From the IMG/VR virus record IMGVR_UViG_3300044580_000519, positions 1 through 48,897 of that record: a DNA stretch of 48,897 nucleotides. The stretch is one strand, 5' to 3'. This document shows, piece by piece, positions 1 to 48,897 of this stretch. A program made the translations under genes and the position numbers. How positions within the stretch are numbered: position 1 is the stretch's first letter; every line of letters starts with the position of its first letter. The stretch is from a virus (lineage: Duplodnaviria; Caudoviricetes). Under the pieces are notes generated by a model. The model did no database searches. It was not told where the DNA came from and saw only the letters and a program-made list of their open reading frames with translations.

Positions 1-606
1 TTATTTATAGTTATGAAAAAAAAGTTTCTTTATAAATGTGACTACCTTACTTTTCCGAAGAATAAAATACCCCACTACCCCAATAACTATTATTGTTATA
101 ATTATCCCCAATATATAACGCCACTTGTAAGGGTCTTCGGCGGTTTCTTCCGTAAGGTTTGTTTCTAATGAATTATCGGTAATAATTTCGTCTTCCTTTT
201 CCGAAGCGTTTATTTCGTGGCTTTCGGTTACGCCTTTTTCTTCGCTGGAAGAATTTATAATAAAACCTTCTATACTTTTTATTGCCCCTTTATCAGGGGG
301 CTTCTTATCCCTTTGTCGTGGCCCGGTATTAACGCTTCCTTTTTGCGCTTCTTCTTTGGCTTCCGGGCCTGGCCCTTCCAGTTGTTTTTCCGGCGGGTAG
401 AATTCTACCTTAAAATACTTTACTTCCAATCCGGCCGTTTTAGTCGAATCTATAAGGGTATGAATTTCCACATCCGTAATTTCGTTTCGCCGTTCTTCGG
501 TATTTTCCTTTTGCTTCGTATTGATTGTTAGCTTCTTGGGGGAAGAACAACCCAAGAAACCGAACAAACAAATAGTAAGTAATACTATAATAGCTTTTGC
601 TTTCAT
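1..606 (-). CDS. Lysis-cassette lipoprotein, putative spanin
   Basis: N-terminal lipobox (FLGC), C-terminal TM helix ([20 protein letters not shown]), directly after endolysin with 4-nt overlap. Confidence 0.6.
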
Positions 607-1127
607 GTGGTAAATTTTAAATCGTTTAGTCTGTTAAGCCAGCCGTTAATAAATCGCTTTTGCGAAGGGGTATTTTTCACAATTTTCCAAAGGAAGGCTT
701 CGCGTTCGGCTTTAATCTTATCAAAGAAGGCGCGCGGATATTGGTTGTTTACGGCTGCCAAAGTAATAGGGCCTACTACCCCGTCGTCTTTTACGCCTAA
801 TACTCTTTGCGGTATTTTGATTCCGTGAACGCCGGAACCCCATACCCAATCTACCAGAATATTAGCTACGCTTTGGCTTTTAATGTGGTCGGCCTTCCAT
901 TTATCCCAATAATGCGGTTTTAATACCCGGTTTACTACGTCTTCTTTAGTAAGTAATTTAAGGTCGTCTACGTCTATATCCCCGTCGCCGTCCTTATCAT
1001 AACCGACACTTCGCCAAGTACCAATAGTAACGCCCCTATTTGTAGACCCACCCCGGTCTGTCGGGTCGTTTACGTATCCGCCTTCCCATTTAAGAATGAA
1101 GGGAACTATTTTATTTACGTCTGCCAT
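603..1127 (-). CDS. Endolysin, glycoside hydrolase family 108 with C-terminal peptidoglycan-binding domain
   Basis: [20 protein letters not shown] catalytic motif; DGVVGPITL and FINGWLNR C-terminal motifs. Confidence 0.92.
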
Positions 1128-1165
1128 TGCTTTTTATGTTTTTAATTATACTTTATTTTTACTTT

Positions 1166-1531
1166 TCATTCCGTTTGCGCCATTAATTGCTTCCTATAAT
1201 TATCTTCAAACCATTGAAGTTTCATTTTAACCGGACAATTAATAGGGCTATCAACGAAAGTACAAGCGTCCGCGCAAGCTATCGCGCCTTTCTTCTGATA
1301 GTACTTTATTTCTTGGATATTGTAATCGTATCGAAGTTGCTTAATTGTTACAGCCTGTTCTAAAACCTGTTTTTCAAGGCTATCTATCCGCTTTTCAAAA
1401 TAACTAAATTCCTGTTGTGATGCTTCGGCCTCTTTTATCCGTTTGTTTGTTTTCAAGAAGACCCAAAAGCCAACAAAATTTAGAACTTCGGCCCCGATTA
1501 ATATCCCTATCAGTTCAACTACTCCTATCAT
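1166..1531 (-). CDS. Putative holin or lysis membrane protein
   Basis: N-terminal hydrophobic helix plus coiled coil, immediately upstream of endolysin. Confidence 0.5.
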   Translation of the reverse strand: MIGVVELIGILIGAEVLNFVGFWVFLKTNKRIKEAEASQQEFSYFEKRIDSLEKQVLEQAVTIKQLRYDYNIQEIKYYQKKGAIACADACTFVDSPINCPVKMKLQWFEDNYRKQLMAQTE

Positions 1532-1537
1532 ACGCCT

Positions 1538-1900
1538 TTATTTTCCGTCGAATTCCTGAATATCTGCCCTAACCATAGCCTTAACGGACAATACTTCCGA
1601 TAAAAACTCTTTGTATTCCGTTTCGTCGGCCGGGTCTGTTGATAGCCCCAAAGCGAAAGCGTTGTACTTATTAATAAGGCTAAATTCTTCGGTTTCGGCC
1701 CGGCGGTCGCGAAGAACGGCCTTAACGCATTTTTCGTATTCCGGGGTTCCCCAAATTAGAACTGTATCGTATTCGTAGACGGTCTTTATTTCTCCTTTTT
1801 CGTTCTCTACTTCTACTTCTTTTATTTTGTGGTTGTAGTGCCAGCTACCGTTTCCCAAATCCAATAATTTAGGCGGCCTTACGTTTGAATTTGATTTCAT
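1538..1900 (-). CDS. Hypothetical protein, possibly tail fibre assembly chaperone
   Basis: 120 aa, overlaps RT stop by 32 nt, sits between tail-fibre/DGR block and lysis genes; function from position only. Confidence 0.45.
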   Translation of the reverse strand: MKSNSNVRPPKLLDLGNGSWHYNHKIKEVEVENEKGEIKTVYEYDTVLIWGTPEYEKCVKAVLRDRRAETEEFSLINKYNAFALGLSTDPADETEYKEFLSEVLSVKAMVRADIQEFDGK

Positions 1901-2885
1901 AAATTGAATTTTTAGAAAGTTTACTAATTAAATTCTTACTATCGCAATACTTAGCCCAACCCCACCAAGGGCAAATACTTTGCTTAAACTCTTTTTCGGT
2001 TAAATTCTTTCGCTTCCGTAACTTCGCTATTCTTCGGCAAAATGTTTTCTTTATGCTTTTACGCATCCGTGTATGCGTATGGAAGAAAACAAAACCTACG
2101 AAGTCAATACCCCGCGAATCAACCGGGAATATTTGCCAATTTCTTTTAACCTCTAATTTCAAATCCCCGAAATATTCCCTAATGTCGCTTAACAAGCCAT
2201 GTAGTAGGGTTTTGTCCGAAGAAAGTATTACTATGTCGTCCGCGTATCGGAAGTAGTACTTAACCCCTTTTACCTCTTTTATCCAATGGTCAAAATAGGC
2301 AAGGTAAAGGTTGGCAAAGTATTGACTTAAATAGTTGCCAATAGGTACGCCTTCCGCCGAATCTATAATTTCGTCAAGAAGCCATAGTAATTTTTTATCC
2401 TTTATTTTCCTACGAACTATTTCTTTTAAAACGTCGTGGTTAATAGAAGGGTAGAACTTGCGAACGTCGAGTTTTAGGCAATACTTTGTACCTTGCGGGT
2501 CTTCCCGTAATACCTTTCTAACCTTTTTAGCGGCCGCGTGTATTCCTTTGTTCTTTATACAGCTATAAGTGTCTTCCGTGAAAATAGAAACCCATATAGG
2601 TTCTAAAACATTCATTACTGCGTGGTGTACAATACGGTCGGGGAAATAAGGCAAGCGGTATATTTCGCGTTCTTTTGGTTCCCAAATAGTAAATACTTCG
2701 TACTTTGAAGTACGGAAAGTTTGGTTTAGTAAAGCTTCGCGTAGTTTAAGTATATTTTCGTCCCGGTTCTTATCGTGCTTTAGAACCCCATGCGAACGTA
2801 GTTTACCCTTCCGGGCTTTTTCGTCCGCTAACTTCAAGTTCTCTAAAGAGCAAACCGTTTCGTATAAATTACCTACTCGTTTCAT
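1869..2885 (-). CDS. DGR reverse transcriptase
   Basis: YADD catalytic motif (YFRYADDIVIL), GVPIGNYLSQ with DGR-type SQ, LKLDVRKFYPSI; 338 aa with no maturase or endonuclease domain; next to TR. Confidence 0.97.
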   Translation of the reverse strand: MKRVGNLYETVCSLENLKLADEKARKGKLRSHGVLKHDKNRDENILKLREALLNQTFRTSKYEVFTIWEPKEREIYRLPYFPDRIVHHAVMNVLEPIWVSIFTEDTYSCIKNKGIHAAAKKVRKVLREDPQGTKYCLKLDVRKFYPSINHDVLKEIVRRKIKDKKLLWLLDEIIDSAEGVPIGNYLSQYFANLYLAYFDHWIKEVKGVKYYFRYADDIVILSSDKTLLHGLLSDIREYFGDLKLEVKRNWQIFPVDSRGIDFVGFVFFHTHTRMRKSIKKTFCRRIAKLRKRKNLTEKEFKQSICPWWGWAKYCDSKNLISKLSKNSIYEIKFKRKAA

Positions 2886-2952
2886 TACTTTGCTTTGTTC
2901 TTGGGGAATCTTCGGAAAATCCTACCAATACCCATTTAACTGAATTTATTTT

Positions 2953-2966
2953 TTGCCAAGTGGCAA
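2953..2966 (-). other. Hairpin in TR-RT spacer (TTGCCA-CT-TGGCAA)
   Basis: 6-bp inverted repeat about 20 nt 3' of TR, where the DGR RNA spacer is expected to be structured. Confidence 0.5.
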
Positions 2967-2987
2967 GGTCTTTGCTTTTTTGTATCT

Positions 2988-3101
2988 TTAGCATAGCTGG
3001 GAGTTGATATTCGTATTCGTATTCGTGGCCGTGTTATTCGTATTCGCGTAGCTGAAACCCGCATTCGCGCTGTTATTCGCATTACCGCCAAACAAAACGC
3101 C
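2988..3101 (-). repeat. DGR template repeat (TR)
   Basis: Non-coding, AAT/AAC-rich (reads GVLFGGNANNSANAGFSYANTNNTATNTNTNINSQLC*); aligns without gaps to three VR-like segments. Confidence 0.97.
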
Positions 3102-3127
3102 CCAAAAAGCAAACAACCCTTTTTGTT

Positions 3128-3463
3128 TTATTCTAAAAAGTACCTTGTACCTGAAGCGCGCATAGTAACTTTTCTTGGGAAGGCCTTCATTTCTTTAATC
3201 TTTCCAAGTACGTACTTTATTTCGGAAGAATTGGTAAAGAACTTCCGGGCTTCGTTGTCGCTGTCTTCAAGGTTAAACTTAATCTTAACAAGGAAGCGAC
3301 CGTTCTCGAATTTTGTTTTTACGTCGTCCAAATAATCAACTACCCAAAACGAAAGGTTAATTAATTTTTGTTGGTTCGTTTCGGGGCAATTAAAATGCCT
3401 GTTGTTTGCGTCCGGCTGAATCTTTAGGAAGGATAAACTTCCGTCGTCTAATCTTTGTTCCAT
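3128..3463 (-). CDS. Putative DGR accessory protein in the avd position (not recognisably Avd)
   Basis: 111 aa between target gene and TR; beta-rich pattern rather than four-helix bundle. Confidence 0.6.
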   Translation of the reverse strand: MEQRLDDGSLSFLKIQPDANNRHFNCPETNQQKLINLSFWVVDYLDDVKTKFENGRFLVKIKFNLEDSDNEARKFFTNSSEIKYVLGKIKEMKAFPRKVTMRASGTRYFLE

Positions 3464-3515
3464 ATTATTGCTTTTTAAATTTATTATCTCTTATTCGTTG
3501 CGTTACGTGTTAGTT

Positions 3516-4838
3516 TTACGGTATAAAGCAAAGCCGAGAGCCTACATTAGCCGAGATCCCCATATCTGAGTAATCCGTACGGGTGTAGCCTAAACCAGCG
3601 GAAAGACTGGCTTCTGAAGAACCGCCAAAAAGAACAATCCTTTGAATTTCGGATGTTTCCGGTATAGATGTATAGAAGTAGTCGCAAAAGTATGTAGAAG
3701 AAGACGCGCCAACTTCTACGGGCATATTCTCCCCGTATTCTCCAACAATTATGCGCTTTACATAACCTGAATTTCGTGAAAGTAAACCCTTGAATTGGTA
3801 ATTGTCGTAATTGTTGCTTTGAAAGTTAGCCGGGTCTTCGCAAACGTAAAGTTCCGTCATACCCCCACTATCACTATTGCTTTGAATACGTACTTTAACG
3901 CCATCCGTACAACTCCAAATGTGGCCAAATGGATTTTCTAATCCCCTGTAACTTGGAACTTGTACGGTAAGACTTCCGTATTCTTGTGGCATTGCGAAAG
4001 CTACTATACCAGTACGGTTTCCTAAGCTGTTAGTATGTCCTACAGGAATAAAAGGATTATACGAATTAAAAGAACTCCACGTATCACCTACCAAAGTAGT
4101 AACTCCACTTCCTAAGCCGCCTTGTTTATACCCTTCGCTTGTGGGTTCTGCGTTGTACGCATATTGACTATTCAAGTTTGCGTATTCTATCGCGTAAAGC
4201 CAAAAACAAGTTTTTTGAATGTCGTAAACATCGCAATTCCATCCAGCCCCGTTCTTACCGGCTTCTCCCCGTTGGCGTGCGTATGCCCGGTAGTTTGTTA
4301 GGTTGGTAGAAGTTCCCGGCCGTCCTAACAAACTGCGATAGGTTCCGTCCCAACTTGTTATATTGTTTCCGCCCCTGAATTCTGCAGAAGAATTTACTAC
4401 CGAAGCCAATTTAGGTGCGCTACTTACTGTACGGTCTATTGCAGCTTCATAAGCCGAACGGTAACAAAGCGGTACGAAGTGGAAACCGGGTAGCGCGTAT
4501 TCTGAAATAAAACAACGATGTATATACCCGTCTACTTCGAACTTTCGGTAGTGTGCCGGTATTTCTACCATTACTTGTCCGTCGATTCCGTTCAAGTTTG
4601 CGGACGCGTTGTTATCTCGTTTGGTACTATCAGTAGGATTAAGATAATAGTTTACCGTTCCGTCGTCTTTCAAAATGCAACGGCGCATACGACTTTGAAT
4701 GGGCAAAGAAACATGAAGTTCCGGCCTTCCTATTCTATTGCAAGCCGGGTTAGCTACGTTATAATACCATTCTATACCGTAATAGTAATCATACGGAAAT
4801 ATTGGCTTTGTATTGCCAATCCCAATTATTAAGCCCAT
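3516..4838 (-). CDS. Tail fibre / receptor-binding protein with C-terminal C-type-lectin-like domain (ancestral DGR target)
   Basis: YRGLENPFGHIW motif and terminal VLFGG...GSRLCFIP matching TR translation; end of tail module. Confidence 0.8.
   Translation of the reverse strand: MGLIIGIGNTKPIFPYDYYYGIEWYYNVANPACNRIGRPELHVSLPIQSRMRRCILKDDGTVNYYLNPTDSTKRDNNASANLNGIDGQVMVEIPAHYRKFEVDGYIHRCFISEYALPGFHFVPLCYRSAYEAAIDRTVSSAPKLASVVNSSAEFRGGNNITSWDGTYRSLLGRPGTSTNLTNYRAYARQRGEAGKNGAGWNCDVYDIQKTCFWLYAIEYANLNSQYAYNAEPTSEGYKQGGLGSGVTTLVGDTWSSFNSYNPFIPVGHTNSLGNRTGIVAFAMPQEYGSLTVQVPSYRGLENPFGHIWSCTDGVKVRIQSNSDSGGMTELYVCEDPANFQSNNYDNYQFKGLLSRNSGYVKRIIVGEYGENMPVEVGASSSTYFCDYFYTSIPETSEIQRIVLFGGSSEASLSAGLGYTRTDYSDMGISANVGSRLCFIP
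3525..3638 (-). repeat. Degenerate variable repeat VR1
   Basis: Colinear with full TR but about 16 of 50 non-A positions differ in the 3' 78 nt. Confidence 0.8.
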
Positions 4839-4850
4839 AATTTTATACTT

Positions 4851-4925
4851 TTAATAACCCCATTGAGGTTAAGGTTTCCTAAACTTGTTTGTTTAATATC
4901 TTTAATCGGGTTTCAAACCACATAC
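4851..4925 (-). pseudogene. Remnant of a small tail-associated gene (..IKDIKQTSLGNLNL / WGY*)
   Basis: Coding-like fragment with 1-nt frameshift before TGG GGT TAT TAA, no 5' part; family recognised from memory only. Confidence 0.4.
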
Positions 4926-4964
4926 CCCATATCGTTGCTTTTTGCTTCAAAAAAAGAACATATC

Positions 4965-4979
4965 GTATTATTATAATAC
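4965..4979. promoter_or_regulatory. Palindromic operator copy 1 (GTATTA-TTA-TAATAC)
   Basis: Same palindrome at 19923, 21181 and 30791; upstream of tail fibre/DGR unit. Confidence 0.65.
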
Positions 4980-5003
4980 TATTGTTTATAAAAAAATAAT
5001 AAC

Positions 5004-8000
5004 TTAGCTTCTACTATTTAAGTGATAGGCGCGGTAATTAATTCCGTCCCAAACTAAAAAAAATTCTTCTATATCTCCCTTTTCCATAGCCAGGCCCCCG
5101 GTTTCTACCCCTGCATTATTATTTAAACGTTGTGGGTAATTAATACTACTCATATCGGTTCTTTCCGTTGTCCGCCCCCAAATATGCCCCCTTACCGTAC
5201 TATCAGCCGAACAAATAACAGTAAAGCGAATTGCAAACGAAGCCGAAGGATTTATATGCAACCTGGAAGCTATCGACAATCGGGAAGGAAGCCCGAGGCC
5301 GCTATTACTATTAACAAATCTTACTATAACTTTTTGAATACATGGACTTGCTTCTCCCGGTATATGTGTTTTATTTGTATCCGGAGTAATTGCTGTAAAG
5401 GGATAACTTGTAATCATTCCGTTACATACAATATCCCCCGTTGCCGAAATAGCAAAGTTATAAGCTGCATTTTTTACACTAATTAGTAACCCGTAATTTG
5501 TACCGTAGCTATTTGGCGTTTCATTATAAAAACGGCCAACCCCTACAGATCCGATAAAAGCTGGCAAAACGTTTGCTCCAATACTTGCCCAGCAATATGC
5601 GTTAGCAAATTTTATAAAATCGTTGTAAAGGGATAAACCTTGCCCCGAAGTCCCCGTACCGCTTGCCGTTGCTCCAATTTGTCCGCTTTCTATCTCAAAA
5701 CCGCCAATAGAACCCGAAATAGCGTTTATATTTCCTTCTATTGTGGCTTTATTTGCTACAAATGAACCGTCTTGCAATACCCGGAAAGGGGCCATACCTC
5801 TATTTTCATAAGACGCCCCCGCCCAAACACGAACCGAAGAAGAAGTCGTACCTTGCCCGGTAATTCCGGCCAATATGGAACCGCCCGACCCTGCAAGCTG
5901 AACCGTCCCGGAAGTAACTATACCACCGTTTATTGTGGTTACTGTATTGTCGTAATTTACGGCTATTACCCAATCATTAGCGACGTAACTACCCGTTGTT
6001 CTTGCGGTAGAACAACGGCGTAAATCTATGCCGTTTACCCATAAGTCGCCGATTTCGTAAGGAGGGTAAGGCGTGGAAACAAATACCCGCCGTTTTCCGT
6101 CGGCCGTGTCTTGGGCCTGGCCCGCCGCTTCGTATGCGTCTATTGCCTTTTGGTCTTCTATTGTAGTCCAACCATACGTAGAACCTGAAACGGTGTAACG
6201 CTTTAATAGCTTTGTCGCTGAACTATACCACATATCCCCTACGTGTTTAGCTCTAACGGCCGCCGTAGTCCAAGCCGTAGCCGGGTCAGAAGTTTGGAAC
6301 CAACTTTCTATTTTGCCGTCTATTTGGTTCGTTAAATCGTTAATCGTAGAAGCGTAAGAACCGTTTATAAAATTATTTAGACCCGCGTCGCTGGTGTATT
6401 GGCTTGCTTTTTCCCAATCCGAAGAATTATAACTACCTGTTAGGCGTGTAACCTTACATCGCATTATATCCCCGCTTGCGCCTTGTACCCATAAGTCGCC
6501 AATTTCGTAAGGTGTAACCGGGGTTGTCGTGAATATTCGGTTTTTGTTCTTGGCCAAAGCAAGGGCTTCATTTGCCAACGCTAAGGCTTGCGCTAACTCC
6601 GAATCCTGTAATTCCTGCCAACTGTAAACAGTTCCATTCTTTATCCAACGAAAGACCTTACCGGTAGAAGTGTTATAAAACAAGTCCCCTAAATGGTTTT
6701 CTTTGTCAGCGGTAGTTATCCAAGTGTTCGCCGGCGCGTTGCTGGTAGTTGGGTCGTAGGTTTCAAAGAATTGTTCTATTTGTCCGTCTAATTGTGCTTG
6801 TATTTCGTCAAGAATACCGGGTAAGGTGTTATTTATATAATCCTTTGTTTCTTGGGCTACGCTATCCAAGTCGGAAACGTTTTTACTACTTCCGTCGGAA
6901 GAAATAAAATTAATGTTACCGCCTATTTCCTCGTTATCCAAGTCGAAATAAGTACTTCCGCCGCTACTTTCTATTCGTCCGGTTTTAATGAAGCGTCCGG
7001 CAATAGTAGAACTACCATAGGTAAGGGAAACCAAACGCGCGGGGTTTTTTCCGCCTGTGTCGGTTTCTACGCTGTTAAGAACTCCAATTAAAAAAGTATA
7101 ATAGGTTGCTTCATTATCTACTTTTCGTTGGGTTGTATCCAAAATAATACTTCCGGCCCCGGTAGTTTTGGAACAACGGGCGTATATGTAATAAGCCGTA
7201 TTACTTACAAGGTTACTATACGAAACTTGCGCTATTTCCCAAGTCCTTATAACTTCTTCTATTGTGTAGTGTATCAAATGCCCGCCCGTTATTCGTATAT
7301 AATTCGGGTTGCCTTGGTAATTGGGTTCAAAAACAACGTTTCGTAATACGAATTGCATAGACTTTGCTCCAACTTGTAACATTGTTGTTTCAATACTTAG
7401 CGGCTTAATCTTATCGCTATAATAATCCCCTTCGGGGTCGAATACCATAGCTAAAACTTCTTGGCTTGCCCGCCAACTTCTACGGGCCTTTGAAGGGTCG
7501 GCAAGGTTGTTAATCCTTATTACTTCGTCTATTTCCTTTAAGTCGCTTATTACCCTTGTGATGGTGGTTTTGGTTACGCTGTCGCCCAACGTTAAAGAAT
7601 ACTTGTAAGGTTGCAACAAATCCCGTGTAAACCCCGTAATACGTATAGACTTATCTACCCCTAAATCTTCGTCCTTTACCGGTATATAATCCCCTACGGC
7701 AAATAAGTTTACCACGGTAAGTTGTCCCGCAAACTGCTTAATAAAATTTTGGTCTATGTTTAAGCCGTATTGTACTTGGGGTTGGCAATTCTGCAAATAA
7801 TAGCTTTCCCCTTCTTCCTGTAATTCTAATTCGGCTTCCGTTTTATATTGGTCGGGTAGGTTTATATCCGTAAAAAAATACTTATCCCCCGGCGAAAATT
7901 GGAAGGCCGCGCTTGTTTCGCTTGGAAACTTCATACCGCTTTCGTCTGTAAACGGTACTAACTGTATTTCCTTAGTCGAACTATCGTATTTATGTACGTC

Positions 8001-8990
8001 GAATTCATAACCGGCCAAATTGCCCGTAGTAAACTTTACCTTTGCGCTTACGCCTGCTATTAGCCATTTCGTATTACCTTGGCCGTCCTTTTCGTTAAGG
8101 TCGAAATTCATAGTATTATCTATAAAAGCATAATACTTGCTTCCTAAGCCTGTTACTTCGCCGTATCGGTTCGGAAAAATGTTATCAAAAACCTTTGTAT
8201 TTTCTTTCAGTCCGAAAGCTGCAATAGCGGCCGCGCTTTCTATGTAAGAATCATTTTTACCGATACTTCCCGGAAGGCAAAGTTTACTATGTCGGTAAGT
8301 GTTCCCCAAGTTGTTACTTCCGCCGTAAATAAATAACCGGGTAACAACGTTCTTAGAATTTATATTTTGCCTTGTCAATTCGTACAAACCGCCCGTTTTC
8401 CCGTACCTGAATGTATAAGGGAAGGCTACGCCCGCTTTGCGAATATTAAGCGTTCTAATTCCGTTATTTTGCGTTATCTCAAATTCTTGGCTATACTCTT
8501 TGCAAAGGTCTTGTAATACATCTAAACAATTCCTACCGCTAAAAGTCAATGTCTTAAACTCTGTTTCTTGCGGGTATTCTCCAAGAACCCACTTATTAGG
8601 GAATACGCGCAAGACGTTTACTATTACTATTTGTAAGAAGTCTAACAAATTACCGGTAAAGCTGTCGCCTATCGTGTTGTACGGTAGTAAAAATTGTGCG
8701 TCTATTAATTCGTATTGTACCCCTTCAAATGTTAGGGTATATTCAAATTTACGCGTTCCGGTTTTCTTAACGGTCGGTAGTTGGTTTATCGTGTACGTTT
8801 TACCGTAGACCTCTATCGTATCCCCTAAAACAAATTCTAAGGGGGTTGCACTTTTTACCGTAATAGTTACGGTATCTTCCGCAAGAAGTCCTACGGATTG
8901 TTCGGCCTTAGTAATTCCCGAAGTTCGCGGCCCGGAATTTAGCAAGGTAGTGCTTCCGTCGGGGTGAGTAATGATAATATTTGAATTCAT
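5004..8990 (-). CDS. Large tail tip / host-specificity protein
   Basis: 1328 aa after distal-tail gene; N-terminal tail hub-like region (VVTRLFIYGG); internal ~150-aa duplication. Confidence 0.8.
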   Translation of the reverse strand: MNSNIIITHPDGSTTLLNSGPRTSGITKAEQSVGLLAEDTVTITVKSATPLEFVLGDTIEVYGKTYTINQLPTVKKTGTRKFEYTLTFEGVQYELIDAQFLLPYNTIGDSFTGNLLDFLQIVIVNVLRVFPNKWVLGEYPQETEFKTLTFSGRNCLDVLQDLCKEYSQEFEITQNNGIRTLNIRKAGVAFPYTFRYGKTGGLYELTRQNINSKNVVTRLFIYGGSNNLGNTYRHSKLCLPGSIGKNDSYIESAAAIAAFGLKENTKVFDNIFPNRYGEVTGLGSKYYAFIDNTMNFDLNEKDGQGNTKWLIAGVSAKVKFTTGNLAGYEFDVHKYDSSTKEIQLVPFTDESGMKFPSETSAAFQFSPGDKYFFTDINLPDQYKTEAELELQEEGESYYLQNCQPQVQYGLNIDQNFIKQFAGQLTVVNLFAVGDYIPVKDEDLGVDKSIRITGFTRDLLQPYKYSLTLGDSVTKTTITRVISDLKEIDEVIRINNLADPSKARRSWRASQEVLAMVFDPEGDYYSDKIKPLSIETTMLQVGAKSMQFVLRNVVFEPNYQGNPNYIRITGGHLIHYTIEEVIRTWEIAQVSYSNLVSNTAYYIYARCSKTTGAGSIILDTTQRKVDNEATYYTFLIGVLNSVETDTGGKNPARLVSLTYGSSTIAGRFIKTGRIESSGGSTYFDLDNEEIGGNINFISSDGSSKNVSDLDSVAQETKDYINNTLPGILDEIQAQLDGQIEQFFETYDPTTSNAPANTWITTADKENHLGDLFYNTSTGKVFRWIKNGTVYSWQELQDSELAQALALANEALALAKNKNRIFTTTPVTPYEIGDLWVQGASGDIMRCKVTRLTGSYNSSDWEKASQYTSDAGLNNFINGSYASTINDLTNQIDGKIESWFQTSDPATAWTTAAVRAKHVGDMWYSSATKLLKRYTVSGSTYGWTTIEDQKAIDAYEAAGQAQDTADGKRRVFVSTPYPPYEIGDLWVNGIDLRRCSTARTTGSYVANDWVIAVNYDNTVTTINGGIVTSGTVQLAGSGGSILAGITGQGTTSSSVRVWAGASYENRGMAPFRVLQDGSFVANKATIEGNINAISGSIGGFEIESGQIGATASGTGTSGQGLSLYNDFIKFANAYCWASIGANVLPAFIGSVGVGRFYNETPNSYGTNYGLLISVKNAAYNFAISATGDIVCNGMITSYPFTAITPDTNKTHIPGEASPCIQKVIVRFVNSNSGLGLPSRLSIASRLHINPSASFAIRFTVICSADSTVRGHIWGRTTERTDMSSINYPQRLNNNAGVETGGLAMEKGDIEEFFLVWDGINYRAYHLNSRS

Positions 8991-9601
8991 TGTTTTATAA
9001 TTTTTCGTTCAACTTTTTCAACGTCCCAACCAGCCCTATTTAACCTTGCGTATAATATGTATCTATCAATTTTAAGAATTTCGGCGAGTTTAGAAATGGT
9101 TATCATTTCCCCTTTGTAATTGACTTTACGATTATTTGTAAGGTTGTTTTGTTGCTCTTTATTTGTAGCCCAACGACAGTTAGAAGGTTCGTAATTGCCG
9201 TTTACGTCTATTCGGTCTAAGGTTTTACCTTCCGGCCGTTCGCCCATATCTTCTAAAAAGTGTTCAAAATCCGCCCAACGTTCACAAATTCTAATACCAC
9301 GTCCCCCGTAGTTTTTATAACGGGAATTTTGGGGGTTACAGCAACGTTGATGCATCATTTGCCAACATGAATATGTACTACTTGGTTTTTTACCAATTCC
9401 GCCGCTATGTCCATGCTTTATCATAATGCACCCACATGATTTTACGCTTCCGTTACGTAAATGATTTCCGGTTGCTTCTACTATTGTTCCGCAATCGCAA
9501 ATACATTTCCATACTACCTTTCCGCTCGCTCTTTTATCTGTTTTTTCTAAGACCGTAAGAAGGTTGTATTTTTCGCCTGTTAAATCTTTTATTATTTTCA
9601 T
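8987..9601 (-). CDS. HNH homing endonuclease (start revised to ATG 9601)
   Basis: DLTGEKY..WKCICDCG..SCGC N-terminus and TLDRIDVNGNYEPSNCRWAT motif; own promoter. Confidence 0.88.
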   Translation of the reverse strand: MKIIKDLTGEKYNLLTVLEKTDKRASGKVVWKCICDCGTIVEATGNHLRNGSVKSCGCIMIKHGHSGGIGKKPSSTYSCWQMMHQRCCNPQNSRYKNYGGRGIRICERWADFEHFLEDMGERPEGKTLDRIDVNGNYEPSNCRWATNKEQQNNLTNNRKVNYKGEMITISKLAEILKIDRYILYARLNRAGWDVEKVERKIIKQ

Positions 9602-9619
9602 ATCCACATAGTTATATTG

Positions 9620-9627
9620 CAAAGATA
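9620..9627 (-). promoter_or_regulatory. Bacteroidota -7 promoter box (TATCTTTG) for HNH gene
   Basis: Matches TAnnTTTG about 20 nt before ATG 9601. Confidence 0.6.
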
Positions 9628-9628
9628 C

Positions 9629-10837
9629 TTAAAGTTTATTCCACACGATTATACCGTTTGTAGAAAAGTCCGTAATATCTTCAATAACACCGGCTATAAT
9701 AGCGTAGTAAATTCCTTCGTTTCTATATTCGTGAGTTACCGTAATATTTCCCCCGTAAACGTCTTCGGTTTTGGTTCCGTCGCCCCAAAATATGGTTAAG
9801 GCCTTATTCGATTTAACTGCTATCGTAAGGGTCTTTGTAGCTTCGCTTATTCGCTGATGCCTTACAACTCTTTTTACCGGGTTTGGTTCTTTTAATTTTA
9901 GGCTAAAAGTTCCTACCATAAGTTCATCATTCCAACGTTTACTAATGGCTATTCCGCTTTCGTTATAGACTTCGTAAACAAGTGGCTTAGTCGGGTGTAT
10001 GTCTATCATTAAACGCTGTGTACCGTCCTTGCTGAATATATCTAAGAAGCTATTTAGCTTATTAACGAAGTCCATTTTTCCGTTAGCCTTCATAAAACAA
10101 TTAAGCGTTATTTCCCGCGCTTCTACGCGTTTTCTTTGAAGGTCTATTACTTCGCCGTGGTAGTCGTCCCAATCTATTTTAAGCGGATTTTTTAGCTTGG
10201 GACGGTCAAGAATACCGTTACTTTCCGCTACGTAAATACCCCACTCCTTAAAATCGCTTCCGTCCAAAATGTACGAAAGTTGGGCTACCGAATTAAGAAG
10301 TTCGGATATTTGGTCTTGGGTAAGTGCAATATTATAGGCCTTTAATTCGTCTACATACCCGTAGCCGTATTCGGTAGAATAAATATCTTGCAAGAAGGCG
10401 AAGCCGGTAGGCTGTGCCGGTAAAGTAATAGTTTCTACTAATTTCGTATCCAAGTAAATATAGATATTAAGCCCTTCCTTTACGACCGCAAAGTAGCCCC
10501 AAGAATCCGTAGGAAGGCTTACCCACGTTTCCCTGTATCCGTCCATAGCTTCCCAACGAACAAAAAAGCCTATCTTTTTACCGGTAAACCCGTCCGGGTA
10601 GTGTTTACTTTTCAACCAAGCCAAAAGGGAAAAACTACCCGAAAGATTAATAAGGTTTTGCGGTATTTCGCAGTATCCTTCCCCCGTGAACTCTATACAA
10701 TTCCCTTGCCTTCCCGAAACGAAATTACTTTGTATTACCGTTCCGTCCGCCCGGCTTTGTGAATAATCGTAAGCTATTAAAGAGCCGTTAGGTTCGTCGA
10801 ACGGCATATTAAGAATTAAATTATTATCGTTAGCCAT
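9629..10837 (-). CDS. Distal tail protein with N-terminal LamG/concanavalin-like domain and C-terminal PKD-like motif
   Basis: LamG-like motifs (GYVDELKAYNIALT); IFWGDG PKD-like motif; follows tape measure. Confidence 0.7.
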   Translation of the reverse strand: MANDNNLILNMPFDEPNGSLIAYDYSQSRADGTVIQSNFVSGRQGNCIEFTGEGYCEIPQNLINLSGSFSLLAWLKSKHYPDGFTGKKIGFFVRWEAMDGYRETWVSLPTDSWGYFAVVKEGLNIYIYLDTKLVETITLPAQPTGFAFLQDIYSTEYGYGYVDELKAYNIALTQDQISELLNSVAQLSYILDGSDFKEWGIYVAESNGILDRPKLKNPLKIDWDDYHGEVIDLQRKRVEAREITLNCFMKANGKMDFVNKLNSFLDIFSKDGTQRLMIDIHPTKPLVYEVYNESGIAISKRWNDELMVGTFSLKLKEPNPVKRVVRHQRISEATKTLTIAVKSNKALTIFWGDGTKTEDVYGGNITVTHEYRNEGIYYAIIAGVIEDITDFSTNGIIVWNKL

Positions 10838-10858
10838 GTTAGTATGTTTTATTAATTA

Positions 10859-13800
10859 TTATTCTGTTATACCTTGCGCCCTTAACGGGTCGCTTGCCGT
10901 TATTCTTGTATTTTCTTCAATTTGTTTTAAAAACCCGTTAGAAACGCCTACCTTAGCGTCTATACTTGCCAAGTGTAATAATTGGTTTCGCATTATTTCT
11001 ATGCCTTCAACCTGGTTTATCCTAACAGCGTTTGTTTGTCCGGCTAAAAGGTCTATACTTTCTTGGCTTGCCCCTTTAATAGCCCCCGACAAAGTAGTAG
11101 TAGGGTCGGTATTGTCGTTTTTGTCTCTCCATAAATCAAACCCGCGTTGTCCGGCCCGTTGTCTTATTGCTTCCAAGGCGGCTACATATAGGTCTTCGCG
11201 CTCGTTTAATCTATCCATTAGCCGATCGTAGTCGTCTATAACGTCGTCTATAACGTCGCCGTCGCCGTCTGGTTTTAGCGAAGCTTCTAATTCTTTGCCG
11301 AAGTCTTTAAATACGTCAGAAAATAAGGTAGAATAAACCAACTGTTCTATAAATTTTTCTAATGATTCCCCCGCAACTTCAAACATTCGTTTACTTGCGT
11401 CTTCTCCGGCCTTCCATGCTTCTACAATCGAATTTCTAATATTATTACCCAAGTCGCCGGCTAAGTCTGCTACAACCTCTCTTATTTGTTCGTTTGCGGC
11501 TTCTACCGCTTCGGCCCAATCTAACGCATTTTGAACAAGTATTTTTGTCTTGTCGTCTAATTGGTTTGTATTAATTAGTGATTGCGCCAACTCTTTTTTA
11601 AGGTTGCCCGTACTATCTACCAACTCCGGGAATACTTCTAATAATCCCCCGAACGTTTCCTTTTTCTTTTTACCGCCAAACAGCCCCGCTATTGCTCCAA
11701 TTGCCCCACCAACAACGGCCCCAATAGCCGTACCTATTACCGGGACAATGGAGCCAATAGCCGCGCCCGCCGCCGCGCCCTCCGCCGCGCCACTTCCAAC
11801 GTTTCCCCAATCAATAGCATTGCGAAGCCCGGTTTTTGCCTTCCCTTCTGAAAGTTTAGCTAATGCTTCTTCGTATTTGCTGGTTGATTCGGCCATAGCC
11901 TCAAAACCGGAATTTATTTTAGCCTGGTAATCTGTAATAAATACCGAGTCCGACAGTTCGCTATGTAACCTTAATTGCTCGTTTAAGGCTAATGTATATT
12001 CGTGTGCAAATTCTAAGGCAGCGTTATAAAATTCCTTTTCTTTTCTCTTACGTTCTTCCGAAGCCGAAGAAACCATATTGATAACTTCAACAACACCGCT
12101 AATAGCTGACGAAATACCGCCTAAATAGTCCTTCGTTTCCGATTTTCCCCTTTCAAATGATTCACTTATAGAATCTACTTCGCGACTTATATTAGAGAAA
12201 ATTTCCCCTACCGTTCCGCCCAAGTTCCCTAACGCGCTGGTTATTTTTTGGAACCCGGATAACATTTCTTGGAATTTTGCCTTTGGCATTTTTTCCAACT
12301 CGGCGTTTAACTCCTTAATTTTTAATTTAACCCTTTCAATTTCGAGGGCTATTGCTTCCGTTGGGGCTTCCCTATGTATTTTTTGTAGTTCTTCGAGCGT
12401 CTTTTCCGCCGCTTGTTTTTGGGTTTCTAACTCCGCTTTTATCCGGTCGGATTCCCATGCGAATACTTTCTTTGAAATACTTAAAAGGGCTTCGTCTTCC
12501 GCTAATTCAATAATACCCCGCGTAGCTTCATACCCGGCGTATAATAGGTTTTTTTTGTCTTCGTTGTATTTTTTTTTCCGGTTTTCTATGACCGCATCAA
12601 GGCTTTTCTTTTCTTCTTCGGTTGTTGCTTTTGCCCGCTTTGCTTCTATCAAAGCCTTATCGTTTGTATATTCAAGTTCAAGCGCAATTTTTTTATCTAA
12701 ATAATTGGAATATTCATAAACAAGCTTATACGTTTCTTCCCTTTGTTTTTCCAAAACGTTTTTATCCGCTTTATCTACTATTTCTTGTTTTTTCTCAGTC
12801 AAAGGGTCGTTTTCCGCGTTATCGCTCAACTCCTTGCGCATGTTTTTTATAATATTCAGTTGGTCTATAACATGCTTTGCGCTATTTATTTGTTCAGAAA
12901 GGGCTTCTTTAAAATTGTCAAGTATCGAAGTATTTGCTTCGCCTACAATCTCATTTTTTACTTGGCTTATTTCTTTTTTTGTGAGTTTACCGGAATCTAA
13001 AAGGCTTTGAAGGTATTCTTTGTAGGTTTTTCCGTTTTTAAGCAAAGAAGCGTATTCTATTTCGGCTTCTTTTTGTAATCCGGCTTCAACCCATTTAATA
13101 TATTCCGCATACTTTTGCTTGCGGTCTTCTAAGTCCTTGGTAAATTTATCCTTTTTATTATCTACCCCTTTAGGGGAGTTAGATAAATCCACTTTTGAAA
13201 GTTCTTTTTCTTTTGCTTTAATTTGCTTTAATAAATCCGCCCTTTCTACATCTGTGTTCGCTTTTTTATATTTCTCCTTTAAGTTGCTTATTATTTTTTC
13301 CAAAGATGAAATACTGCCTTTTTCCGTGGCTTCCGCCATCCTATCAAAACCTTTTTGTATTTCGGCTGCTGCTTTTTGTAATTCTTCCGCTTCTGTTAGG
13401 ATTGCCTTCTTTGTTTCTTCGGCTTCTTTAATTGCTTTGTCTTTAGCCGCTTTATTGTGGTTGGTTATTGCTTCCTGCGCGTCAAATCTGCCGTAACTAT
13501 CCGCTTGCGCCTGGTATAACCCCATTTTCGCAAACCAGCCCATACTACCTTTTACGTCTTTGGCGTCGGTTGCTTTTATTTCGTTTACTTTTTCGTCGGC
13601 TTCTATTGCTTTTTGTATTAAACTTTGGGCTTTCGCTTGCAAAAAAAGCATTTGGATATAGTCTTCTCCTTTTTTTGTAAGCACGTCGTACCATTCGGAC
13701 AATGTTTTGTAATATCCGAACGATTCCCCGTACTTATCGTTTAACTCTTTGACTTTCTTTTTTTGCTCGTCTGCCGAACCGTTAAAGTTTTTAATTTCGT

Positions 13801-14923
13801 CCGTAACCGCTTTTAATTCAATGCGTGTAGTAAGCATTGTTTTACGCGCTTCTTTCTCAATTTCTATTAATTGCTTTGTCTTTTCTGCCGCTTTTACCTG
13901 TGATTCGCTGTATTTATTCCACAAGTAAACTACCCCGCTAATAGCCAAAGAAAGCCCAAGGGTAAGCGTAGCATATAACCCCGCTACCGCTATTTTGGCT
14001 GCGTTTGCTGAAAGCCCCATTTTAATAAAGGATTTCCCCAAAAACAAAGTAGAAGTAGATAGTAATTGTTGCGCCTTGGCAAGCGTTACAAGCGAAAAGT
14101 AAGAATCCTTATTTAGTGTTACAGCTACCTGCTGTAAGCCTATTGTTATAGCCATAAGGGATTGAACTTTAACCATTATTTTTTGTAGGTCTTCGTTCTT
14201 ATCCGCAAACAAACCTACCGCCCCTTGCGCTGCCGAAAATGCGCCGGAAATGCCGCTTACTGCGGAAATTACCCCTTGTAACCCGGATTGGTTATGCCCT
14301 AAAATTTGGGTTTGCTTATTGACGTTTGAAATAGCCCCAGCCAAACGCCCGGCTTCGGCCTGTAACGCTCTGTATCTTTCCGGGTCGGTTGCTTTTGCCC
14401 CCGATTGTTCCATTTGTAAAAGTTCTTCCCGAACGTTCCGTAATTGTGTCCTAAATGTAATTTGTGCTTTAGTATTTTTTTCGGTAGCTTCTTTAGTTTC
14501 GTTTAACCGTTGTTCTTCCTTTACCAACGCGTCGGCAATCGCTTCTATTTCTGTTAATAAATTCTTTCGGGTAGTAATTTCTTGCTTTATGGCTACTTGC
14601 TTTTGTTGCAAATACCTATATTCTTCGTCGCCTTTTGCCGTACCCTTCATAAAAGCCGCGGCCGCCGCTTCTCCAAGTTCGGTATATTCTTTTTCAAGTT
14701 TGTTAATAGCCCCTTGGTGTATGCCCGCCATAGTATCTATATCCTTAAAGGCTTTTTCTATGGAAGCGGCCGCTTCTTGGTATGCGAGTTCCATTTTTTC
14801 CCCGCCTTCTACCGTAGCGTCCGAAAAACCTTGTACCCGCTTTTTGCTTTCTTCCAACGCGCTATTTAATTGGCCATTATTCGCTATTATATCGAATTCT
14901 AAGGCCCCGCCTTTTATATTCAT
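10859..14923 (-). CDS. Tail tape measure protein
   Basis: 1354 aa, coiled-coil and Ala/Gly-rich with hydrophobic stretches, after tail chaperones. Confidence 0.92.
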   Translation of the reverse strand: MNIKGGALEFDIIANNGQLNSALEESKKRVQGFSDATVEGGEKMELAYQEAAASIEKAFKDIDTMAGIHQGAINKLEKEYTELGEAAAAAFMKGTAKGDEEYRYLQQKQVAIKQEITTRKNLLTEIEAIADALVKEEQRLNETKEATEKNTKAQITFRTQLRNVREELLQMEQSGAKATDPERYRALQAEAGRLAGAISNVNKQTQILGHNQSGLQGVISAVSGISGAFSAAQGAVGLFADKNEDLQKIMVKVQSLMAITIGLQQVAVTLNKDSYFSLVTLAKAQQLLSTSTLFLGKSFIKMGLSANAAKIAVAGLYATLTLGLSLAISGVVYLWNKYSESQVKAAEKTKQLIEIEKEARKTMLTTRIELKAVTDEIKNFNGSADEQKKKVKELNDKYGESFGYYKTLSEWYDVLTKKGEDYIQMLFLQAKAQSLIQKAIEADEKVNEIKATDAKDVKGSMGWFAKMGLYQAQADSYGRFDAQEAITNHNKAAKDKAIKEAEETKKAILTEAEELQKAAAEIQKGFDRMAEATEKGSISSLEKIISNLKEKYKKANTDVERADLLKQIKAKEKELSKVDLSNSPKGVDNKKDKFTKDLEDRKQKYAEYIKWVEAGLQKEAEIEYASLLKNGKTYKEYLQSLLDSGKLTKKEISQVKNEIVGEANTSILDNFKEALSEQINSAKHVIDQLNIIKNMRKELSDNAENDPLTEKKQEIVDKADKNVLEKQREETYKLVYEYSNYLDKKIALELEYTNDKALIEAKRAKATTEEEKKSLDAVIENRKKKYNEDKKNLLYAGYEATRGIIELAEDEALLSISKKVFAWESDRIKAELETQKQAAEKTLEELQKIHREAPTEAIALEIERVKLKIKELNAELEKMPKAKFQEMLSGFQKITSALGNLGGTVGEIFSNISREVDSISESFERGKSETKDYLGGISSAISGVVEVINMVSSASEERKRKEKEFYNAALEFAHEYTLALNEQLRLHSELSDSVFITDYQAKINSGFEAMAESTSKYEEALAKLSEGKAKTGLRNAIDWGNVGSGAAEGAAAGAAIGSIVPVIGTAIGAVVGGAIGAIAGLFGGKKKKETFGGLLEVFPELVDSTGNLKKELAQSLINTNQLDDKTKILVQNALDWAEAVEAANEQIREVVADLAGDLGNNIRNSIVEAWKAGEDASKRMFEVAGESLEKFIEQLVYSTLFSDVFKDFGKELEASLKPDGDGDVIDDVIDDYDRLMDRLNEREDLYVAALEAIRQRAGQRGFDLWRDKNDNTDPTTTLSGAIKGASQESIDLLAGQTNAVRINQVEGIEIMRNQLLHLASIDAKVGVSNGFLKQIEENTRITASDPLRAQGITE

Positions 14924-15261
14924 CGGTTTATGTTATTAATCATTTCTAATACTTTATCGGCGTTTTCAGATGTTAATTTTACTTCTTCGGTTTGACCTTG
15001 CCCGTCTGTTTCTTCTACGTCCGGCGCGTCTATCAACATCCTTTGTACTACACCCCACGCTATTTCATGGTGTAAATATTCCCAAGTCCAACCGAAGCGG
15101 GCGCAAATCGAACCCCGGCGGCCGAAGGGACTTTTAAGCCCGGTTACTCTATACGACCCGTTATCGGTTTTGTCGTTCTTGCGCCGCTCATTAATCGCAT
15201 AGAGGTTATAAAATCCGCTAAATTGCTTACATTGGTTACGGTAGTACTCAATAAAGCCAAC
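14920..15261 (-). CDS. Tail assembly chaperone -1 frameshift extension (gpT-like), absent from ORF track
   Basis: -1 frame open from ~15261 to TGA overlapping tape measure ATG; encodes GLKSPFGRRGSICARFGWTWEYLHHEIAW.. Confidence 0.65.
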   Translation of the reverse strand, partial: VGFIEYYRNQCKQFSGFYNLYAINERRKNDKTDNGSYRVTGLKSPFGRRGSICARFGWTWEYLHHEIAWGVVQRMLIDAPDVEETDGQGQTEEVKLTSENADKVLEMINNINR

Positions 15262-15710
15262 TTAGAAGGCTTTATAGCATGAAAGAATGTATTTGTTAGT
15301 CGGTTTAATTCTTTGTCGTCGTTGTACTTTTTAACCTTCCCGGTACGCGTAATTTCGGTTATATGGTAATCTTCCCCAAGTACCGCAATCGCTATAACGC
15401 GCGCCATTTTTTTAGCGTTCTGTTTAGCTGTTTTCTTGGCTTCAACTATTACCGCCCCTTCTTTTAGGGCTTCTTCGTCTAATGCCATATCTAACCAAAT
15501 ATCGCAAAGGCGGTCAAGCACGGAAAGCGTAGGTTCGTGTATTTCGTAGGTGGTAACTTCTTCCAATACTTCGGGCTTTTGGAAAAATCCATTAAAACCT
15601 TTCTTCCGTTTTCGTATTTTGGTTACAACGTCAAATTTTACCCCTCTTTTAATAAGTAGGTTAAGTTGTTCCCGTTCTAATTCTATATCCAATTTTTCTA
15701 CTTCTTCCAT
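15144..15710 (-). CDS. Tail assembly chaperone (gpG-like)
   Basis: Position between tail tube and tape measure; overlapping -1 frame ORF. Confidence 0.7.
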   Translation of the reverse strand: MEEVEKLDIELEREQLNLLIKRGVKFDVVTKIRKRKKGFNGFFQKPEVLEEVTTYEIHEPTLSVLDRLCDIWLDMALDEEALKEGAVIVEAKKTAKQNAKKMARVIAIAVLGEDYHITEITRTGKVKKYNDDKELNRLTNTFFHAIKPSKLALLSTTVTNVSNLADFITSMRLMSGARTTKPITGRIE

Positions 15711-15725
15711 ACTGTTTTATACTAA

Positions 15726-15760
15726 GAAAGCCCCCCGAAACGGTAATTTGGGGGGCTTTC
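15726..15760 (-). terminator. Hairpin after tail tube gene
   Basis: GAAAGCCCCCC...GGGGGGCTTTC 11-bp inverted repeat. Confidence 0.65.
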
Positions 15761-15788
15761 GGGTTAATACTCGCGTCGTTTGAAAATG

Positions 15789-16289
15789 TTAGATTTTAGT
15801 AGCTGTCATTTTCTTAACGCCCGATTTTGTAGGCTGTAAAACCGTTCCGGCCACGTCAATTAGCAAAATTCCTTTTTTGCTGAATTCTGCGTTAATCTTT
15901 GAGGCCAATTTCATACGCGGAACCTCGAATTTAAGCCCTTGTTCGGGCGTAATTCTTACGGATTTTTCAATTACCGGCAATTTATCCGGCGCAGACCACT
16001 TTTGCATACCCCCCGTTCCGGTTGTTTCGCCCCCTAACAAGGTTTGCAATACTGTTAAATCCGCGTCCATAACGGAAAAAGCGAAGTTTGTTTTACCCCC
16101 TCGGCTAATGCTTACTATTGGGTCGTCTACTTCTTCCGCGTAATGCTCGGTCGTTTCCGGGTCGTCCTGTGTCATTTTACAGGTATCTTGGTAAGTATAA
16201 CCAAGTGTAGCAAGGCTTGTACCCATATCCCCGTCGGCGGCTATGGCTCCTACTTCAATTTTTGAAAGTCCTAATGTTACTACAGACAT
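15789..16289 (-). CDS. Major tail tube protein
   Basis: 166 aa, TLGYTYQDT motif, position and downstream hairpin. Confidence 0.75.
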   Translation of the reverse strand: MSVVTLGLSKIEVGAIAADGDMGTSLATLGYTYQDTCKMTQDDPETTEHYAEEVDDPIVSISRGGKTNFAFSVMDADLTVLQTLLGGETTGTGGMQKWSAPDKLPVIEKSVRITPEQGLKFEVPRMKLASKINAEFSKKGILLIDVAGTVLQPTKSGVKKMTATKI

Positions 16290-16309
16290 AATATTATTTT
16301 TTTAATGTT

Positions 16310-16717
16310 TTACTTATGTATATTCCAATTAATCCGAAGGTTTGTATAGTGTTGGAATACGGCGGGTTCTTTAATTACGGTTTCGTTCTCAATCCAAAAG
16401 GTTAGGCCCTGAATGTTTGCCGCTTTTAATATCCTTACTACTTTATCGGTAAGGAAGCGCAACCGTTCCCGGTCTGCCTTTCGTTGTTCTTGCCCTTTGA
16501 TTTTTAATTTAAGGTCTTCAACATGAATATTTACGTTTGAAGTTCCGCTTTGGGGGTAATCGTGGTTAATAACAATATTGTTTATTACGATGTCTTCCCC
16601 TTCTGAATTGTCCGGGCGTTCCCCCTGTACATAAATTCCGCCGCTAATGGCTTCCTTTAGTTCTTCCGAAGCGTTTAAAATAGTAAATAATATGTCGTCC
16701 GTATCGAAACTTAACAT
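16310..16717 (-). CDS. Tail terminator/completion protein
   Basis: Size and synteny before tail tube. Confidence 0.55.
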   Translation of the reverse strand: MLSFDTDDILFTILNASEELKEAISGGIYVQGERPDNSEGEDIVINNIVINHDYPQSGTSNVNIHVEDLKLKIKGQEQRKADRERLRFLTDKVVRILKAANIQGLTFWIENETVIKEPAVFQHYTNLRINWNIHK

Positions 16718-16721
16718 AACC

Positions 16722-17111
16722 TTAAATCCATAATCTACAATGCAATCTACCGTAATCGTATTTCTCGCAAATTCCTTTAGCTACAACCAACCCCGAAATT
16801 TTAGCGGAATCAATAAAGCCCGGTTCTAAAAGCTGGTTAGGCTCTACTTCTTCCCGCGTTACTAATACTTCGGTTCCTTCATTTATCCGGGCCGTACCTT
16901 TTGGTATCTGAATAAGCGAAGCAAAAACAAGGGTTTTACCGTTAGCCGTCTGAATCGTGCTACCTTTCCCGTTTGTTTCTTCCCGGCAAGCTGCTTTAAG
17001 TTCCCAAGAAGGAACCGTTTTTTCCCAACTTCCGTTAGTCTTTTGCTCCGCTTCTTCTCCGTTATTGAAGGCGTACAAGTATTGCGGGTATTGATAAGAA
17101 GTAATTACCAT
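16722..17111 (-). CDS. Head closure / head-tail adaptor
   Basis: Synteny and size. Confidence 0.5.
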   Translation of the reverse strand: MVITSYQYPQYLYAFNNGEEAEQKTNGSWEKTVPSWELKAACREETNGKGSTIQTANGKTLVFASLIQIPKGTARINEGTEVLVTREEVEPNQLLEPGFIDSAKISGLVVAKGICEKYDYGRLHCRLWI

Positions 17112-17416
17112 ATATTACTTTTATTTCTTATTTTGGGTTGTCCTATTGGTACTAATCCAACTTCTGCACAAGTCCCGTTATACCAAAACTTTATAGCGTC
17201 CCAATTCCAACTAATAGAATACCCACCTTCCCCAATATTAGCCAACGGTATAAGCGTAGAAAATTCAAGGCAAAGGGCTTTCTTGGCTTTATGTACATCT
17301 ACGTTTGCTTCCGGGTCGGGAATTAGTGTACTTTGGTTACAAAGTATTAATTCTACGTCGTCCGGGCCTATCTGAAACTTCGCCGCCGTTTTTGCTATCC
17401 ATTCCTTGTATGTCAT
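17105..17416 (-). CDS. Head-tail connector protein
   Basis: Follows capsid; NIGEGGYSISW motif typical of connectors. Confidence 0.6.
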   Translation of the reverse strand: MTYKEWIAKTAAKFQIGPDDVELILCNQSTLIPDPEANVDVHKAKKALCLEFSTLIPLANIGEGGYSISWNWDAIKFWYNGTCAEVGLVPIGQPKIRNKSNIW

Positions 17417-17433
17417 TGGGTAGAAATTTAGGG

Positions 17434-17458
17434 AAGGGAAGCCCGAAGGCTCCCCTTG
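17434..17458 (-). terminator. Hairpin after major capsid gene
   Basis: AAGGGAAGCC-CGAA-GGCTCCCCTT imperfect inverted repeat. Confidence 0.5.
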
Positions 17459-17461
17459 TGG

Positions 17462-18565
17462 TTATTTATTCCAAGTATTACTATCGGTTGCCATTAAGTA
17501 CGAACGTTGCGAAGAAAGCCAAGCCGGGAAAGCGTTAGCTAATCCTATTGTTACTTCTTCTATCGGTTCTTCCGTACTATATTTTTTTACGCAAGTGTGC
17601 CCGTTCATTGCCTTAATTGCGGCCGAACCTTTCAGGTTCATATCCGCCGGCTTCTTCCAATAAGTTTTACCTAAAACTTTGCTTTCGCTGAACATTACCA
17701 CGTTGTCGGCAAACGGGTTGCCGGTAGAGCGGTTTCCGTTCGGAAGTTCTACGGTTATATCTTGGTCGATAACAACAATCTGCAAACCGCGCAAGTAGGC
17801 AAGTCCGCGCATTGCGCTGTTTACTTGCTCCAAACTTGGGCTTTGTGCAATGTTAAGGGCGTTATTTGCGAACGAAGCGCACAACTTAATTACTTCTTCG
17901 GTTTCTACCAAAGTCGTAAAAGTATCGAGGTTCATAAAGGCGAATTTCAAAGAAATGCCCTTAGCTTTGGCGGCCTTTACAACAGCTTTAAAGTCCTTAG
18001 ATAAAGGTTTTGCCGAAGCCGAAGTAACCCAAGAAGCGGAGCCGGTTTGAAAACCTAACTTTTTATCGCTTTCTAATTGGTAGTCTACATCGTATTCGGT
18101 AACTACGCTACTGTTATTGTCGGTCGAAAGTTTGATTTTCCCCAAAGAAATAGTTTGTAAGGCCATCCACTCCAAACGTGCGGCTACGCCGTCCCAACAA
18201 TATTTAGTATCTTCGGCCCACGCTTCAACCAAGGCGCGCAAATCCGGGTTTTGCGAAGTCATAGCGACCATAATGTCGTATTCGTTCAACTCGTTTTCGT
18301 CCTTAGTACGCTTAATAGCAATCTTAGGGATGTCGCCCTGAATACGTGCTATTGCTTCGCGTGTCTTCTTGTTAATACTTGCCCCCCTTGCGACCAGGTC
18401 GCCGGCAATTTTTAACCCTACTTGCGCTTCAAGCGACTTCCAAGAAAGCGTATAGTTTTCCTTCAAAGGGAAAAGCGTAGGGTAGTAATACGGTTTAAGG
18501 TCGTAGGTATTAATTACGGCCTGCATATCCCTTTCGGTTATGCCTATCATTAACGATTTTTGCAT
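17462..18565 (-). CDS. Major capsid protein (lambda E-like)
   Basis: 367 aa; IPKIAIKR and ARLEWMALQ motifs; after scaffold and decoration genes. Confidence 0.88.
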   Translation of the reverse strand: MQKSLMIGITERDMQAVINTYDLKPYYYPTLFPLKENYTLSWKSLEAQVGLKIAGDLVARGASINKKTREAIARIQGDIPKIAIKRTKDENELNEYDIMVAMTSQNPDLRALVEAWAEDTKYCWDGVAARLEWMALQTISLGKIKLSTDNNSSVVTEYDVDYQLESDKKLGFQTGSASWVTSASAKPLSKDFKAVVKAAKAKGISLKFAFMNLDTFTTLVETEEVIKLCASFANNALNIAQSPSLEQVNSAMRGLAYLRGLQIVVIDQDITVELPNGNRSTGNPFADNVVMFSESKVLGKTYWKKPADMNLKGSAAIKAMNGHTCVKKYSTEEPIEEVTIGLANAFPAWLSSQRSYLMATDSNTWNK

Positions 18566-18580
18566 ATCAATTCCCTTTTA

Positions 18581-19165
18581 TTAAATGAATGAAATACCCG
18601 GAAGTTTCGCTTTTACGGCGGAACCTACGCCCGGTATGTTTGCTTCTCTTACTTGCCCGATAGTCCAAGCGTTTACAATAAGGTTACTAAGTTCTTCTAC
18701 GTCGTAACTTTCGCCTACAAGGGCTTTCGGTTCGTATAAGAACTTAGAACTTGTACCAGCACTTTCCCCGGCAGCTTGGTAAACGGCTTCGCCCTTCTTG
18801 GCTGCAACTCCAAGCGTAGTACCTACCGTAATAGTGTCTTGGACTGAATTGCTGGTAGTGTCAATAGCGGTAATAGCGTAAGCCTTTCCGCCTTCCTTCA
18901 ACATCATAAAGTCGCCTACTTTGAAGTTATGGCCCTTCAATACGGGGTAATCCGTAGCGGTAGCCGTTACGTCTGAAACAAGCGTAGCAACCTTTACAAT
19001 GTGGTAAAGCCCGTTTTCTCCTTTCCCTACCGGTGTACCTTCTGCTAATTTCTTTTGTACAAAGCCATTAGAAGAAACCGTAATACCGTCGGGGATATCT
19101 GCGAGCTTATGGGTAAACGCGCGTATTACGCGTTCATCTTTTTGCTTTTTAATAGTTAAACCCAT
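18581..19165 (-). CDS. Head decoration protein
   Basis: Between scaffold and capsid, beta-rich. Confidence 0.6.
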   Translation of the reverse strand: MGLTIKKQKDERVIRAFTHKLADIPDGITVSSNGFVQKKLAEGTPVGKGENGLYHIVKVATLVSDVTATATDYPVLKGHNFKVGDFMMLKEGGKAYAITAIDTTSNSVQDTITVGTTLGVAAKKGEAVYQAAGESAGTSSKFLYEPKALVGESYDVEELSNLIVNAWTIGQVREANIPGVGSAVKAKLPGISFI

Positions 19166-19184
19166 GTCCTAAAAAATTAATTCG

Positions 19185-19883
19185 TTAAACTTCTTTTCCG
19201 CCAAGGCTTTTACCTTCGTCGGTTTTGTCTTTGATGTAGGTTTGAACCCCCGCGCTTACCCCGTCTTGGTTCACGGTTCCAAAGAAGGGCTTACCCTGTT
19301 GTCCTAATCCCTTATCGGCTAATTCTTGGCCGAAGCTGGCTACATCTGTTTTCGTGTCGTTCAAATACTCGTTAAAACCGTCTTCGTCCTTAAAAGTCAT
19401 TCGGTCAAAGTCTTTTAGAACTTTGTTTTTGTAACTTTCCGGCACGTCTGCCAATTCTTTTACAAGTAATTCCCGGCGGTTGGCGGTAATTGCTCCGCCT
19501 TCAAGCGTCGCTACTTTCTCCAAAAGCGGGGTAGTCGCTGCTTTTACGGCTTCCGTAACAATGTTTTGAATTGCTGCCGCGTCTAAGGTTCCCGACGGAA
19601 CTTGTACCGGTGGGGTTTCTTCCGTCTTCTTTTCCGTAAAGTCGTACTTCTTTTTTAGGCCGTCTTCATAGGTTTTGTTAGCCTTAGTAATTTCCGCGTC
19701 GGCTTCTTTTCGCCAATCGTTTACAAAATTGTTTATTTGGTCGGCGGTTAATTTTCCTACGACCGCGTTAGCTTCTTCTTCGGTAGTAACCTGCAACGCC
19801 AAAGCGTTAGCTAATTGGTTAAGCCCGTCCTTACGCACGCCTTGGAAAGCTGCCACAAGTAGTGCTAAAATTTTTTCTTTCAT
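19185..19883 (-). CDS. Capsid scaffolding protein
   Basis: Helical, charged, first gene of head operon. Confidence 0.65.
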   Translation of the reverse strand: MKEKILALLVAAFQGVRKDGLNQLANALALQVTTEEEANAVVGKLTADQINNFVNDWRKEADAEITKANKTYEDGLKKKYDFTEKKTEETPPVQVPSGTLDAAAIQNIVTEAVKAATTPLLEKVATLEGGAITANRRELLVKELADVPESYKNKVLKDFDRMTFKDEDGFNEYLNDTKTDVASFGQELADKGLGQQGKPFFGTVNQDGVSAGVQTYIKDKTDEGKSLGGKEV

Positions 19884-19915
19884 TTTTTTGTAATTAGGTA
19901 TTAATTGAACTTCCG

Positions 19916-19943
19916 CAAAAATAACGTATTACTATAATACGTT
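19916..19943 (-). promoter_or_regulatory. Head-operon promoter (-7 TATTTTTG) abutting operator copy 2 (AACGTATTA-CTA-TAATACGTT)
   Basis: TAnnTTTG at 19916-19923 plus perfect 9-bp-arm palindrome. Confidence 0.75.
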
Positions 19944-20007
19944 TCACGAAACAACTACCCAAGTTTTCAAATTTCTTTCAACAATGAATAAAAACCGGAA
20001 GCCGGAA

Positions 20008-20650
20008 AAGCCCCTTTCGGGCTTCTACAAAGGGTAAAGGAAGCCCCTTCTAAGCCCCTTTGTGTAATAACCGGAAAAATAAACAATAAAAATAGAAGGC
20101 AATGCCACGCAAAACGAAAGGCAAATTAAGGCGTTTTTAAGCCTTTTCTTTTCTTCGGGTAGGGAAACATACCACCGAAGGGGTAAAAGTGCCACAATCG
20201 GAAGAAAAACGGCTAAATTCGGGGCGCGTGTCTGTTTTCTTAATTCCCGTTTTATGAAAAGTCCGAAAAGCCGTTTTTTCAAAACATTTTTTCAAAACAA
20301 AAAATCTTTTTTTCTTTTTTCTTTTTTTCTTCTTTCTTTTTAAACTTAGATATTAATCTTAATATTTAAAACTAATATTATATATCTTTATCCATGAGGG
20401 CTTAGAGGCTCCTTTCAAGCTGGTAGGAAGCCCCTTCTAAGCCCCTTTGCGTTTTGTGGTTAATTCTTTGATAATAAACCAACTGCAAAAATGAAATTTC
20501 AGAAATTACGCGCCGGAAATAAAAGCCCCTTTGTAGCTTCTTGGCAGGGTCTTGGTAGCTTGCCCGAAGGGTGTAGGTAGCTTCTTTTAGGCTCCTTCCA
20601 AGGGGCTAAGGCAGGGGCTTGGGTAGCTCCTTCTTAGGGGCTTCTTAGAC
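20008..20650. repeat. Iteron-like AAGCCCCTT repeat cluster around an AT-rich tract; putative replication origin
   Basis: Six direct copies (20008, 20041, 20052, 20428, 20439, 20523), three inverted AGGGGCT (20601-20643), exact 25-bp repeat 20038/20425, AT-rich 20275-20390. Confidence 0.65.
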
Positions 20651-20749
20651 CCTGCCGAAAAACAACTTTTTTGCGCCGCTTTTTTGGTCAGGTAAAAGGG
20701 AAGTAGTATTTTTGTGGAAATTTATACTAACTATTTAATATTTAATCGT

Positions 20750-21148
20750 ATGAAGAAAATTTTATCTATGCTGTTTTTGGCAAGTGTTGTTTTATTTGCA
20801 GGGTGTTCAAAAGATGGAGAACCGGAATTTTCATTAAAAGGGAAAATCTATGCCGCTTATGCTTATAATGGTGGGGGGTATACTGTTGGGGGAATCTATT
20901 TTGAGCCATACGACGCATATTCTGTATTTAGATTTATATCAGATAATGAAGTTGAAAGAACTACGAGAAAAAATAATCCCAAAGGTGGTATTATTGGAGA
21001 ATTGGAAAAAGGCACTTATGTACTTAATTATCCAAACTTAATAATCAATATAGAAGATCGAGACAAACCTTATGATTGTGCGTTTGTAGATGAAAACACT
21101 TTTAGGACTGGAGCCGGATATGATGTATTAGAATATATTAAACAATAA
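20750..21148 (+). CDS. Accessory lipoprotein (moron; possible superinfection exclusion)
   Basis: MKKILSMLFLASVVLFAGC lipobox; AT-rich; own -7 box TATTTTTG at 20707-20714 and hairpin at 21148-21171. Confidence 0.75.
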   Translation: MKKILSMLFLASVVLFAGCSKDGEPEFSLKGKIYAAYAYNGGGYTVGGIYFEPYDAYSVFRFISDNEVERTTRKNNPKGGIIGELEKGTYVLNYPNLIINIEDRDKPYDCAFVDENTFRTGAGYDVLEYIKQ

Positions 21149-21180
21149 AAAAGGGCGCAAAGGCCTTTTTATTTCAAAAC

Positions 21181-21201
21181 AACGTATTACTATAATACGT
21201 T
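21181..21201. promoter_or_regulatory. Palindromic operator copy 3
   Basis: 21-bp identical to 19923-19943. Confidence 0.7.
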
Positions 21202-21267
21202 TTGAGTATTTTTTGCTATTTTTGTATCGGCAAACGCAATGTAGCTTTGCCGAATACAAAAAATATT

Positions 21268-21624
21268 ATGGAAAATATTTTAGCTATTGAACATTCAGAC
21301 CAAGAATTACGCTTAAAATGCCTTGAATTTGTTTTAGGGCATGAAGGAAGGTTAGATTTTCCCCTTTACCAAATGGTAGAAGCGGATATACTTTTTCGGT
21401 ATGTAAAAAACGGAAGTATTCCTACGGCCGGAAAAACCTACAATCCAAACGAAAATCTTGCGGGCCGGTTAATCGAAAAAGCCCTTAATTTGATTGTAGA
21501 AGAACGTAATAATAGTAATCAATCCGCCCAAAGCAGCAATAAGGATACCGATAATTTGGATATACCGGAAAGCCTTATTTTTCGCTTCGTTTCTCGTTTC
21601 CGAAGGAAAAAGCCCGTTTTTTAA
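21268..21624 (+). CDS. Hypothetical protein (start revised to ATG 21268)
   Basis: -7 box TATTTTTG at 21217-21224; globular-looking N-terminal half; 3' end overlaps opposite gene. Confidence 0.55.
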   Translation: MENILAIEHSDQELRLKCLEFVLGHEGRLDFPLYQMVEADILFRYVKNGSIPTAGKTYNPNENLAGRLIEKALNLIVEERNNSNQSAQSSNKDTDNLDIPESLIFRFVSRFRRKKPVF

Positions 21625-21888
21625 TGCGGTTTCGCCCGCTTTTGTTGTTTGGTAGTATTTAGGAAGGTCGTTTGTATAAACCCAGTTGCCGGACTCGTTT
21701 TGTTCGGCTTCGCTGTTTATATATTCAATAAGACCGCGCGAACTTAACAAGTCGATTATCTTACTTTCATATACAGAATTATCAGGATATTGCTTGCAAA
21801 GTTTCTGTATTTTATTCCTTTCCCTTAACCCTTTTCGTTCTTTGTATTGCAATAAAACAAGGTTATAGCGGTCGTTCGGGTTATTCAT
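21469..21888 (-). CDS. Hypothetical winged-helix-like protein with C-terminal TM helix
   Basis: LLSSRGLI..YQTTKAG pattern, TM IQIIGILIAALGGLITIITFF; promoter TAACTTTG at 21905-21912. Confidence 0.65.
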   Translation of the reverse strand: MNNPNDRYNLVLLQYKERKGLRERNKIQKLCKQYPDNSVYESKIIDLLSSRGLIEYINSEAEQNESGNWVYTNDLPKYYQTTKAGETALKNGLFPSETRNEAKNKAFRYIQIIGILIAALGGLITIITFFYNQIKGFFD

Positions 21889-21904
21889 AACTATTTTTTT
21901 TTCG

Positions 21905-21952
21905 CAAAGTTAGCCTTTTATTTGCGCAATGCAAATAAATGAATTACTTTTG
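21905..21952. promoter_or_regulatory. Divergent promoter pair with palindrome TTTATTTGC-N5-GCAAATAAA (21917-21939)
   Basis: Plus strand TTTG 21921 / TACTTTTG 21945; minus strand TTTG 21932-21935 / TAACTTTG 21905-21912; 19-20 nt spacing. Confidence 0.7.
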
Positions 21953-22141
21953 CCGTGCTTAACAATCTCAAGGGCGGAATACCCGCCAATTCATTAGCGG
22001 GCTTTTTTATGTCCGTTATATAATATATGCGGCTTCGTACCCCCGTGTAGAACTGTAATAGAACTACAGCCCTTGAGGTGTTAAGCAACGGGAAAGGCGG
22101 GGCCGTTTTTCTTTGCCTATAATCCATTAAATGCTTAACAA
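21953..22141 (+). ncRNA. Structured leader of antirepressor: putative c4/CI-like antisense RNA with targets and attenuator
   Basis: 22069-22091 complementary to 21953-21975 and partly to 22132-22140; terminator 21982-22008; closing stem 22029-22037 with 22098-22106. Confidence 0.65.
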
Positions 22142-23080
22142 ATGGAGTCAATTAAAATTTTTCAAAATCCCGCCTTTGGCCAAATGCGGGTACAATCAAC
22201 CGAAAAAGGCGAAGCCTTATTTTGCCTTAATGATGTCCGTAATATACTATCGTTATCCCATGTTACGGAATTAAGAAAACGCCTAAAAGAAAAGGGGTGC
22301 ATTTCTATTGCAGTCCCTACAAACGGCGGTATTCAACAAATGTATTTCATCGACGAACCCAACCTTTACCGTTGTGTTTTCCAAAGTCGGAAAAAAGAAG
22401 CCGAATCTTTCCAAGACTGGGTAGTAGAAGAAGTATTACCTTCAATCCGTCAAACGGGCGGCTATGTGGTTCCGGGCGTGAAGCTACGCCAAGCGTCGGA
22501 CGTGTATCCGTACCGTGTTTTCTCTCATGCTAAATTTGGCGAAATCCGTACCCGTATCTATAACGGGGAAGTAGTTTTTTGCTTTGTAGATGTTTGGCGC
22601 GCATTGGGCTTTAATAACGGTTCGTTGCTGAAACAAAAGCTAAACCTTAATACGTTTCGCTACCTCGAAACGCCAACCAATAGCGGGATACAGGTAGCCG
22701 GGTATATTGACGAAGAAAACCTTTCCCGCTGTATCTTCCGTAGCAATAGTAAGGATGTGGGTTTATTCCAAACGTGGGTAGAAAAAGAAATACTTACCGC
22801 TATGCGTTCGGAACCCAAGGCAATGGCCCCAGAAGAAGTGGAAGAAGTTAAGGCTTTACCCGAAGTTGTACCTATGAAACTTTGCCCGGAACTATCCGAA
22901 ATAATAGGCGGTACGGTTATACTCATACAACAACTTAACCGCTACAAAACAATAGCCGGTATAACAAGCGAAAACGTTACAATGAATATAGCCGAAAATT
23001 CGCTAAACATGGTAAAGGCTTCGCTTACTACCCTATACCAAGAAGCGTATATAAAAGACTTGGAAAACAAGTTAATCTAA
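22142..23080 (+). CDS. Antirepressor with two tandem BRO-N domains
   Basis: FQNPAFGQMR..IDEPNLYRCVFQSRKKEAESFQDWVVEEVLPSIRQTGGY and a second copy FSHAKFGEIR..IDEENLSRCIFRS..FQTWVEKEIL. Confidence 0.9.
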   Translation: MESIKIFQNPAFGQMRVQSTEKGEALFCLNDVRNILSLSHVTELRKRLKEKGCISIAVPTNGGIQQMYFIDEPNLYRCVFQSRKKEAESFQDWVVEEVLPSIRQTGGYVVPGVKLRQASDVYPYRVFSHAKFGEIRTRIYNGEVVFCFVDVWRALGFNNGSLLKQKLNLNTFRYLETPTNSGIQVAGYIDEENLSRCIFRSNSKDVGLFQTWVEKEILTAMRSEPKAMAPEEVEEVKALPEVVPMKLCPELSEIIGGTVILIQQLNRYKTIAGITSENVTMNIAENSLNMVKASLTTLYQEAYIKDLENKLI

Positions 23081-23085
23081 AAAAC

Positions 23086-23110
23086 AAAAGGGGTAATTAC
23101 TACCCCTTTT
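23086..23110. terminator. Bidirectional terminator
   Basis: AAAAGGGGTA-ATTAC-TACCCCTTTT between convergent genes. Confidence 0.75.
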
Positions 23111-23300
23111 TATTTTCGTCTTCGCTTTCGTCGTCTTCTTCCGACATAGCGTCGGTTTCTGCCTGCCAACGGTCAATAGCGGTAGCGTTCCGTTTATAGA
23201 ACTTCTTCCGCTCCTTTTCCGGCGTTTTCTCCCATTCTAACCGCGCTTGTACAAAGGGGTCGGAAAGGTCTAAGGCTGCTAATCTTTCTTTATCTGTCAT
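23100..23300 (-). CDS. Small acidic protein, candidate immunity for MuF-ART
   Basis: 66 aa, ATGA-coupled to MuF-ART stop. Confidence 0.5.
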   Translation of the reverse strand: MTDKERLAALDLSDPFVQARLEWEKTPEKERKKFYKRNATAIDRWQAETDAMSEEDDESEDENKKG

Positions 23301-24991
23301 AACTCAACCAATTTTATACGAATATCCCCGAACAAATCTACCCTATTAGAAACAATTTTAAAACGGGTTCCGTTTGTAAATAATACTTCGCGTTGGTTAT
23401 CAGGTGCAAATTTACCGTTAAATTCTGAAATATCGGATATGTCCCGGCCCTTTTTACTCTGAATCTCAAATAATACCCTTACTTCGTTCTTTTTCAAATC
23501 TCGATAGCTGGCAAATCTAAAGGCTGTTCCCGCGTCTTTGCTTGCCGAAGTAAATATACTATGAGTTATTTCGTTTTTCCCTTCGTATAGGCTTTCGTAT
23601 TCCTTCCGTTTCATAATAGAACCCCGGTAAACTATACCCTTGTACGCTGGAAGTGAAGCTAACCCTTTCGCCATAAGCGAAGCCGAAGCCTTGTTAAACT
23701 CGGTAAGCGTTCCTTTATTCAACTGTTTGTTAAGTTGCCGGTAATTACCGCCCTGCTTGGTGTAGTGGTGCAAAGCTGCAAGGTTCGTATTCGCTATTTT
23801 CGGGTACAGTTCGCTAAGTTCCTTTACGGCTCGTTCCATTGCTTCTATGGTCTTCCTTGCCCTTGTAAACTTCCTTTCTTGTGGGTTATATGTATCTACT
23901 TTGAAGTCATTAATAAACTGTTTATTATCCTTTACGAAGAAGGGCATATTTCCCCAACCTTTCGCGCGTTCACGGTTATTTTCTATCCAATCAAAGAAAC
24001 CCTTCGGGGGTTGCTTTATTTCGGTAGACGGCTTCCATTCGTCTAACTTCCCGGCCTGTATTGCCTTTTGCCTTGCCTTAAAATCTTCGTCGCTTATCAT
24101 TATCGGAACCATACGACAGCGGCAATGTGGATGCCAACCCGTCCAAAGGAACGTTTTAGGGTATGAACCTACCATAACGTCGCAAATGTCGTACAACGTC
24201 CTAACTTGCCCGTTAATTACTACGGTGTGGTTATTGCTTAGTTCTATTCTATAACCAATAATAAGCGGGTTATTTTGGTAGCTCTCCCACTCGGCGCGCC
24301 TGTAAGCCGCGTTTACTTCCGTAATAGCCAATCGTAAGGCGTTCTTATAGGCTGAACGGTAAACGCCGGGGCCGGGATGATATTTTTTAGCGGCTTCGCT
24401 TAATTCTAATTCGTCCGTTTCCTTGTTTCGTACCCGCCTATATAATTTATCGGGTTCGTTTAGGTAGTCTTTAAGTCCCCGGCTTATTTCGTCCGCGCTT
24501 TTACCTTCTAAAATACCGTTTTGTATTATTACTTCAAGGTCTTTTTTTGCGTTTCCTGCTAAGTTCCAAACCCTATTAGATAGCGTTAAGCCCCCTTCTT
24601 TTCGGGCTGCGAAGGTGTGGGCCGTCATACCCTTTACCCTTTGGTCTTTAACTGCTTTTTCTAATATGGTATTTACTTCTTTCGAGTTTTCCCCTTTTCC
24701 GAAACGGTCTAAAATAGTGTCCTTTACTTCGTCTTCGCCTAATTTCCAAGCCCCCGTAATTCCGTTCTGAATGGTTTTGCCGGTTACTTTGGCGAGTAAT
24801 TGTAGTTGCTTGTTAAGTTGGCGTTCGGCGGCCGGGTTCCCATGCCATGTGAATTGCTGCCCGCTTTCTATCGCTTTCCTAACCTCTGCCAGATTTAACG
24901 CTTCGGCGTAGGAATCACCGAACAACCCCTTTAGCTGTGCTTCAAGTTGTTGTATATAGGCTAATAGTTGTTGTTCGCGTCGTCTATCCAT
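23297..24991 (-). CDS. MuF/SPP1 gp7-like head morphogenesis protein with C-terminal ADP-ribosyltransferase domain
   Basis: RLAITE and WHPHCRC MuF motifs; ART R-S-E motifs VYRG, FTSAS, QREVLF. Confidence 0.85.
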   Translation of the reverse strand: MDRRREQQLLAYIQQLEAQLKGLFGDSYAEALNLAEVRKAIESGQQFTWHGNPAAERQLNKQLQLLAKVTGKTIQNGITGAWKLGEDEVKDTILDRFGKGENSKEVNTILEKAVKDQRVKGMTAHTFAARKEGGLTLSNRVWNLAGNAKKDLEVIIQNGILEGKSADEISRGLKDYLNEPDKLYRRVRNKETDELELSEAAKKYHPGPGVYRSAYKNALRLAITEVNAAYRRAEWESYQNNPLIIGYRIELSNNHTVVINGQVRTLYDICDVMVGSYPKTFLWTGWHPHCRCRMVPIMISDEDFKARQKAIQAGKLDEWKPSTEIKQPPKGFFDWIENNRERAKGWGNMPFFVKDNKQFINDFKVDTYNPQERKFTRARKTIEAMERAVKELSELYPKIANTNLAALHHYTKQGGNYRQLNKQLNKGTLTEFNKASASLMAKGLASLPAYKGIVYRGSIMKRKEYESLYEGKNEITHSIFTSASKDAGTAFRFASYRDLKKNEVRVLFEIQSKKGRDISDISEFNGKFAPDNQREVLFTNGTRFKIVSNRVDLFGDIRIKLVEL

Positions 24992-25440
24992 TATTCAAAT
25001 ACTAATCTTAAATTTTTTTCTAAAATGGTATAGGCTTCTAAACAAGGCCCGGTAATAACGTCGTAGCCCTTACTTTCAACGTACAAAGCGTAATCTTCCC
25101 CGGCGACTATAACGCCTACCAGGTCGTTAGGGAATTCCTTAGCGGCTTCTTCCGCTACCTTCTTACCTTTCTCTATTCCGGTTGTTCCGGCTCCTTTAGT
25201 TCCGCCCCCGCTTTGGGTAAATTGTTCCGCTACCTTTTCGCCGTTGTTATATACTACGTAACCAATGGAAGAACGCAAATTATTAGTTTGGTCTTGGTAC
25301 GTGTCTAACTGCTTGGCCTTTGTTGTTATTTCAAGACAAGTCTTTTCCATAGCCTCTATAACGCCTACTACAATCGCGTTAATTTTACGGCCTATTTCGT
25401 TAAAAATGTCGTCTATGTTAAACTTCGGTTCTATTCCCAT
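24991..25440 (-). CDS. HK97 gp10-like neck/tail completion protein
   Basis: DQTNNLRSSIGY and YALYVESKGYDV motifs. Confidence 0.7.
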   Translation of the reverse strand: MGIEPKFNIDDIFNEIGRKINAIVVGVIEAMEKTCLEITTKAKQLDTYQDQTNNLRSSIGYVVYNNGEKVAEQFTQSGGGTKGAGTTGIEKGKKVAEEAAKEFPNDLVGVIVAGEDYALYVESKGYDVITGPCLEAYTILEKNLRLVFE

Positions 25441-25612
25441 TGTCCCGTTTCTTTTCGTAGTATCTGCAAACGTGCGCCCAGTAACCTTTTTTATAGCCGT
25501 CGGGGTTCGCTTGCTTGTTACTACAATCTATTAGGTAATTTTCTACCGTACCGCCAAAAAAGCAATCTTTACAGAATACTTTCGGTTCTTCTTTCTGTAA
25601 TTTCTTAGCCAT
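25418..25612 (-). CDS. Small Cys-rich hypothetical protein
   Basis: CKDC..C..C pattern; coupled to portal. Confidence 0.55.
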   Translation of the reverse strand: MAKKLQKEEPKVFCKDCFFGGTVENYLIDCSNKQANPDGYKKGYWAHVCRYYEKKRDNGNRTEV

Positions 25613-27078
25613 TATACCGTAGGTTCAAATACGTTAGTATAAGCCGAAAGCGTACTTTCTTCCTGTATTTGTTCGTATTCCGCTTCGGTATCGTTTACCC
25701 AGCCCAACTGTTGTACCGTTGTCTTTTGGGAAGCTACCGACTTACCGCCGTTGGCCGCTACAAGTAAATCTACTTTCGCTTTTTCGTCTTCAATCATAAA
25801 CGGCACTATTTCCGGTTCAATAGTAAGGCTTTGGCAAGCGGCTTTAAACTCACTATCCTTTTTGTTCATTTCTGACAAGTACGCTTGTACAATGCTTAAC
25901 CGGCGTTGTAAATAGTCGTCGAAAATTTCCATTTTATCCTGTACTTTCAGGTGTGCGTCCAAGAAAAGAAGTTTTAAGGCAATACCGGAAATAGCCCCCA
26001 GGCCCTTAACGGCTTCAAAAGAAATGTCTGGCGTTTGGGTAATAGTGTAAATCATTCGTAGAAGTGTTTCTATTTCAAGTTTTACACTTTCCGGTGCGTG
26101 CTGCCAAGACAAATATTTTGCGTCTGCGTCGTCGCCTTCAAGTTCCAATATACCGCCACTTTCTCCTTTCTTGGCAAAGCCTAATACCGTCCCTTTAACT
26201 ACTATTTTCGGGCTTGCGTGGTAGTCGTTAGTATCTGCGAAGTTGGAAAGAAGTTTTTCCAATCTATCTATAAGCCCTTGTACGTCTTCCCACTCTACGG
26301 CGGGTTGTCTTCCGTAAATAACCGGAATCTTACCTATTGTATTGATTTTTGGATAACCTTCTACTACTTCCCATTGGTTGTTAGTGGTAATCCACATTTG
26401 GTGTAATTGTTCCGTATAGGTTTCAAAATAGGTAAATTTTACCCCTGCGTTATCCTTACGGGTAAATTCGCGGGAAAAGGCTACCATGTCGCCTGTTTCA
26501 TCGAAATAGGGGTAAAGTTTATCCCCAAGCAAAGGGCTAAAAATAGCAACCCGAAGTTTATAATTAGAAGGAAAGCCATAGTTATTATTAGGCTTTTCTA
26601 CCGGATACCAACGTTCCGCCGCTTCGGTACAACTGAAAATATTACGGGCTATTTTCCGGTTTAAAGTCCGGCTTTTAGTGTCGAAAAGAACGCGCTTAAC
26701 CGCTTTAAGTACGTCTTCTTCCTTGCTTCCTTCTTCCGGTTCCGCGTTAAGTCCTACAGGGTTGCCGAAGGTAAAAGCTACGGCCCGTTTTACTATAAGT
26801 TTTTGAAGTGCCAAGGCTATACGGGCTACTTTCTCGGTACGGGTATTCTCTGCCGTTTCCCCACCGCTTGTAACCTGTATTACCGTCCCGGTATCTTCGG
26901 GCTTATCTACCTTTACTTTCTTATCCGGCCGCTTTACCCGGTCGTTAATGTCGTGTTCTTCCGGGTTAAGTTGCGCTTCAAAACTTTCTACTTCGGGGTC
27001 GGCTGCATTGCGTCCCGTCTTCAATTCCGCGATAACTGTATTATAGTCTTCGCTGGCTAATAGTTTTTTAATATCCAT
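25612..27078 (-). CDS. Portal protein, SPP1 type
   Basis: 488 aa after terminase; IGKIPVIY, TPDISF, SGIALK motifs. Confidence 0.9.
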   Translation of the reverse strand: MDIKKLLASEDYNTVIAELKTGRNAADPEVESFEAQLNPEEHDINDRVKRPDKKVKVDKPEDTGTVIQVTSGGETAENTRTEKVARIALALQKLIVKRAVAFTFGNPVGLNAEPEEGSKEEDVLKAVKRVLFDTKSRTLNRKIARNIFSCTEAAERWYPVEKPNNNYGFPSNYKLRVAIFSPLLGDKLYPYFDETGDMVAFSREFTRKDNAGVKFTYFETYTEQLHQMWITTNNQWEVVEGYPKINTIGKIPVIYGRQPAVEWEDVQGLIDRLEKLLSNFADTNDYHASPKIVVKGTVLGFAKKGESGGILELEGDDADAKYLSWQHAPESVKLEIETLLRMIYTITQTPDISFEAVKGLGAISGIALKLLFLDAHLKVQDKMEIFDDYLQRRLSIVQAYLSEMNKKDSEFKAACQSLTIEPEIVPFMIEDEKAKVDLLVAANGGKSVASQKTTVQQLGWVNDTEAEYEQIQEESTLSAYTNVFEPTV

Positions 27079-27103
27079 ATCAATAAAATTTAGTTCGTTA
27101 GTT

Positions 27104-28567
27104 TTAGAAAAAATCGGCTGCGCGCCCTTTCTTGGCGTTTGGTCTTAATTCGATAGTACCGGTTAGCGCGTCCGGGCCGTCGTCGTGGTCATTCCCGCCG
27201 ATCTTCATATAGCGCGTAATAGCTTGGTAGAATTCCGGCCACATTCTATCCCAACCGCGCGGAAAGTATATTAGGTTCTGAACTTCCCCGCTTTGGCTGA
27301 ATATCCGTACTTGTTTATTGTCTTTTTGATGAAACCATTTTATACGCGTCTTCGCGTTACCCATTAACCTGCATTGGGTTTCTACGTTTCGGGCGAACCC
27401 TCTACCGCCGTTATTGCTTTCTACTATGGCTAATTCTACCAAATGCTTAGTAAGTATTTCGGCGGTCTTTGGCTCGGTGTACTCCATTGGCTTTTGTGTA
27501 TAAAGTACGTCTAATACAAAGTTTCCTATTTCGGTTTCCAAGTAGGTAATAGAGCAAAGGAAGTCTTCGCCCGTATCCGCCGTATCCGTGTAGTTTTTAA
27601 CCTTCCGTAGTTTGGTAGCTGGTAATATTTCGTATTCCTTAAAGGGGTTTTCATACATAAGCCCCTCTAACGGCTTCGGTTCCTGCTGGTAAAGGCTTTC
27701 AAATACATGCGGGTTGCGCTTCCTTACGCTTTCCAACTTTTCTAAATTGTGTCTTTCCGGCCATAGCGGTTCCCCTTCTTCGCGCGGGTCGTATTCGGTT
27801 GGTTTCCCTTTTTTAATGGCTGGGTAAACTACAACTACCCAACCGTTCGGGTTGTCTTCGGAATAAATGCCTTGTTGCTCCAATAACCGCCCCGCTAAAT
27901 CTAATTCGTGCCAACGGGTAAATACTATAAGTTGCTGGCTATCGTTGTGTAGGCGGGTTTCGGCTACTGTATCGTACCAATCTTCAATAGCCGAACGAAC
28001 TACGGGCGACCAAGCCGTTTTAGCGTCTTTATAAATGTCGTCCATAATAAGGCAATCTACCGGCTCCCCTGTAAGCGGCCCGCCAACCCCTACGGTTTTG
28101 AAACCGCCCCTATATCCTACTATCTCGCATTCGTCGGCGTTCCTTAGCCAACTACCCGCAACGGTCGAAATGTTTTTAGAATTTAGGCGCGTTTCCGGGA
28201 ATATTTCGGCGTATTCCGGGCTATCTATTACCCTTTGTATTTCGCGGTTAAATTTGCGTGCTTTAGGGGAAGAATAGCTAATTACAGCTAACTTGGTATC
28301 CGGTCGCCTTCCAAGTATGTAAGCGGGCAAACGCCGGGTAGAACCTTCCGACTTCCCGTGTTGGGGCGGCATAAATACCATTAGCTTTTTAATCCGCTTT
28401 TCGGCGAAGTCGGTAAGAATCGAATAATAACGCTTATGAAAACCAGCCGGAACGAAGGAAGGCATAGTAGCAAGCGTAAACGGCAAAAGGTCAGTACGGG
28501 CGTTCCTTACTAACCTTTCTTGCAAAGCTGCTAAATACTCTATTCGTTCGTTCCGTGTCATACTCAA
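27104..28567 (-). CDS. terL: Terminase large subunit
   Basis: MPPQHGKS Walker A, LIMDD Walker B, TRWHELDLAG, LYQQEP, HDDGPDAL. Confidence 0.95.
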   Translation of the reverse strand: MSMTRNERIEYLAALQERLVRNARTDLLPFTLATMPSFVPAGFHKRYYSILTDFAEKRIKKLMVFMPPQHGKSEGSTRRLPAYILGRRPDTKLAVISYSSPKARKFNREIQRVIDSPEYAEIFPETRLNSKNISTVAGSWLRNADECEIVGYRGGFKTVGVGGPLTGEPVDCLIMDDIYKDAKTAWSPVVRSAIEDWYDTVAETRLHNDSQQLIVFTRWHELDLAGRLLEQQGIYSEDNPNGWVVVVYPAIKKGKPTEYDPREEGEPLWPERHNLEKLESVRKRNPHVFESLYQQEPKPLEGLMYENPFKEYEILPATKLRKVKNYTDTADTGEDFLCSITYLETEIGNFVLDVLYTQKPMEYTEPKTAEILTKHLVELAIVESNNGGRGFARNVETQCRLMGNAKTRIKWFHQKDNKQVRIFSQSGEVQNLIYFPRGWDRMWPEFYQAITRYMKIGGNDHDDGPDALTGTIELRPNAKKGRAADFF

Positions 28568-28884
28568 AAAATGTATTTTAAGAAGGCGTAGAACGGCCTA
28601 TTATCTAAGTAGCCTACCTTTTCTTCGTTGTCGTAGGCTTCGCGCTCAAAACTGATATTTCGGTAGGCGTTCTTCCCGTAGAAAAGAAGTTTTACAAGCC
28701 ATTCCAAAACGTAGGCTATGTAGAAGAAAACGTATAGTAGTTCCTTTATTTGGCGGGTATGTATTGTTTCGTGCTGTATTAGCCGGTCGGTTATAGTTAC
28801 CCCTTCCCGGACGAACAAAACCCCGAATAGGTTTATAGCCGCGAAACCCTTAAAGGGAATGATATTATTTACTATTACTTTCAT
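28564..28884 (-). CDS. Hypothetical protein with HExxH motif
   Basis: HETIH and YRNISFEREAY; between terminase subunits. Confidence 0.65.
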   Translation of the reverse strand: MKVIVNNIIPFKGFAAINLFGVLFVREGVTITDRLIQHETIHTRQIKELLYVFFYIAYVLEWLVKLLFYGKNAYRNISFEREAYDNEEKVGYLDNRPFYAFLKYIF

Positions 28885-29399
28885 TGCTTTAGCCTGTTTT
28901 CTAAGTCGTTTATTTTAGCGTCTAATTCTTCGTCGGTGTACTTCCCAAATAAGTCCTTTCCGTCCTTCCCGGTTACTTCCGTATTTTGGCGGTTCTTCCA
29001 ATTCGCCGGCTCGCCGTTGCAAAGTGTAAAGATTATTGCCGCCGTATCCGGTTGGAAATGCTTATCTACTGTTTTTTGCTCCTTAATTTTGGGTATTTCC
29101 TTCCCGTTAGCGTCGAACTTGCCGGAACCTACCGTAGTAATGTGCTTTTCTTGTACCGTGTAGCCCTGAACCTTCTTTAATAGGCTTTTCTTCGCTTCGG
29201 CAACAAAGAAGGCGGTACGGGCTTCTTCCGCTTTTTTAATAGCGTCCGAAAAGTCCGGGAACTTGTTTAACCAATCGAAGTACGTAGAGCGGGAAATCTT
29301 AACCATACGGCAAATTTCCGCTACTGTATAAGTATCGGCTTCAATAAGGGCGCATATTTGTTCCGCTATCTTCGGCTTGTATTTAGTTGGTCTTCCCAT
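28881..29399 (-). CDS. terS: Terminase small subunit
   Basis: MGRPTKY, HTH, PDTAAIIFTLCN..W motifs. Confidence 0.85.
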   Translation of the reverse strand: MGRPTKYKPKIAEQICALIEADTYTVAEICRMVKISRSTYFDWLNKFPDFSDAIKKAEEARTAFFVAEAKKSLLKKVQGYTVQEKHITTVGSGKFDANGKEIPKIKEQKTVDKHFQPDTAAIIFTLCNGEPANWKNRQNTEVTGKDGKDLFGKYTDEELDAKINDLENRLKQ

Positions 29400-29402
29400 G
29401 CC

Positions 29403-30758
29403 TTACAATTTGGTTACTACTACTTCGGGGTCGAATAGCTTTATTCGGTCTATAATCACTTGGCAATACTTGGGGGAAATCTCCAACCCGTAACAATTCC
29501 GTTCTAATTGGTGGGAAGCTATAAGCGTCGAGCCGGAACCTAAAAAGAAGTCTATAACAAGGTCGTTTACCTTGCTACTGTTTCGTATAAGTCGGCCTAC
29601 CAACTTTACGGGCTTCATAGTCGGATGTTCGGCGTTTACTAAAGGTTTTTCTTCGTGTATTACCGTAGTCGGATGTTCTTTGTCGTTTTGTTGCTCCTTA
29701 ATGAAGGCTAACAACTCTTTTTTAGTCATAGAATCAAAGTCTATCTTATCTTCCATAACTGTACGTTGGGTTCTGTCTTTTACAAAGTAATGCGGGCCGC
29801 CGTCCTTCCAACCGTAAAGTATTGGTTCGTGTATCCATTGGTAATCTTGCCGGCCTATAACTATGTTATTCTTTACCCATATTAGTTGTTGCTTGTAAAG
29901 GAATCCGGCCCCGGTAAGTCCCGAAATGAAGTTTACGGCTTCGCGTGAAGCGTGGAAAACATAAATACCCGCGCCGGGCTTGGAAGAATCGAACAAACGG
30001 GCGTAAACGCTTTCTAAGAAGTTCTTAAATTGCGCGTCGTTCATATTGTCGTTTTCTATGTCCGTTTGTATCCTGTTTCCCCGATCGGTTTTATTAAGAA
30101 GTTCGTTTTTGCCTGCGTAATCTACGTTATAAGGCGGGTCGGTTACTATAATATCGGCAATCCTTCCGCCCATAAGTTTAGCAACGTCTATTAGGCTGGT
30201 AGAATCCCCGCACATAACCCTATGGCAAATATCCCCCTTGCGAATCTCGAATATATCCCCTTCTTTTATGTCGGTTTCTATATCGGCTTCGGAAGGTGGG
30301 TTAAATCCGTCTTCGCTTAGTTCTTTGTCCGGTTCTTCTTCCCCCAATTCAATAGGAACGCCCCAGCCTTCGGAATCAATACCCCAAGTTTCGGTAGCTT
30401 CGCTTAAAGCGGTTTCGTCCCAATCCAAGTTAGCCGCGCCGGTTGCGTTGTCTGCTAAAGCAAGTTCCCGCCCTTCCTTCGTGTCTAAATCTATGTCGGT
30501 ACGCTTTACGGCTACTATTTCGTCCCCGGTTGTTTCAACTATCAAAACCTTATCTAACCCTATTTGGCCGGCGTTCTCTACGGTTTTGTTTCCGGCTATA
30601 ATACGGTTATTTTTGTCGAGCAATATAGAACGGCCCGCGCCAAATTGTCGTAGGCTCTTTTCTATTAAACTTTGCCCGTACTCGGTTCCCTTATTAAAAT
30701 TTACGTCGTCCGGGATAAGCTGGTCTATTTTCGCTTTTATAACTTTTTTTTCTGCCAT
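29403..30758 (-). CDS. ParB-like domain fused to N6/N4 DNA methyltransferase
   Basis: IIAGN..LALADN N-terminus; TDPPY, HPTMKP, DFFLGSG. Confidence 0.9.
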   Translation of the reverse strand: MAEKKVIKAKIDQLIPDDVNFNKGTEYGQSLIEKSLRQFGAGRSILLDKNNRIIAGNKTVENAGQIGLDKVLIVETTGDEIVAVKRTDIDLDTKEGRELALADNATGAANLDWDETALSEATETWGIDSEGWGVPIELGEEEPDKELSEDGFNPPSEADIETDIKEGDIFEIRKGDICHRVMCGDSTSLIDVAKLMGGRIADIIVTDPPYNVDYAGKNELLNKTDRGNRIQTDIENDNMNDAQFKNFLESVYARLFDSSKPGAGIYVFHASREAVNFISGLTGAGFLYKQQLIWVKNNIVIGRQDYQWIHEPILYGWKDGGPHYFVKDRTQRTVMEDKIDFDSMTKKELLAFIKEQQNDKEHPTTVIHEEKPLVNAEHPTMKPVKLVGRLIRNSSKVNDLVIDFFLGSGSTLIASHQLERNCYGLEISPKYCQVIIDRIKLFDPEVVVTKL

Positions 30759-30780
30759 AACTCATTGTTTGTTATGGCTA

Positions 30781-30815
30781 CAAAATTAAAAAAGCGTATT
30801 ATAATAATACGCTTT
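30781..30815 (-). promoter_or_regulatory. Packaging-operon promoter (-7 TAATTTTG) with operator copy 4 (AAAGCGTATTA-TAA-TAATACGCTTT)
   Basis: TAnnTTTG at 30781-30788; 11-bp-arm palindrome 30791-30815. Confidence 0.75.
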
Positions 30816-30858
30816 CAAAGTAGGGAATCAATTACTTAGAATTGAAAAGTTACCAACA

Positions 30859-31209
30859 TTAAATGGCTAAATATTGCTTAATTGTATTGCGGAAGTCGTC
30901 GAAAGAACGGCAAATTACATATTTGTATCCGTATGTTTCTATAAGTTCTTGCCATTTTTTTTGGCTTGGTTGTTGCTTTCCCTTCTCTGTTTTGAACTCA
31001 ATACAAAGAGAATGAAAGCCCGAAGAAGGGTATAATAGTATAACATCTGCAACACCTGCCGTAACGCCTTCGCCTTTCATTATTGCCGCTTCTCTTTTGT
31101 TCCTTGCTCCGCCGTTTGGAACTGCAAATAATAGGCAGGCTATACTTGGATATTGTAACCGGAACCAAGTAACACAATTTCTTTGTATTTGGCTTTCTTC
31201 GTGCTTCAT
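30859..31209 (-). CDS. VRR-NUC domain nuclease (Holliday junction resolvase-like)
   Basis: AVPNGG, GVTAGVAD, IEFK motifs. Confidence 0.88.
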   Translation of the reverse strand: MKHEESQIQRNCVTWFRLQYPSIACLLFAVPNGGARNKREAAIMKGEGVTAGVADVILLYPSSGFHSLCIEFKTEKGKQQPSQKKWQELIETYGYKYVICRSFDDFRNTIKQYLAI

Positions 31210-31754
31210 AACAATCTGAATGTATAATTGCGATAACTGTTATGTTCGCCGGATATAACGCGCTGTACAGTTCGGCGGTCAAGGTTATACTTTCGGCAAA
31301 GTTCCCTTATGGATTTTTCTACCCCAATAACTTTCCCGCCTTTAATAATTTCAATACTCTTACTTAATCCATTGTCTACGGGTGTTTGAAGACCAATATT
31401 ATAAGCGTGTTTCATATTTTCTTTTTGTGTTACCCATTCAAGGTTACACGCTCTATTATCGGTCTTTATTCCATTGATATGGTTTACCTGTAAGTTTTCT
31501 TTTTTACCTTTAACAAACATATCTGCAACCAATCTATGTATTTTGCAATGTTTTGCGTTACCATTCATATATAAGTGAACTTGTTTATAACCTGCGCAGT
31601 CAAGATAAAAGGCTTTTATTTTCCCTTTCTTGGCAACTGTCTTTCCATCTCTTTTTAATACAACAATATCAAGGCTTTTTACATTACCTAAATCGCTAAC
31701 TTGGTAGCGTCCTTCGTAACCGGGTATATCCTTCCATTGTTCGTTATCCTTCAT
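31206..31754 (-). CDS. NUMOD4-HNH homing endonuclease
   Basis: WKDIPGYEGRYQVSDLGNVKS; IHRLVA..VNHINGIKTDNRACNLEW. Confidence 0.92.
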   Translation of the reverse strand: MKDNEQWKDIPGYEGRYQVSDLGNVKSLDIVVLKRDGKTVAKKGKIKAFYLDCAGYKQVHLYMNGNAKHCKIHRLVADMFVKGKKENLQVNHINGIKTDNRACNLEWVTQKENMKHAYNIGLQTPVDNGLSKSIEIIKGGKVIGVEKSIRELCRKYNLDRRTVQRVISGEHNSYRNYTFRLL

Positions 31755-31986
31755 TTCCTTTATTGTTTTGCGCTTCTTCGGAAGCTGGTACTAACGTAGG
31801 GTTTAATACCCCTTTTCTTAACTCGAATACGGCGTTAAAAACGGCACCTACAACCTCGTTACCTGTTTGCGGTACTATTATTGTTTTATCCGTCTTAACG
31901 GCAAAAAGAAGGTCTAAAAAAGCCCGTTCGTACATATCTACCTTCTCTTTCAACTCTAATAATTTGTCTAATTCTTCTTTAGTCAT
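31744..31986 (-). CDS. Hypothetical protein
   Basis: Coupled ORF in early operon. Confidence 0.6.
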   Translation of the reverse strand: MTKEELDKLLELKEKVDMYERAFLDLLFAVKTDKTIIVPQTGNEVVGAVFNAVFELRKGVLNPTLVPASEEAQNNKGNEG

Positions 31987-32174
31987 AATTTTGTTGATTT
32001 TATTAAACTTACTTTTAATTCGTTCGCCGAAGAATCGAAGAAAGCCTTATATTCGTTTACTACTACTATTTCTTCGCCTAAACAAAGGTCTATTACTATC
32101 CTTTGCCGACTAAGTAGCTTGTTAATCTTCCGTAGGGCTGTCTTCCTTCTTTTTTTTACTATCCTTCGTTTCAT
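31983..32174 (-). CDS. Hypothetical basic protein
   Basis: ATGA overlaps at both ends. Confidence 0.55.
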   Translation of the reverse strand: MKRRIVKKRRKTALRKINKLLSRQRIVIDLCLGEEIVVVNEYKAFFDSSANELKVSLIKSTKL

Positions 32175-32761
32175 ATCGCTTTCGTGTATAATCTTCCAAC
32201 CGTCCGGGCCTTAACCCAATAAAATAGCTGCATAAAGCTATACTTAGAAGTTCTTCCTATGCGTTCAAAGGCTTCTTTTACATTGCTTTTGAAGTTACAA
32301 TAGCGAACGCCGGAAGAAGTATCTTTAAGCAGGTAAGCGTAGGCTTCCTTCCGCGTTTTGAAGTATGTGTTTTCGTACATTTTATTCCCGGAATGGGTAG
32401 CGTTCGGCCAGCCGTATTTTTCGCAAACCTCGCGAATTACAAAGCCCTTTTTTATGGTAAATACCGGCAAGTTTTCCGCGAATGTATCCGGCGTTTCTAT
32501 TAGCTTGGCTAATACTCCGTTTTGTTCGTCGGCTTTTAGGGCTTCATTATATCGGGCTAAGTCTTCGTTTGTACTCCAACCGTCGTTATATTTACCGTTC
32601 TTGTACTGCTTTACTACTTTCGCGTCTTTAATCCTTATTACTATAATATCGTGTATGTAGCCGGAACCTATACAAATACAAGGGCCTCCGAATTCGCTTT
32701 TATTACAAACTTCTACAATATGTTTTATATCGTAATGTTCCTGTACGTTTTTGTATCCCAT
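32171..32761 (-). CDS. Hypothetical protein
   Basis: 196-aa ORF in operon. Confidence 0.7.
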   Translation of the reverse strand: MGYKNVQEHYDIKHIVEVCNKSEFGGPCICIGSGYIHDIIVIRIKDAKVVKQYKNGKYNDGWSTNEDLARYNEALKADEQNGVLAKLIETPDTFAENLPVFTIKKGFVIREVCEKYGWPNATHSGNKMYENTYFKTRKEAYAYLLKDTSSGVRYCNFKSNVKEAFERIGRTSKYSFMQLFYWVKARTVGRLYTKAI

Positions 32762-32764
32762 AGC

Positions 32765-33310
32765 TTAATATCGTTCTTTAGTGAAGTGAATAATAGCGAA
32801 GTCTAAAATAGTAGCGTTAGAAACGGCTGTAAATTCCGGGTACTTCTTTTCCGCTTCGTCGAATACGGGCGCAAACCAAGCCTTAAATTCTTCTACGGTA
32901 AGCCCGTCGTTAGCTGCTATAAGCGAAATAGGCATTTCCCAGCCGTCTACTTCGGCCGTCCAATCGTAAGTTATATTTTCCGTAATTGCTTCCTTTTTTC
33001 CTGTTTCAAAAACTTGCGTTACTTGCCTTTCCCGGCGAAGTTCTAATTTCTGAACCCCTACAACTTCCGCCGGAATATCTACTATTGTTTCTTGCCCCGG
33101 TTTATGGTACGGCATCCCTATCCATTGGCGAACACTTAGAACGCCGCCTTTTTCTTTAAGGCGATCTATAATATCTTTCCAATAATCGTAATTCTTCCTA
33201 CAGGTGTGCTTCTTTTCCCTGTCTAATACTTTTTGGGCGAAATTATTAGCTTCGCCCGCTCTAAAATGATGTTTGAAGAATGTTTTACTTAACAATACTA
33301 CTACTTTCAT
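32765..33310 (-). CDS. Hypothetical protein, possibly ASCH/PUA-like (start revised to ATG 33310)
   Basis: KKHTCR and ANDGLTVEEFKAWF motifs; ATGA overlap with upstream gene. Confidence 0.55.
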   Translation of the reverse strand: MKVVVLLSKTFFKHHFRAGEANNFAQKVLDREKKHTCRKNYDYWKDIIDRLKEKGGVLSVRQWIGMPYHKPGQETIVDIPAEVVGVQKLELRRERQVTQVFETGKKEAITENITYDWTAEVDGWEMPISLIAANDGLTVEEFKAWFAPVFDEAEKKYPEFTAVSNATILDFAIIHFTKERY

Positions 33311-33498
33311 ACTTCTTGCTTTAGAATGTTTAATAACTCGTTTGCTTGCCTTATCTTTTTGAACTCCTTTACCGTGTGCCAAAAAAGGAAGTTCTTAACT
33401 TGTACCGCGAATGAAATTATTACTTCCGGCTGGCTGTATTCTTCTTCCGGCCAAGTGCTATTAACGGTAAATATCTGTTTCTTAACTCTGTATTTCAT
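33307..33498 (-). CDS. Hypothetical protein
   Basis: Coupled ORF. Confidence 0.6.
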   Translation of the reverse strand: MKYRVKKQIFTVNSTWPEEEYSQPEVIISFAVQVKNFLFWHTVKEFKKIRQANELLNILKQEV

Positions 33499-33510
33499 GG
33501 CTGTAAGTTA

Positions 33511-33930
33511 TTAAAATGGTAAGTCGTCGTTTACGTCGTTAGAAAAAGGTACTTCCGGTTGGGAATATGCCGGGGTCGGGCCTGGTTCTCTATTCTCGTT
33601 TTGTTGTTCGGCTGGTTTATTTCCGCCTAAAAGCTGCAATTCCCGAACCCTGCAACTTAGCCCAACTTGTGGGGTTCCGCTTCCGTCGTTATAAACCTTT
33701 GCCGAAAGTTCGCCCCGAAGGAATACGCGCGTTCCTTTCTTCAAGTAATTAATTACCGCGCTTTCGCCGTGTTTAAGGCAACTAATCCAAGTTGTACGTT
33801 CGCGCTTTTGTCCTTGGCCGTCGTTGTAGCTTTCGGTATGTGCTACGCTGAAAGAAATAAACTTTTGGCCGCTAAACTCTTTAATAGTGGCATCCCCGCC
33901 AAGGTTGCCGATAATTTCTACTACTAACAT
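33511..33930 (-). CDS. ssb: Single-stranded DNA-binding protein
   Basis: IIGNLGGDA, YLKKGTRV, acidic DDLPF tail. Confidence 0.95.
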   Translation of the reverse strand: MLVVEIIGNLGGDATIKEFSGQKFISFSVAHTESYNDGQGQKRERTTWISCLKHGESAVINYLKKGTRVFLRGELSAKVYNDGSGTPQVGLSCRVRELQLLGGNKPAEQQNENREPGPTPAYSQPEVPFSNDVNDDLPF

Positions 33931-33941
33931 AATTTACTGTT

Positions 33942-34169
33942 TTACTGATTAATATTATTTTCAAATCTCATACAAGCGTTATCCATTCGTTTAACCGCTT
34001 TTACCCCGTAGGGCGTTCGGTTGCTTTTCGTAATTGTGCAATACCAATACCTATTAGAATAGGGGTTAAGGTTTGCTATATGCTTACAATCCCTACAGCG
34101 TTTTCCGGGGTAAGGAAGGCTTTCTTTCGGGTCTATTTCCGGTATGTCAAATAAAGTTTTCATTTTCAA
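33942..34169 (-). CDS. Small Cys-rich hypothetical protein
   Basis: CRDCKH..C..C pattern. Confidence 0.6.
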   Translation of the reverse strand: MKMKTLFDIPEIDPKESLPYPGKRCRDCKHIANLNPYSNRYWYCTITKSNRTPYGVKAVKRMDNACMRFENNINQ

Positions 34170-35971
34170 GCTGCTTTTTTAGCTGTAATAAATAGTTCTT
34201 CTACCAAGACTTCGCAAAGTACCCGCGCTATGTTTACTTCTACCGCGTTGCCTATAAATTTCTTTTGGTCGGCCTGCGTTCCTACAAGTTTGTAGTTCTC
34301 CGGGAAGCCCATAATTCGTTTTAGTTCCGGTATTTTTAACATTCTCATTTTAATATCTGCAATACCGTATAGGGCCATAAACTCTTTAATTTTTATCATT
34401 GGTTCGCTATCCGTTTCGTAAACCTCAATAGCTATAAAACCTTCTTCGGTTGCAACCAGGTAAGGCGGCATTTTATCCATACGCGCAATAAGCGTAAAGC
34501 AAGGGTTATCTACCGAACCGCCCGCGTTAAAAAATTGGGGGTTCATTAAATAATGCCATTTCCTGTTAGCGGTTATCGTTTGGCTTGGCTCCGTAATCGG
34601 GCTTCCTATATTGGAAAAGTTGGTATTCATTAGCCAAGGTTTGCAATTAACAAGGCTATACTTATCCTTTGTAGTTACCGCGCCGCAAGGGTTTTCTATA
34701 CTTGCCGGTTTTGATTGTCCAAATTGTTGGTCTATGAATCTGCAAGCTACTAACCGTTGTTTTGGAATCGTAGTTAATCCGGGGCAAGGGCTATCTATTT
34801 CGCTATGTTGTCCGCCGCCGCTATAATAGTTCATAAAGAACGGCGTAACCTTTGCTAACCGGTCTTTACACGTAATTGTAGGGGAAGGTTCGTTTATACT
34901 ATGATTATGCCCGTTACCGTAATAAGCGGATAAAAATTCTGATTGAATAAGGCTAAAGCAATCCTTTGTACGAATGGTTCCGGCCGGCGCGTCTATTGAT
35001 TGGTTTTTGTTTTCCGGCGTACCGCTATAATATTTTGTAAGGAAGTTTATTTTTGCAACCCCTAACCGGTTTTGGCAAGCTACCGTAGGGCAAGGTTCAT
35101 CTATCGACGGCGGTACGTGTTTTCCCGTTTTTTTGTTTATTGAATTGTATTTAATCATAAACGCGTCCTTCCCGCCTGCAACAAATTTTATAAGACCAGC
35201 GTAAATTCGTTCCAACGTTTTAGGCGAAAGGGGTTTTTTGCGGGTAAATATGCTTACGCCTTCGTCTGAAAAGTCTAATACCTCTTTTACCGGCTTCCAT
35301 TTTTTTAGTGTATCGAATAAGTCCTTACTTCCTGTTTTAGAGTGGGTAGGTTTCGGAAAAACAATAGGAAGGCCTTGTTTTGCAAATATTCCAAAGAATC
35401 GCTTCCGGGAAGTGTAGGCCCCGTAGTCGGCGGCGTTTAATAGTCGTAAATCGAATTTATAACCGTAATTCTTAACGTTTTCAACCCATTGTAAATATAG
35501 CCTTCCCCTGTCTTTGCTTATCGGTTTCCCGTTTTCGTCCAAGTCCCCCCAGCACATAAATTCTTCTACGTTTTCTATCTGTATCAAATCGGGGTTAATA
35601 GCTTCTATATATCTAAATAAATGTTCTGCCAGCGTCCTACTATCCGCGTCGCGCGGTTGTCCGCCTTTGGCCTTGCTGAAATTGGTACACTCTAAAGAAG
35701 CCCAAAGTACTACTAAAGCGTTAGGGTACTTCTTCTTTTCTTCCAAGATATGTTTTACCAAACGGTCTAATTTCAAGGTTCTAATATCTTCCGTAAAATG
35801 TAACGCTTCGGGGTGGTTTGCCGCATGGCTGGCTATTGCGTTAGCGTCGTGGTTTACGCAAGCTATAACCTTAGCGCACTTCCTGCCTTTGTAATTCGCT
35901 TTTTCAACCCCCGTACTTGTACCGCCGGCCCCGCAAAACAAATCAATATAAAGTAGTCTAATATCTTCCAT
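34166..35971 (-). CDS. C5 cytosine DNA methyltransferase with repeat-expanded variable region
   Basis: DLFCGAGG, SLECTNFS, IENVEEF, RKRFF, IGNAV motifs. Confidence 0.92.
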   Translation of the reverse strand: MEDIRLLYIDLFCGAGGTSTGVEKANYKGRKCAKVIACVNHDANAIASHAANHPEALHFTEDIRTLKLDRLVKHILEEKKKYPNALVVLWASLECTNFSKAKGGQPRDADSRTLAEHLFRYIEAINPDLIQIENVEEFMCWGDLDENGKPISKDRGRLYLQWVENVKNYGYKFDLRLLNAADYGAYTSRKRFFGIFAKQGLPIVFPKPTHSKTGSKDLFDTLKKWKPVKEVLDFSDEGVSIFTRKKPLSPKTLERIYAGLIKFVAGGKDAFMIKYNSINKKTGKHVPPSIDEPCPTVACQNRLGVAKINFLTKYYSGTPENKNQSIDAPAGTIRTKDCFSLIQSEFLSAYYGNGHNHSINEPSPTITCKDRLAKVTPFFMNYYSGGGQHSEIDSPCPGLTTIPKQRLVACRFIDQQFGQSKPASIENPCGAVTTKDKYSLVNCKPWLMNTNFSNIGSPITEPSQTITANRKWHYLMNPQFFNAGGSVDNPCFTLIARMDKMPPYLVATEEGFIAIEVYETDSEPMIKIKEFMALYGIADIKMRMLKIPELKRIMGFPENYKLVGTQADQKKFIGNAVEVNIARVLCEVLVEELFITAKKAA

Positions 35972-35977
35972 AAATTA

Positions 35978-36865
35978 TTATCTAAAAACCCCCAATTCTC
36001 TATTAATTTTATCGTTACTAATTGCTACGTACTCCGGGTTTAACTCGAAACCTATGTAATTGCGGTATAATTTCCGGGCTACTATTGCGGTTGTCCCGGA
36101 ACCCATAAAGGGGTCAAGAACTACCCCGCCTTCAGGGCAACCCGCTTTAATGCAATCAACTATAAGCGTGTCGGGGAATACTGCAAAATGATTTTCTTTA
36201 TTAGGCTTAGTCGGAACACTCCAAACGTCCCGCTTATTGACTTTTTCGGTAGGTGTAAAAGTCCTATCCGTATTTCTTCTATAAATAGGGTCGGTAGTAT
36301 CTACTTCCGTCCTCTTATTTCCGCCTATTCTGTAAGCTGCAGGGTTCATGTTCGGTTTGGCTGGTATTTGTATCGCTTCTTTGTCAAAGTAATAGTTTGC
36401 AGACTTGCTCAACAAAAAAATATATTCGTGGCTTTTACCACAACGGTCTTTAACGCTTTCCGGCATAGCGTTAGGTTTATGCCATATAATATCTTGCCGT
36501 AAATACCAACCTTCCCGGCGAAGTGCAAAGGCAAGTATCCAAGGGATACCTATTAAATCTTTGGGTTTTATAAATTCGTGTTTCTTATCCGTTGGCCTTG
36601 TATATCCTTTTCCGCTCCAGTAAGAATCCCCTATATTAATCCAAAGCGTACCGGTAGGCTTCAATACTCTATAAACTTCCATAAAAACCCCTACTAAGCG
36701 GTCTATATATTCTTCCGGCGTGTCTTCTAATCCTATTTGTTCATTTGCCCCGTAATCCCTAAGTCCGTAATAAGGCGGGGAAGTTACGCAACAATCTATA
36801 CTATTGTCTGGAAGGTTTTTTAGTCCGTTTTTGCAATCGTTATTATATATAATATTTATGTCCAT
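35978..36865 (-). CDS. N4/N6 DNA methyltransferase (beta class)
   Basis: TSPPY, HFAVFP, DPFMGSGTT. Confidence 0.92.
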   Translation of the reverse strand: MDINIIYNNDCKNGLKNLPDNSIDCCVTSPPYYGLRDYGANEQIGLEDTPEEYIDRLVGVFMEVYRVLKPTGTLWINIGDSYWSGKGYTRPTDKKHEFIKPKDLIGIPWILAFALRREGWYLRQDIIWHKPNAMPESVKDRCGKSHEYIFLLSKSANYYFDKEAIQIPAKPNMNPAAYRIGGNKRTEVDTTDPIYRRNTDRTFTPTEKVNKRDVWSVPTKPNKENHFAVFPDTLIVDCIKAGCPEGGVVLDPFMGSGTTAIVARKLYRNYIGFELNPEYVAISNDKINRELGVFR

Positions 36866-36871
36866 AGCGTA

Positions 36872-37438
36872 TTATAGTAAGACGTTTTCAACTTGCTTTA
36901 CTCGCTCCCTAAATTCGGGGTTAAATTTGTAGTCGTCTTTGTATTTTCGTATGTAGTAAACTATTGTACTGTGGTTATGCTTCATTTCGTCGGCTATACG
37001 TTGAACCGTTGCGCCTTGCTCCCTACAATAGTGTGCGAATATCATACGGGCGTAGACTTGCTTTCTTTCCCGGCTTGGCCCTACTATATCGACAAAGGAA
37101 ATTCCCATAGCTTCGGCTATTGCTTCTTTTATCTCTATGAAGGTGGCTACTTCTTGGTATATAATTTGTTTCCCGGTAAATTCCGCTATCTTTTTTTCAA
37201 GCGTAGCCCCTTTTGAGTAAGCCCAATCCGGCAACAAATAAATAGCTTGGCAACCTATAAGTAATAGTATGTCCATAGCTATATGAACTTCCCAAGGTGC
37301 GTTATATGGAATACCGTTTTTAAGCGGGTTTACAACTTCGTAACCTTGTGCTATTAACTCACTTTCTATATTTTCAAACTTAGCCTTTGTTTCATCAAAG
37401 GGAAGGCCGCTAATTTGTCCCGAAATGTATATTTTCAT
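36872..37438 (-). CDS. DUF4406-like domain fused to DnaA C-terminal-like HTH
   Basis: KIYISGQISG..W..SKGATLE; SRERKQVYARMIF..NHSTIVY. Confidence 0.7.
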   Translation of the reverse strand: MKIYISGQISGLPFDETKAKFENIESELIAQGYEVVNPLKNGIPYNAPWEVHIAMDILLLIGCQAIYLLPDWAYSKGATLEKKIAEFTGKQIIYQEVATFIEIKEAIAEAMGISFVDIVGPSRERKQVYARMIFAHYCREQGATVQRIADEMKHNHSTIVYYIRKYKDDYKFNPEFRERVKQVENVLL

Positions 37439-38094
37439 TTTCTATAAGTCTTATTTGCAAAATGTATTCTATCGAACATTTCCGTAAAACGGTCGGCTAT
37501 TCTTTCGCCGTACTTTTCCCGTAATTGTTCTTCTCCTAAATTGCTTGTCATTATCGTAAATAATTGCCGATCGTACCGGTAGTAAATTGTATCTACGAAG
37601 GGGCTTATTTCATTCCCCCAAACCTTAATAATTGAAGGTTCTACCCCTACGTCGTCAATAGCCAATAATTCGGCTTTTTGTAATATCTCAAATCGCCCGT
37701 TTTCTTCTTTGGCTATATTAGCAAGTTCCAACGCTGAAACGGTAGCTATTCCTTTTCTTTCGTTGCTATATGCTGAATCGTAAAGAAGTCCTATAAGTCT
37801 CCTTATCGCTTTTATTAGGGTTGTTTTTCCGTTACCTACAGAACCGTATAAAAGAAGTCCGGGTTTGAAGTTTCCTACTATCCACTTAGCCGCTTTATTT
37901 AAGTGTTCGGTAGTTGCTTCGTCGTCCTTAAACGTAAATCCGCGCCTTACAACTTCGTCTATATAACATTCGCGTAGCATTGCCGGAATGTCTTCTGTAT
38001 ATCGGTCTATCTTAAAGCGTTGTTCTAAAGGTTTCCTTTGTAGAATCTCCCGAAACTGCTGTATGTTTATTCTTTGCGGTTCCTGTTTTTCCAT
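37435..38094 (-). CDS. DnaC/IstB-like AAA+ helicase loader
   Basis: GSVGNGKT, LLAIDDVG, TSNL, YGERIADRF. Confidence 0.88.
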   Translation of the reverse strand: MEKQEPQRINIQQFREILQRKPLEQRFKIDRYTEDIPAMLRECYIDEVVRRGFTFKDDEATTEHLNKAAKWIVGNFKPGLLLYGSVGNGKTTLIKAIRRLIGLLYDSAYSNERKGIATVSALELANIAKEENGRFEILQKAELLAIDDVGVEPSIIKVWGNEISPFVDTIYYRYDRQLFTIMTSNLGEEQLREKYGERIADRFTEMFDRIHFANKTYRK

Positions 38095-38719
38095 TGCCGT
38101 TTTCGTTAAATCCGTTTTTCTCCCAAGTACGAACGGCCGCCTTCCAATCCTTCATAGGGTTTTTTCCAACCTTCCAACCGTTAGACGTGTAGTGGTCTAT
38201 CCATTGTTGTGGGTCTACGCCGTTCCCGCGCTCTTTACAATATTCCGTAACTTCTTCTAAGGTAGGTTTTACAAATAGCTTGTTTTTACCTTCCGTTCCC
38301 TTAGCTTCGCACGCTTTTTTAGTCGCTGGCAAGGGGGTAGTAAGGGGCTTAGTTGTTCCTTCTTGGCTCCATTTAGTCAATACGTCAAGTAGTTGATATT
38401 TATTTAACTTCTCAATAGCCGACCGGTGGGCCGGGTTCTTTTCGTTTAATTCGGTTCCGTATTGGAATTCTATAAAGTCGGGAAGAAAAGCCTTAGCGTC
38501 GTTATTAAAGAAGTGAATCCTACCGTTAAACGCTTGCTTTATTTCGTCCAAACTGTATTTATGTCCGCAGAACAATTCCGCCGCTTCTATATCTACTTCC
38601 AATATCCCCGCGTTATCACATTCGCAAAAAAAGTAAACCCATAGCAACTTATAAGCCCCTTTTAACCCCCTTACAAAGCGTTTTTTAAATAGGTCTGAAT
38701 CTATAAATCTTTTAGCCAT
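38012..38719 (-). CDS. Replication initiator protein
   Basis: N-terminal wHTH (CDNAG), C-terminal FVKPTLEEV..Y..NGWKVGKNPMKDWKAAVRTWE; precedes loader. Confidence 0.8.
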   Translation of the reverse strand: MAKRFIDSDLFKKRFVRGLKGAYKLLWVYFFCECDNAGILEVDIEAAELFCGHKYSLDEIKQAFNGRIHFFNNDAKAFLPDFIEFQYGTELNEKNPAHRSAIEKLNKYQLLDVLTKWSQEGTTKPLTTPLPATKKACEAKGTEGKNKLFVKPTLEEVTEYCKERGNGVDPQQWIDHYTSNGWKVGKNPMKDWKAAVRTWEKNGFNENGNGKTGTAKNKHTAVSGDSTKETFRTTL

Positions 38720-38773
38720 ATCTTTGAAAGGTTAAGGCTATACCGCCCGAAGCCGGTATAACCTGAATTAGTG

Positions 38774-39517
38774 TTATTGTTCAATTATCGCAATTTCGGG
38801 GCTTATTTCCCGGATAGCTTCTACTTGCTCGTTTATTGCTTCGTCCCGCATTTCTTCTATAATTTGGTTGGCGGCAGGGCTGAAAAGCTGTAAATAAACG
38901 TCGCTTCCGTCTATCGTAGCGTAAACTTCTACCTGAACGCTCGCGGGTGCAACTCCCTTAAAAATCGGAATTGTAAGCGTAAAGGCTTCCGGTAAGTTGC
39001 TATTAACAACTTGGCCGTAACTCATTTTCATACTACCGTTTTCCTTACTCTGTCTATCCATTGAAGAATTAACGGTAGCCGAAAAGTTTTTTAAGTCGCT
39101 TACTAACTTCATATTCTCGTCCCGGTTCGGGAAAAATGCCCGGTTCATTTTGAAGAATTGCCCCAATTCGGCCGGTTCCCATGTCCTTTTTTGGTTTATT
39201 CCGAATTCTAAAAACTTAGGGTGTAAACTCAAAGCCCCTACTACCTTACCGCTTAAATATTCGTCGTTTTCCGCCGTAATAAGGGTAATAGTAAGTTTTT
39301 CGCGGTTTACTATTACGTGGCAACGTTTAGGGTTAATTTGGTCTTCTTCCGAACCCCGTTTAGTAAGGAATTCTACCGGCGCGCTAATAACGCCGCAAAT
39401 GTCAATTTTTACCGGGGCCTTTGGGTCTAAAACTTTAGGGGCCGCGCCTTCTCTTAATACTACTTCGGCATGGGCTACACCTTGCCCTAAGTTAATTTGT
39501 AATTTCTCGTTTTGCAT
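38774..39517 (-). CDS. Conserved phage hypothetical protein
   Basis: 247-aa ORF in early operon. Confidence 0.7.
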   Translation of the reverse strand: MQNEKLQINLGQGVAHAEVVLREGAAPKVLDPKAPVKIDICGVISAPVEFLTKRGSEEDQINPKRCHVIVNREKLTITLITAENDEYLSGKVVGALSLHPKFLEFGINQKRTWEPAELGQFFKMNRAFFPNRDENMKLVSDLKNFSATVNSSMDRQSKENGSMKMSYGQVVNSNLPEAFTLTIPIFKGVAPASVQVEVYATIDGSDVYLQLFSPAANQIIEEMRDEAINEQVEAIREISPEIAIIEQ

Positions 39518-39528
39518 GATTGAAAAAA

Positions 39529-39960
39529 TTAATTATTAGTACCTGTTTTTCTCTTTACGTGGAATATATTACCCTGCAATTCGTCCGGGTAAGCGGGTCG
39601 ACTCTCTATTAGGTCGCCGTCCGCGTTATAGTATCCTACTTCGCGAACTTCCATATCTACGAATTTGTAGCACTTTTCCGTAACGTATTCCGCTTTGTTT
39701 TTAAGGCCTTTTAGTAGCCTTTTCCGTTCGTCCGTTAAAGGTTCAAGGCGCGCCTTAAAATCCTTTACTACTTCTTTTTTTTCTTCTTCAATATCGTTAA
39801 TCTCGATATCGGTTTCGGAAAGCCCTTCTTTCATTCGTGCCATTTCTTCGGTGGTAAATCTTTTCATATACCCCTTTTCTTCTATTTTGTCGCAGTTGCT
39901 TTCCAAGAAGTCGATACGCCTTGCGCCCGCTTCAATGTCTTTACCTAATTCCCTATCCAT
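39529..39960 (-). CDS. Hypothetical coiled-coil protein
   Basis: 143-aa ORF in early operon. Confidence 0.7.
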   Translation of the reverse strand: MDRELGKDIEAGARRIDFLESNCDKIEEKGYMKRFTTEEMARMKEGLSETDIEINDIEEEKKEVVKDFKARLEPLTDERKRLLKGLKNKAEYVTEKCYKFVDMEVREVGYYNADGDLIESRPAYPDELQGNIFHVKRKTGTNN

Positions 39961-39963
39961 AGC

Positions 39964-40491
39964 TTATTTTATTAAAAGGAAATCGTTATAAAGGCCTTCA
40001 AACGTTTTTCCGGCGTACGCGGCGAGTTCAAGTGTTTTAAAGCAAAGCCGGGAGCAGATATACGTATACGTATGCGTGGCCGTGTGAATCGAATACGCGC
40101 AGCCGAAACCCGCAGAATGTTGGTTATATACGAACCAAGGCCAATACTTATACTCGTTGCTATTAGTCCAATCCGGCCGCCAACCTTCGTTAAGGGCTTC
40201 GCCAATGGTTTTTAGCTTACGGTAGGCTATTTCGTCTTTTGTAAAACCTAACTTTTGTAGAACTTCGTCTACAATTGGTTCAACTCCAAGAACCGCGCAA
40301 GCGTCGGCGTAATTTCTTACCCGCTTAATATCCTTCGGGTTTGTTTTGGCTACGGCTTTTAAAGTCGTAACTTCTACACCTAACTTTTCGGCCAAGCGTT
40401 CCGCTTCTTTGGTAGCCGCCGTTTCGTCTTCATACTTAACCGTAGGCGCGCCTTGGCCTTCGGCGTAATTCATAAAAAAGTCTTTTTTCAT
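39964..40491 (-). CDS. Remote DGR target protein A (175 aa, unknown function)
   Basis: Contains VR2; paralog of 42445-42855 (DACxVLG, ALNEGWxPxW, EYKY, SRLCFK). Confidence 0.9.
   Translation of the reverse strand: MKKDFFMNYAEGQGAPTVKYEDETAATKEAERLAEKLGVEVTTLKAVAKTNPKDIKRVRNYADACAVLGVEPIVDEVLQKLGFTKDEIAYRKLKTIGEALNEGWRPDWTNSNEYKYWPWFVYNQHSAGFGCAYSIHTATHTYTYICSRLCFKTLELAAYAGKTFEGLYNDFLLIK
40039..40116 (-). repeat. Variable repeat VR2
   Basis: 78 nt vs TR 2988-3065: 17 mismatches, all at TR adenines. Confidence 0.96.
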
Positions 40492-40503
40492 TTTTCTAAA
40501 ATT

Positions 40504-40903
40504 TTAAATATCAAATAAATTACCCTGTTTTCCTTCCCTTGCCTGTTGGTAAAGAATTCGCCTTTGTCGCGCAATGCTTAACCGTACCGCTCTTATAGCG
40601 TCTTCGCGTCCTTTAAGGCTTTCTTCGTATTCCAAAAGTTCGGCTTCCGTTTCTGCAATAAAATAATCTTCCGAAGTTGCTATAAGACCCGGTATAAGGT
40701 CGTTAGTACGAATGTGGTTTATAATCTTTCTTACCCGTGCGTCTGAAATCTTATAAGCGGGTTTTAGCGTTGCTACTATTGCTTGTTTGTAACCGCGCTA
40801 TTATGTCCTATTTTCGTTTGTAAACCCCGAACCAAAAGCGGAAGAAGTACCCCCGTTTCGTAATCGGTTAAGGGTTGCGTTTCATTATCAAATCCTTTTA
40901 ATG
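40504..40903 (-). pseudogene. Frameshifted winged-helix-like gene (KGFDNETQPLTDYE..ISDARVRKIINHIR..)
   Basis: No ATG start; 1-nt frameshift near 40781 joins two coding-like frames ending TAA 40504-40506. Confidence 0.7.
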
Positions 40904-40904
40904 G

Positions 40905-41645
40905 CTAAAAAGGGGTTTTATTAAAGTTTATTTCTAATCCCGGTTCCGCTATAAATACCCTTTTCCCGGTAGCTTCCTTTATTCCTTCTTGGAAGGCCTT
41001 AGCGTCGCTATTACCGTCTGATAAGTGTATCAAAACAATGTTATTTACTGCTTTAATGTCATTAGCTTGCAGCGCGTCTAAACAATGTTTATAGCTGAAA
41101 TGTGATTTTATAATACGGTTGCGAACAATAGAAGGAACACGCCCGGCGGCTATATTTGCTTCTAAAATATCTAACCGGTAATTACATTCTATCAATACGT
41201 TATTAAGGCCCGCGAACTTACAAGGCAAGTAATAAGTATCGGTAGCAAACAGAACCTTTCCCGTTTCTTCGTGGTTAATGAAGAACCCCAAAGGTTCCGC
41301 GCAATCGTGCATAACATTGAAGGGTATAATTTGGAATCCGCCCAACTTAAAAAGCGCGCCGGCTTCACAATAAAGCGGGAGCCGGTCGCCTTTTATAGTC
41401 AAATTCTTAATAGTCCCTTCCGATGCAAATACGGGAATACAAGCCCCTAAAAACTCGTTAATATATCCGGCATGGTCTTTATGTTCGTGGGTAATTAGGC
41501 AGCCTATAACCTTCTTTATATTGAAGTCTAACGCGCGTTTTACTTCCGCAAACTTTACCCCAGCTTCCAATATAAGGGCTTCGCGTTCGTTCTCCAATAG
41601 GTAGCAATTACCACAGCTACTACTGCCTAATACTTTCAAAATCAT
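40905..41645 (-). CDS. Metallo-beta-lactamase-fold hydrolase (probable exonuclease)
   Basis: LGSSSCGN, THEHKDH, HD, TDT, IHLS motifs. Confidence 0.9.
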   Translation of the reverse strand: MILKVLGSSSCGNCYLLENEREALILEAGVKFAEVKRALDFNIKKVIGCLITHEHKDHAGYINEFLGACIPVFASEGTIKNLTIKGDRLPLYCEAGALFKLGGFQIIPFNVMHDCAEPLGFFINHEETGKVLFATDTYYLPCKFAGLNNVLIECNYRLDILEANIAAGRVPSIVRNRIIKSHFSYKHCLDALQANDIKAVNNIVLIHLSDGNSDAKAFQEGIKEATGKRVFIAEPGLEINFNKTPF

Positions 41646-41647
41646 AA

Positions 41648-42448
41648 TTAAAAGACGGGAGTTTTAGTTTTATTTTTAGGGGTAGCTTCCGGGCCTGGCC
41701 CTTCCGGTTGTTGGTCGAAATTTAAAGTACCGTCCGCGTTAGCTTTGGTAGCTATTTCGCTTTCTACCGTTTCCGTTACGTCTTCGTGCGTAATATCTAC
41801 TACGCTACTTTGTTCGTCGGCTTCTCCGAAGTCGCAACCCGTAATATATTCGTATAGGGCTTTTTTGGCGCGTCTTTCCGCTTTCCCGCGTAATTGGTCG
41901 GGGCTGCTATATTCGTCCTTCTTTACCGTAGCTATCACCCCGAAGCTGTTTTTTTCGCCGTTATGTTCGTAATTGATTTTACAGGGTATTTCCGCGAAGT
42001 TTGGGTTTTGCCCTTTATCAAAAGAAACATCTATAAAATACTTAACCCCAAGGCGTCGAAGAAGGGCGGTATAGCCTTCTTTGGTAGGGTACATCCGTTC
42101 CGCAATAATATTAAATTGGTTTCCGGTAGGAAGAAGCCCAATACTAACCGCGTCTATAATTGCGTCCCTAACTACCGGAATAGTATAAACCGGAAGGGCC
42201 GGACGGCCGTTGCTTCTTGGTCTACCGTTTCGGTCGGTAAGAAAGCCTACTTTCGTATTCATAAGCGGCATAAACACCTTATTCATAACTTCGTCCGTTA
42301 ATGCTTCCCGAAGCAAGGCAATAACATTAACCGCCGTAAAAGCGGCCCCAAAGTTGTTTACAATCTGCAACGCCGAAGCGTCTTTACAGGCTAATTCAAA
42401 TTTCATTTTCGCCTGTTCAATTACTGTTAAACCTGTTTCTTGGCTCAT
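41648..42448 (-). CDS. Putative single-strand annealing recombinase (RecT-like)
   Basis: Position between SMC-like ATPase and MBL nuclease; acidic flexible C-terminus; family not confirmed. Confidence 0.5.
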   Translation of the reverse strand: MSQETGLTVIEQAKMKFELACKDASALQIVNNFGAAFTAVNVIALLREALTDEVMNKVFMPLMNTKVGFLTDRNGRPRSNGRPALPVYTIPVVRDAIIDAVSIGLLPTGNQFNIIAERMYPTKEGYTALLRRLGVKYFIDVSFDKGQNPNFAEIPCKINYEHNGEKNSFGVIATVKKDEYSSPDQLRGKAERRAKKALYEYITGCDFGEADEQSSVVDITHEDVTETVESEIATKANADGTLNFDQQPEGPGPEATPKNKTKTPVF

Positions 42449-42855
42449 TTTCCGTAATTTTTAGGAAGTTCAATAAATAAATATTCAAAATATAAATCCC
42501 GGAATTGAACGCGCGCGTAGCGTGCTAACGTGTCGCTTTTAAAGCAAAGCCGGGAGTTGATATTCGGATACGTATTCGTGGCCGTGCTATTCGCATACGC
42601 GTAGCCGAAACCCGCAGAATCCAAATAGAACCAATTAAAATACTTGTATTCGTTCCAATCATTCCAATTTGGTTCCCAGCCTTCATTAAGGGCGCGAATT
42701 ATTACCGTTAGCTTATAGTAAGCTATAATAGACTTGCGGTCTTTTTCGGGCAATAAATCTACTACCGGGAGTTGTTTAGGGTCTAAGCCCAATACCTTAC
42801 AAGCGTCCTCAAACGTTTTTACCTTGTCGGTAATCTTTATTTCTTCTTTTTTCAT
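42445..42855 (-). CDS. Remote DGR target protein B (136 aa, unknown function)
   Basis: Contains VR3; paralog of 39964-40491. Confidence 0.9.
   Translation of the reverse strand: MKKEEIKITDKVKTFEDACKVLGLDPKQLPVVDLLPEKDRKSIIAYYKLTVIIRALNEGWEPNWNDWNEYKYFNWFYLDSAGFGYAYANSTATNTYPNINSRLCFKSDTLARYARVQFRDLYFEYLFIELPKNYGK
42541..42618 (-). repeat. Variable repeat VR3
   Basis: 78 nt vs TR 2988-3065: 12 mismatches, all at TR adenines. Confidence 0.96.
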
Positions 42856-42874
42856 ACTTTTAATTTTTGAAAGT

Positions 42875-44905
42875 TTATATAATTGTTAATTCTTCGTCGC
42901 GTGTAACGACTAATTTTATTAGCTGGGAAGTAACCGGGAACACTTCGTTTACCCCTTCGGCGTTGTCTATGAAAATAGGCGCGCTTACTTCGTGGAAATC
43001 GCAAAGCGTATTAATAATATCCAATCCAATATTTATTTTATCGGCGTTATTGGTATCTAAGAATTTCGCCCCTGTAGTTTTGCTTATTAGAATACAGTCC
43101 GGCTTTTCGCCGCCGTTTATTTGCTTGGAATACATACGGAATTTTACTAATTGGAACTTTTCGTTTACCCGGCGTTCTACTTCTTCCATACGTGCCTTTG
43201 TAAATTCATCTATTACAAATTCTTGTTTTTCTAAGTCTGCCTTTTGTTGGGCTAAGTCCTTTTCTTGGGTTAGAAGTTCGGCCTTTCTTTTGTCGTTACT
43301 CTCTATCACAGAACGAAGGGAAAGTTTACGTTTAACTTCGTCCAATTCGGCCGTAAGGCTTCTTTTTTGTGCTGTAAGTTCTGCATTATCGGTAACGGGG
43401 TCTTCCCCTACGGAAGAAGATAGGGCGTTAATTTTGGCTTCTAATTCGTTCCAAGCTGGCAAGTCTTCCCCTTTGATATTAGTATTTATTTCTACCAAAG
43501 GGGTATTTTTAATAAGGTCGCTTAAACGTCCTAATTCCGTAGAATATTCCGTTTTCTTGTTAGAAATTTCGGTAGTTCTTTCGGCAAGCTGCTTATTATA
43601 ATCTTCTAAAACTTTTTGCTTTTCCGCTATTTGATTGTTTAATTCGCAACCGGCGTTATAAATTGCTTGTAAGGCTTCTTCTTTTTTTTCTTCAAATGCT
43701 TTTTTTGCCTTTTCCTTTGCTTCGGAATCCATTTTTAATACGCTGGCATCCGAACAAAGAAGCGTTTTATATATCGGGCAAGTAAGGCCGGTAGTAGAAA
43801 CCTGGTAAGTTTCTTCGTCCTTCTCGCTCCATTCTTTACGCTTGGCTTCTACCTTCGTATTAAGTCCTTCTATTTCTGCTTTTGTAGTAGAAATATTTCG
43901 GTTTATATCGCTTATTTCCCTATCGGAAGAAGCTATATAGCTATCAAATTCGCGCTTCTTTGCTTCGTATTGGTTCTTTACTTCGTTGGCCTTTGCGTTC
44001 TTTTCGTATCCTTCTTTTTGTGCTGTTTGTTTGGCTTCAAAAAGTATATTTTGTTGCTCTGAACGGAAGGCGTTAATTTCCTTTTGAATACCTTGTACCT
44101 TTTCGTAGTGTTCCCGGTTGGCTTTAGACTTATCGTTCATAGCCGTATCCACTTCGTCCAATGCCTTGGTAAGCCTTTCCTTTTCGGTTTCCAATACTTT
44201 GTCAGGTGTAACCGGCGTATTACGGGTAATTTCATCTATCCGCGTCGGTATTTTGTCTAATTCTTCTTGTATTTTCTTCTTCCGGGCCGAAATTTCCGCC
44301 TTAAATTCGGCTAAGTCTTTCCCGGAAAGCTGCGTAAGAATTGCCTTAAATTCTGCTTTGGAATTGGCTATTTCTTCGTATGATACCCCACCGGCAATTT
44401 GCAAAAGTATTTCCCGTTGTACTTGCCAATCTAACCCAGCAAAGTGAAGCGGGTTAGTAATCATCTTAAATAATTGTTCTTCTATAAGGGCGTTTATTTT
44501 TGCCTTATATTCGCTTTCCTTCAACGGAACCCCGTTATAGAAGTATTCCGTAGTGTGTCCTTCGAGTATAGCATCCGAACTACCCCGTTTTGTTACCCAT
44601 TTTTCCGTATATCGGCGTTTAATAGTAATTTCTTCGCCGTTTACGTCTAAAACTACCGTTACTTCGTGGTCTAATTTTTCGTAGGGGTTCCCGTCCGGGC
44701 CTACCGTTTTTATACCAAACTTGGTATCACTATTACCCTGTGCGTCTTTCCCGAACAAAGCCCAAGTAAACGCGTCGTTAATTGTACTTTTACCCGTTGC
44801 ATTTGCCCCGCGTATTTCCGTCCTTTGTCCGAACTCAATAGTACGGTTTCTAATACCCTTAAAGTTTAAAAGGGTCATTTCTTTTACTGTTACATTCTTT
44901 TTCAT
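42875..44905 (-). CDS. Rad50/SbcC-like coiled-coil ATPase
   Basis: LLNFKG, GANATGKST Walker A, long coiled coil, PIFIDNAE Walker B. Confidence 0.88.
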   Translation of the reverse strand: MKKNVTVKEMTLLNFKGIRNRTIEFGQRTEIRGANATGKSTINDAFTWALFGKDAQGNSDTKFGIKTVGPDGNPYEKLDHEVTVVLDVNGEEITIKRRYTEKWVTKRGSSDAILEGHTTEYFYNGVPLKESEYKAKINALIEEQLFKMITNPLHFAGLDWQVQREILLQIAGGVSYEEIANSKAEFKAILTQLSGKDLAEFKAEISARKKKIQEELDKIPTRIDEITRNTPVTPDKVLETEKERLTKALDEVDTAMNDKSKANREHYEKVQGIQKEINAFRSEQQNILFEAKQTAQKEGYEKNAKANEVKNQYEAKKREFDSYIASSDREISDINRNISTTKAEIEGLNTKVEAKRKEWSEKDEETYQVSTTGLTCPIYKTLLCSDASVLKMDSEAKEKAKKAFEEKKEEALQAIYNAGCELNNQIAEKQKVLEDYNKQLAERTTEISNKKTEYSTELGRLSDLIKNTPLVEINTNIKGEDLPAWNELEAKINALSSSVGEDPVTDNAELTAQKRSLTAELDEVKRKLSLRSVIESNDKRKAELLTQEKDLAQQKADLEKQEFVIDEFTKARMEEVERRVNEKFQLVKFRMYSKQINGGEKPDCILISKTTGAKFLDTNNADKINIGLDIINTLCDFHEVSAPIFIDNAEGVNEVFPVTSQLIKLVVTRDEELTII

Positions 44906-44907
44906 AA

Positions 44908-45210
44908 CTATTTTTTCTTAGTGTATTTCTTTTTTTCTATCCTTCCGGCAAGTGTTATCGCTTTGTCCGCGTCTACTATTATAAGGTTCCCTATTTGCCT
45001 TATTGCCCCGTCTATTTTTCCGCTTTGCTTTATCCGGTTGGCGGTCGTTTTTGAACAGTTAAATAATTCGGCAATTCCGGCAAGCCCGTAAACGTATCGC
45101 TTGTTTTCTTGGGTAGTGTCTACAACTACCTTAGTGTTTACCCGTTCTTCTATAAGGTCTAAAAAATCCCCTACAGTTACGTCTATAAGCCGTTTATTCA
45201 AGTCTGCCAT
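44908..45210 (-). CDS. DUF3853-like excisionase/DNA-binding protein (start revised to ATG 45210)
   Basis: YVYGLAGIAELFNCSKTTANRIKQSGKID motif. Confidence 0.8.
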   Translation of the reverse strand: MADLNKRLIDVTVGDFLDLIEERVNTKVVVDTTQENKRYVYGLAGIAELFNCSKTTANRIKQSGKIDGAIRQIGNLIIVDADKAITLAGRIEKKKYTKKK

Positions 45211-45436
45211 AATCCGTAAAACCTTGTAATTTGGTAGCGTCCTTTGCAATCGTAAGCAGAAACCTTTCGTATTCTGATATTGGCATATCGTTACGGCGGC
45301 CTATTTCTTCATTGTCCCGGAATATCCTAATTTCTCCGGTCTGAATGTTTGATACAACCTTAACCCTATCGCTAAATGTGTGAATCATTAGGTTATCGGC
45401 CGTAATAAATTCCGTGTTCCAACTAAGTTTATCCAT
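45194..45436 (-). CDS. Hypothetical protein
   Basis: 80-aa ORF in early operon. Confidence 0.6.
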   Translation of the reverse strand: MDKLSWNTEFITADNLMIHTFSDRVKVVSNIQTGEIRIFRDNEEIGRRNDMPISEYERFLLTIAKDATKLQGFTDYGRLE

Positions 45437-45455
45437 ATTGATATTTTATTAAAAA

Positions 45456-45845
45456 TTAAACTTCTATTGTTTCGCCCCGCCTTCGTCCGCTCTTTATTAC
45501 TCGGCAAGTCCACGCGCTTTGTGTTTTTCTACCCCGGAATATTCTTACAAAATCTTCGTTTGAAGTTGTAATTTGTGGAAGTATAATTAGAAGTAACGCA
45601 ATAGAAAGAAGCCTACGCTTAATTGGAGAAAGGTCGAAAGAAACGCCGCAATGTGTACAAAACCACCATACGCACAATTCCGTAGCCTTCTGAATGCCTA
45701 TTTTTTCGTAGATATTCCTTGCGGTATTTTCTACCGTTCTAACCGAAATAAAAAGCTGGTCGGCGACTTCTTTCTTAGCAGCTCCCCAAGCTAATAACTC
45801 GGCTACTTCCGTTTCGCGCGGGGTTAATTCCGCGTTCTTTCTCAT
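45456..45845 (-). CDS. LuxR-type HTH regulator with hydrophobic C-terminal segment
   Basis: LTPRETEVAELLAWG..KEVADQLFISVRTVEN. Confidence 0.85.
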   Translation of the reverse strand: MRKNAELTPRETEVAELLAWGAAKKEVADQLFISVRTVENTARNIYEKIGIQKATELCVWWFCTHCGVSFDLSPIKRRLLSIALLLIILPQITTSNEDFVRIFRGRKTQSAWTCRVIKSGRRRGETIEV

Positions 45846-45847
45846 TG

Positions 45848-46093
45848 CTATTTCCCCCATATATTTTCCGTTACCCCGTATTTATTAAATACCACTTCAA
45901 CGGCCGCCGCTTGGGTTGCTTTCGGTTCTATTTCCCCGTTTTTATATTGAGAAAATGAATTACGGTTATTAATCCCGATAGCTTCCCACAATTCCGCCGT
46001 AGCTTCTTTAATGTCAAATCCATTAAGAAGCGCGTAGGCTTGCAACTGCCTGTAACCGGCGTTAAATCCTTCCTTGTAATTTTTTTCTGTCAT
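45848..46093 (-). CDS. Cro-like HTH protein
   Basis: Small HTH-like (NRNSFSQYKNGEIEP), divergent from repressor. Confidence 0.6.
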   Translation of the reverse strand: MTEKNYKEGFNAGYRQLQAYALLNGFDIKEATAELWEAIGINNRNSFSQYKNGEIEPKATQAAAVEVVFNKYGVTENIWGK

Positions 46094-46106
46094 TTCTTCG
46101 CTTTTA

Positions 46107-46331
46107 TTATTTATTGTAAAATGTTATTCTTAACCCCCTTCGCAAACAGCACTTTGTTTTATCGTTTTTGCTTGCTATTGCTTGTTGTACGAATTTGCTT
46201 AATAGTTCTTCGCCTATTAATTCTTTAGCACCCCGAACGCCTACCAGCTTGTTAATAGGCTGGTTATTATTGTCTTTACCGCTTACTTTCAAAAGAAAGT
46301 TTCTATTTATGTAAGTTGTATCGTAAAGCAT
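46107..46331 (-). CDS. Hypothetical protein, first early gene
   Basis: 74-aa ORF downstream of leftward promoter. Confidence 0.6.
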   Translation of the reverse strand: MLYDTTYINRNFLLKVSGKDNNNQPINKLVGVRGAKELIGEELLSKFVQQAIASKNDKTKCCLRRGLRITFYNK

Positions 46332-46380
46332 AACTTCCTACTTTTCTTCATTAACTATGTGATTTAGCGTAAATTTGCTA

Positions 46381-46466
46381 TTTGCGTATAGCCTACAAAT
46401 TGCGTATATTTGCAAATAATTTATTTACATGCCGCAAATGTAAGGCAATGCAGTGAAATATGCAAG
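46381..46466. promoter_or_regulatory. Lysis-lysogeny switch with face-to-face promoters
   Basis: Rightward TTTG 46381 / TATATTTG 46405-46412; leftward TACATTTG 46435-46442 with TTG about 20 nt upstream; several ATTTGC/GCAAAT repeats. Confidence 0.6.
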
Positions 46467-46523
46467 TATTTGCAGTGTTAAATATTGTGATTTTTCTATT
46501 CAATCTTTAAAAGATAAAACTAA

Positions 46524-46913
46524 ATGGGTGTAAAAGAAAGACTTAGGGAATTTATTAAATTCAAAAAAATTAGCGAACGCGCTTTTTGTTCCCGTATAGG
46601 TGTGTCGAATTCGTATGTAAATTCTATACGAACTTCAATACAACCCGATAAGATGAAGGCAATTACCGCCGAATTCCCGGAGTTAAATCCTATGTGGGTT
46701 CTTACCGGCGACGGGGAAATGTTGTATTCGGGAAATACAAATCAAATTAGGGGAAACGGCAATACAGCGGTAGCTGGCAACGGAAATAAGGTTACGGCTA
46801 ATGATATTGCCGGAATGATAGAACTACAAAAAGGTTATCAATCTATTATAAAGGAAAAGGACGCGCAAATAAACCGCCTAATATCCGTAATAGAAAAACT
46901 AAGCGGAAAATAA
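46524..46913 (+). CDS. CI-like XRE repressor without S24 peptidase domain
   Basis: KERL..HTH..FPELNPMWVLTGDGEM; GN-rich linker and short coiled coil. Confidence 0.8.
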   Translation: MGVKERLREFIKFKKISERAFCSRIGVSNSYVNSIRTSIQPDKMKAITAEFPELNPMWVLTGDGEMLYSGNTNQIRGNGNTAVAGNGNKVTANDIAGMIELQKGYQSIIKEKDAQINRLISVIEKLSGK

Positions 46914-47079
46914 GGCAATGCCATTTGTTTTTTACTTCGTATAGTGTTGGCTTTCGTCCGACCGCACAAAACGCGCAGAAAAGCCCCCATTTTGAACGCA
47001 AATTAAAAAGCGGTGTAGTACTCCATAGCGTTATAGAAAGTCGCACAAATCAAAAATTCAAATAAAATAACTGTATATA

Positions 47080-47256
47080 ATGGAAACAATAGAAATAGCA
47101 ATAGTAGAATACTACAATAAACCCCAATTCTTCCCCTTTATGCCGGAAGTTATATTTAACGCGTTAGAAACTGCTTTTTTGGAAGGGAAAGAAACTGCCG
47201 AAGTTCCAAAGGCCGAATTTGAAAAAATGCTATCCGAATTTCAAAATAACAAATAA
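47080..47256 (+). CDS. Small hypothetical protein (58 aa), below ORF-track cutoff
   Basis: METIEIAIVEYYNKPQFFPFMPEVIFNALE..; TAATG coupling to next gene. Confidence 0.65.
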   Translation: METIEIAIVEYYNKPQFFPFMPEVIFNALETAFLEGKETAEVPKAEFEKMLSEFQNNK

Positions 47257-47576
47257 TGAAAACAACGAAGGTAGTTACCCCAATAGTAGAAGGAATAAAC
47301 CGCCGTTTCTTTGTCGCAATAGAAGCCCTTGTAAGCCTTGGCCGTATATCTGCGTTAGAATCCTTTTGTAAGCTACACGGGTTTAGCCCTTCGCGCTACC
47401 GGGAAACCCGCCGGACTTATGGAATAACGCCTAATCCGAATTCCAAGCCGTCCCGTTACAAGCAAATCGAAATAGAAGCCTTATATAGTTTATGTAATAA
47501 TTATAGTATATCTACCGACTGGTTATTACTTGGTCGTGGTAAAATGTTTAAGAATGAAGCGAACCGTAAAATTTGA
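47256..47576 (+). CDS. XRE-like HTH protein
   Basis: YSISTDWLLLGRGKMF C-terminal motif. Confidence 0.65.
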   Translation: MKTTKVVTPIVEGINRRFFVAIEALVSLGRISALESFCKLHGFSPSRYRETRRTYGITPNPNSKPSRYKQIEIEALYSLCNNYSISTDWLLLGRGKMFKNEANRKI

Positions 47577-48897
47577 TTTATTCCCTAAAAAAGTAAACGG
47601 CGTATTGGTTGAATGTAGACCTATACGTATGCGAATTACCTACGGCGGCAATAGGGTAGATATAAGGGTAGGGTATAGTATCGAGGTGGGAAAGTGGAAC
47701 GCGGAAGAAGGGCGCGTTATTGCCGGGGCCAAGAACCGTTATAAACAAACCGCCGGAGAAATAAATAAGGCTATCCTAAATTGTGAAGAATTGGTAGAAG
47801 AAGTTTTTACCCGTTACGAACTTTTGGAAAAGCGGATACCTACGAAGGCAGAATTAAAGGCGGCTTTTGATGAAGTAGCCGGAAGGAAGGAACCGGAACC
47901 CGAAGAACCAGGTAAAATGTTCTATGAAGTCTACGCGGAGTTTATGGAAACAATGGGCCGGCAAAATAATTGGACTAAGGCTACCTATACTAAATTTAAT
48001 TCCTTGCTGGAACACTTGCGAAATTATAGCAAAAACCTTGCTTTTGAAACGCTAACCGAAAAGGAACTACGGGAATTTGTCGTAAATCTTCAAACTTCCG
48101 GGCTTCGTAATACTACCGTCGCTAAATATCTTTCCTTTTTCCGCTGGTTCCTTCGTTGGGCTTTTAATGCTGGTTATTATGAAGGAAAACTACACGAATC
48201 TTTTAAGCCAAAATTCAAAGGTATAGACGGCAATTCTAAGGAAATTATTTATTTGGAATGGGAAGAATTATTAGAATTGTATGCTTTCAAATTTCCGCCC
48301 GCCAAAACGTCCCTTCCGGCCGTTCGTGATGTGTTTTGCTTTTGCTGTTTTACCGGGCTTCGCTATTCGGATGTAGCCAAGCTAAAAAGAAGCGACGTAA
48401 AAAAGAACTATATAACCGTTGTTACTCAAAAAACGGCCGATAGCCTTATTATTGAATTAAATAAATATAGTAGGGCTATACTAAAGAAGTACGAAAATAT
48501 AGGCCTTCCTAATGATAAGGCCTTACCCGTTGTAAGTAACGTAAAGATGAACGAAAACCTTAAAGAAATGGGAAAAGAAGCCGGGCTTACTAACCCGCAA
48601 AGGATTGTTTACTTTATGGGAAACCAACGCTACGAAGAAGTATTACCTAAATACGCGCTTCTTACAACCCATTGCGGAAGGCGAAGTTTTATAGTGAACG
48701 CTTTAAGGCTTGGGGTTCCGGCCGAGGTTATTATGAAGTGGACGGGGCATAGTGATTATAAAGCTATGAAACCTTATATTAAAATAGTTGATAAGCTAAA
48801 GGCTTCCGAAATGGAAAAATTCGATAACTTCAATGTTCGGAATAAAAAGAAAAATGAATCTAAAAAAGCCAAACCCAAAAAAGAACCCAATTCTTAG
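47554..48897 (+). CDS. int: Tyrosine integrase (Bacteroidota type with arm-binding and SAM-like domains)
   Basis: TGLRYSD, HCGRR, GHS, MKPY catalytic residues. Confidence 0.95.
   Translation: MKRTVKFDLFPKKVNGVLVECRPIRMRITYGGNRVDIRVGYSIEVGKWNAEEGRVIAGAKNRYKQTAGEINKAILNCEELVEEVFTRYELLEKRIPTKAELKAAFDEVAGRKEPEPEEPGKMFYEVYAEFMETMGRQNNWTKATYTKFNSLLEHLRNYSKNLAFETLTEKELREFVVNLQTSGLRNTTVAKYLSFFRWFLRWAFNAGYYEGKLHESFKPKFKGIDGNSKEIIYLEWEELLELYAFKFPPAKTSLPAVRDVFCFCCFTGLRYSDVAKLKRSDVKKNYITVVTQKTADSLIIELNKYSRAILKKYENIGLPNDKALPVVSNVKMNENLKEMGKEAGLTNPQRIVYFMGNQRYEEVLPKYALLTTHCGRRSFIVNALRLGVPAEVIMKWTGHSDYKAMKPYIKIVDKLKASEMEKFDNFNVRNKKKNESKKAKPKKEPNS

What the first reader, a model, noticed from the sequence alone, without database searches (positions are those of the whole stretch)
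2988..42618. DGR re-targeted from the tail fibre to two remote early-operon genes
Seen: TR 2988-3065 matches 40039-40116 and 42541-42618 without gaps. All 50 non-A positions are identical; 17 and 12 substitutions fall only on the 28 TR adenines. The adjacent tail-fibre VR has about 16 non-A mismatches. The remote targets are 37-40 kb away (at least about 9-12 kb across att if circularised), among recombination genes, and are small with no signal or TM segment. Known: characterised phage DGRs (BPP-1 mtd) diversify a neighbouring receptor-binding protein; remote targets are described mainly on bacterial chromosomes. Inference: this phage hypermutates two intracellular early proteins, for example binders of host defence or regulatory proteins, with about 22 free adenines (4^22, about 10^13 DNA variants) each. 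Neighbourhood-limited DGR tools would miss this.
Basis: partly seen in the sequence, partly recalled or inferred. Interest (0 to 1): 0.97.

Follow-up and report, generated by a model that had tools for sequence, protein, structure and literature searches.

The report
Phage mutator rewrites two early genes
This phage's mutation-generating retroelement template matches one loop in each of two related small genes 37-40 kb away among its likely early genes, while its tail-fibre gene no longer matches (likely a swapped-in allele, since close relatives still match at the fibre); such distant non-tail targets are already published, and what the proteins likely bind inside the host is untested.

Summary
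Observation confirmed (minus strand). A 74-nt template core matches two remote repeats at all 50 non-adenine sites, with 13 and 8 adenine changes; the fibre repeat has 16 non-adenine mismatches. 'Re-targeted' is too strong. Close relatives match the template at the fibre too, 103 of 107 related fibre+RT loci conform, and a related prophage holds all three repeats in register. The ancestral state is fibre plus remote targets; this genome most likely carries a swapped-in, drifted fibre allele (mis-assembly not excluded). The remote targets are paralogues of a large unnamed phage family (4,926 clusters). Adenine-restricted variation is seen in orthologues, and a template adenine that the relatives examined lack is copied into VR3. 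Other phages keep the retroelement beside two such paralogues with no tail target. A homologue is the distal target of LoVEphage; distal non-tail phage targets are published (Wu 2018, Benler 2021, Dahlman 2025), and this scan noted the family many times on other DNA. Still open: the predicted scaffold is mostly helical with no C-type-lectin match (inconclusive), and the ligand is unknown. New variant of a known kind.

The parts
1869..2885 (-). DGR reverse transcriptase, 338 aa, intact, YADD motif present
   Evidence: RVT_1 E 1e-18, phrog_1423 E 1e-131, translation
2988..3103 (-). Template repeat (TR); the fibre of relatives uses about 114 nt, the remote targets use the 3' 74 nt (3063-2990)
3128..3463 (-). 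Accessory gene, 111 aa, in the usual avd position but with no Avd hit; language-model lead to a phi29-SSB-like family
   Evidence: phrog_19665; no Pfam or NCBIfam hit; atlas cluster with PF17427 on 34% of members
3516..4838 (-). Tail (fibre-like) protein gene, 440 aa, intact; allele more diverged from relatives than the cassette
   Evidence: phrog_5302 tail protein E 3e-116; 83-93% nt identity to L188 against 97-100% for the cassette
3525..3638 (-). VR1, degenerate: 28 of 79 non-A mismatches to TR, 18 at third codon positions, 15 synonymous; sequence 3' of it nearly identical to a conforming relative
39964..40491 (-). Remote target gene 1, 175 aa, long form of the phrog_11581 family
40041..40114 (-). 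VR2, internal (codons 127-150): 0 of 50 non-A mismatches, 13 of 24 adenines changed
40905..41645 (-). Metallo-beta-lactamase-fold hydrolase (neighbour)
   Evidence: phrog_392; all beta-lactamase models far below cut-off
41648..42448 (-). 266-aa conserved neighbour of unknown family (labelled 'recT' in scripts as a guess only)
   Evidence: no hit; syntenic in relatives
42445..42855 (-). Remote target gene 2, 136 aa, short form of the same family
42543..42616 (-). VR3, internal (codons 81-104): 0 of 50 non-A mismatches, 8 of 24 adenines changed; carries the TR adenine that the relatives examined lack
42875..44905 (-). SbcC-like AAA ATPase (neighbour)
   Evidence: phrog_77, AAA_23
46524..46913 (+). 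Repressor-like regulator, divergent from the long minus-strand gene run that holds both targets
   Evidence: phrog_8, phrog_4 weak hits
47530..48897 (+). Tyrosine integrase (temperate phage)

Best explanation
The window is a temperate phage, likely of a Bacteroidota host, whose DGR template matches an internal loop of two paralogous small genes in the replication/recombination block at every non-adenine site; the DGR likely still rewrites both loops, while the tail-fibre gene, a third target in relatives, is here likely a swapped-in, drifted allele that TR no longer matches. Mechanism, step by step. (1) From established BPP-1 work: TR RNA is reverse-transcribed with errors at adenines and the cDNA replaces any VR that offers the 3' signal and homology, so distance does not matter. 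(2) Shown by sequence: VR2 and VR3 carry that signature and vary at adenine sites among relatives. (3) Predicted: each target is a mostly helical soluble scaffold that displays the 24-residue variable loop. (4) Inferred from gene position and lack of a membrane segment: the proteins are made early and act in the cytoplasm. (5) Inferred, untested: the loop binds a fast-changing intracellular partner, most likely a host defence or regulatory protein, and two paralogues give two independently drawn binders or a two-loop complex. (6) Inferred: the fibre allele came in by recombination near the gene's 3' end; because the downstream signal looks intact, a rare homing event could restore matching.
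For: Exact non-A identity against a shuffle maximum of 27 of 50. Eight proteins 88-92% identical to the VR3 protein: seven alignable without gaps differ at 8-13 residues inside the VR and 2-8 of about 106 outside; four have only adenine-reachable residues, three have 1-2 others, one (P0007) has a deletion. Nineteen sister VR2 orthologues are all different: 20 of 21 TR-adenine sites polymorphic (heterozygosity 0.52), against 4 of 58 non-A sites (0.011) and 38 of 450 outside (0.017). In contigs of three sequencing runs, 15 of 16 listed differences inside VR2/VR3 fall on TR adenines (only 40 of 127 rows were shown and rows mix in TR or VR1 contigs). The window TR has A at 3004 where L001 and four runs have G; window VR3 has the same A where three runs have G, giving the only Asn among 140 aligned proteins at a column with 132 Gly. 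Fibre: L001 conforms over 114 nt with 0 non-A mismatches; in runs X1 and X5 the fibre repeat lies on window TR, not on window VR1; identity to L188 drops from 97% to 69% at 3513 and stays 83-93% along the gene; no protein over 73% identical in residues 300-440 among 174 hits. A related prophage has fibre, VR2 and VR3 identical to each other at all 50 non-A sites. AlphaFold model with 140 sequences: pLDDT 82, helices over 90, loop 81-97 under 50. In three unrelated phages the paralogues sit among helicase, primase, replication or methylase genes.
Against: No reads from this genome's own sample, so present activity and the fibre junction are not shown directly. No expression, localisation or ligand data. 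Both window VRs have lost a near-invariant Gly (Cys, Asn), which may mean these alleles are unselected or non-functional. Twenty-four records carry family genes without a detectable RT (0 of 13 at least 90% complete; positive control 3 of 3), and one relative has deleted TR and RT, so diversification is dispensable. No shared GC hairpin with a 4-nt loop like BPP-1's was found 3' of the VRs. The relatives are not independent: many loci are near-identical phages found by similarity to the RT, fibre or target.
Confidence: 0.6

Rival explanations
1. True re-targeting: selection moved this lineage's DGR from the fibre to the early genes, and VR1 decayed in place.
For: VR1 mismatches are mostly third-position and half synonymous, as expected of long drift; other phages have DGRs that target only this family.
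Against: Relatives whose cassette is 97-100% identical still conform at the fibre; 35% divergence at non-A sites cannot build up while TR and RT stay 97-100% identical; the whole fibre gene is more diverged than the cassette.
Confidence: 0.1
2. The degenerate fibre repeat is an assembly chimera: the assembler crossed the variable VR1 into the fibre gene of a co-occurring related phage.
For: The allele is seen once only; the identity break lies at the short shared 3' stretch; variable repeats are known to break assemblies (Benler 2021, passage).
Against: The fibre ORF is intact, and the upstream tail gene is also mosaic against L188 (62-98%), so natural exchange in this module is common; a second phage with this drifted allele would still have to exist.
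Confidence: 0.12
3. The small proteins are virion or surface components (accessory receptor binding or superinfection exclusion), not cytoplasmic binders of host proteins.
For: Most described phage DGR targets are tail or structural proteins (Roux 2021, passages); the loop is drawn from the same template as the fibre tip.
Against: Genes lie far from the structural block here and in three unrelated phages; no membrane segment; similarity to the fibre profile covers only 31 columns, the TR-imposed loop.
Confidence: 0.15
4. The remote repeats are passengers: homing hits any gene that once picked up a TR copy, and the variation has no function.
For: The cassette is often lost while the genes stay; 3 of 10 sister remote VRs carry single-base indels.
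Against: In 6 of 6 whole records examined (5 at least 99% complete) the only TR matches are two family genes beside the RT; 18 of 58 family loci have the RT next door, 17 of them with at most 2 non-A mismatches in the best aligned stretch; the family is paired with different TRs and RTs 60-80% identical.
Confidence: 0.08

Closest known systems
Distal second DGR target of Quimbyvirus (Benler et al. 2021, PMC8008677) and LoVEphage (MW660583, QVQ57199.1)
   Same: One TR beside a tail gene also matches a small gene among non-structural genes. LoVEphage QVQ57199.1 is 30% identical to the VR2 protein (E 8e-19), matches its own TR over 112 nt with 0 non-A mismatches 15.5 kb away, and lies near methyltransferases and an RtcB tRNA ligase, the neighbourhood Benler describes.
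   Different: Two distal paralogues here, not one; the fibre repeat no longer matches; different phage group (49 kb against 71 kb). Benler calls both targets C-type lectin proteins; my models did not reproduce that for this family (inconclusive). I did not fetch the Quimbyvirus genome, so its identity with this family rests on the LoVEphage homologue and matching neighbourhood.
Four inducible gut prophage species with a distal second VR (Dahlman et al. 2025, PMC12629997)
   Same: [quoted passage not shown]
   Different: Described as one extra VR beside tail targeting; no fold or function given in the passages read.
Non-adjacent targets of phage-associated DGRs (Wu et al. 2018, PMC5758913)
   Same: Targets within 50 kb of the RT in the same prophage; two phage-associated DGRs with no adjacent target at all.
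   Different: No link to this protein family in the passages read; here the adjacent target is present but degenerate.
Bordetella phage BPP-1 DGR (mtd, avd, TR, brt)
   Same: Order target-accessory-TR-RT, YADD RT, adenine-only differences, AAY-rich TR codons.
   Different: Accessory protein has no Avd hit; no shared GC hairpin found; matching targets are remote, internal VRs in non-tail genes.

Membership tests
Diversity-generating retroelement | Reverse transcriptase with intact catalytic motif beside TR | tested here: met
   338 aa, YADD, phrog_1423
Diversity-generating retroelement | TR-VR pair differing only at TR adenines | tested here: met
   VR2 and VR3: 0 of 50 non-A mismatches
Diversity-generating retroelement | Adenine-restricted variation of VR among related genomes | tested here: met
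   shown in relatives, not in reads of this genome
Diversity-generating retroelement | Accessory gene of the Avd family | tested here: inconclusive
   A conserved gene is in that position, but without an Avd hit; lead to an SSB-like family
Diversity-generating retroelement | GC-rich hairpin with 4-nt loop 3' of VR (BPP-1 type) | tested here: inconclusive
   No common hairpin in folds of 85-nt stretches from the window and relatives; conforming VRs of relatives lack it too
Diversity-generating retroelement | Mutagenic retrohoming shown by experiment | not testable with these tools
   needs RT mutant and tagged TR
BPP-1-type DGR with an adjacent receptor-binding target | Adjacent tail gene VR matches TR | tested here: not met
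   16 of 50 non-A mismatches in this genome; met in close relatives
Quimbyvirus/LoVEphage-type distal non-structural target | Homology to the distal target protein | tested here: met
   30% and 28% identity to LoVEphage QVQ57199.1, E 8e-19 and 6e-12
Quimbyvirus/LoVEphage-type distal non-structural target | Position outside the structural block, far from RT | tested here: met
C-type lectin DGR variable protein | VR inside a C-type lectin fold | tested here: inconclusive
   Two models of the 136-aa protein are mostly helical; no listed match reaches Z 5 or E 0.001 in solved structures; the loop is poorly modelled, and absence from the lists does not exclude the family. The 175-aa protein was not modelled.

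The most novel reading that the evidence does not exclude
The phrog_11581 family is a third kind of DGR display scaffold, a small helical intracellular binder unrelated to C-type lectin or Ig folds, that Bacteroidota phages diversify singly, in pairs or as fused tandems to track host defence proteins; in this genome the DGR serves only these binders.
Probability: 0.3. Interest if true: 0.8.

Novelty: new variant of a known kind. Interest (0 to 1): 0.45.

Why it matters
Phage DGRs are read as host-range machines. This locus, with relatives whose DGR targets only the small family, shows the same machine kept for proteins that are likely not in the virion. A family of thousands of clusters with a hypervariable loop on an unassigned fold is a ready handle on an open question: what intracellular partner changes fast enough to need it. 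The layout itself is published, and the loss of fibre matching looks like a one-genome event, so the gain is a sharper test case, not a new system.

Tried and rejected
Lineage-wide re-targeting: rejected. That window VR1 was written by some other TR: no better template among the fetched loci. Fold searches gave no convincing solved match: Foldseek PDB none at E 0.001, VIA best Z 3.4 and 3.8; the viral library gave only uncharacterised phage proteins. Sequence searches of PDB gave nothing significant for the target family or the fibre, so the fibre's own lectin fold is also unshown. Pfam: nothing for 140 family members or 30 long or fused forms; NCBIfam nothing for either target. Raw-read run X24 held next to nothing of the stretch. 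The window's fibre has no match in 18 records with local small targets (no positive control in that call). A complex prediction of the two paralogues was not available, so pairing is untested. BT-TP2 was fetched as a possible cultured model but not analysed. Eight paper searches and the passages read showed no description of this family's fold or of a fibre repeat decoupled from TR; the library lacks most subscription journals, one Dahlman supplement is a scan and its tables and figures were not seen, and bioRxiv supplements are closed.
Full report
Observation. The window is a 48.9-kb temperate phage: integrase at the right end, a long minus-strand run of regulatory, replication, methylase, head, tail and lysis genes. 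The host is likely Bacteroidota, inferred from named relatives. The DGR cassette reads tail gene (4838-3516), 111-aa accessory gene, TR, RT with YADD (2885-1869). A scan of both strands with adenines as wildcards finds two hits besides TR itself: 40114-40041 and 42616-42543, each 74 nt with 0 of 50 non-A mismatches and 13 and 8 of 24 adenines changed. Shuffled windows reach at most 27 of 50; the fibre's 3' end scores 34 of 50, that is 16 mismatches. The upper bound on loop protein variants is about 4x10^13.

The remote targets are real. Both genes belong to phrog_11581 and are paralogues, a long and a short form. Eight proteins 88-92% identical to the short form differ mainly inside the VR, nearly always by adenine-reachable residues; one has a deletion. 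In a sister phage group (RT about 80% identical) I gave 20 of 24 orthologue loci to a polymorphism count and one dropped out for lack of an anchor: the 19 VRs are all different, with 20 of 21 adenine sites polymorphic against 4 of 58 non-A sites and 38 of 450 sites outside. Contigs from three public runs differ from the window at 16 listed VR2/VR3 positions, 15 of them TR adenines (a partial listing). One site points to recent activity in this lineage. The window TR has A at 3004, where L001 and four runs have G; window VR3 has the same A where three runs have G. A G cannot be changed by this RT, so VR3 was most likely rewritten after the template changed; a short gene conversion is the alternative.

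The fibre mismatch is peculiar to this genome. L001, with RT 99% and accessory gene 97% identical, matches its TR at the fibre over 114 nt with 0 non-A mismatches. In runs X1 and X5 the fibre repeat lies on window TR and leaves window VR1 uncovered. Of 107 distinct fibre+RT loci, 103 have at most 3 non-A mismatches in 84 nt; two exceptions have indels by their translations, two have 5 and 7; the window has 20 of 55. These loci are not independent. Of 10 contigs with RT and a VR2 orthologue, all match at the remote gene (three with single-base indels), and 9 of 9 whose fibre was held match there too. A Bacteroidales prophage has fibre, VR2 and VR3 identical at all 50 non-A sites, though TR and RT are deleted; L289 has both remote genes in register. 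So the ancestral state is three targets. Window VR1 mismatches are 18 of 28 third-position and 15 synonymous, the whole gene is 83-93% identical to L188 while the cassette is 97-100%, and the break is at the gene's 3' end. This fits import of a long-drifted allele; no close copy was found among 174 hits, and a chimeric assembly cannot be excluded. The DNA 3' of VR1 is almost the same as in L001 and a 9-nt exact match to TR remains; in BPP-1, 8 bp suffices at low efficiency (Guo 2011, PMC3240598, passages). VR1 is therefore better called decoupled than abandoned.

The family. A profile finds 4,926 clusters at 50% identity; 19 of the top 150 hold two copies of the domain, a ranking that favours such proteins. 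In 18 of 58 viral loci the RT sits beside two or three family genes, and TR matches them. In six whole records, five at least 99% complete, these are the only TR matches; in three examined, the cassette lies among helicase, primase, replication or methylase genes. Twenty-four other records show no RT. DGRs devoted to this family therefore exist, and the cassette comes and goes. Sister phages lack the short paralogue and hold a 99-aa gene in its place, which is fused to the family domain in three proteins. Two models of the short form give a helical scaffold with the VR as a low-confidence loop. No solved fold matches, and likeness to the fibre profile is limited to 31 columns of the loop. A lectin fold is neither shown nor excluded.

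Mechanism. Shown: template, RT, two conforming repeats, adenine-restricted variation in relatives. From BPP-1 knowledge: homing depends on local signals, not distance. Predicted: helical scaffold with an exposed loop. Inferred: early cytoplasmic expression and binding of a variable host protein, most likely in defence or regulation, from gene position, lack of a membrane segment and nearby methylases. No ligand evidence exists. Against a simple picture: both window alleles have lost a near-invariant Gly, many phages keep the genes without RT, and no BPP-1-like hairpin was found.

What is known. All papers were read as passages found by term search. Wu 2018 (PMC5758913) reports many non-adjacent targets within 50 kb in phage-associated DGRs, two with no adjacent target. 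Benler 2021 (PMC8008677) describes a distal, non-structural Quimbyvirus target near methyltransferases and a tRNA ligase. Dahlman 2025 (PMC12629997; supplements searched in part) reports four prophage species with a distal second VR. A Dutch cohort study notes distant repeats in multiple phage genomes (PMC9610469). I tested the link: LoVEphage QVQ57199.1 is homologous to both window proteins and is a 0-mismatch target of its own TR, next to a conforming tail-collar VR. Passages of PMC10743442, PMC11792537, PMC9727126, PMC12694917 and two bioRxiv preprints did not describe this family. Earlier notes of this scan report the same arrangement on several other genomes; none was returned for a decoupled fibre.

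Verdict. A real DGR with two remote non-tail targets of a published kind. New here: two distal paralogues, a fibre allele uncoupled from TR in one genome, and evidence that the family may use a non-lectin scaffold. New variant of a known kind; interest 0.45.

Noticed in passing
window 3463-3128 (-): The accessory gene has no Avd hit; atlas lead to a phi29-type SSB family (34% of one cluster). Homologues lie upstream or downstream of the RT in 87 of 167 RT-bearing loci (duplicates and cut loci included), so it may be a different DGR accessory factor.
   Followed up: partly
L380 6759-8200 (G038): Related prophage with TR and RT deleted: truncated accessory gene, an inserted stretch with an HNH-like reading frame (judged by eye), and the RT's last residues left before the next gene; all three VRs remain in register.
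   Followed up: partly
L149 3503-3799 and 22 other loci of the sister group: A 99-aa gene fills the slot of the VR3 gene between the SbcC-like ATPase and the 266-aa gene; the same domain is fused to the DGR-target domain in P0302, P0310 and P0274.
   Followed up: partly
L038 9995-10375: Single family gene that looks like a hybrid of two tandem paralogues joined at the VR, as from recombination between the repeats.
   Followed up: no
L045 5737-5810: The TR itself has few adenines and 6 non-A mismatches to each VR, as if the template had been partly overwritten by a mutated copy.
   Followed up: no
L161, L185, L187: Three of ten remote VRs carry single-base indels that shift the frame; homing errors or assembly errors.
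   Followed up: no
window 24991-23297 (-): Minor head protein with a C-terminal part resembling ADP-ribosyltransferases (phrog_16625; NF041404 far below cut-off).
   Followed up: no
window about 40900-40500 (-): An open frame of about 130 codons without ATG lies between the hydrolase and the VR2 gene; not listed among ORFs with common starts of that length, not annotated.
   Followed up: no
L359: Five family genes spread over about 10 kb before an RT.
   Followed up: no
GenBank phage records: The closest named RTs (58-63%) are in crAss-like phages, and weak homologues of the target family occur in cr60_1 and cr109_1.
   Followed up: no

Follow-up and report, generated by a model that had tools for sequence, protein, structure and literature searches.

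A provirus retroelement rewrites a remote early gene through an internal variable region

Among diversity-generating retroelements (DGRs), that of Bordetella phage BPP-1 (mtd-avd-TR-brt) combines a reverse transcriptase (RT), a template repeat (TR), an adenine-specific variable region (VR) and an IMH-like 3′ end, and it diversifies the C-terminus of a lectin tail protein, with an inverted repeat downstream and an Avd. The first four of these elements are shared by the provirus locus described here, whereas its target (gene A) is remote from the cassette, the VR is internal, no stem-loop signal was detected, and a phrog_19665 gene occupies the avd position. In the survey of Roux 2021 (PMC8144416), annotated VR domains are lectin folds and VRs lie at the C-terminus, mostly in attachment proteins, for the stated reason that cis elements can then be intergenic. 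Targets far from the cassette have been described in gut phages: Benler 2021 (PMC8008677) reported a distal second target of Quimbyvirus (ORF 80/84) near methyltransferases and a tRNA ligase, called it a C-type lectin and proposed a conflict role, and Dahlman 2025 (PMC12629997) reported four gut prophages with a second VR far from the RT cassette and near counter-defence genes. The Dahlman VRs resemble that of gene A in their remote position.

The locus adds a new member to a cluster already on record, PC_00007 of Roux 2021 (PMC8144416), and both the family and its distal targeting have been catalogued before. This cluster, labelled 'Phage_other' (non-structural/unknown), comprises at least 1,694 table rows, is phage-encoded with FCB hosts, and includes both adjacent pairs and distant single targets; 1.6% of it is predicted to be structural, a structural role is left open, and in the available text the cluster is tabulated without fold, pairing or function. 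The pattern K-T-F/Y-x-D-A-C ... ALNEGW ... KYxPWF ... SRL of the family of gene A fits PC_00007, two members of which (2576065990 and 2576065991), judged by eye, carry ALNEGW...SRL as well. Moreover, the VR midpoint of A (138/175, or 0.79 of the length) falls within the range of 0.64–0.82 seen among the 30 PC_00007 rows listed. A helical fold or pairing for the family was not found in the searches of the openly accessible literature.

A further homolog, LoVEphage QVQ57199.1 (phrog_11581), is 30% identical to A and very likely corresponds to the distal target of Benler 2021, because it has a Quimbyvirus-like neighbourhood, a three-piece RT and a VR with 0/59 non-A mismatches. The lectin assignment made by Benler 2021 for this target disagrees with the model and motifs of the A family presented below. 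The LoVEphage member also copies the whole TR, whereas A copies only its 3′ 75 nt, and the available text on Quimbyvirus reports no paralog, whereas the provirus has two paralogs at remote positions and a tail VR that appears uncoupled.

Remote targets of the prophage DGR

The window, the whole stretch of 48,897 nucleotides that was analysed, is a 48.9-kb provirus record with a completeness of 97%, and carries lysis, tail, head, replication and integrase modules. Because the nearest genome-contig matches of gene A were Bacteroidales MAGs (79% identity), the host probably belongs to the Bacteroidales. The DGR cassette forms the left end, with a tail gene, a 111-aa gene, the TR and the RT (Table 1); in relatives of the RT, the TR and a tail VR adjoin the RT. 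In a scan of a subset of window ORFs, the 111-aa gene had no Pfam family; it matches phrog_19665. Genes of phrog_19665 encode 98–111 aa, shorter than the 160–169 aa of CH1 of Wu 2018, and overlap the RT stop in 45 compact cassettes (e.g. L228:7421-7717 and L113:7896-8195). The gene is therefore regarded as a candidate DGR accessory gene.

Gene A and its paralog B are both located in a co-directional early (recombination-replication) run, ordered as SbcC-like ATPase, B, 266-aa unknown, MBL-fold hydrolase, A, 143-aa unknown, DUF2303-like, replication genes and methyltransferases. Gene A lies 10 kb or more from the terminase, with the tail genes further off. In the prophage, 37 kb separate VR-A from the TR, a distance that would shrink to about 12 kb in the excised circle. 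Three DNA methyltransferase genes (29403–30758, 34166–35971 and 35978–36865) lie downstream of A in the same orientation, at 3 kb or more, and the immediate neighbours of A are ordinary early genes, with no defence genes among them. A homing-endonuclease-like NUMOD4/HNH gene was noted at 31206–31754; a gene at 8987–9622, between tail genes, is presumably homing-endonuclease-like as well, to judge from a motif, and had no Pfam match. An imperfect palindrome of about 27 nt (families D2/D4) recurs at 4957, 19918, 21176, 30788 and 36866, mostly in intergenic positions, and might be an operator or promoter; promoter and terminator scans remained at chance level.

Table 1. Features of the DGR and of its remote targets (window coordinates).
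Feature	Position	Strand	Remarks
DGR reverse transcriptase	1869..2885	-	338 aa, open frame, RVT_1
Template repeat (TR)	2990..3103	-	114 nt; remote targets copy only the 3′ 75 nt
111-aa gene	3128..3463	-	phrog_19665; at avd position; candidate accessory gene
Adjacent tail-protein target	3516..4838	-	440 aa; phrog_5302
Target A	39964..40491	-	175 aa; phrog_11581 / Roux PC_00007 family; early run
A post-VR residues (24)	39967..40038	-	two predicted helices; 171–174 in predicted pair interface
A core domain	39964..40344	-	residues 50–175; predicted all-helical; common to B
IMH-like 3′ repeat end	40036..40053	-	codons 147–152, inside coding sequence; putative function
VR-A	40042..40116	-	codons 126–150
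A N-terminal module	40345..40491	-	residues 1–49; predicted strand-strand-helix-strand
Paralog B	42445..42855	-	136 aa; core domain without N-terminal module; the other remote target
VR-B	42544..42618	-

Compared with the 75-nt TR core (2990–3064, minus strand; NAGFSYANTNNTATNTNTNINSQLC), VR-A was changed at 14/25 TR adenines and at 0/50 non-adenines, and VR-B at 9/25 adenines and again at 0/50 non-adenines. Neither A nor B contains a copy of the 5′ 39 nt of the TR (25/32 and 22/32 non-A mismatches, respectively), and when 60-nt TR pieces were run without gaps along the entire minus strand, only the TR, VR-A and VR-B reached a non-A match of 80%. This confirmed gene A as a true remote target of the prophage DGR, as a preliminary description of the sequence had claimed. 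That description had also presented A as an early protein of two domains, with an extra N-terminal module of about 50 aa missing from B. In agreement with this, A57–175 aligned with B11–129 at 50% identity, leaving some 46–49 additional N-terminal residues in A, a separate N-terminal module and core were predicted, and the gene stands in the early run.

The family consists of a core of about 120 aa with several unrelated N-terminal parts, or none, and the N-terminal module of A is swapped for other modules in homologs; it may serve as a swappable docking or effector part. For A and B, no Pfam, NCBIfam, PADLOC or PDB-sequence family was matched, nor any DNA-binding or regulator family, and atlas matches were unnamed. 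A fold search with the N-terminal module yielded only tied weak rows at Z 5.0 and below, including T4 Dmd and AcrIC9, and two homologs gave DUF2188 matches below threshold, all of which we treat as leads only. Longer fusions of the family with informative domains were not found. Distant homologs were seen in the crAss-like phages cr60_1 and cr109_1 (NC_055891 and NC_055892), and Bacteroides phage BT-TP2 (PQ571279) holds an unannotated distant copy.

The VR of the adjacent tail gene (3527–3640, minus strand) differed from the TR at 28/81 non-A positions, synonymous ones included, and at one base within the GC-rich end. In 59 of 75 related RT loci, the tail VR had at most 3 non-A mismatches, while 5 loci were intermediate and 11 had no VR in the fetched stretch; in the locus with a 99% identical RT (L001), the tail VR had 0/81 non-A mismatches. 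No metagenome stretch contained an exact 22-mer of the window tail VR, and four further runs covered only short pieces of the cassette. The tail VR of this one genome therefore appears uncoupled from the TR, and the DGR would here serve only A and B; a frozen allele, a recombinant or an assembly fault may underlie the mismatches. Two phage DGRs with a non-adjacent target only were reported by Wu 2018.

The A-specific diversity on which the preliminary description had staked its reading is present. Among 120 homologs, 111 distinct VR strings were found, with entropy peaks at residues 133, 135, 136, 140, 142 and 144, all of which correspond to AAT/AAC codons of the TR. In contigs from four runs, each belonging to a separate study, 10/11 VR-A and 6/6 VR-B differences fell on TR adenines, counted among the differences listed (40 of 141 rows, some of which mix in tail-VR contigs). 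When family VRs were compared with the TR on the same contig, 0 non-A mismatches were found in 5/6 pairs, each with its own, different TR, and the sixth was frameshifted; the next-best place on these contigs gave only 26–29 matches of 53–54. In a wider set, non-A mismatches numbered 2 or fewer in 46/66 rows; the stretch compared was fixed at 75 nt and extends past the end of shorter VRs (two rows lacking the end motif are omitted and one row occurs twice). Of the genes in 39 cassette loci on genome contigs, 86/89 matched their own TR, as opposed to 0/89 when the 5′ portions of these genes were compared, and in one genome a single TR matched the tail gene, A and B, each with 0/51 non-A mismatches; these loci share kinship, and the counts are not independent events. 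Judged from these alignments, adenine-only targeting is general and recent in the family.

Several smaller observations accompany these comparisons. At position 42557, the counterpart of TR position 3004, B shares with the window TR an adenine that the TR of L001 lacks and at which four runs show G; B was therefore likely rewritten after the TR change. The same TR codon corresponds to Cys146 of A, where 116/120 homologs have Gly. A one-base frameshift inside the VR of two A homologs (L102 and L107) removes the conserved post-VR helices. RTs in two or three pieces accompany family genes in G012, G031, G034, G045 and LoVEphage (47912–48984), and in G012 and LoVEphage the VR still matches the TR. 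Among residues at AAY codons, tyrosine ranks first both in family VRs (39/240) and in tail VRs (67/291). Loop tyrosine enrichment (25% of 666 residues) was dropped as a sign of selection, the tail VRs being the same and RT bias unseparated.

The internal variable region and its predicted scaffold

As the preliminary description had stated, the translation of ORF A contains SAGFGCAYSIHTATHTYTYICSRLCF followed by 24 residues (152–175). Its remark that VRs are classically C-terminal is right in that an internal VR is unusual, but the arrangement is not unique, since Wu 2018 lists internal VRs and those of PC_00007 lie well inside the protein (Roux 2021). In 99 of 110 representatives that had the end motif (of 150 examined), 22–28 residues followed this motif; none had fewer than 15 and six had at least 100. 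The family profile spans 4021 clusters at 50% identity, and the internal VR is, as far as these sequences go, a family-wide trait. Six proteins (L141, L153, P0158, P0160, P0161 and P0199) carry 143–169 further post-VR residues, forming an added domain without a Pfam family.

An RT was found within 900 bp downstream in 63/144 family loci, 58 of which had tandem paralogs, typically laid out as a long gene, a short gene, about 215 nt with the TR, and the RT. The other 81 loci held at most one family copy in 71 cases, and two fused cores were seen in 12/150 representatives, some of which are possibly read-through artefacts. Compact cassettes in which 2–4 tandem family genes, a TR and an RT occur together, each gene matching the one TR (L113, L122–L160 and L215–L264), span many Bacteroidota, including Flavobacterium, Chryseobacterium, Elizabethkingia and Chitinophagaceae.

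Since 24 codons follow VR-A, any IMH or stem-loop must be located in coding sequence. A GC-rich end, unlike the end of the TR, is common to all three VRs (A, B and tail). No stem-loop was detected: the 66 nt after the VR of A folded no better than synonymous controls (z –0.25), and over 43 sequences the mean z was –0.48, with values below –1.5 in 8/43. An inverted repeat follows the IMH in only 34% of DGRs according to Wu 2018, and in the reconstituted BPP-1 system the stem-loop repeat was not strictly needed (PMC12875486).

The core of A, modelled from an alignment of 144 sequences (pLDDT 83.5, pTM 0.77), was predicted to consist of five helices, with no strand of three or more residues and a pLDDT of 92–96 over core residues 11–70. 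The VR forms a low-confidence loop (pLDDT 50–62) between single bridges at A116 and A151, after which two helices follow (pLDDT >90); strands inside the loop may have been missed, because it is poorly predicted. In a C-type lectin DGR domain, beta strands before the VR build a two-sheet core, and the motifs G[NH]xWxW and xxxGG are typical of lectin-type DGR targets. A departs from such a domain both in the residues that follow its VR and, in the predicted model, in having only helices before it. The two motifs were found in 0/144 family rows, as opposed to 20/21 and 21/21 rows of the tail target, which is presumed from these motifs to have a lectin fold; the LoVEphage member, outside the 144-row alignment, does have the xxWGG stretch, derived from its TR. 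Family and tail profiles aligned over 29 TR-derived VR columns only, and the VR ends in GSRLC, as in the tail target.

Among 48,161 chains, no fold match to the core reached Z 5; the best was a tail chain of SSV19 at Z 3.9 (rmsd 3.8, 69 aligned), and no lectin was present in the best 50 matches listed. Foldseek against the PDB gave no match for the core at E 0.001, and a viral structure library returned only uncharacterised proteins of like size. These failed searches do not make the core fold new; the tail domain, used as a positive control, gave no PDB or fitting Pfam match. On the strength of the model and the profiles, the TR-derived segment was quite likely grafted into an unrelated helical scaffold, and one template would therefore serve two different folds.

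When the core of A was modelled with B, a pair score of 0.64 was obtained, the best of three controls scoring 0.00; this mark was reached by 116/157 solved pairs and 2/215 mismatched pairs. At least 79% of the contacts recurred between runs, and the partner pLDDT was at least 76. The predicted interface is pseudo-symmetric, placing helix A86–94 against B42–50, and includes the 3′ half of the VR (139–148), while the C-terminal tails touch the VR base of the partner (A171–174 with B100–102, and A146–147 with B126–127). Because overlapping alignments were used, this result cannot separate A:B from A:A or B:B pairing, and what the models support is a probable dimer surface of the family rather than A:B in particular. 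Pairing with B is moreover not obligatory, since B was seen in only 2/36 loci of close A homologs (within the fetched stretch, several stretches being short). Participation of the tails in the predicted interface would explain why the post-VR residues are retained.

Possible roles of the rewritten loop

The following mechanism might account for these features. The TR rewrites a 25-codon stretch inside the early-operon gene A, the product of which is predicted to carry this stretch as a loop flanked by the KYWPW and RLCF segments of a helical core. The protein likely pairs, with itself or with B, via the post-VR helices, across a predicted two-fold interface made of helix 86–94, the VR 3′ half (139–148) and the partner's C-terminal tail (171–174). 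These helices would both close the domain and form the pair, thereby forcing the homing signal into the coding sequence, and the rewritten loop would likely bind a changing intracellular partner, for which a protein of host defence or of a rival phage is the likeliest candidate. A is presumably cytoplasmic and made early, since it has no long hydrophobic stretch (maximum 19-residue hydropathy 1.03) and its gene lies among recombination and replication genes. We give an even chance to this reading as a whole, in which A acts early in the cytoplasm and its loop binds a partner that changes, most likely as part of a conflict involving host defence or rival phages; the early neighbours without defence genes count against the conflict part of it. 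More speculatively, and in our estimate rather doubtfully, the family could act as an intracellular 'phage antibody', in which paralogs on a non-lectin helical scaffold, each randomised from the one template, pair (AA, AB or BB) like heavy and light chains, combinatorial two-loop binders neutralise host immune or rival-phage proteins, N-terminal effectors are swappable, and the DGR of this genome has left the tail fibre and works for this system alone.

A heavily reduced C-type lectin, in which the TR stretch folds as the last lectin strands upon binding or pairing and helices replace the rest, is an unlikely but serious competitor. The GSRLC end that the VR has in common with the tail target, the full xxWGG...GSRL stretch copied by the LoVEphage member and the low confidence of the modelled loop would all accommodate it, and such domains have been interpreted as lectins or probable lectin variants (Benler 2021; Roux 2021); the confidently modelled residues before the VR are nonetheless exclusively helical, lectin-type motifs are absent from all 144 family rows, and no profile likeness to the tail domain extends beyond the 29 VR columns. 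The presence of the 3′ half of each VR in the predicted interface, the place of A and B among phage recombination genes and the single-copy state of most close relatives could instead suit a variable self/non-self label or regulator of the phage itself, acting in superinfection exclusion, the lysis-lysogeny decision or recombination control, with allele pairing as the recognition event. We hold this to be slightly less likely than the reduced lectin: no DNA-binding or regulator family was matched, and random rewriting would break self-recognition unless the pair is held by constant contacts, to which the strongest predicted contacts point.

Still less probable is a minor virion or injected protein, serving as a second receptor-binding part or in early host takeover: the residues at AAY codons have a spectrum like that of tail VRs, with tyrosine leading in both, and a structural role was left open by Roux 2021, but the gene sits in the early run, well away from the terminase and further still from the tail genes, and little of PC_00007 is predicted structural. 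That the loop is a tolerated bystander of retrohoming, without a selected binding role, we consider very improbable indeed. The family has no known function, A carries Cys146 where nearly all homologs have Gly, and the VR is frameshifted in two relatives, as a bystander might be; the 4021 clusters, the compact cassettes with family genes directly before TR and RT, and the non-A match of VR and TR kept across diverged TRs all speak against it.

All through the family, the VR departs from the C-terminal rule, and if the predicted model is right the fold rule is broken as well. If the preferred reading of a loop that binds a changing intracellular partner is true, the core would amount to a 125-residue soluble scaffold tolerating up to about 10^14 loop sequences (an upper bound), the role of phage DGRs inside the cell could be tested by pull-down in cultured Bacteroides phages, and the family would provide a natural setting in which to test homing signals that lie within coding sequence. 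The family would then represent a little-studied way for a virus to vary recognition, one that likely operates inside the cell.
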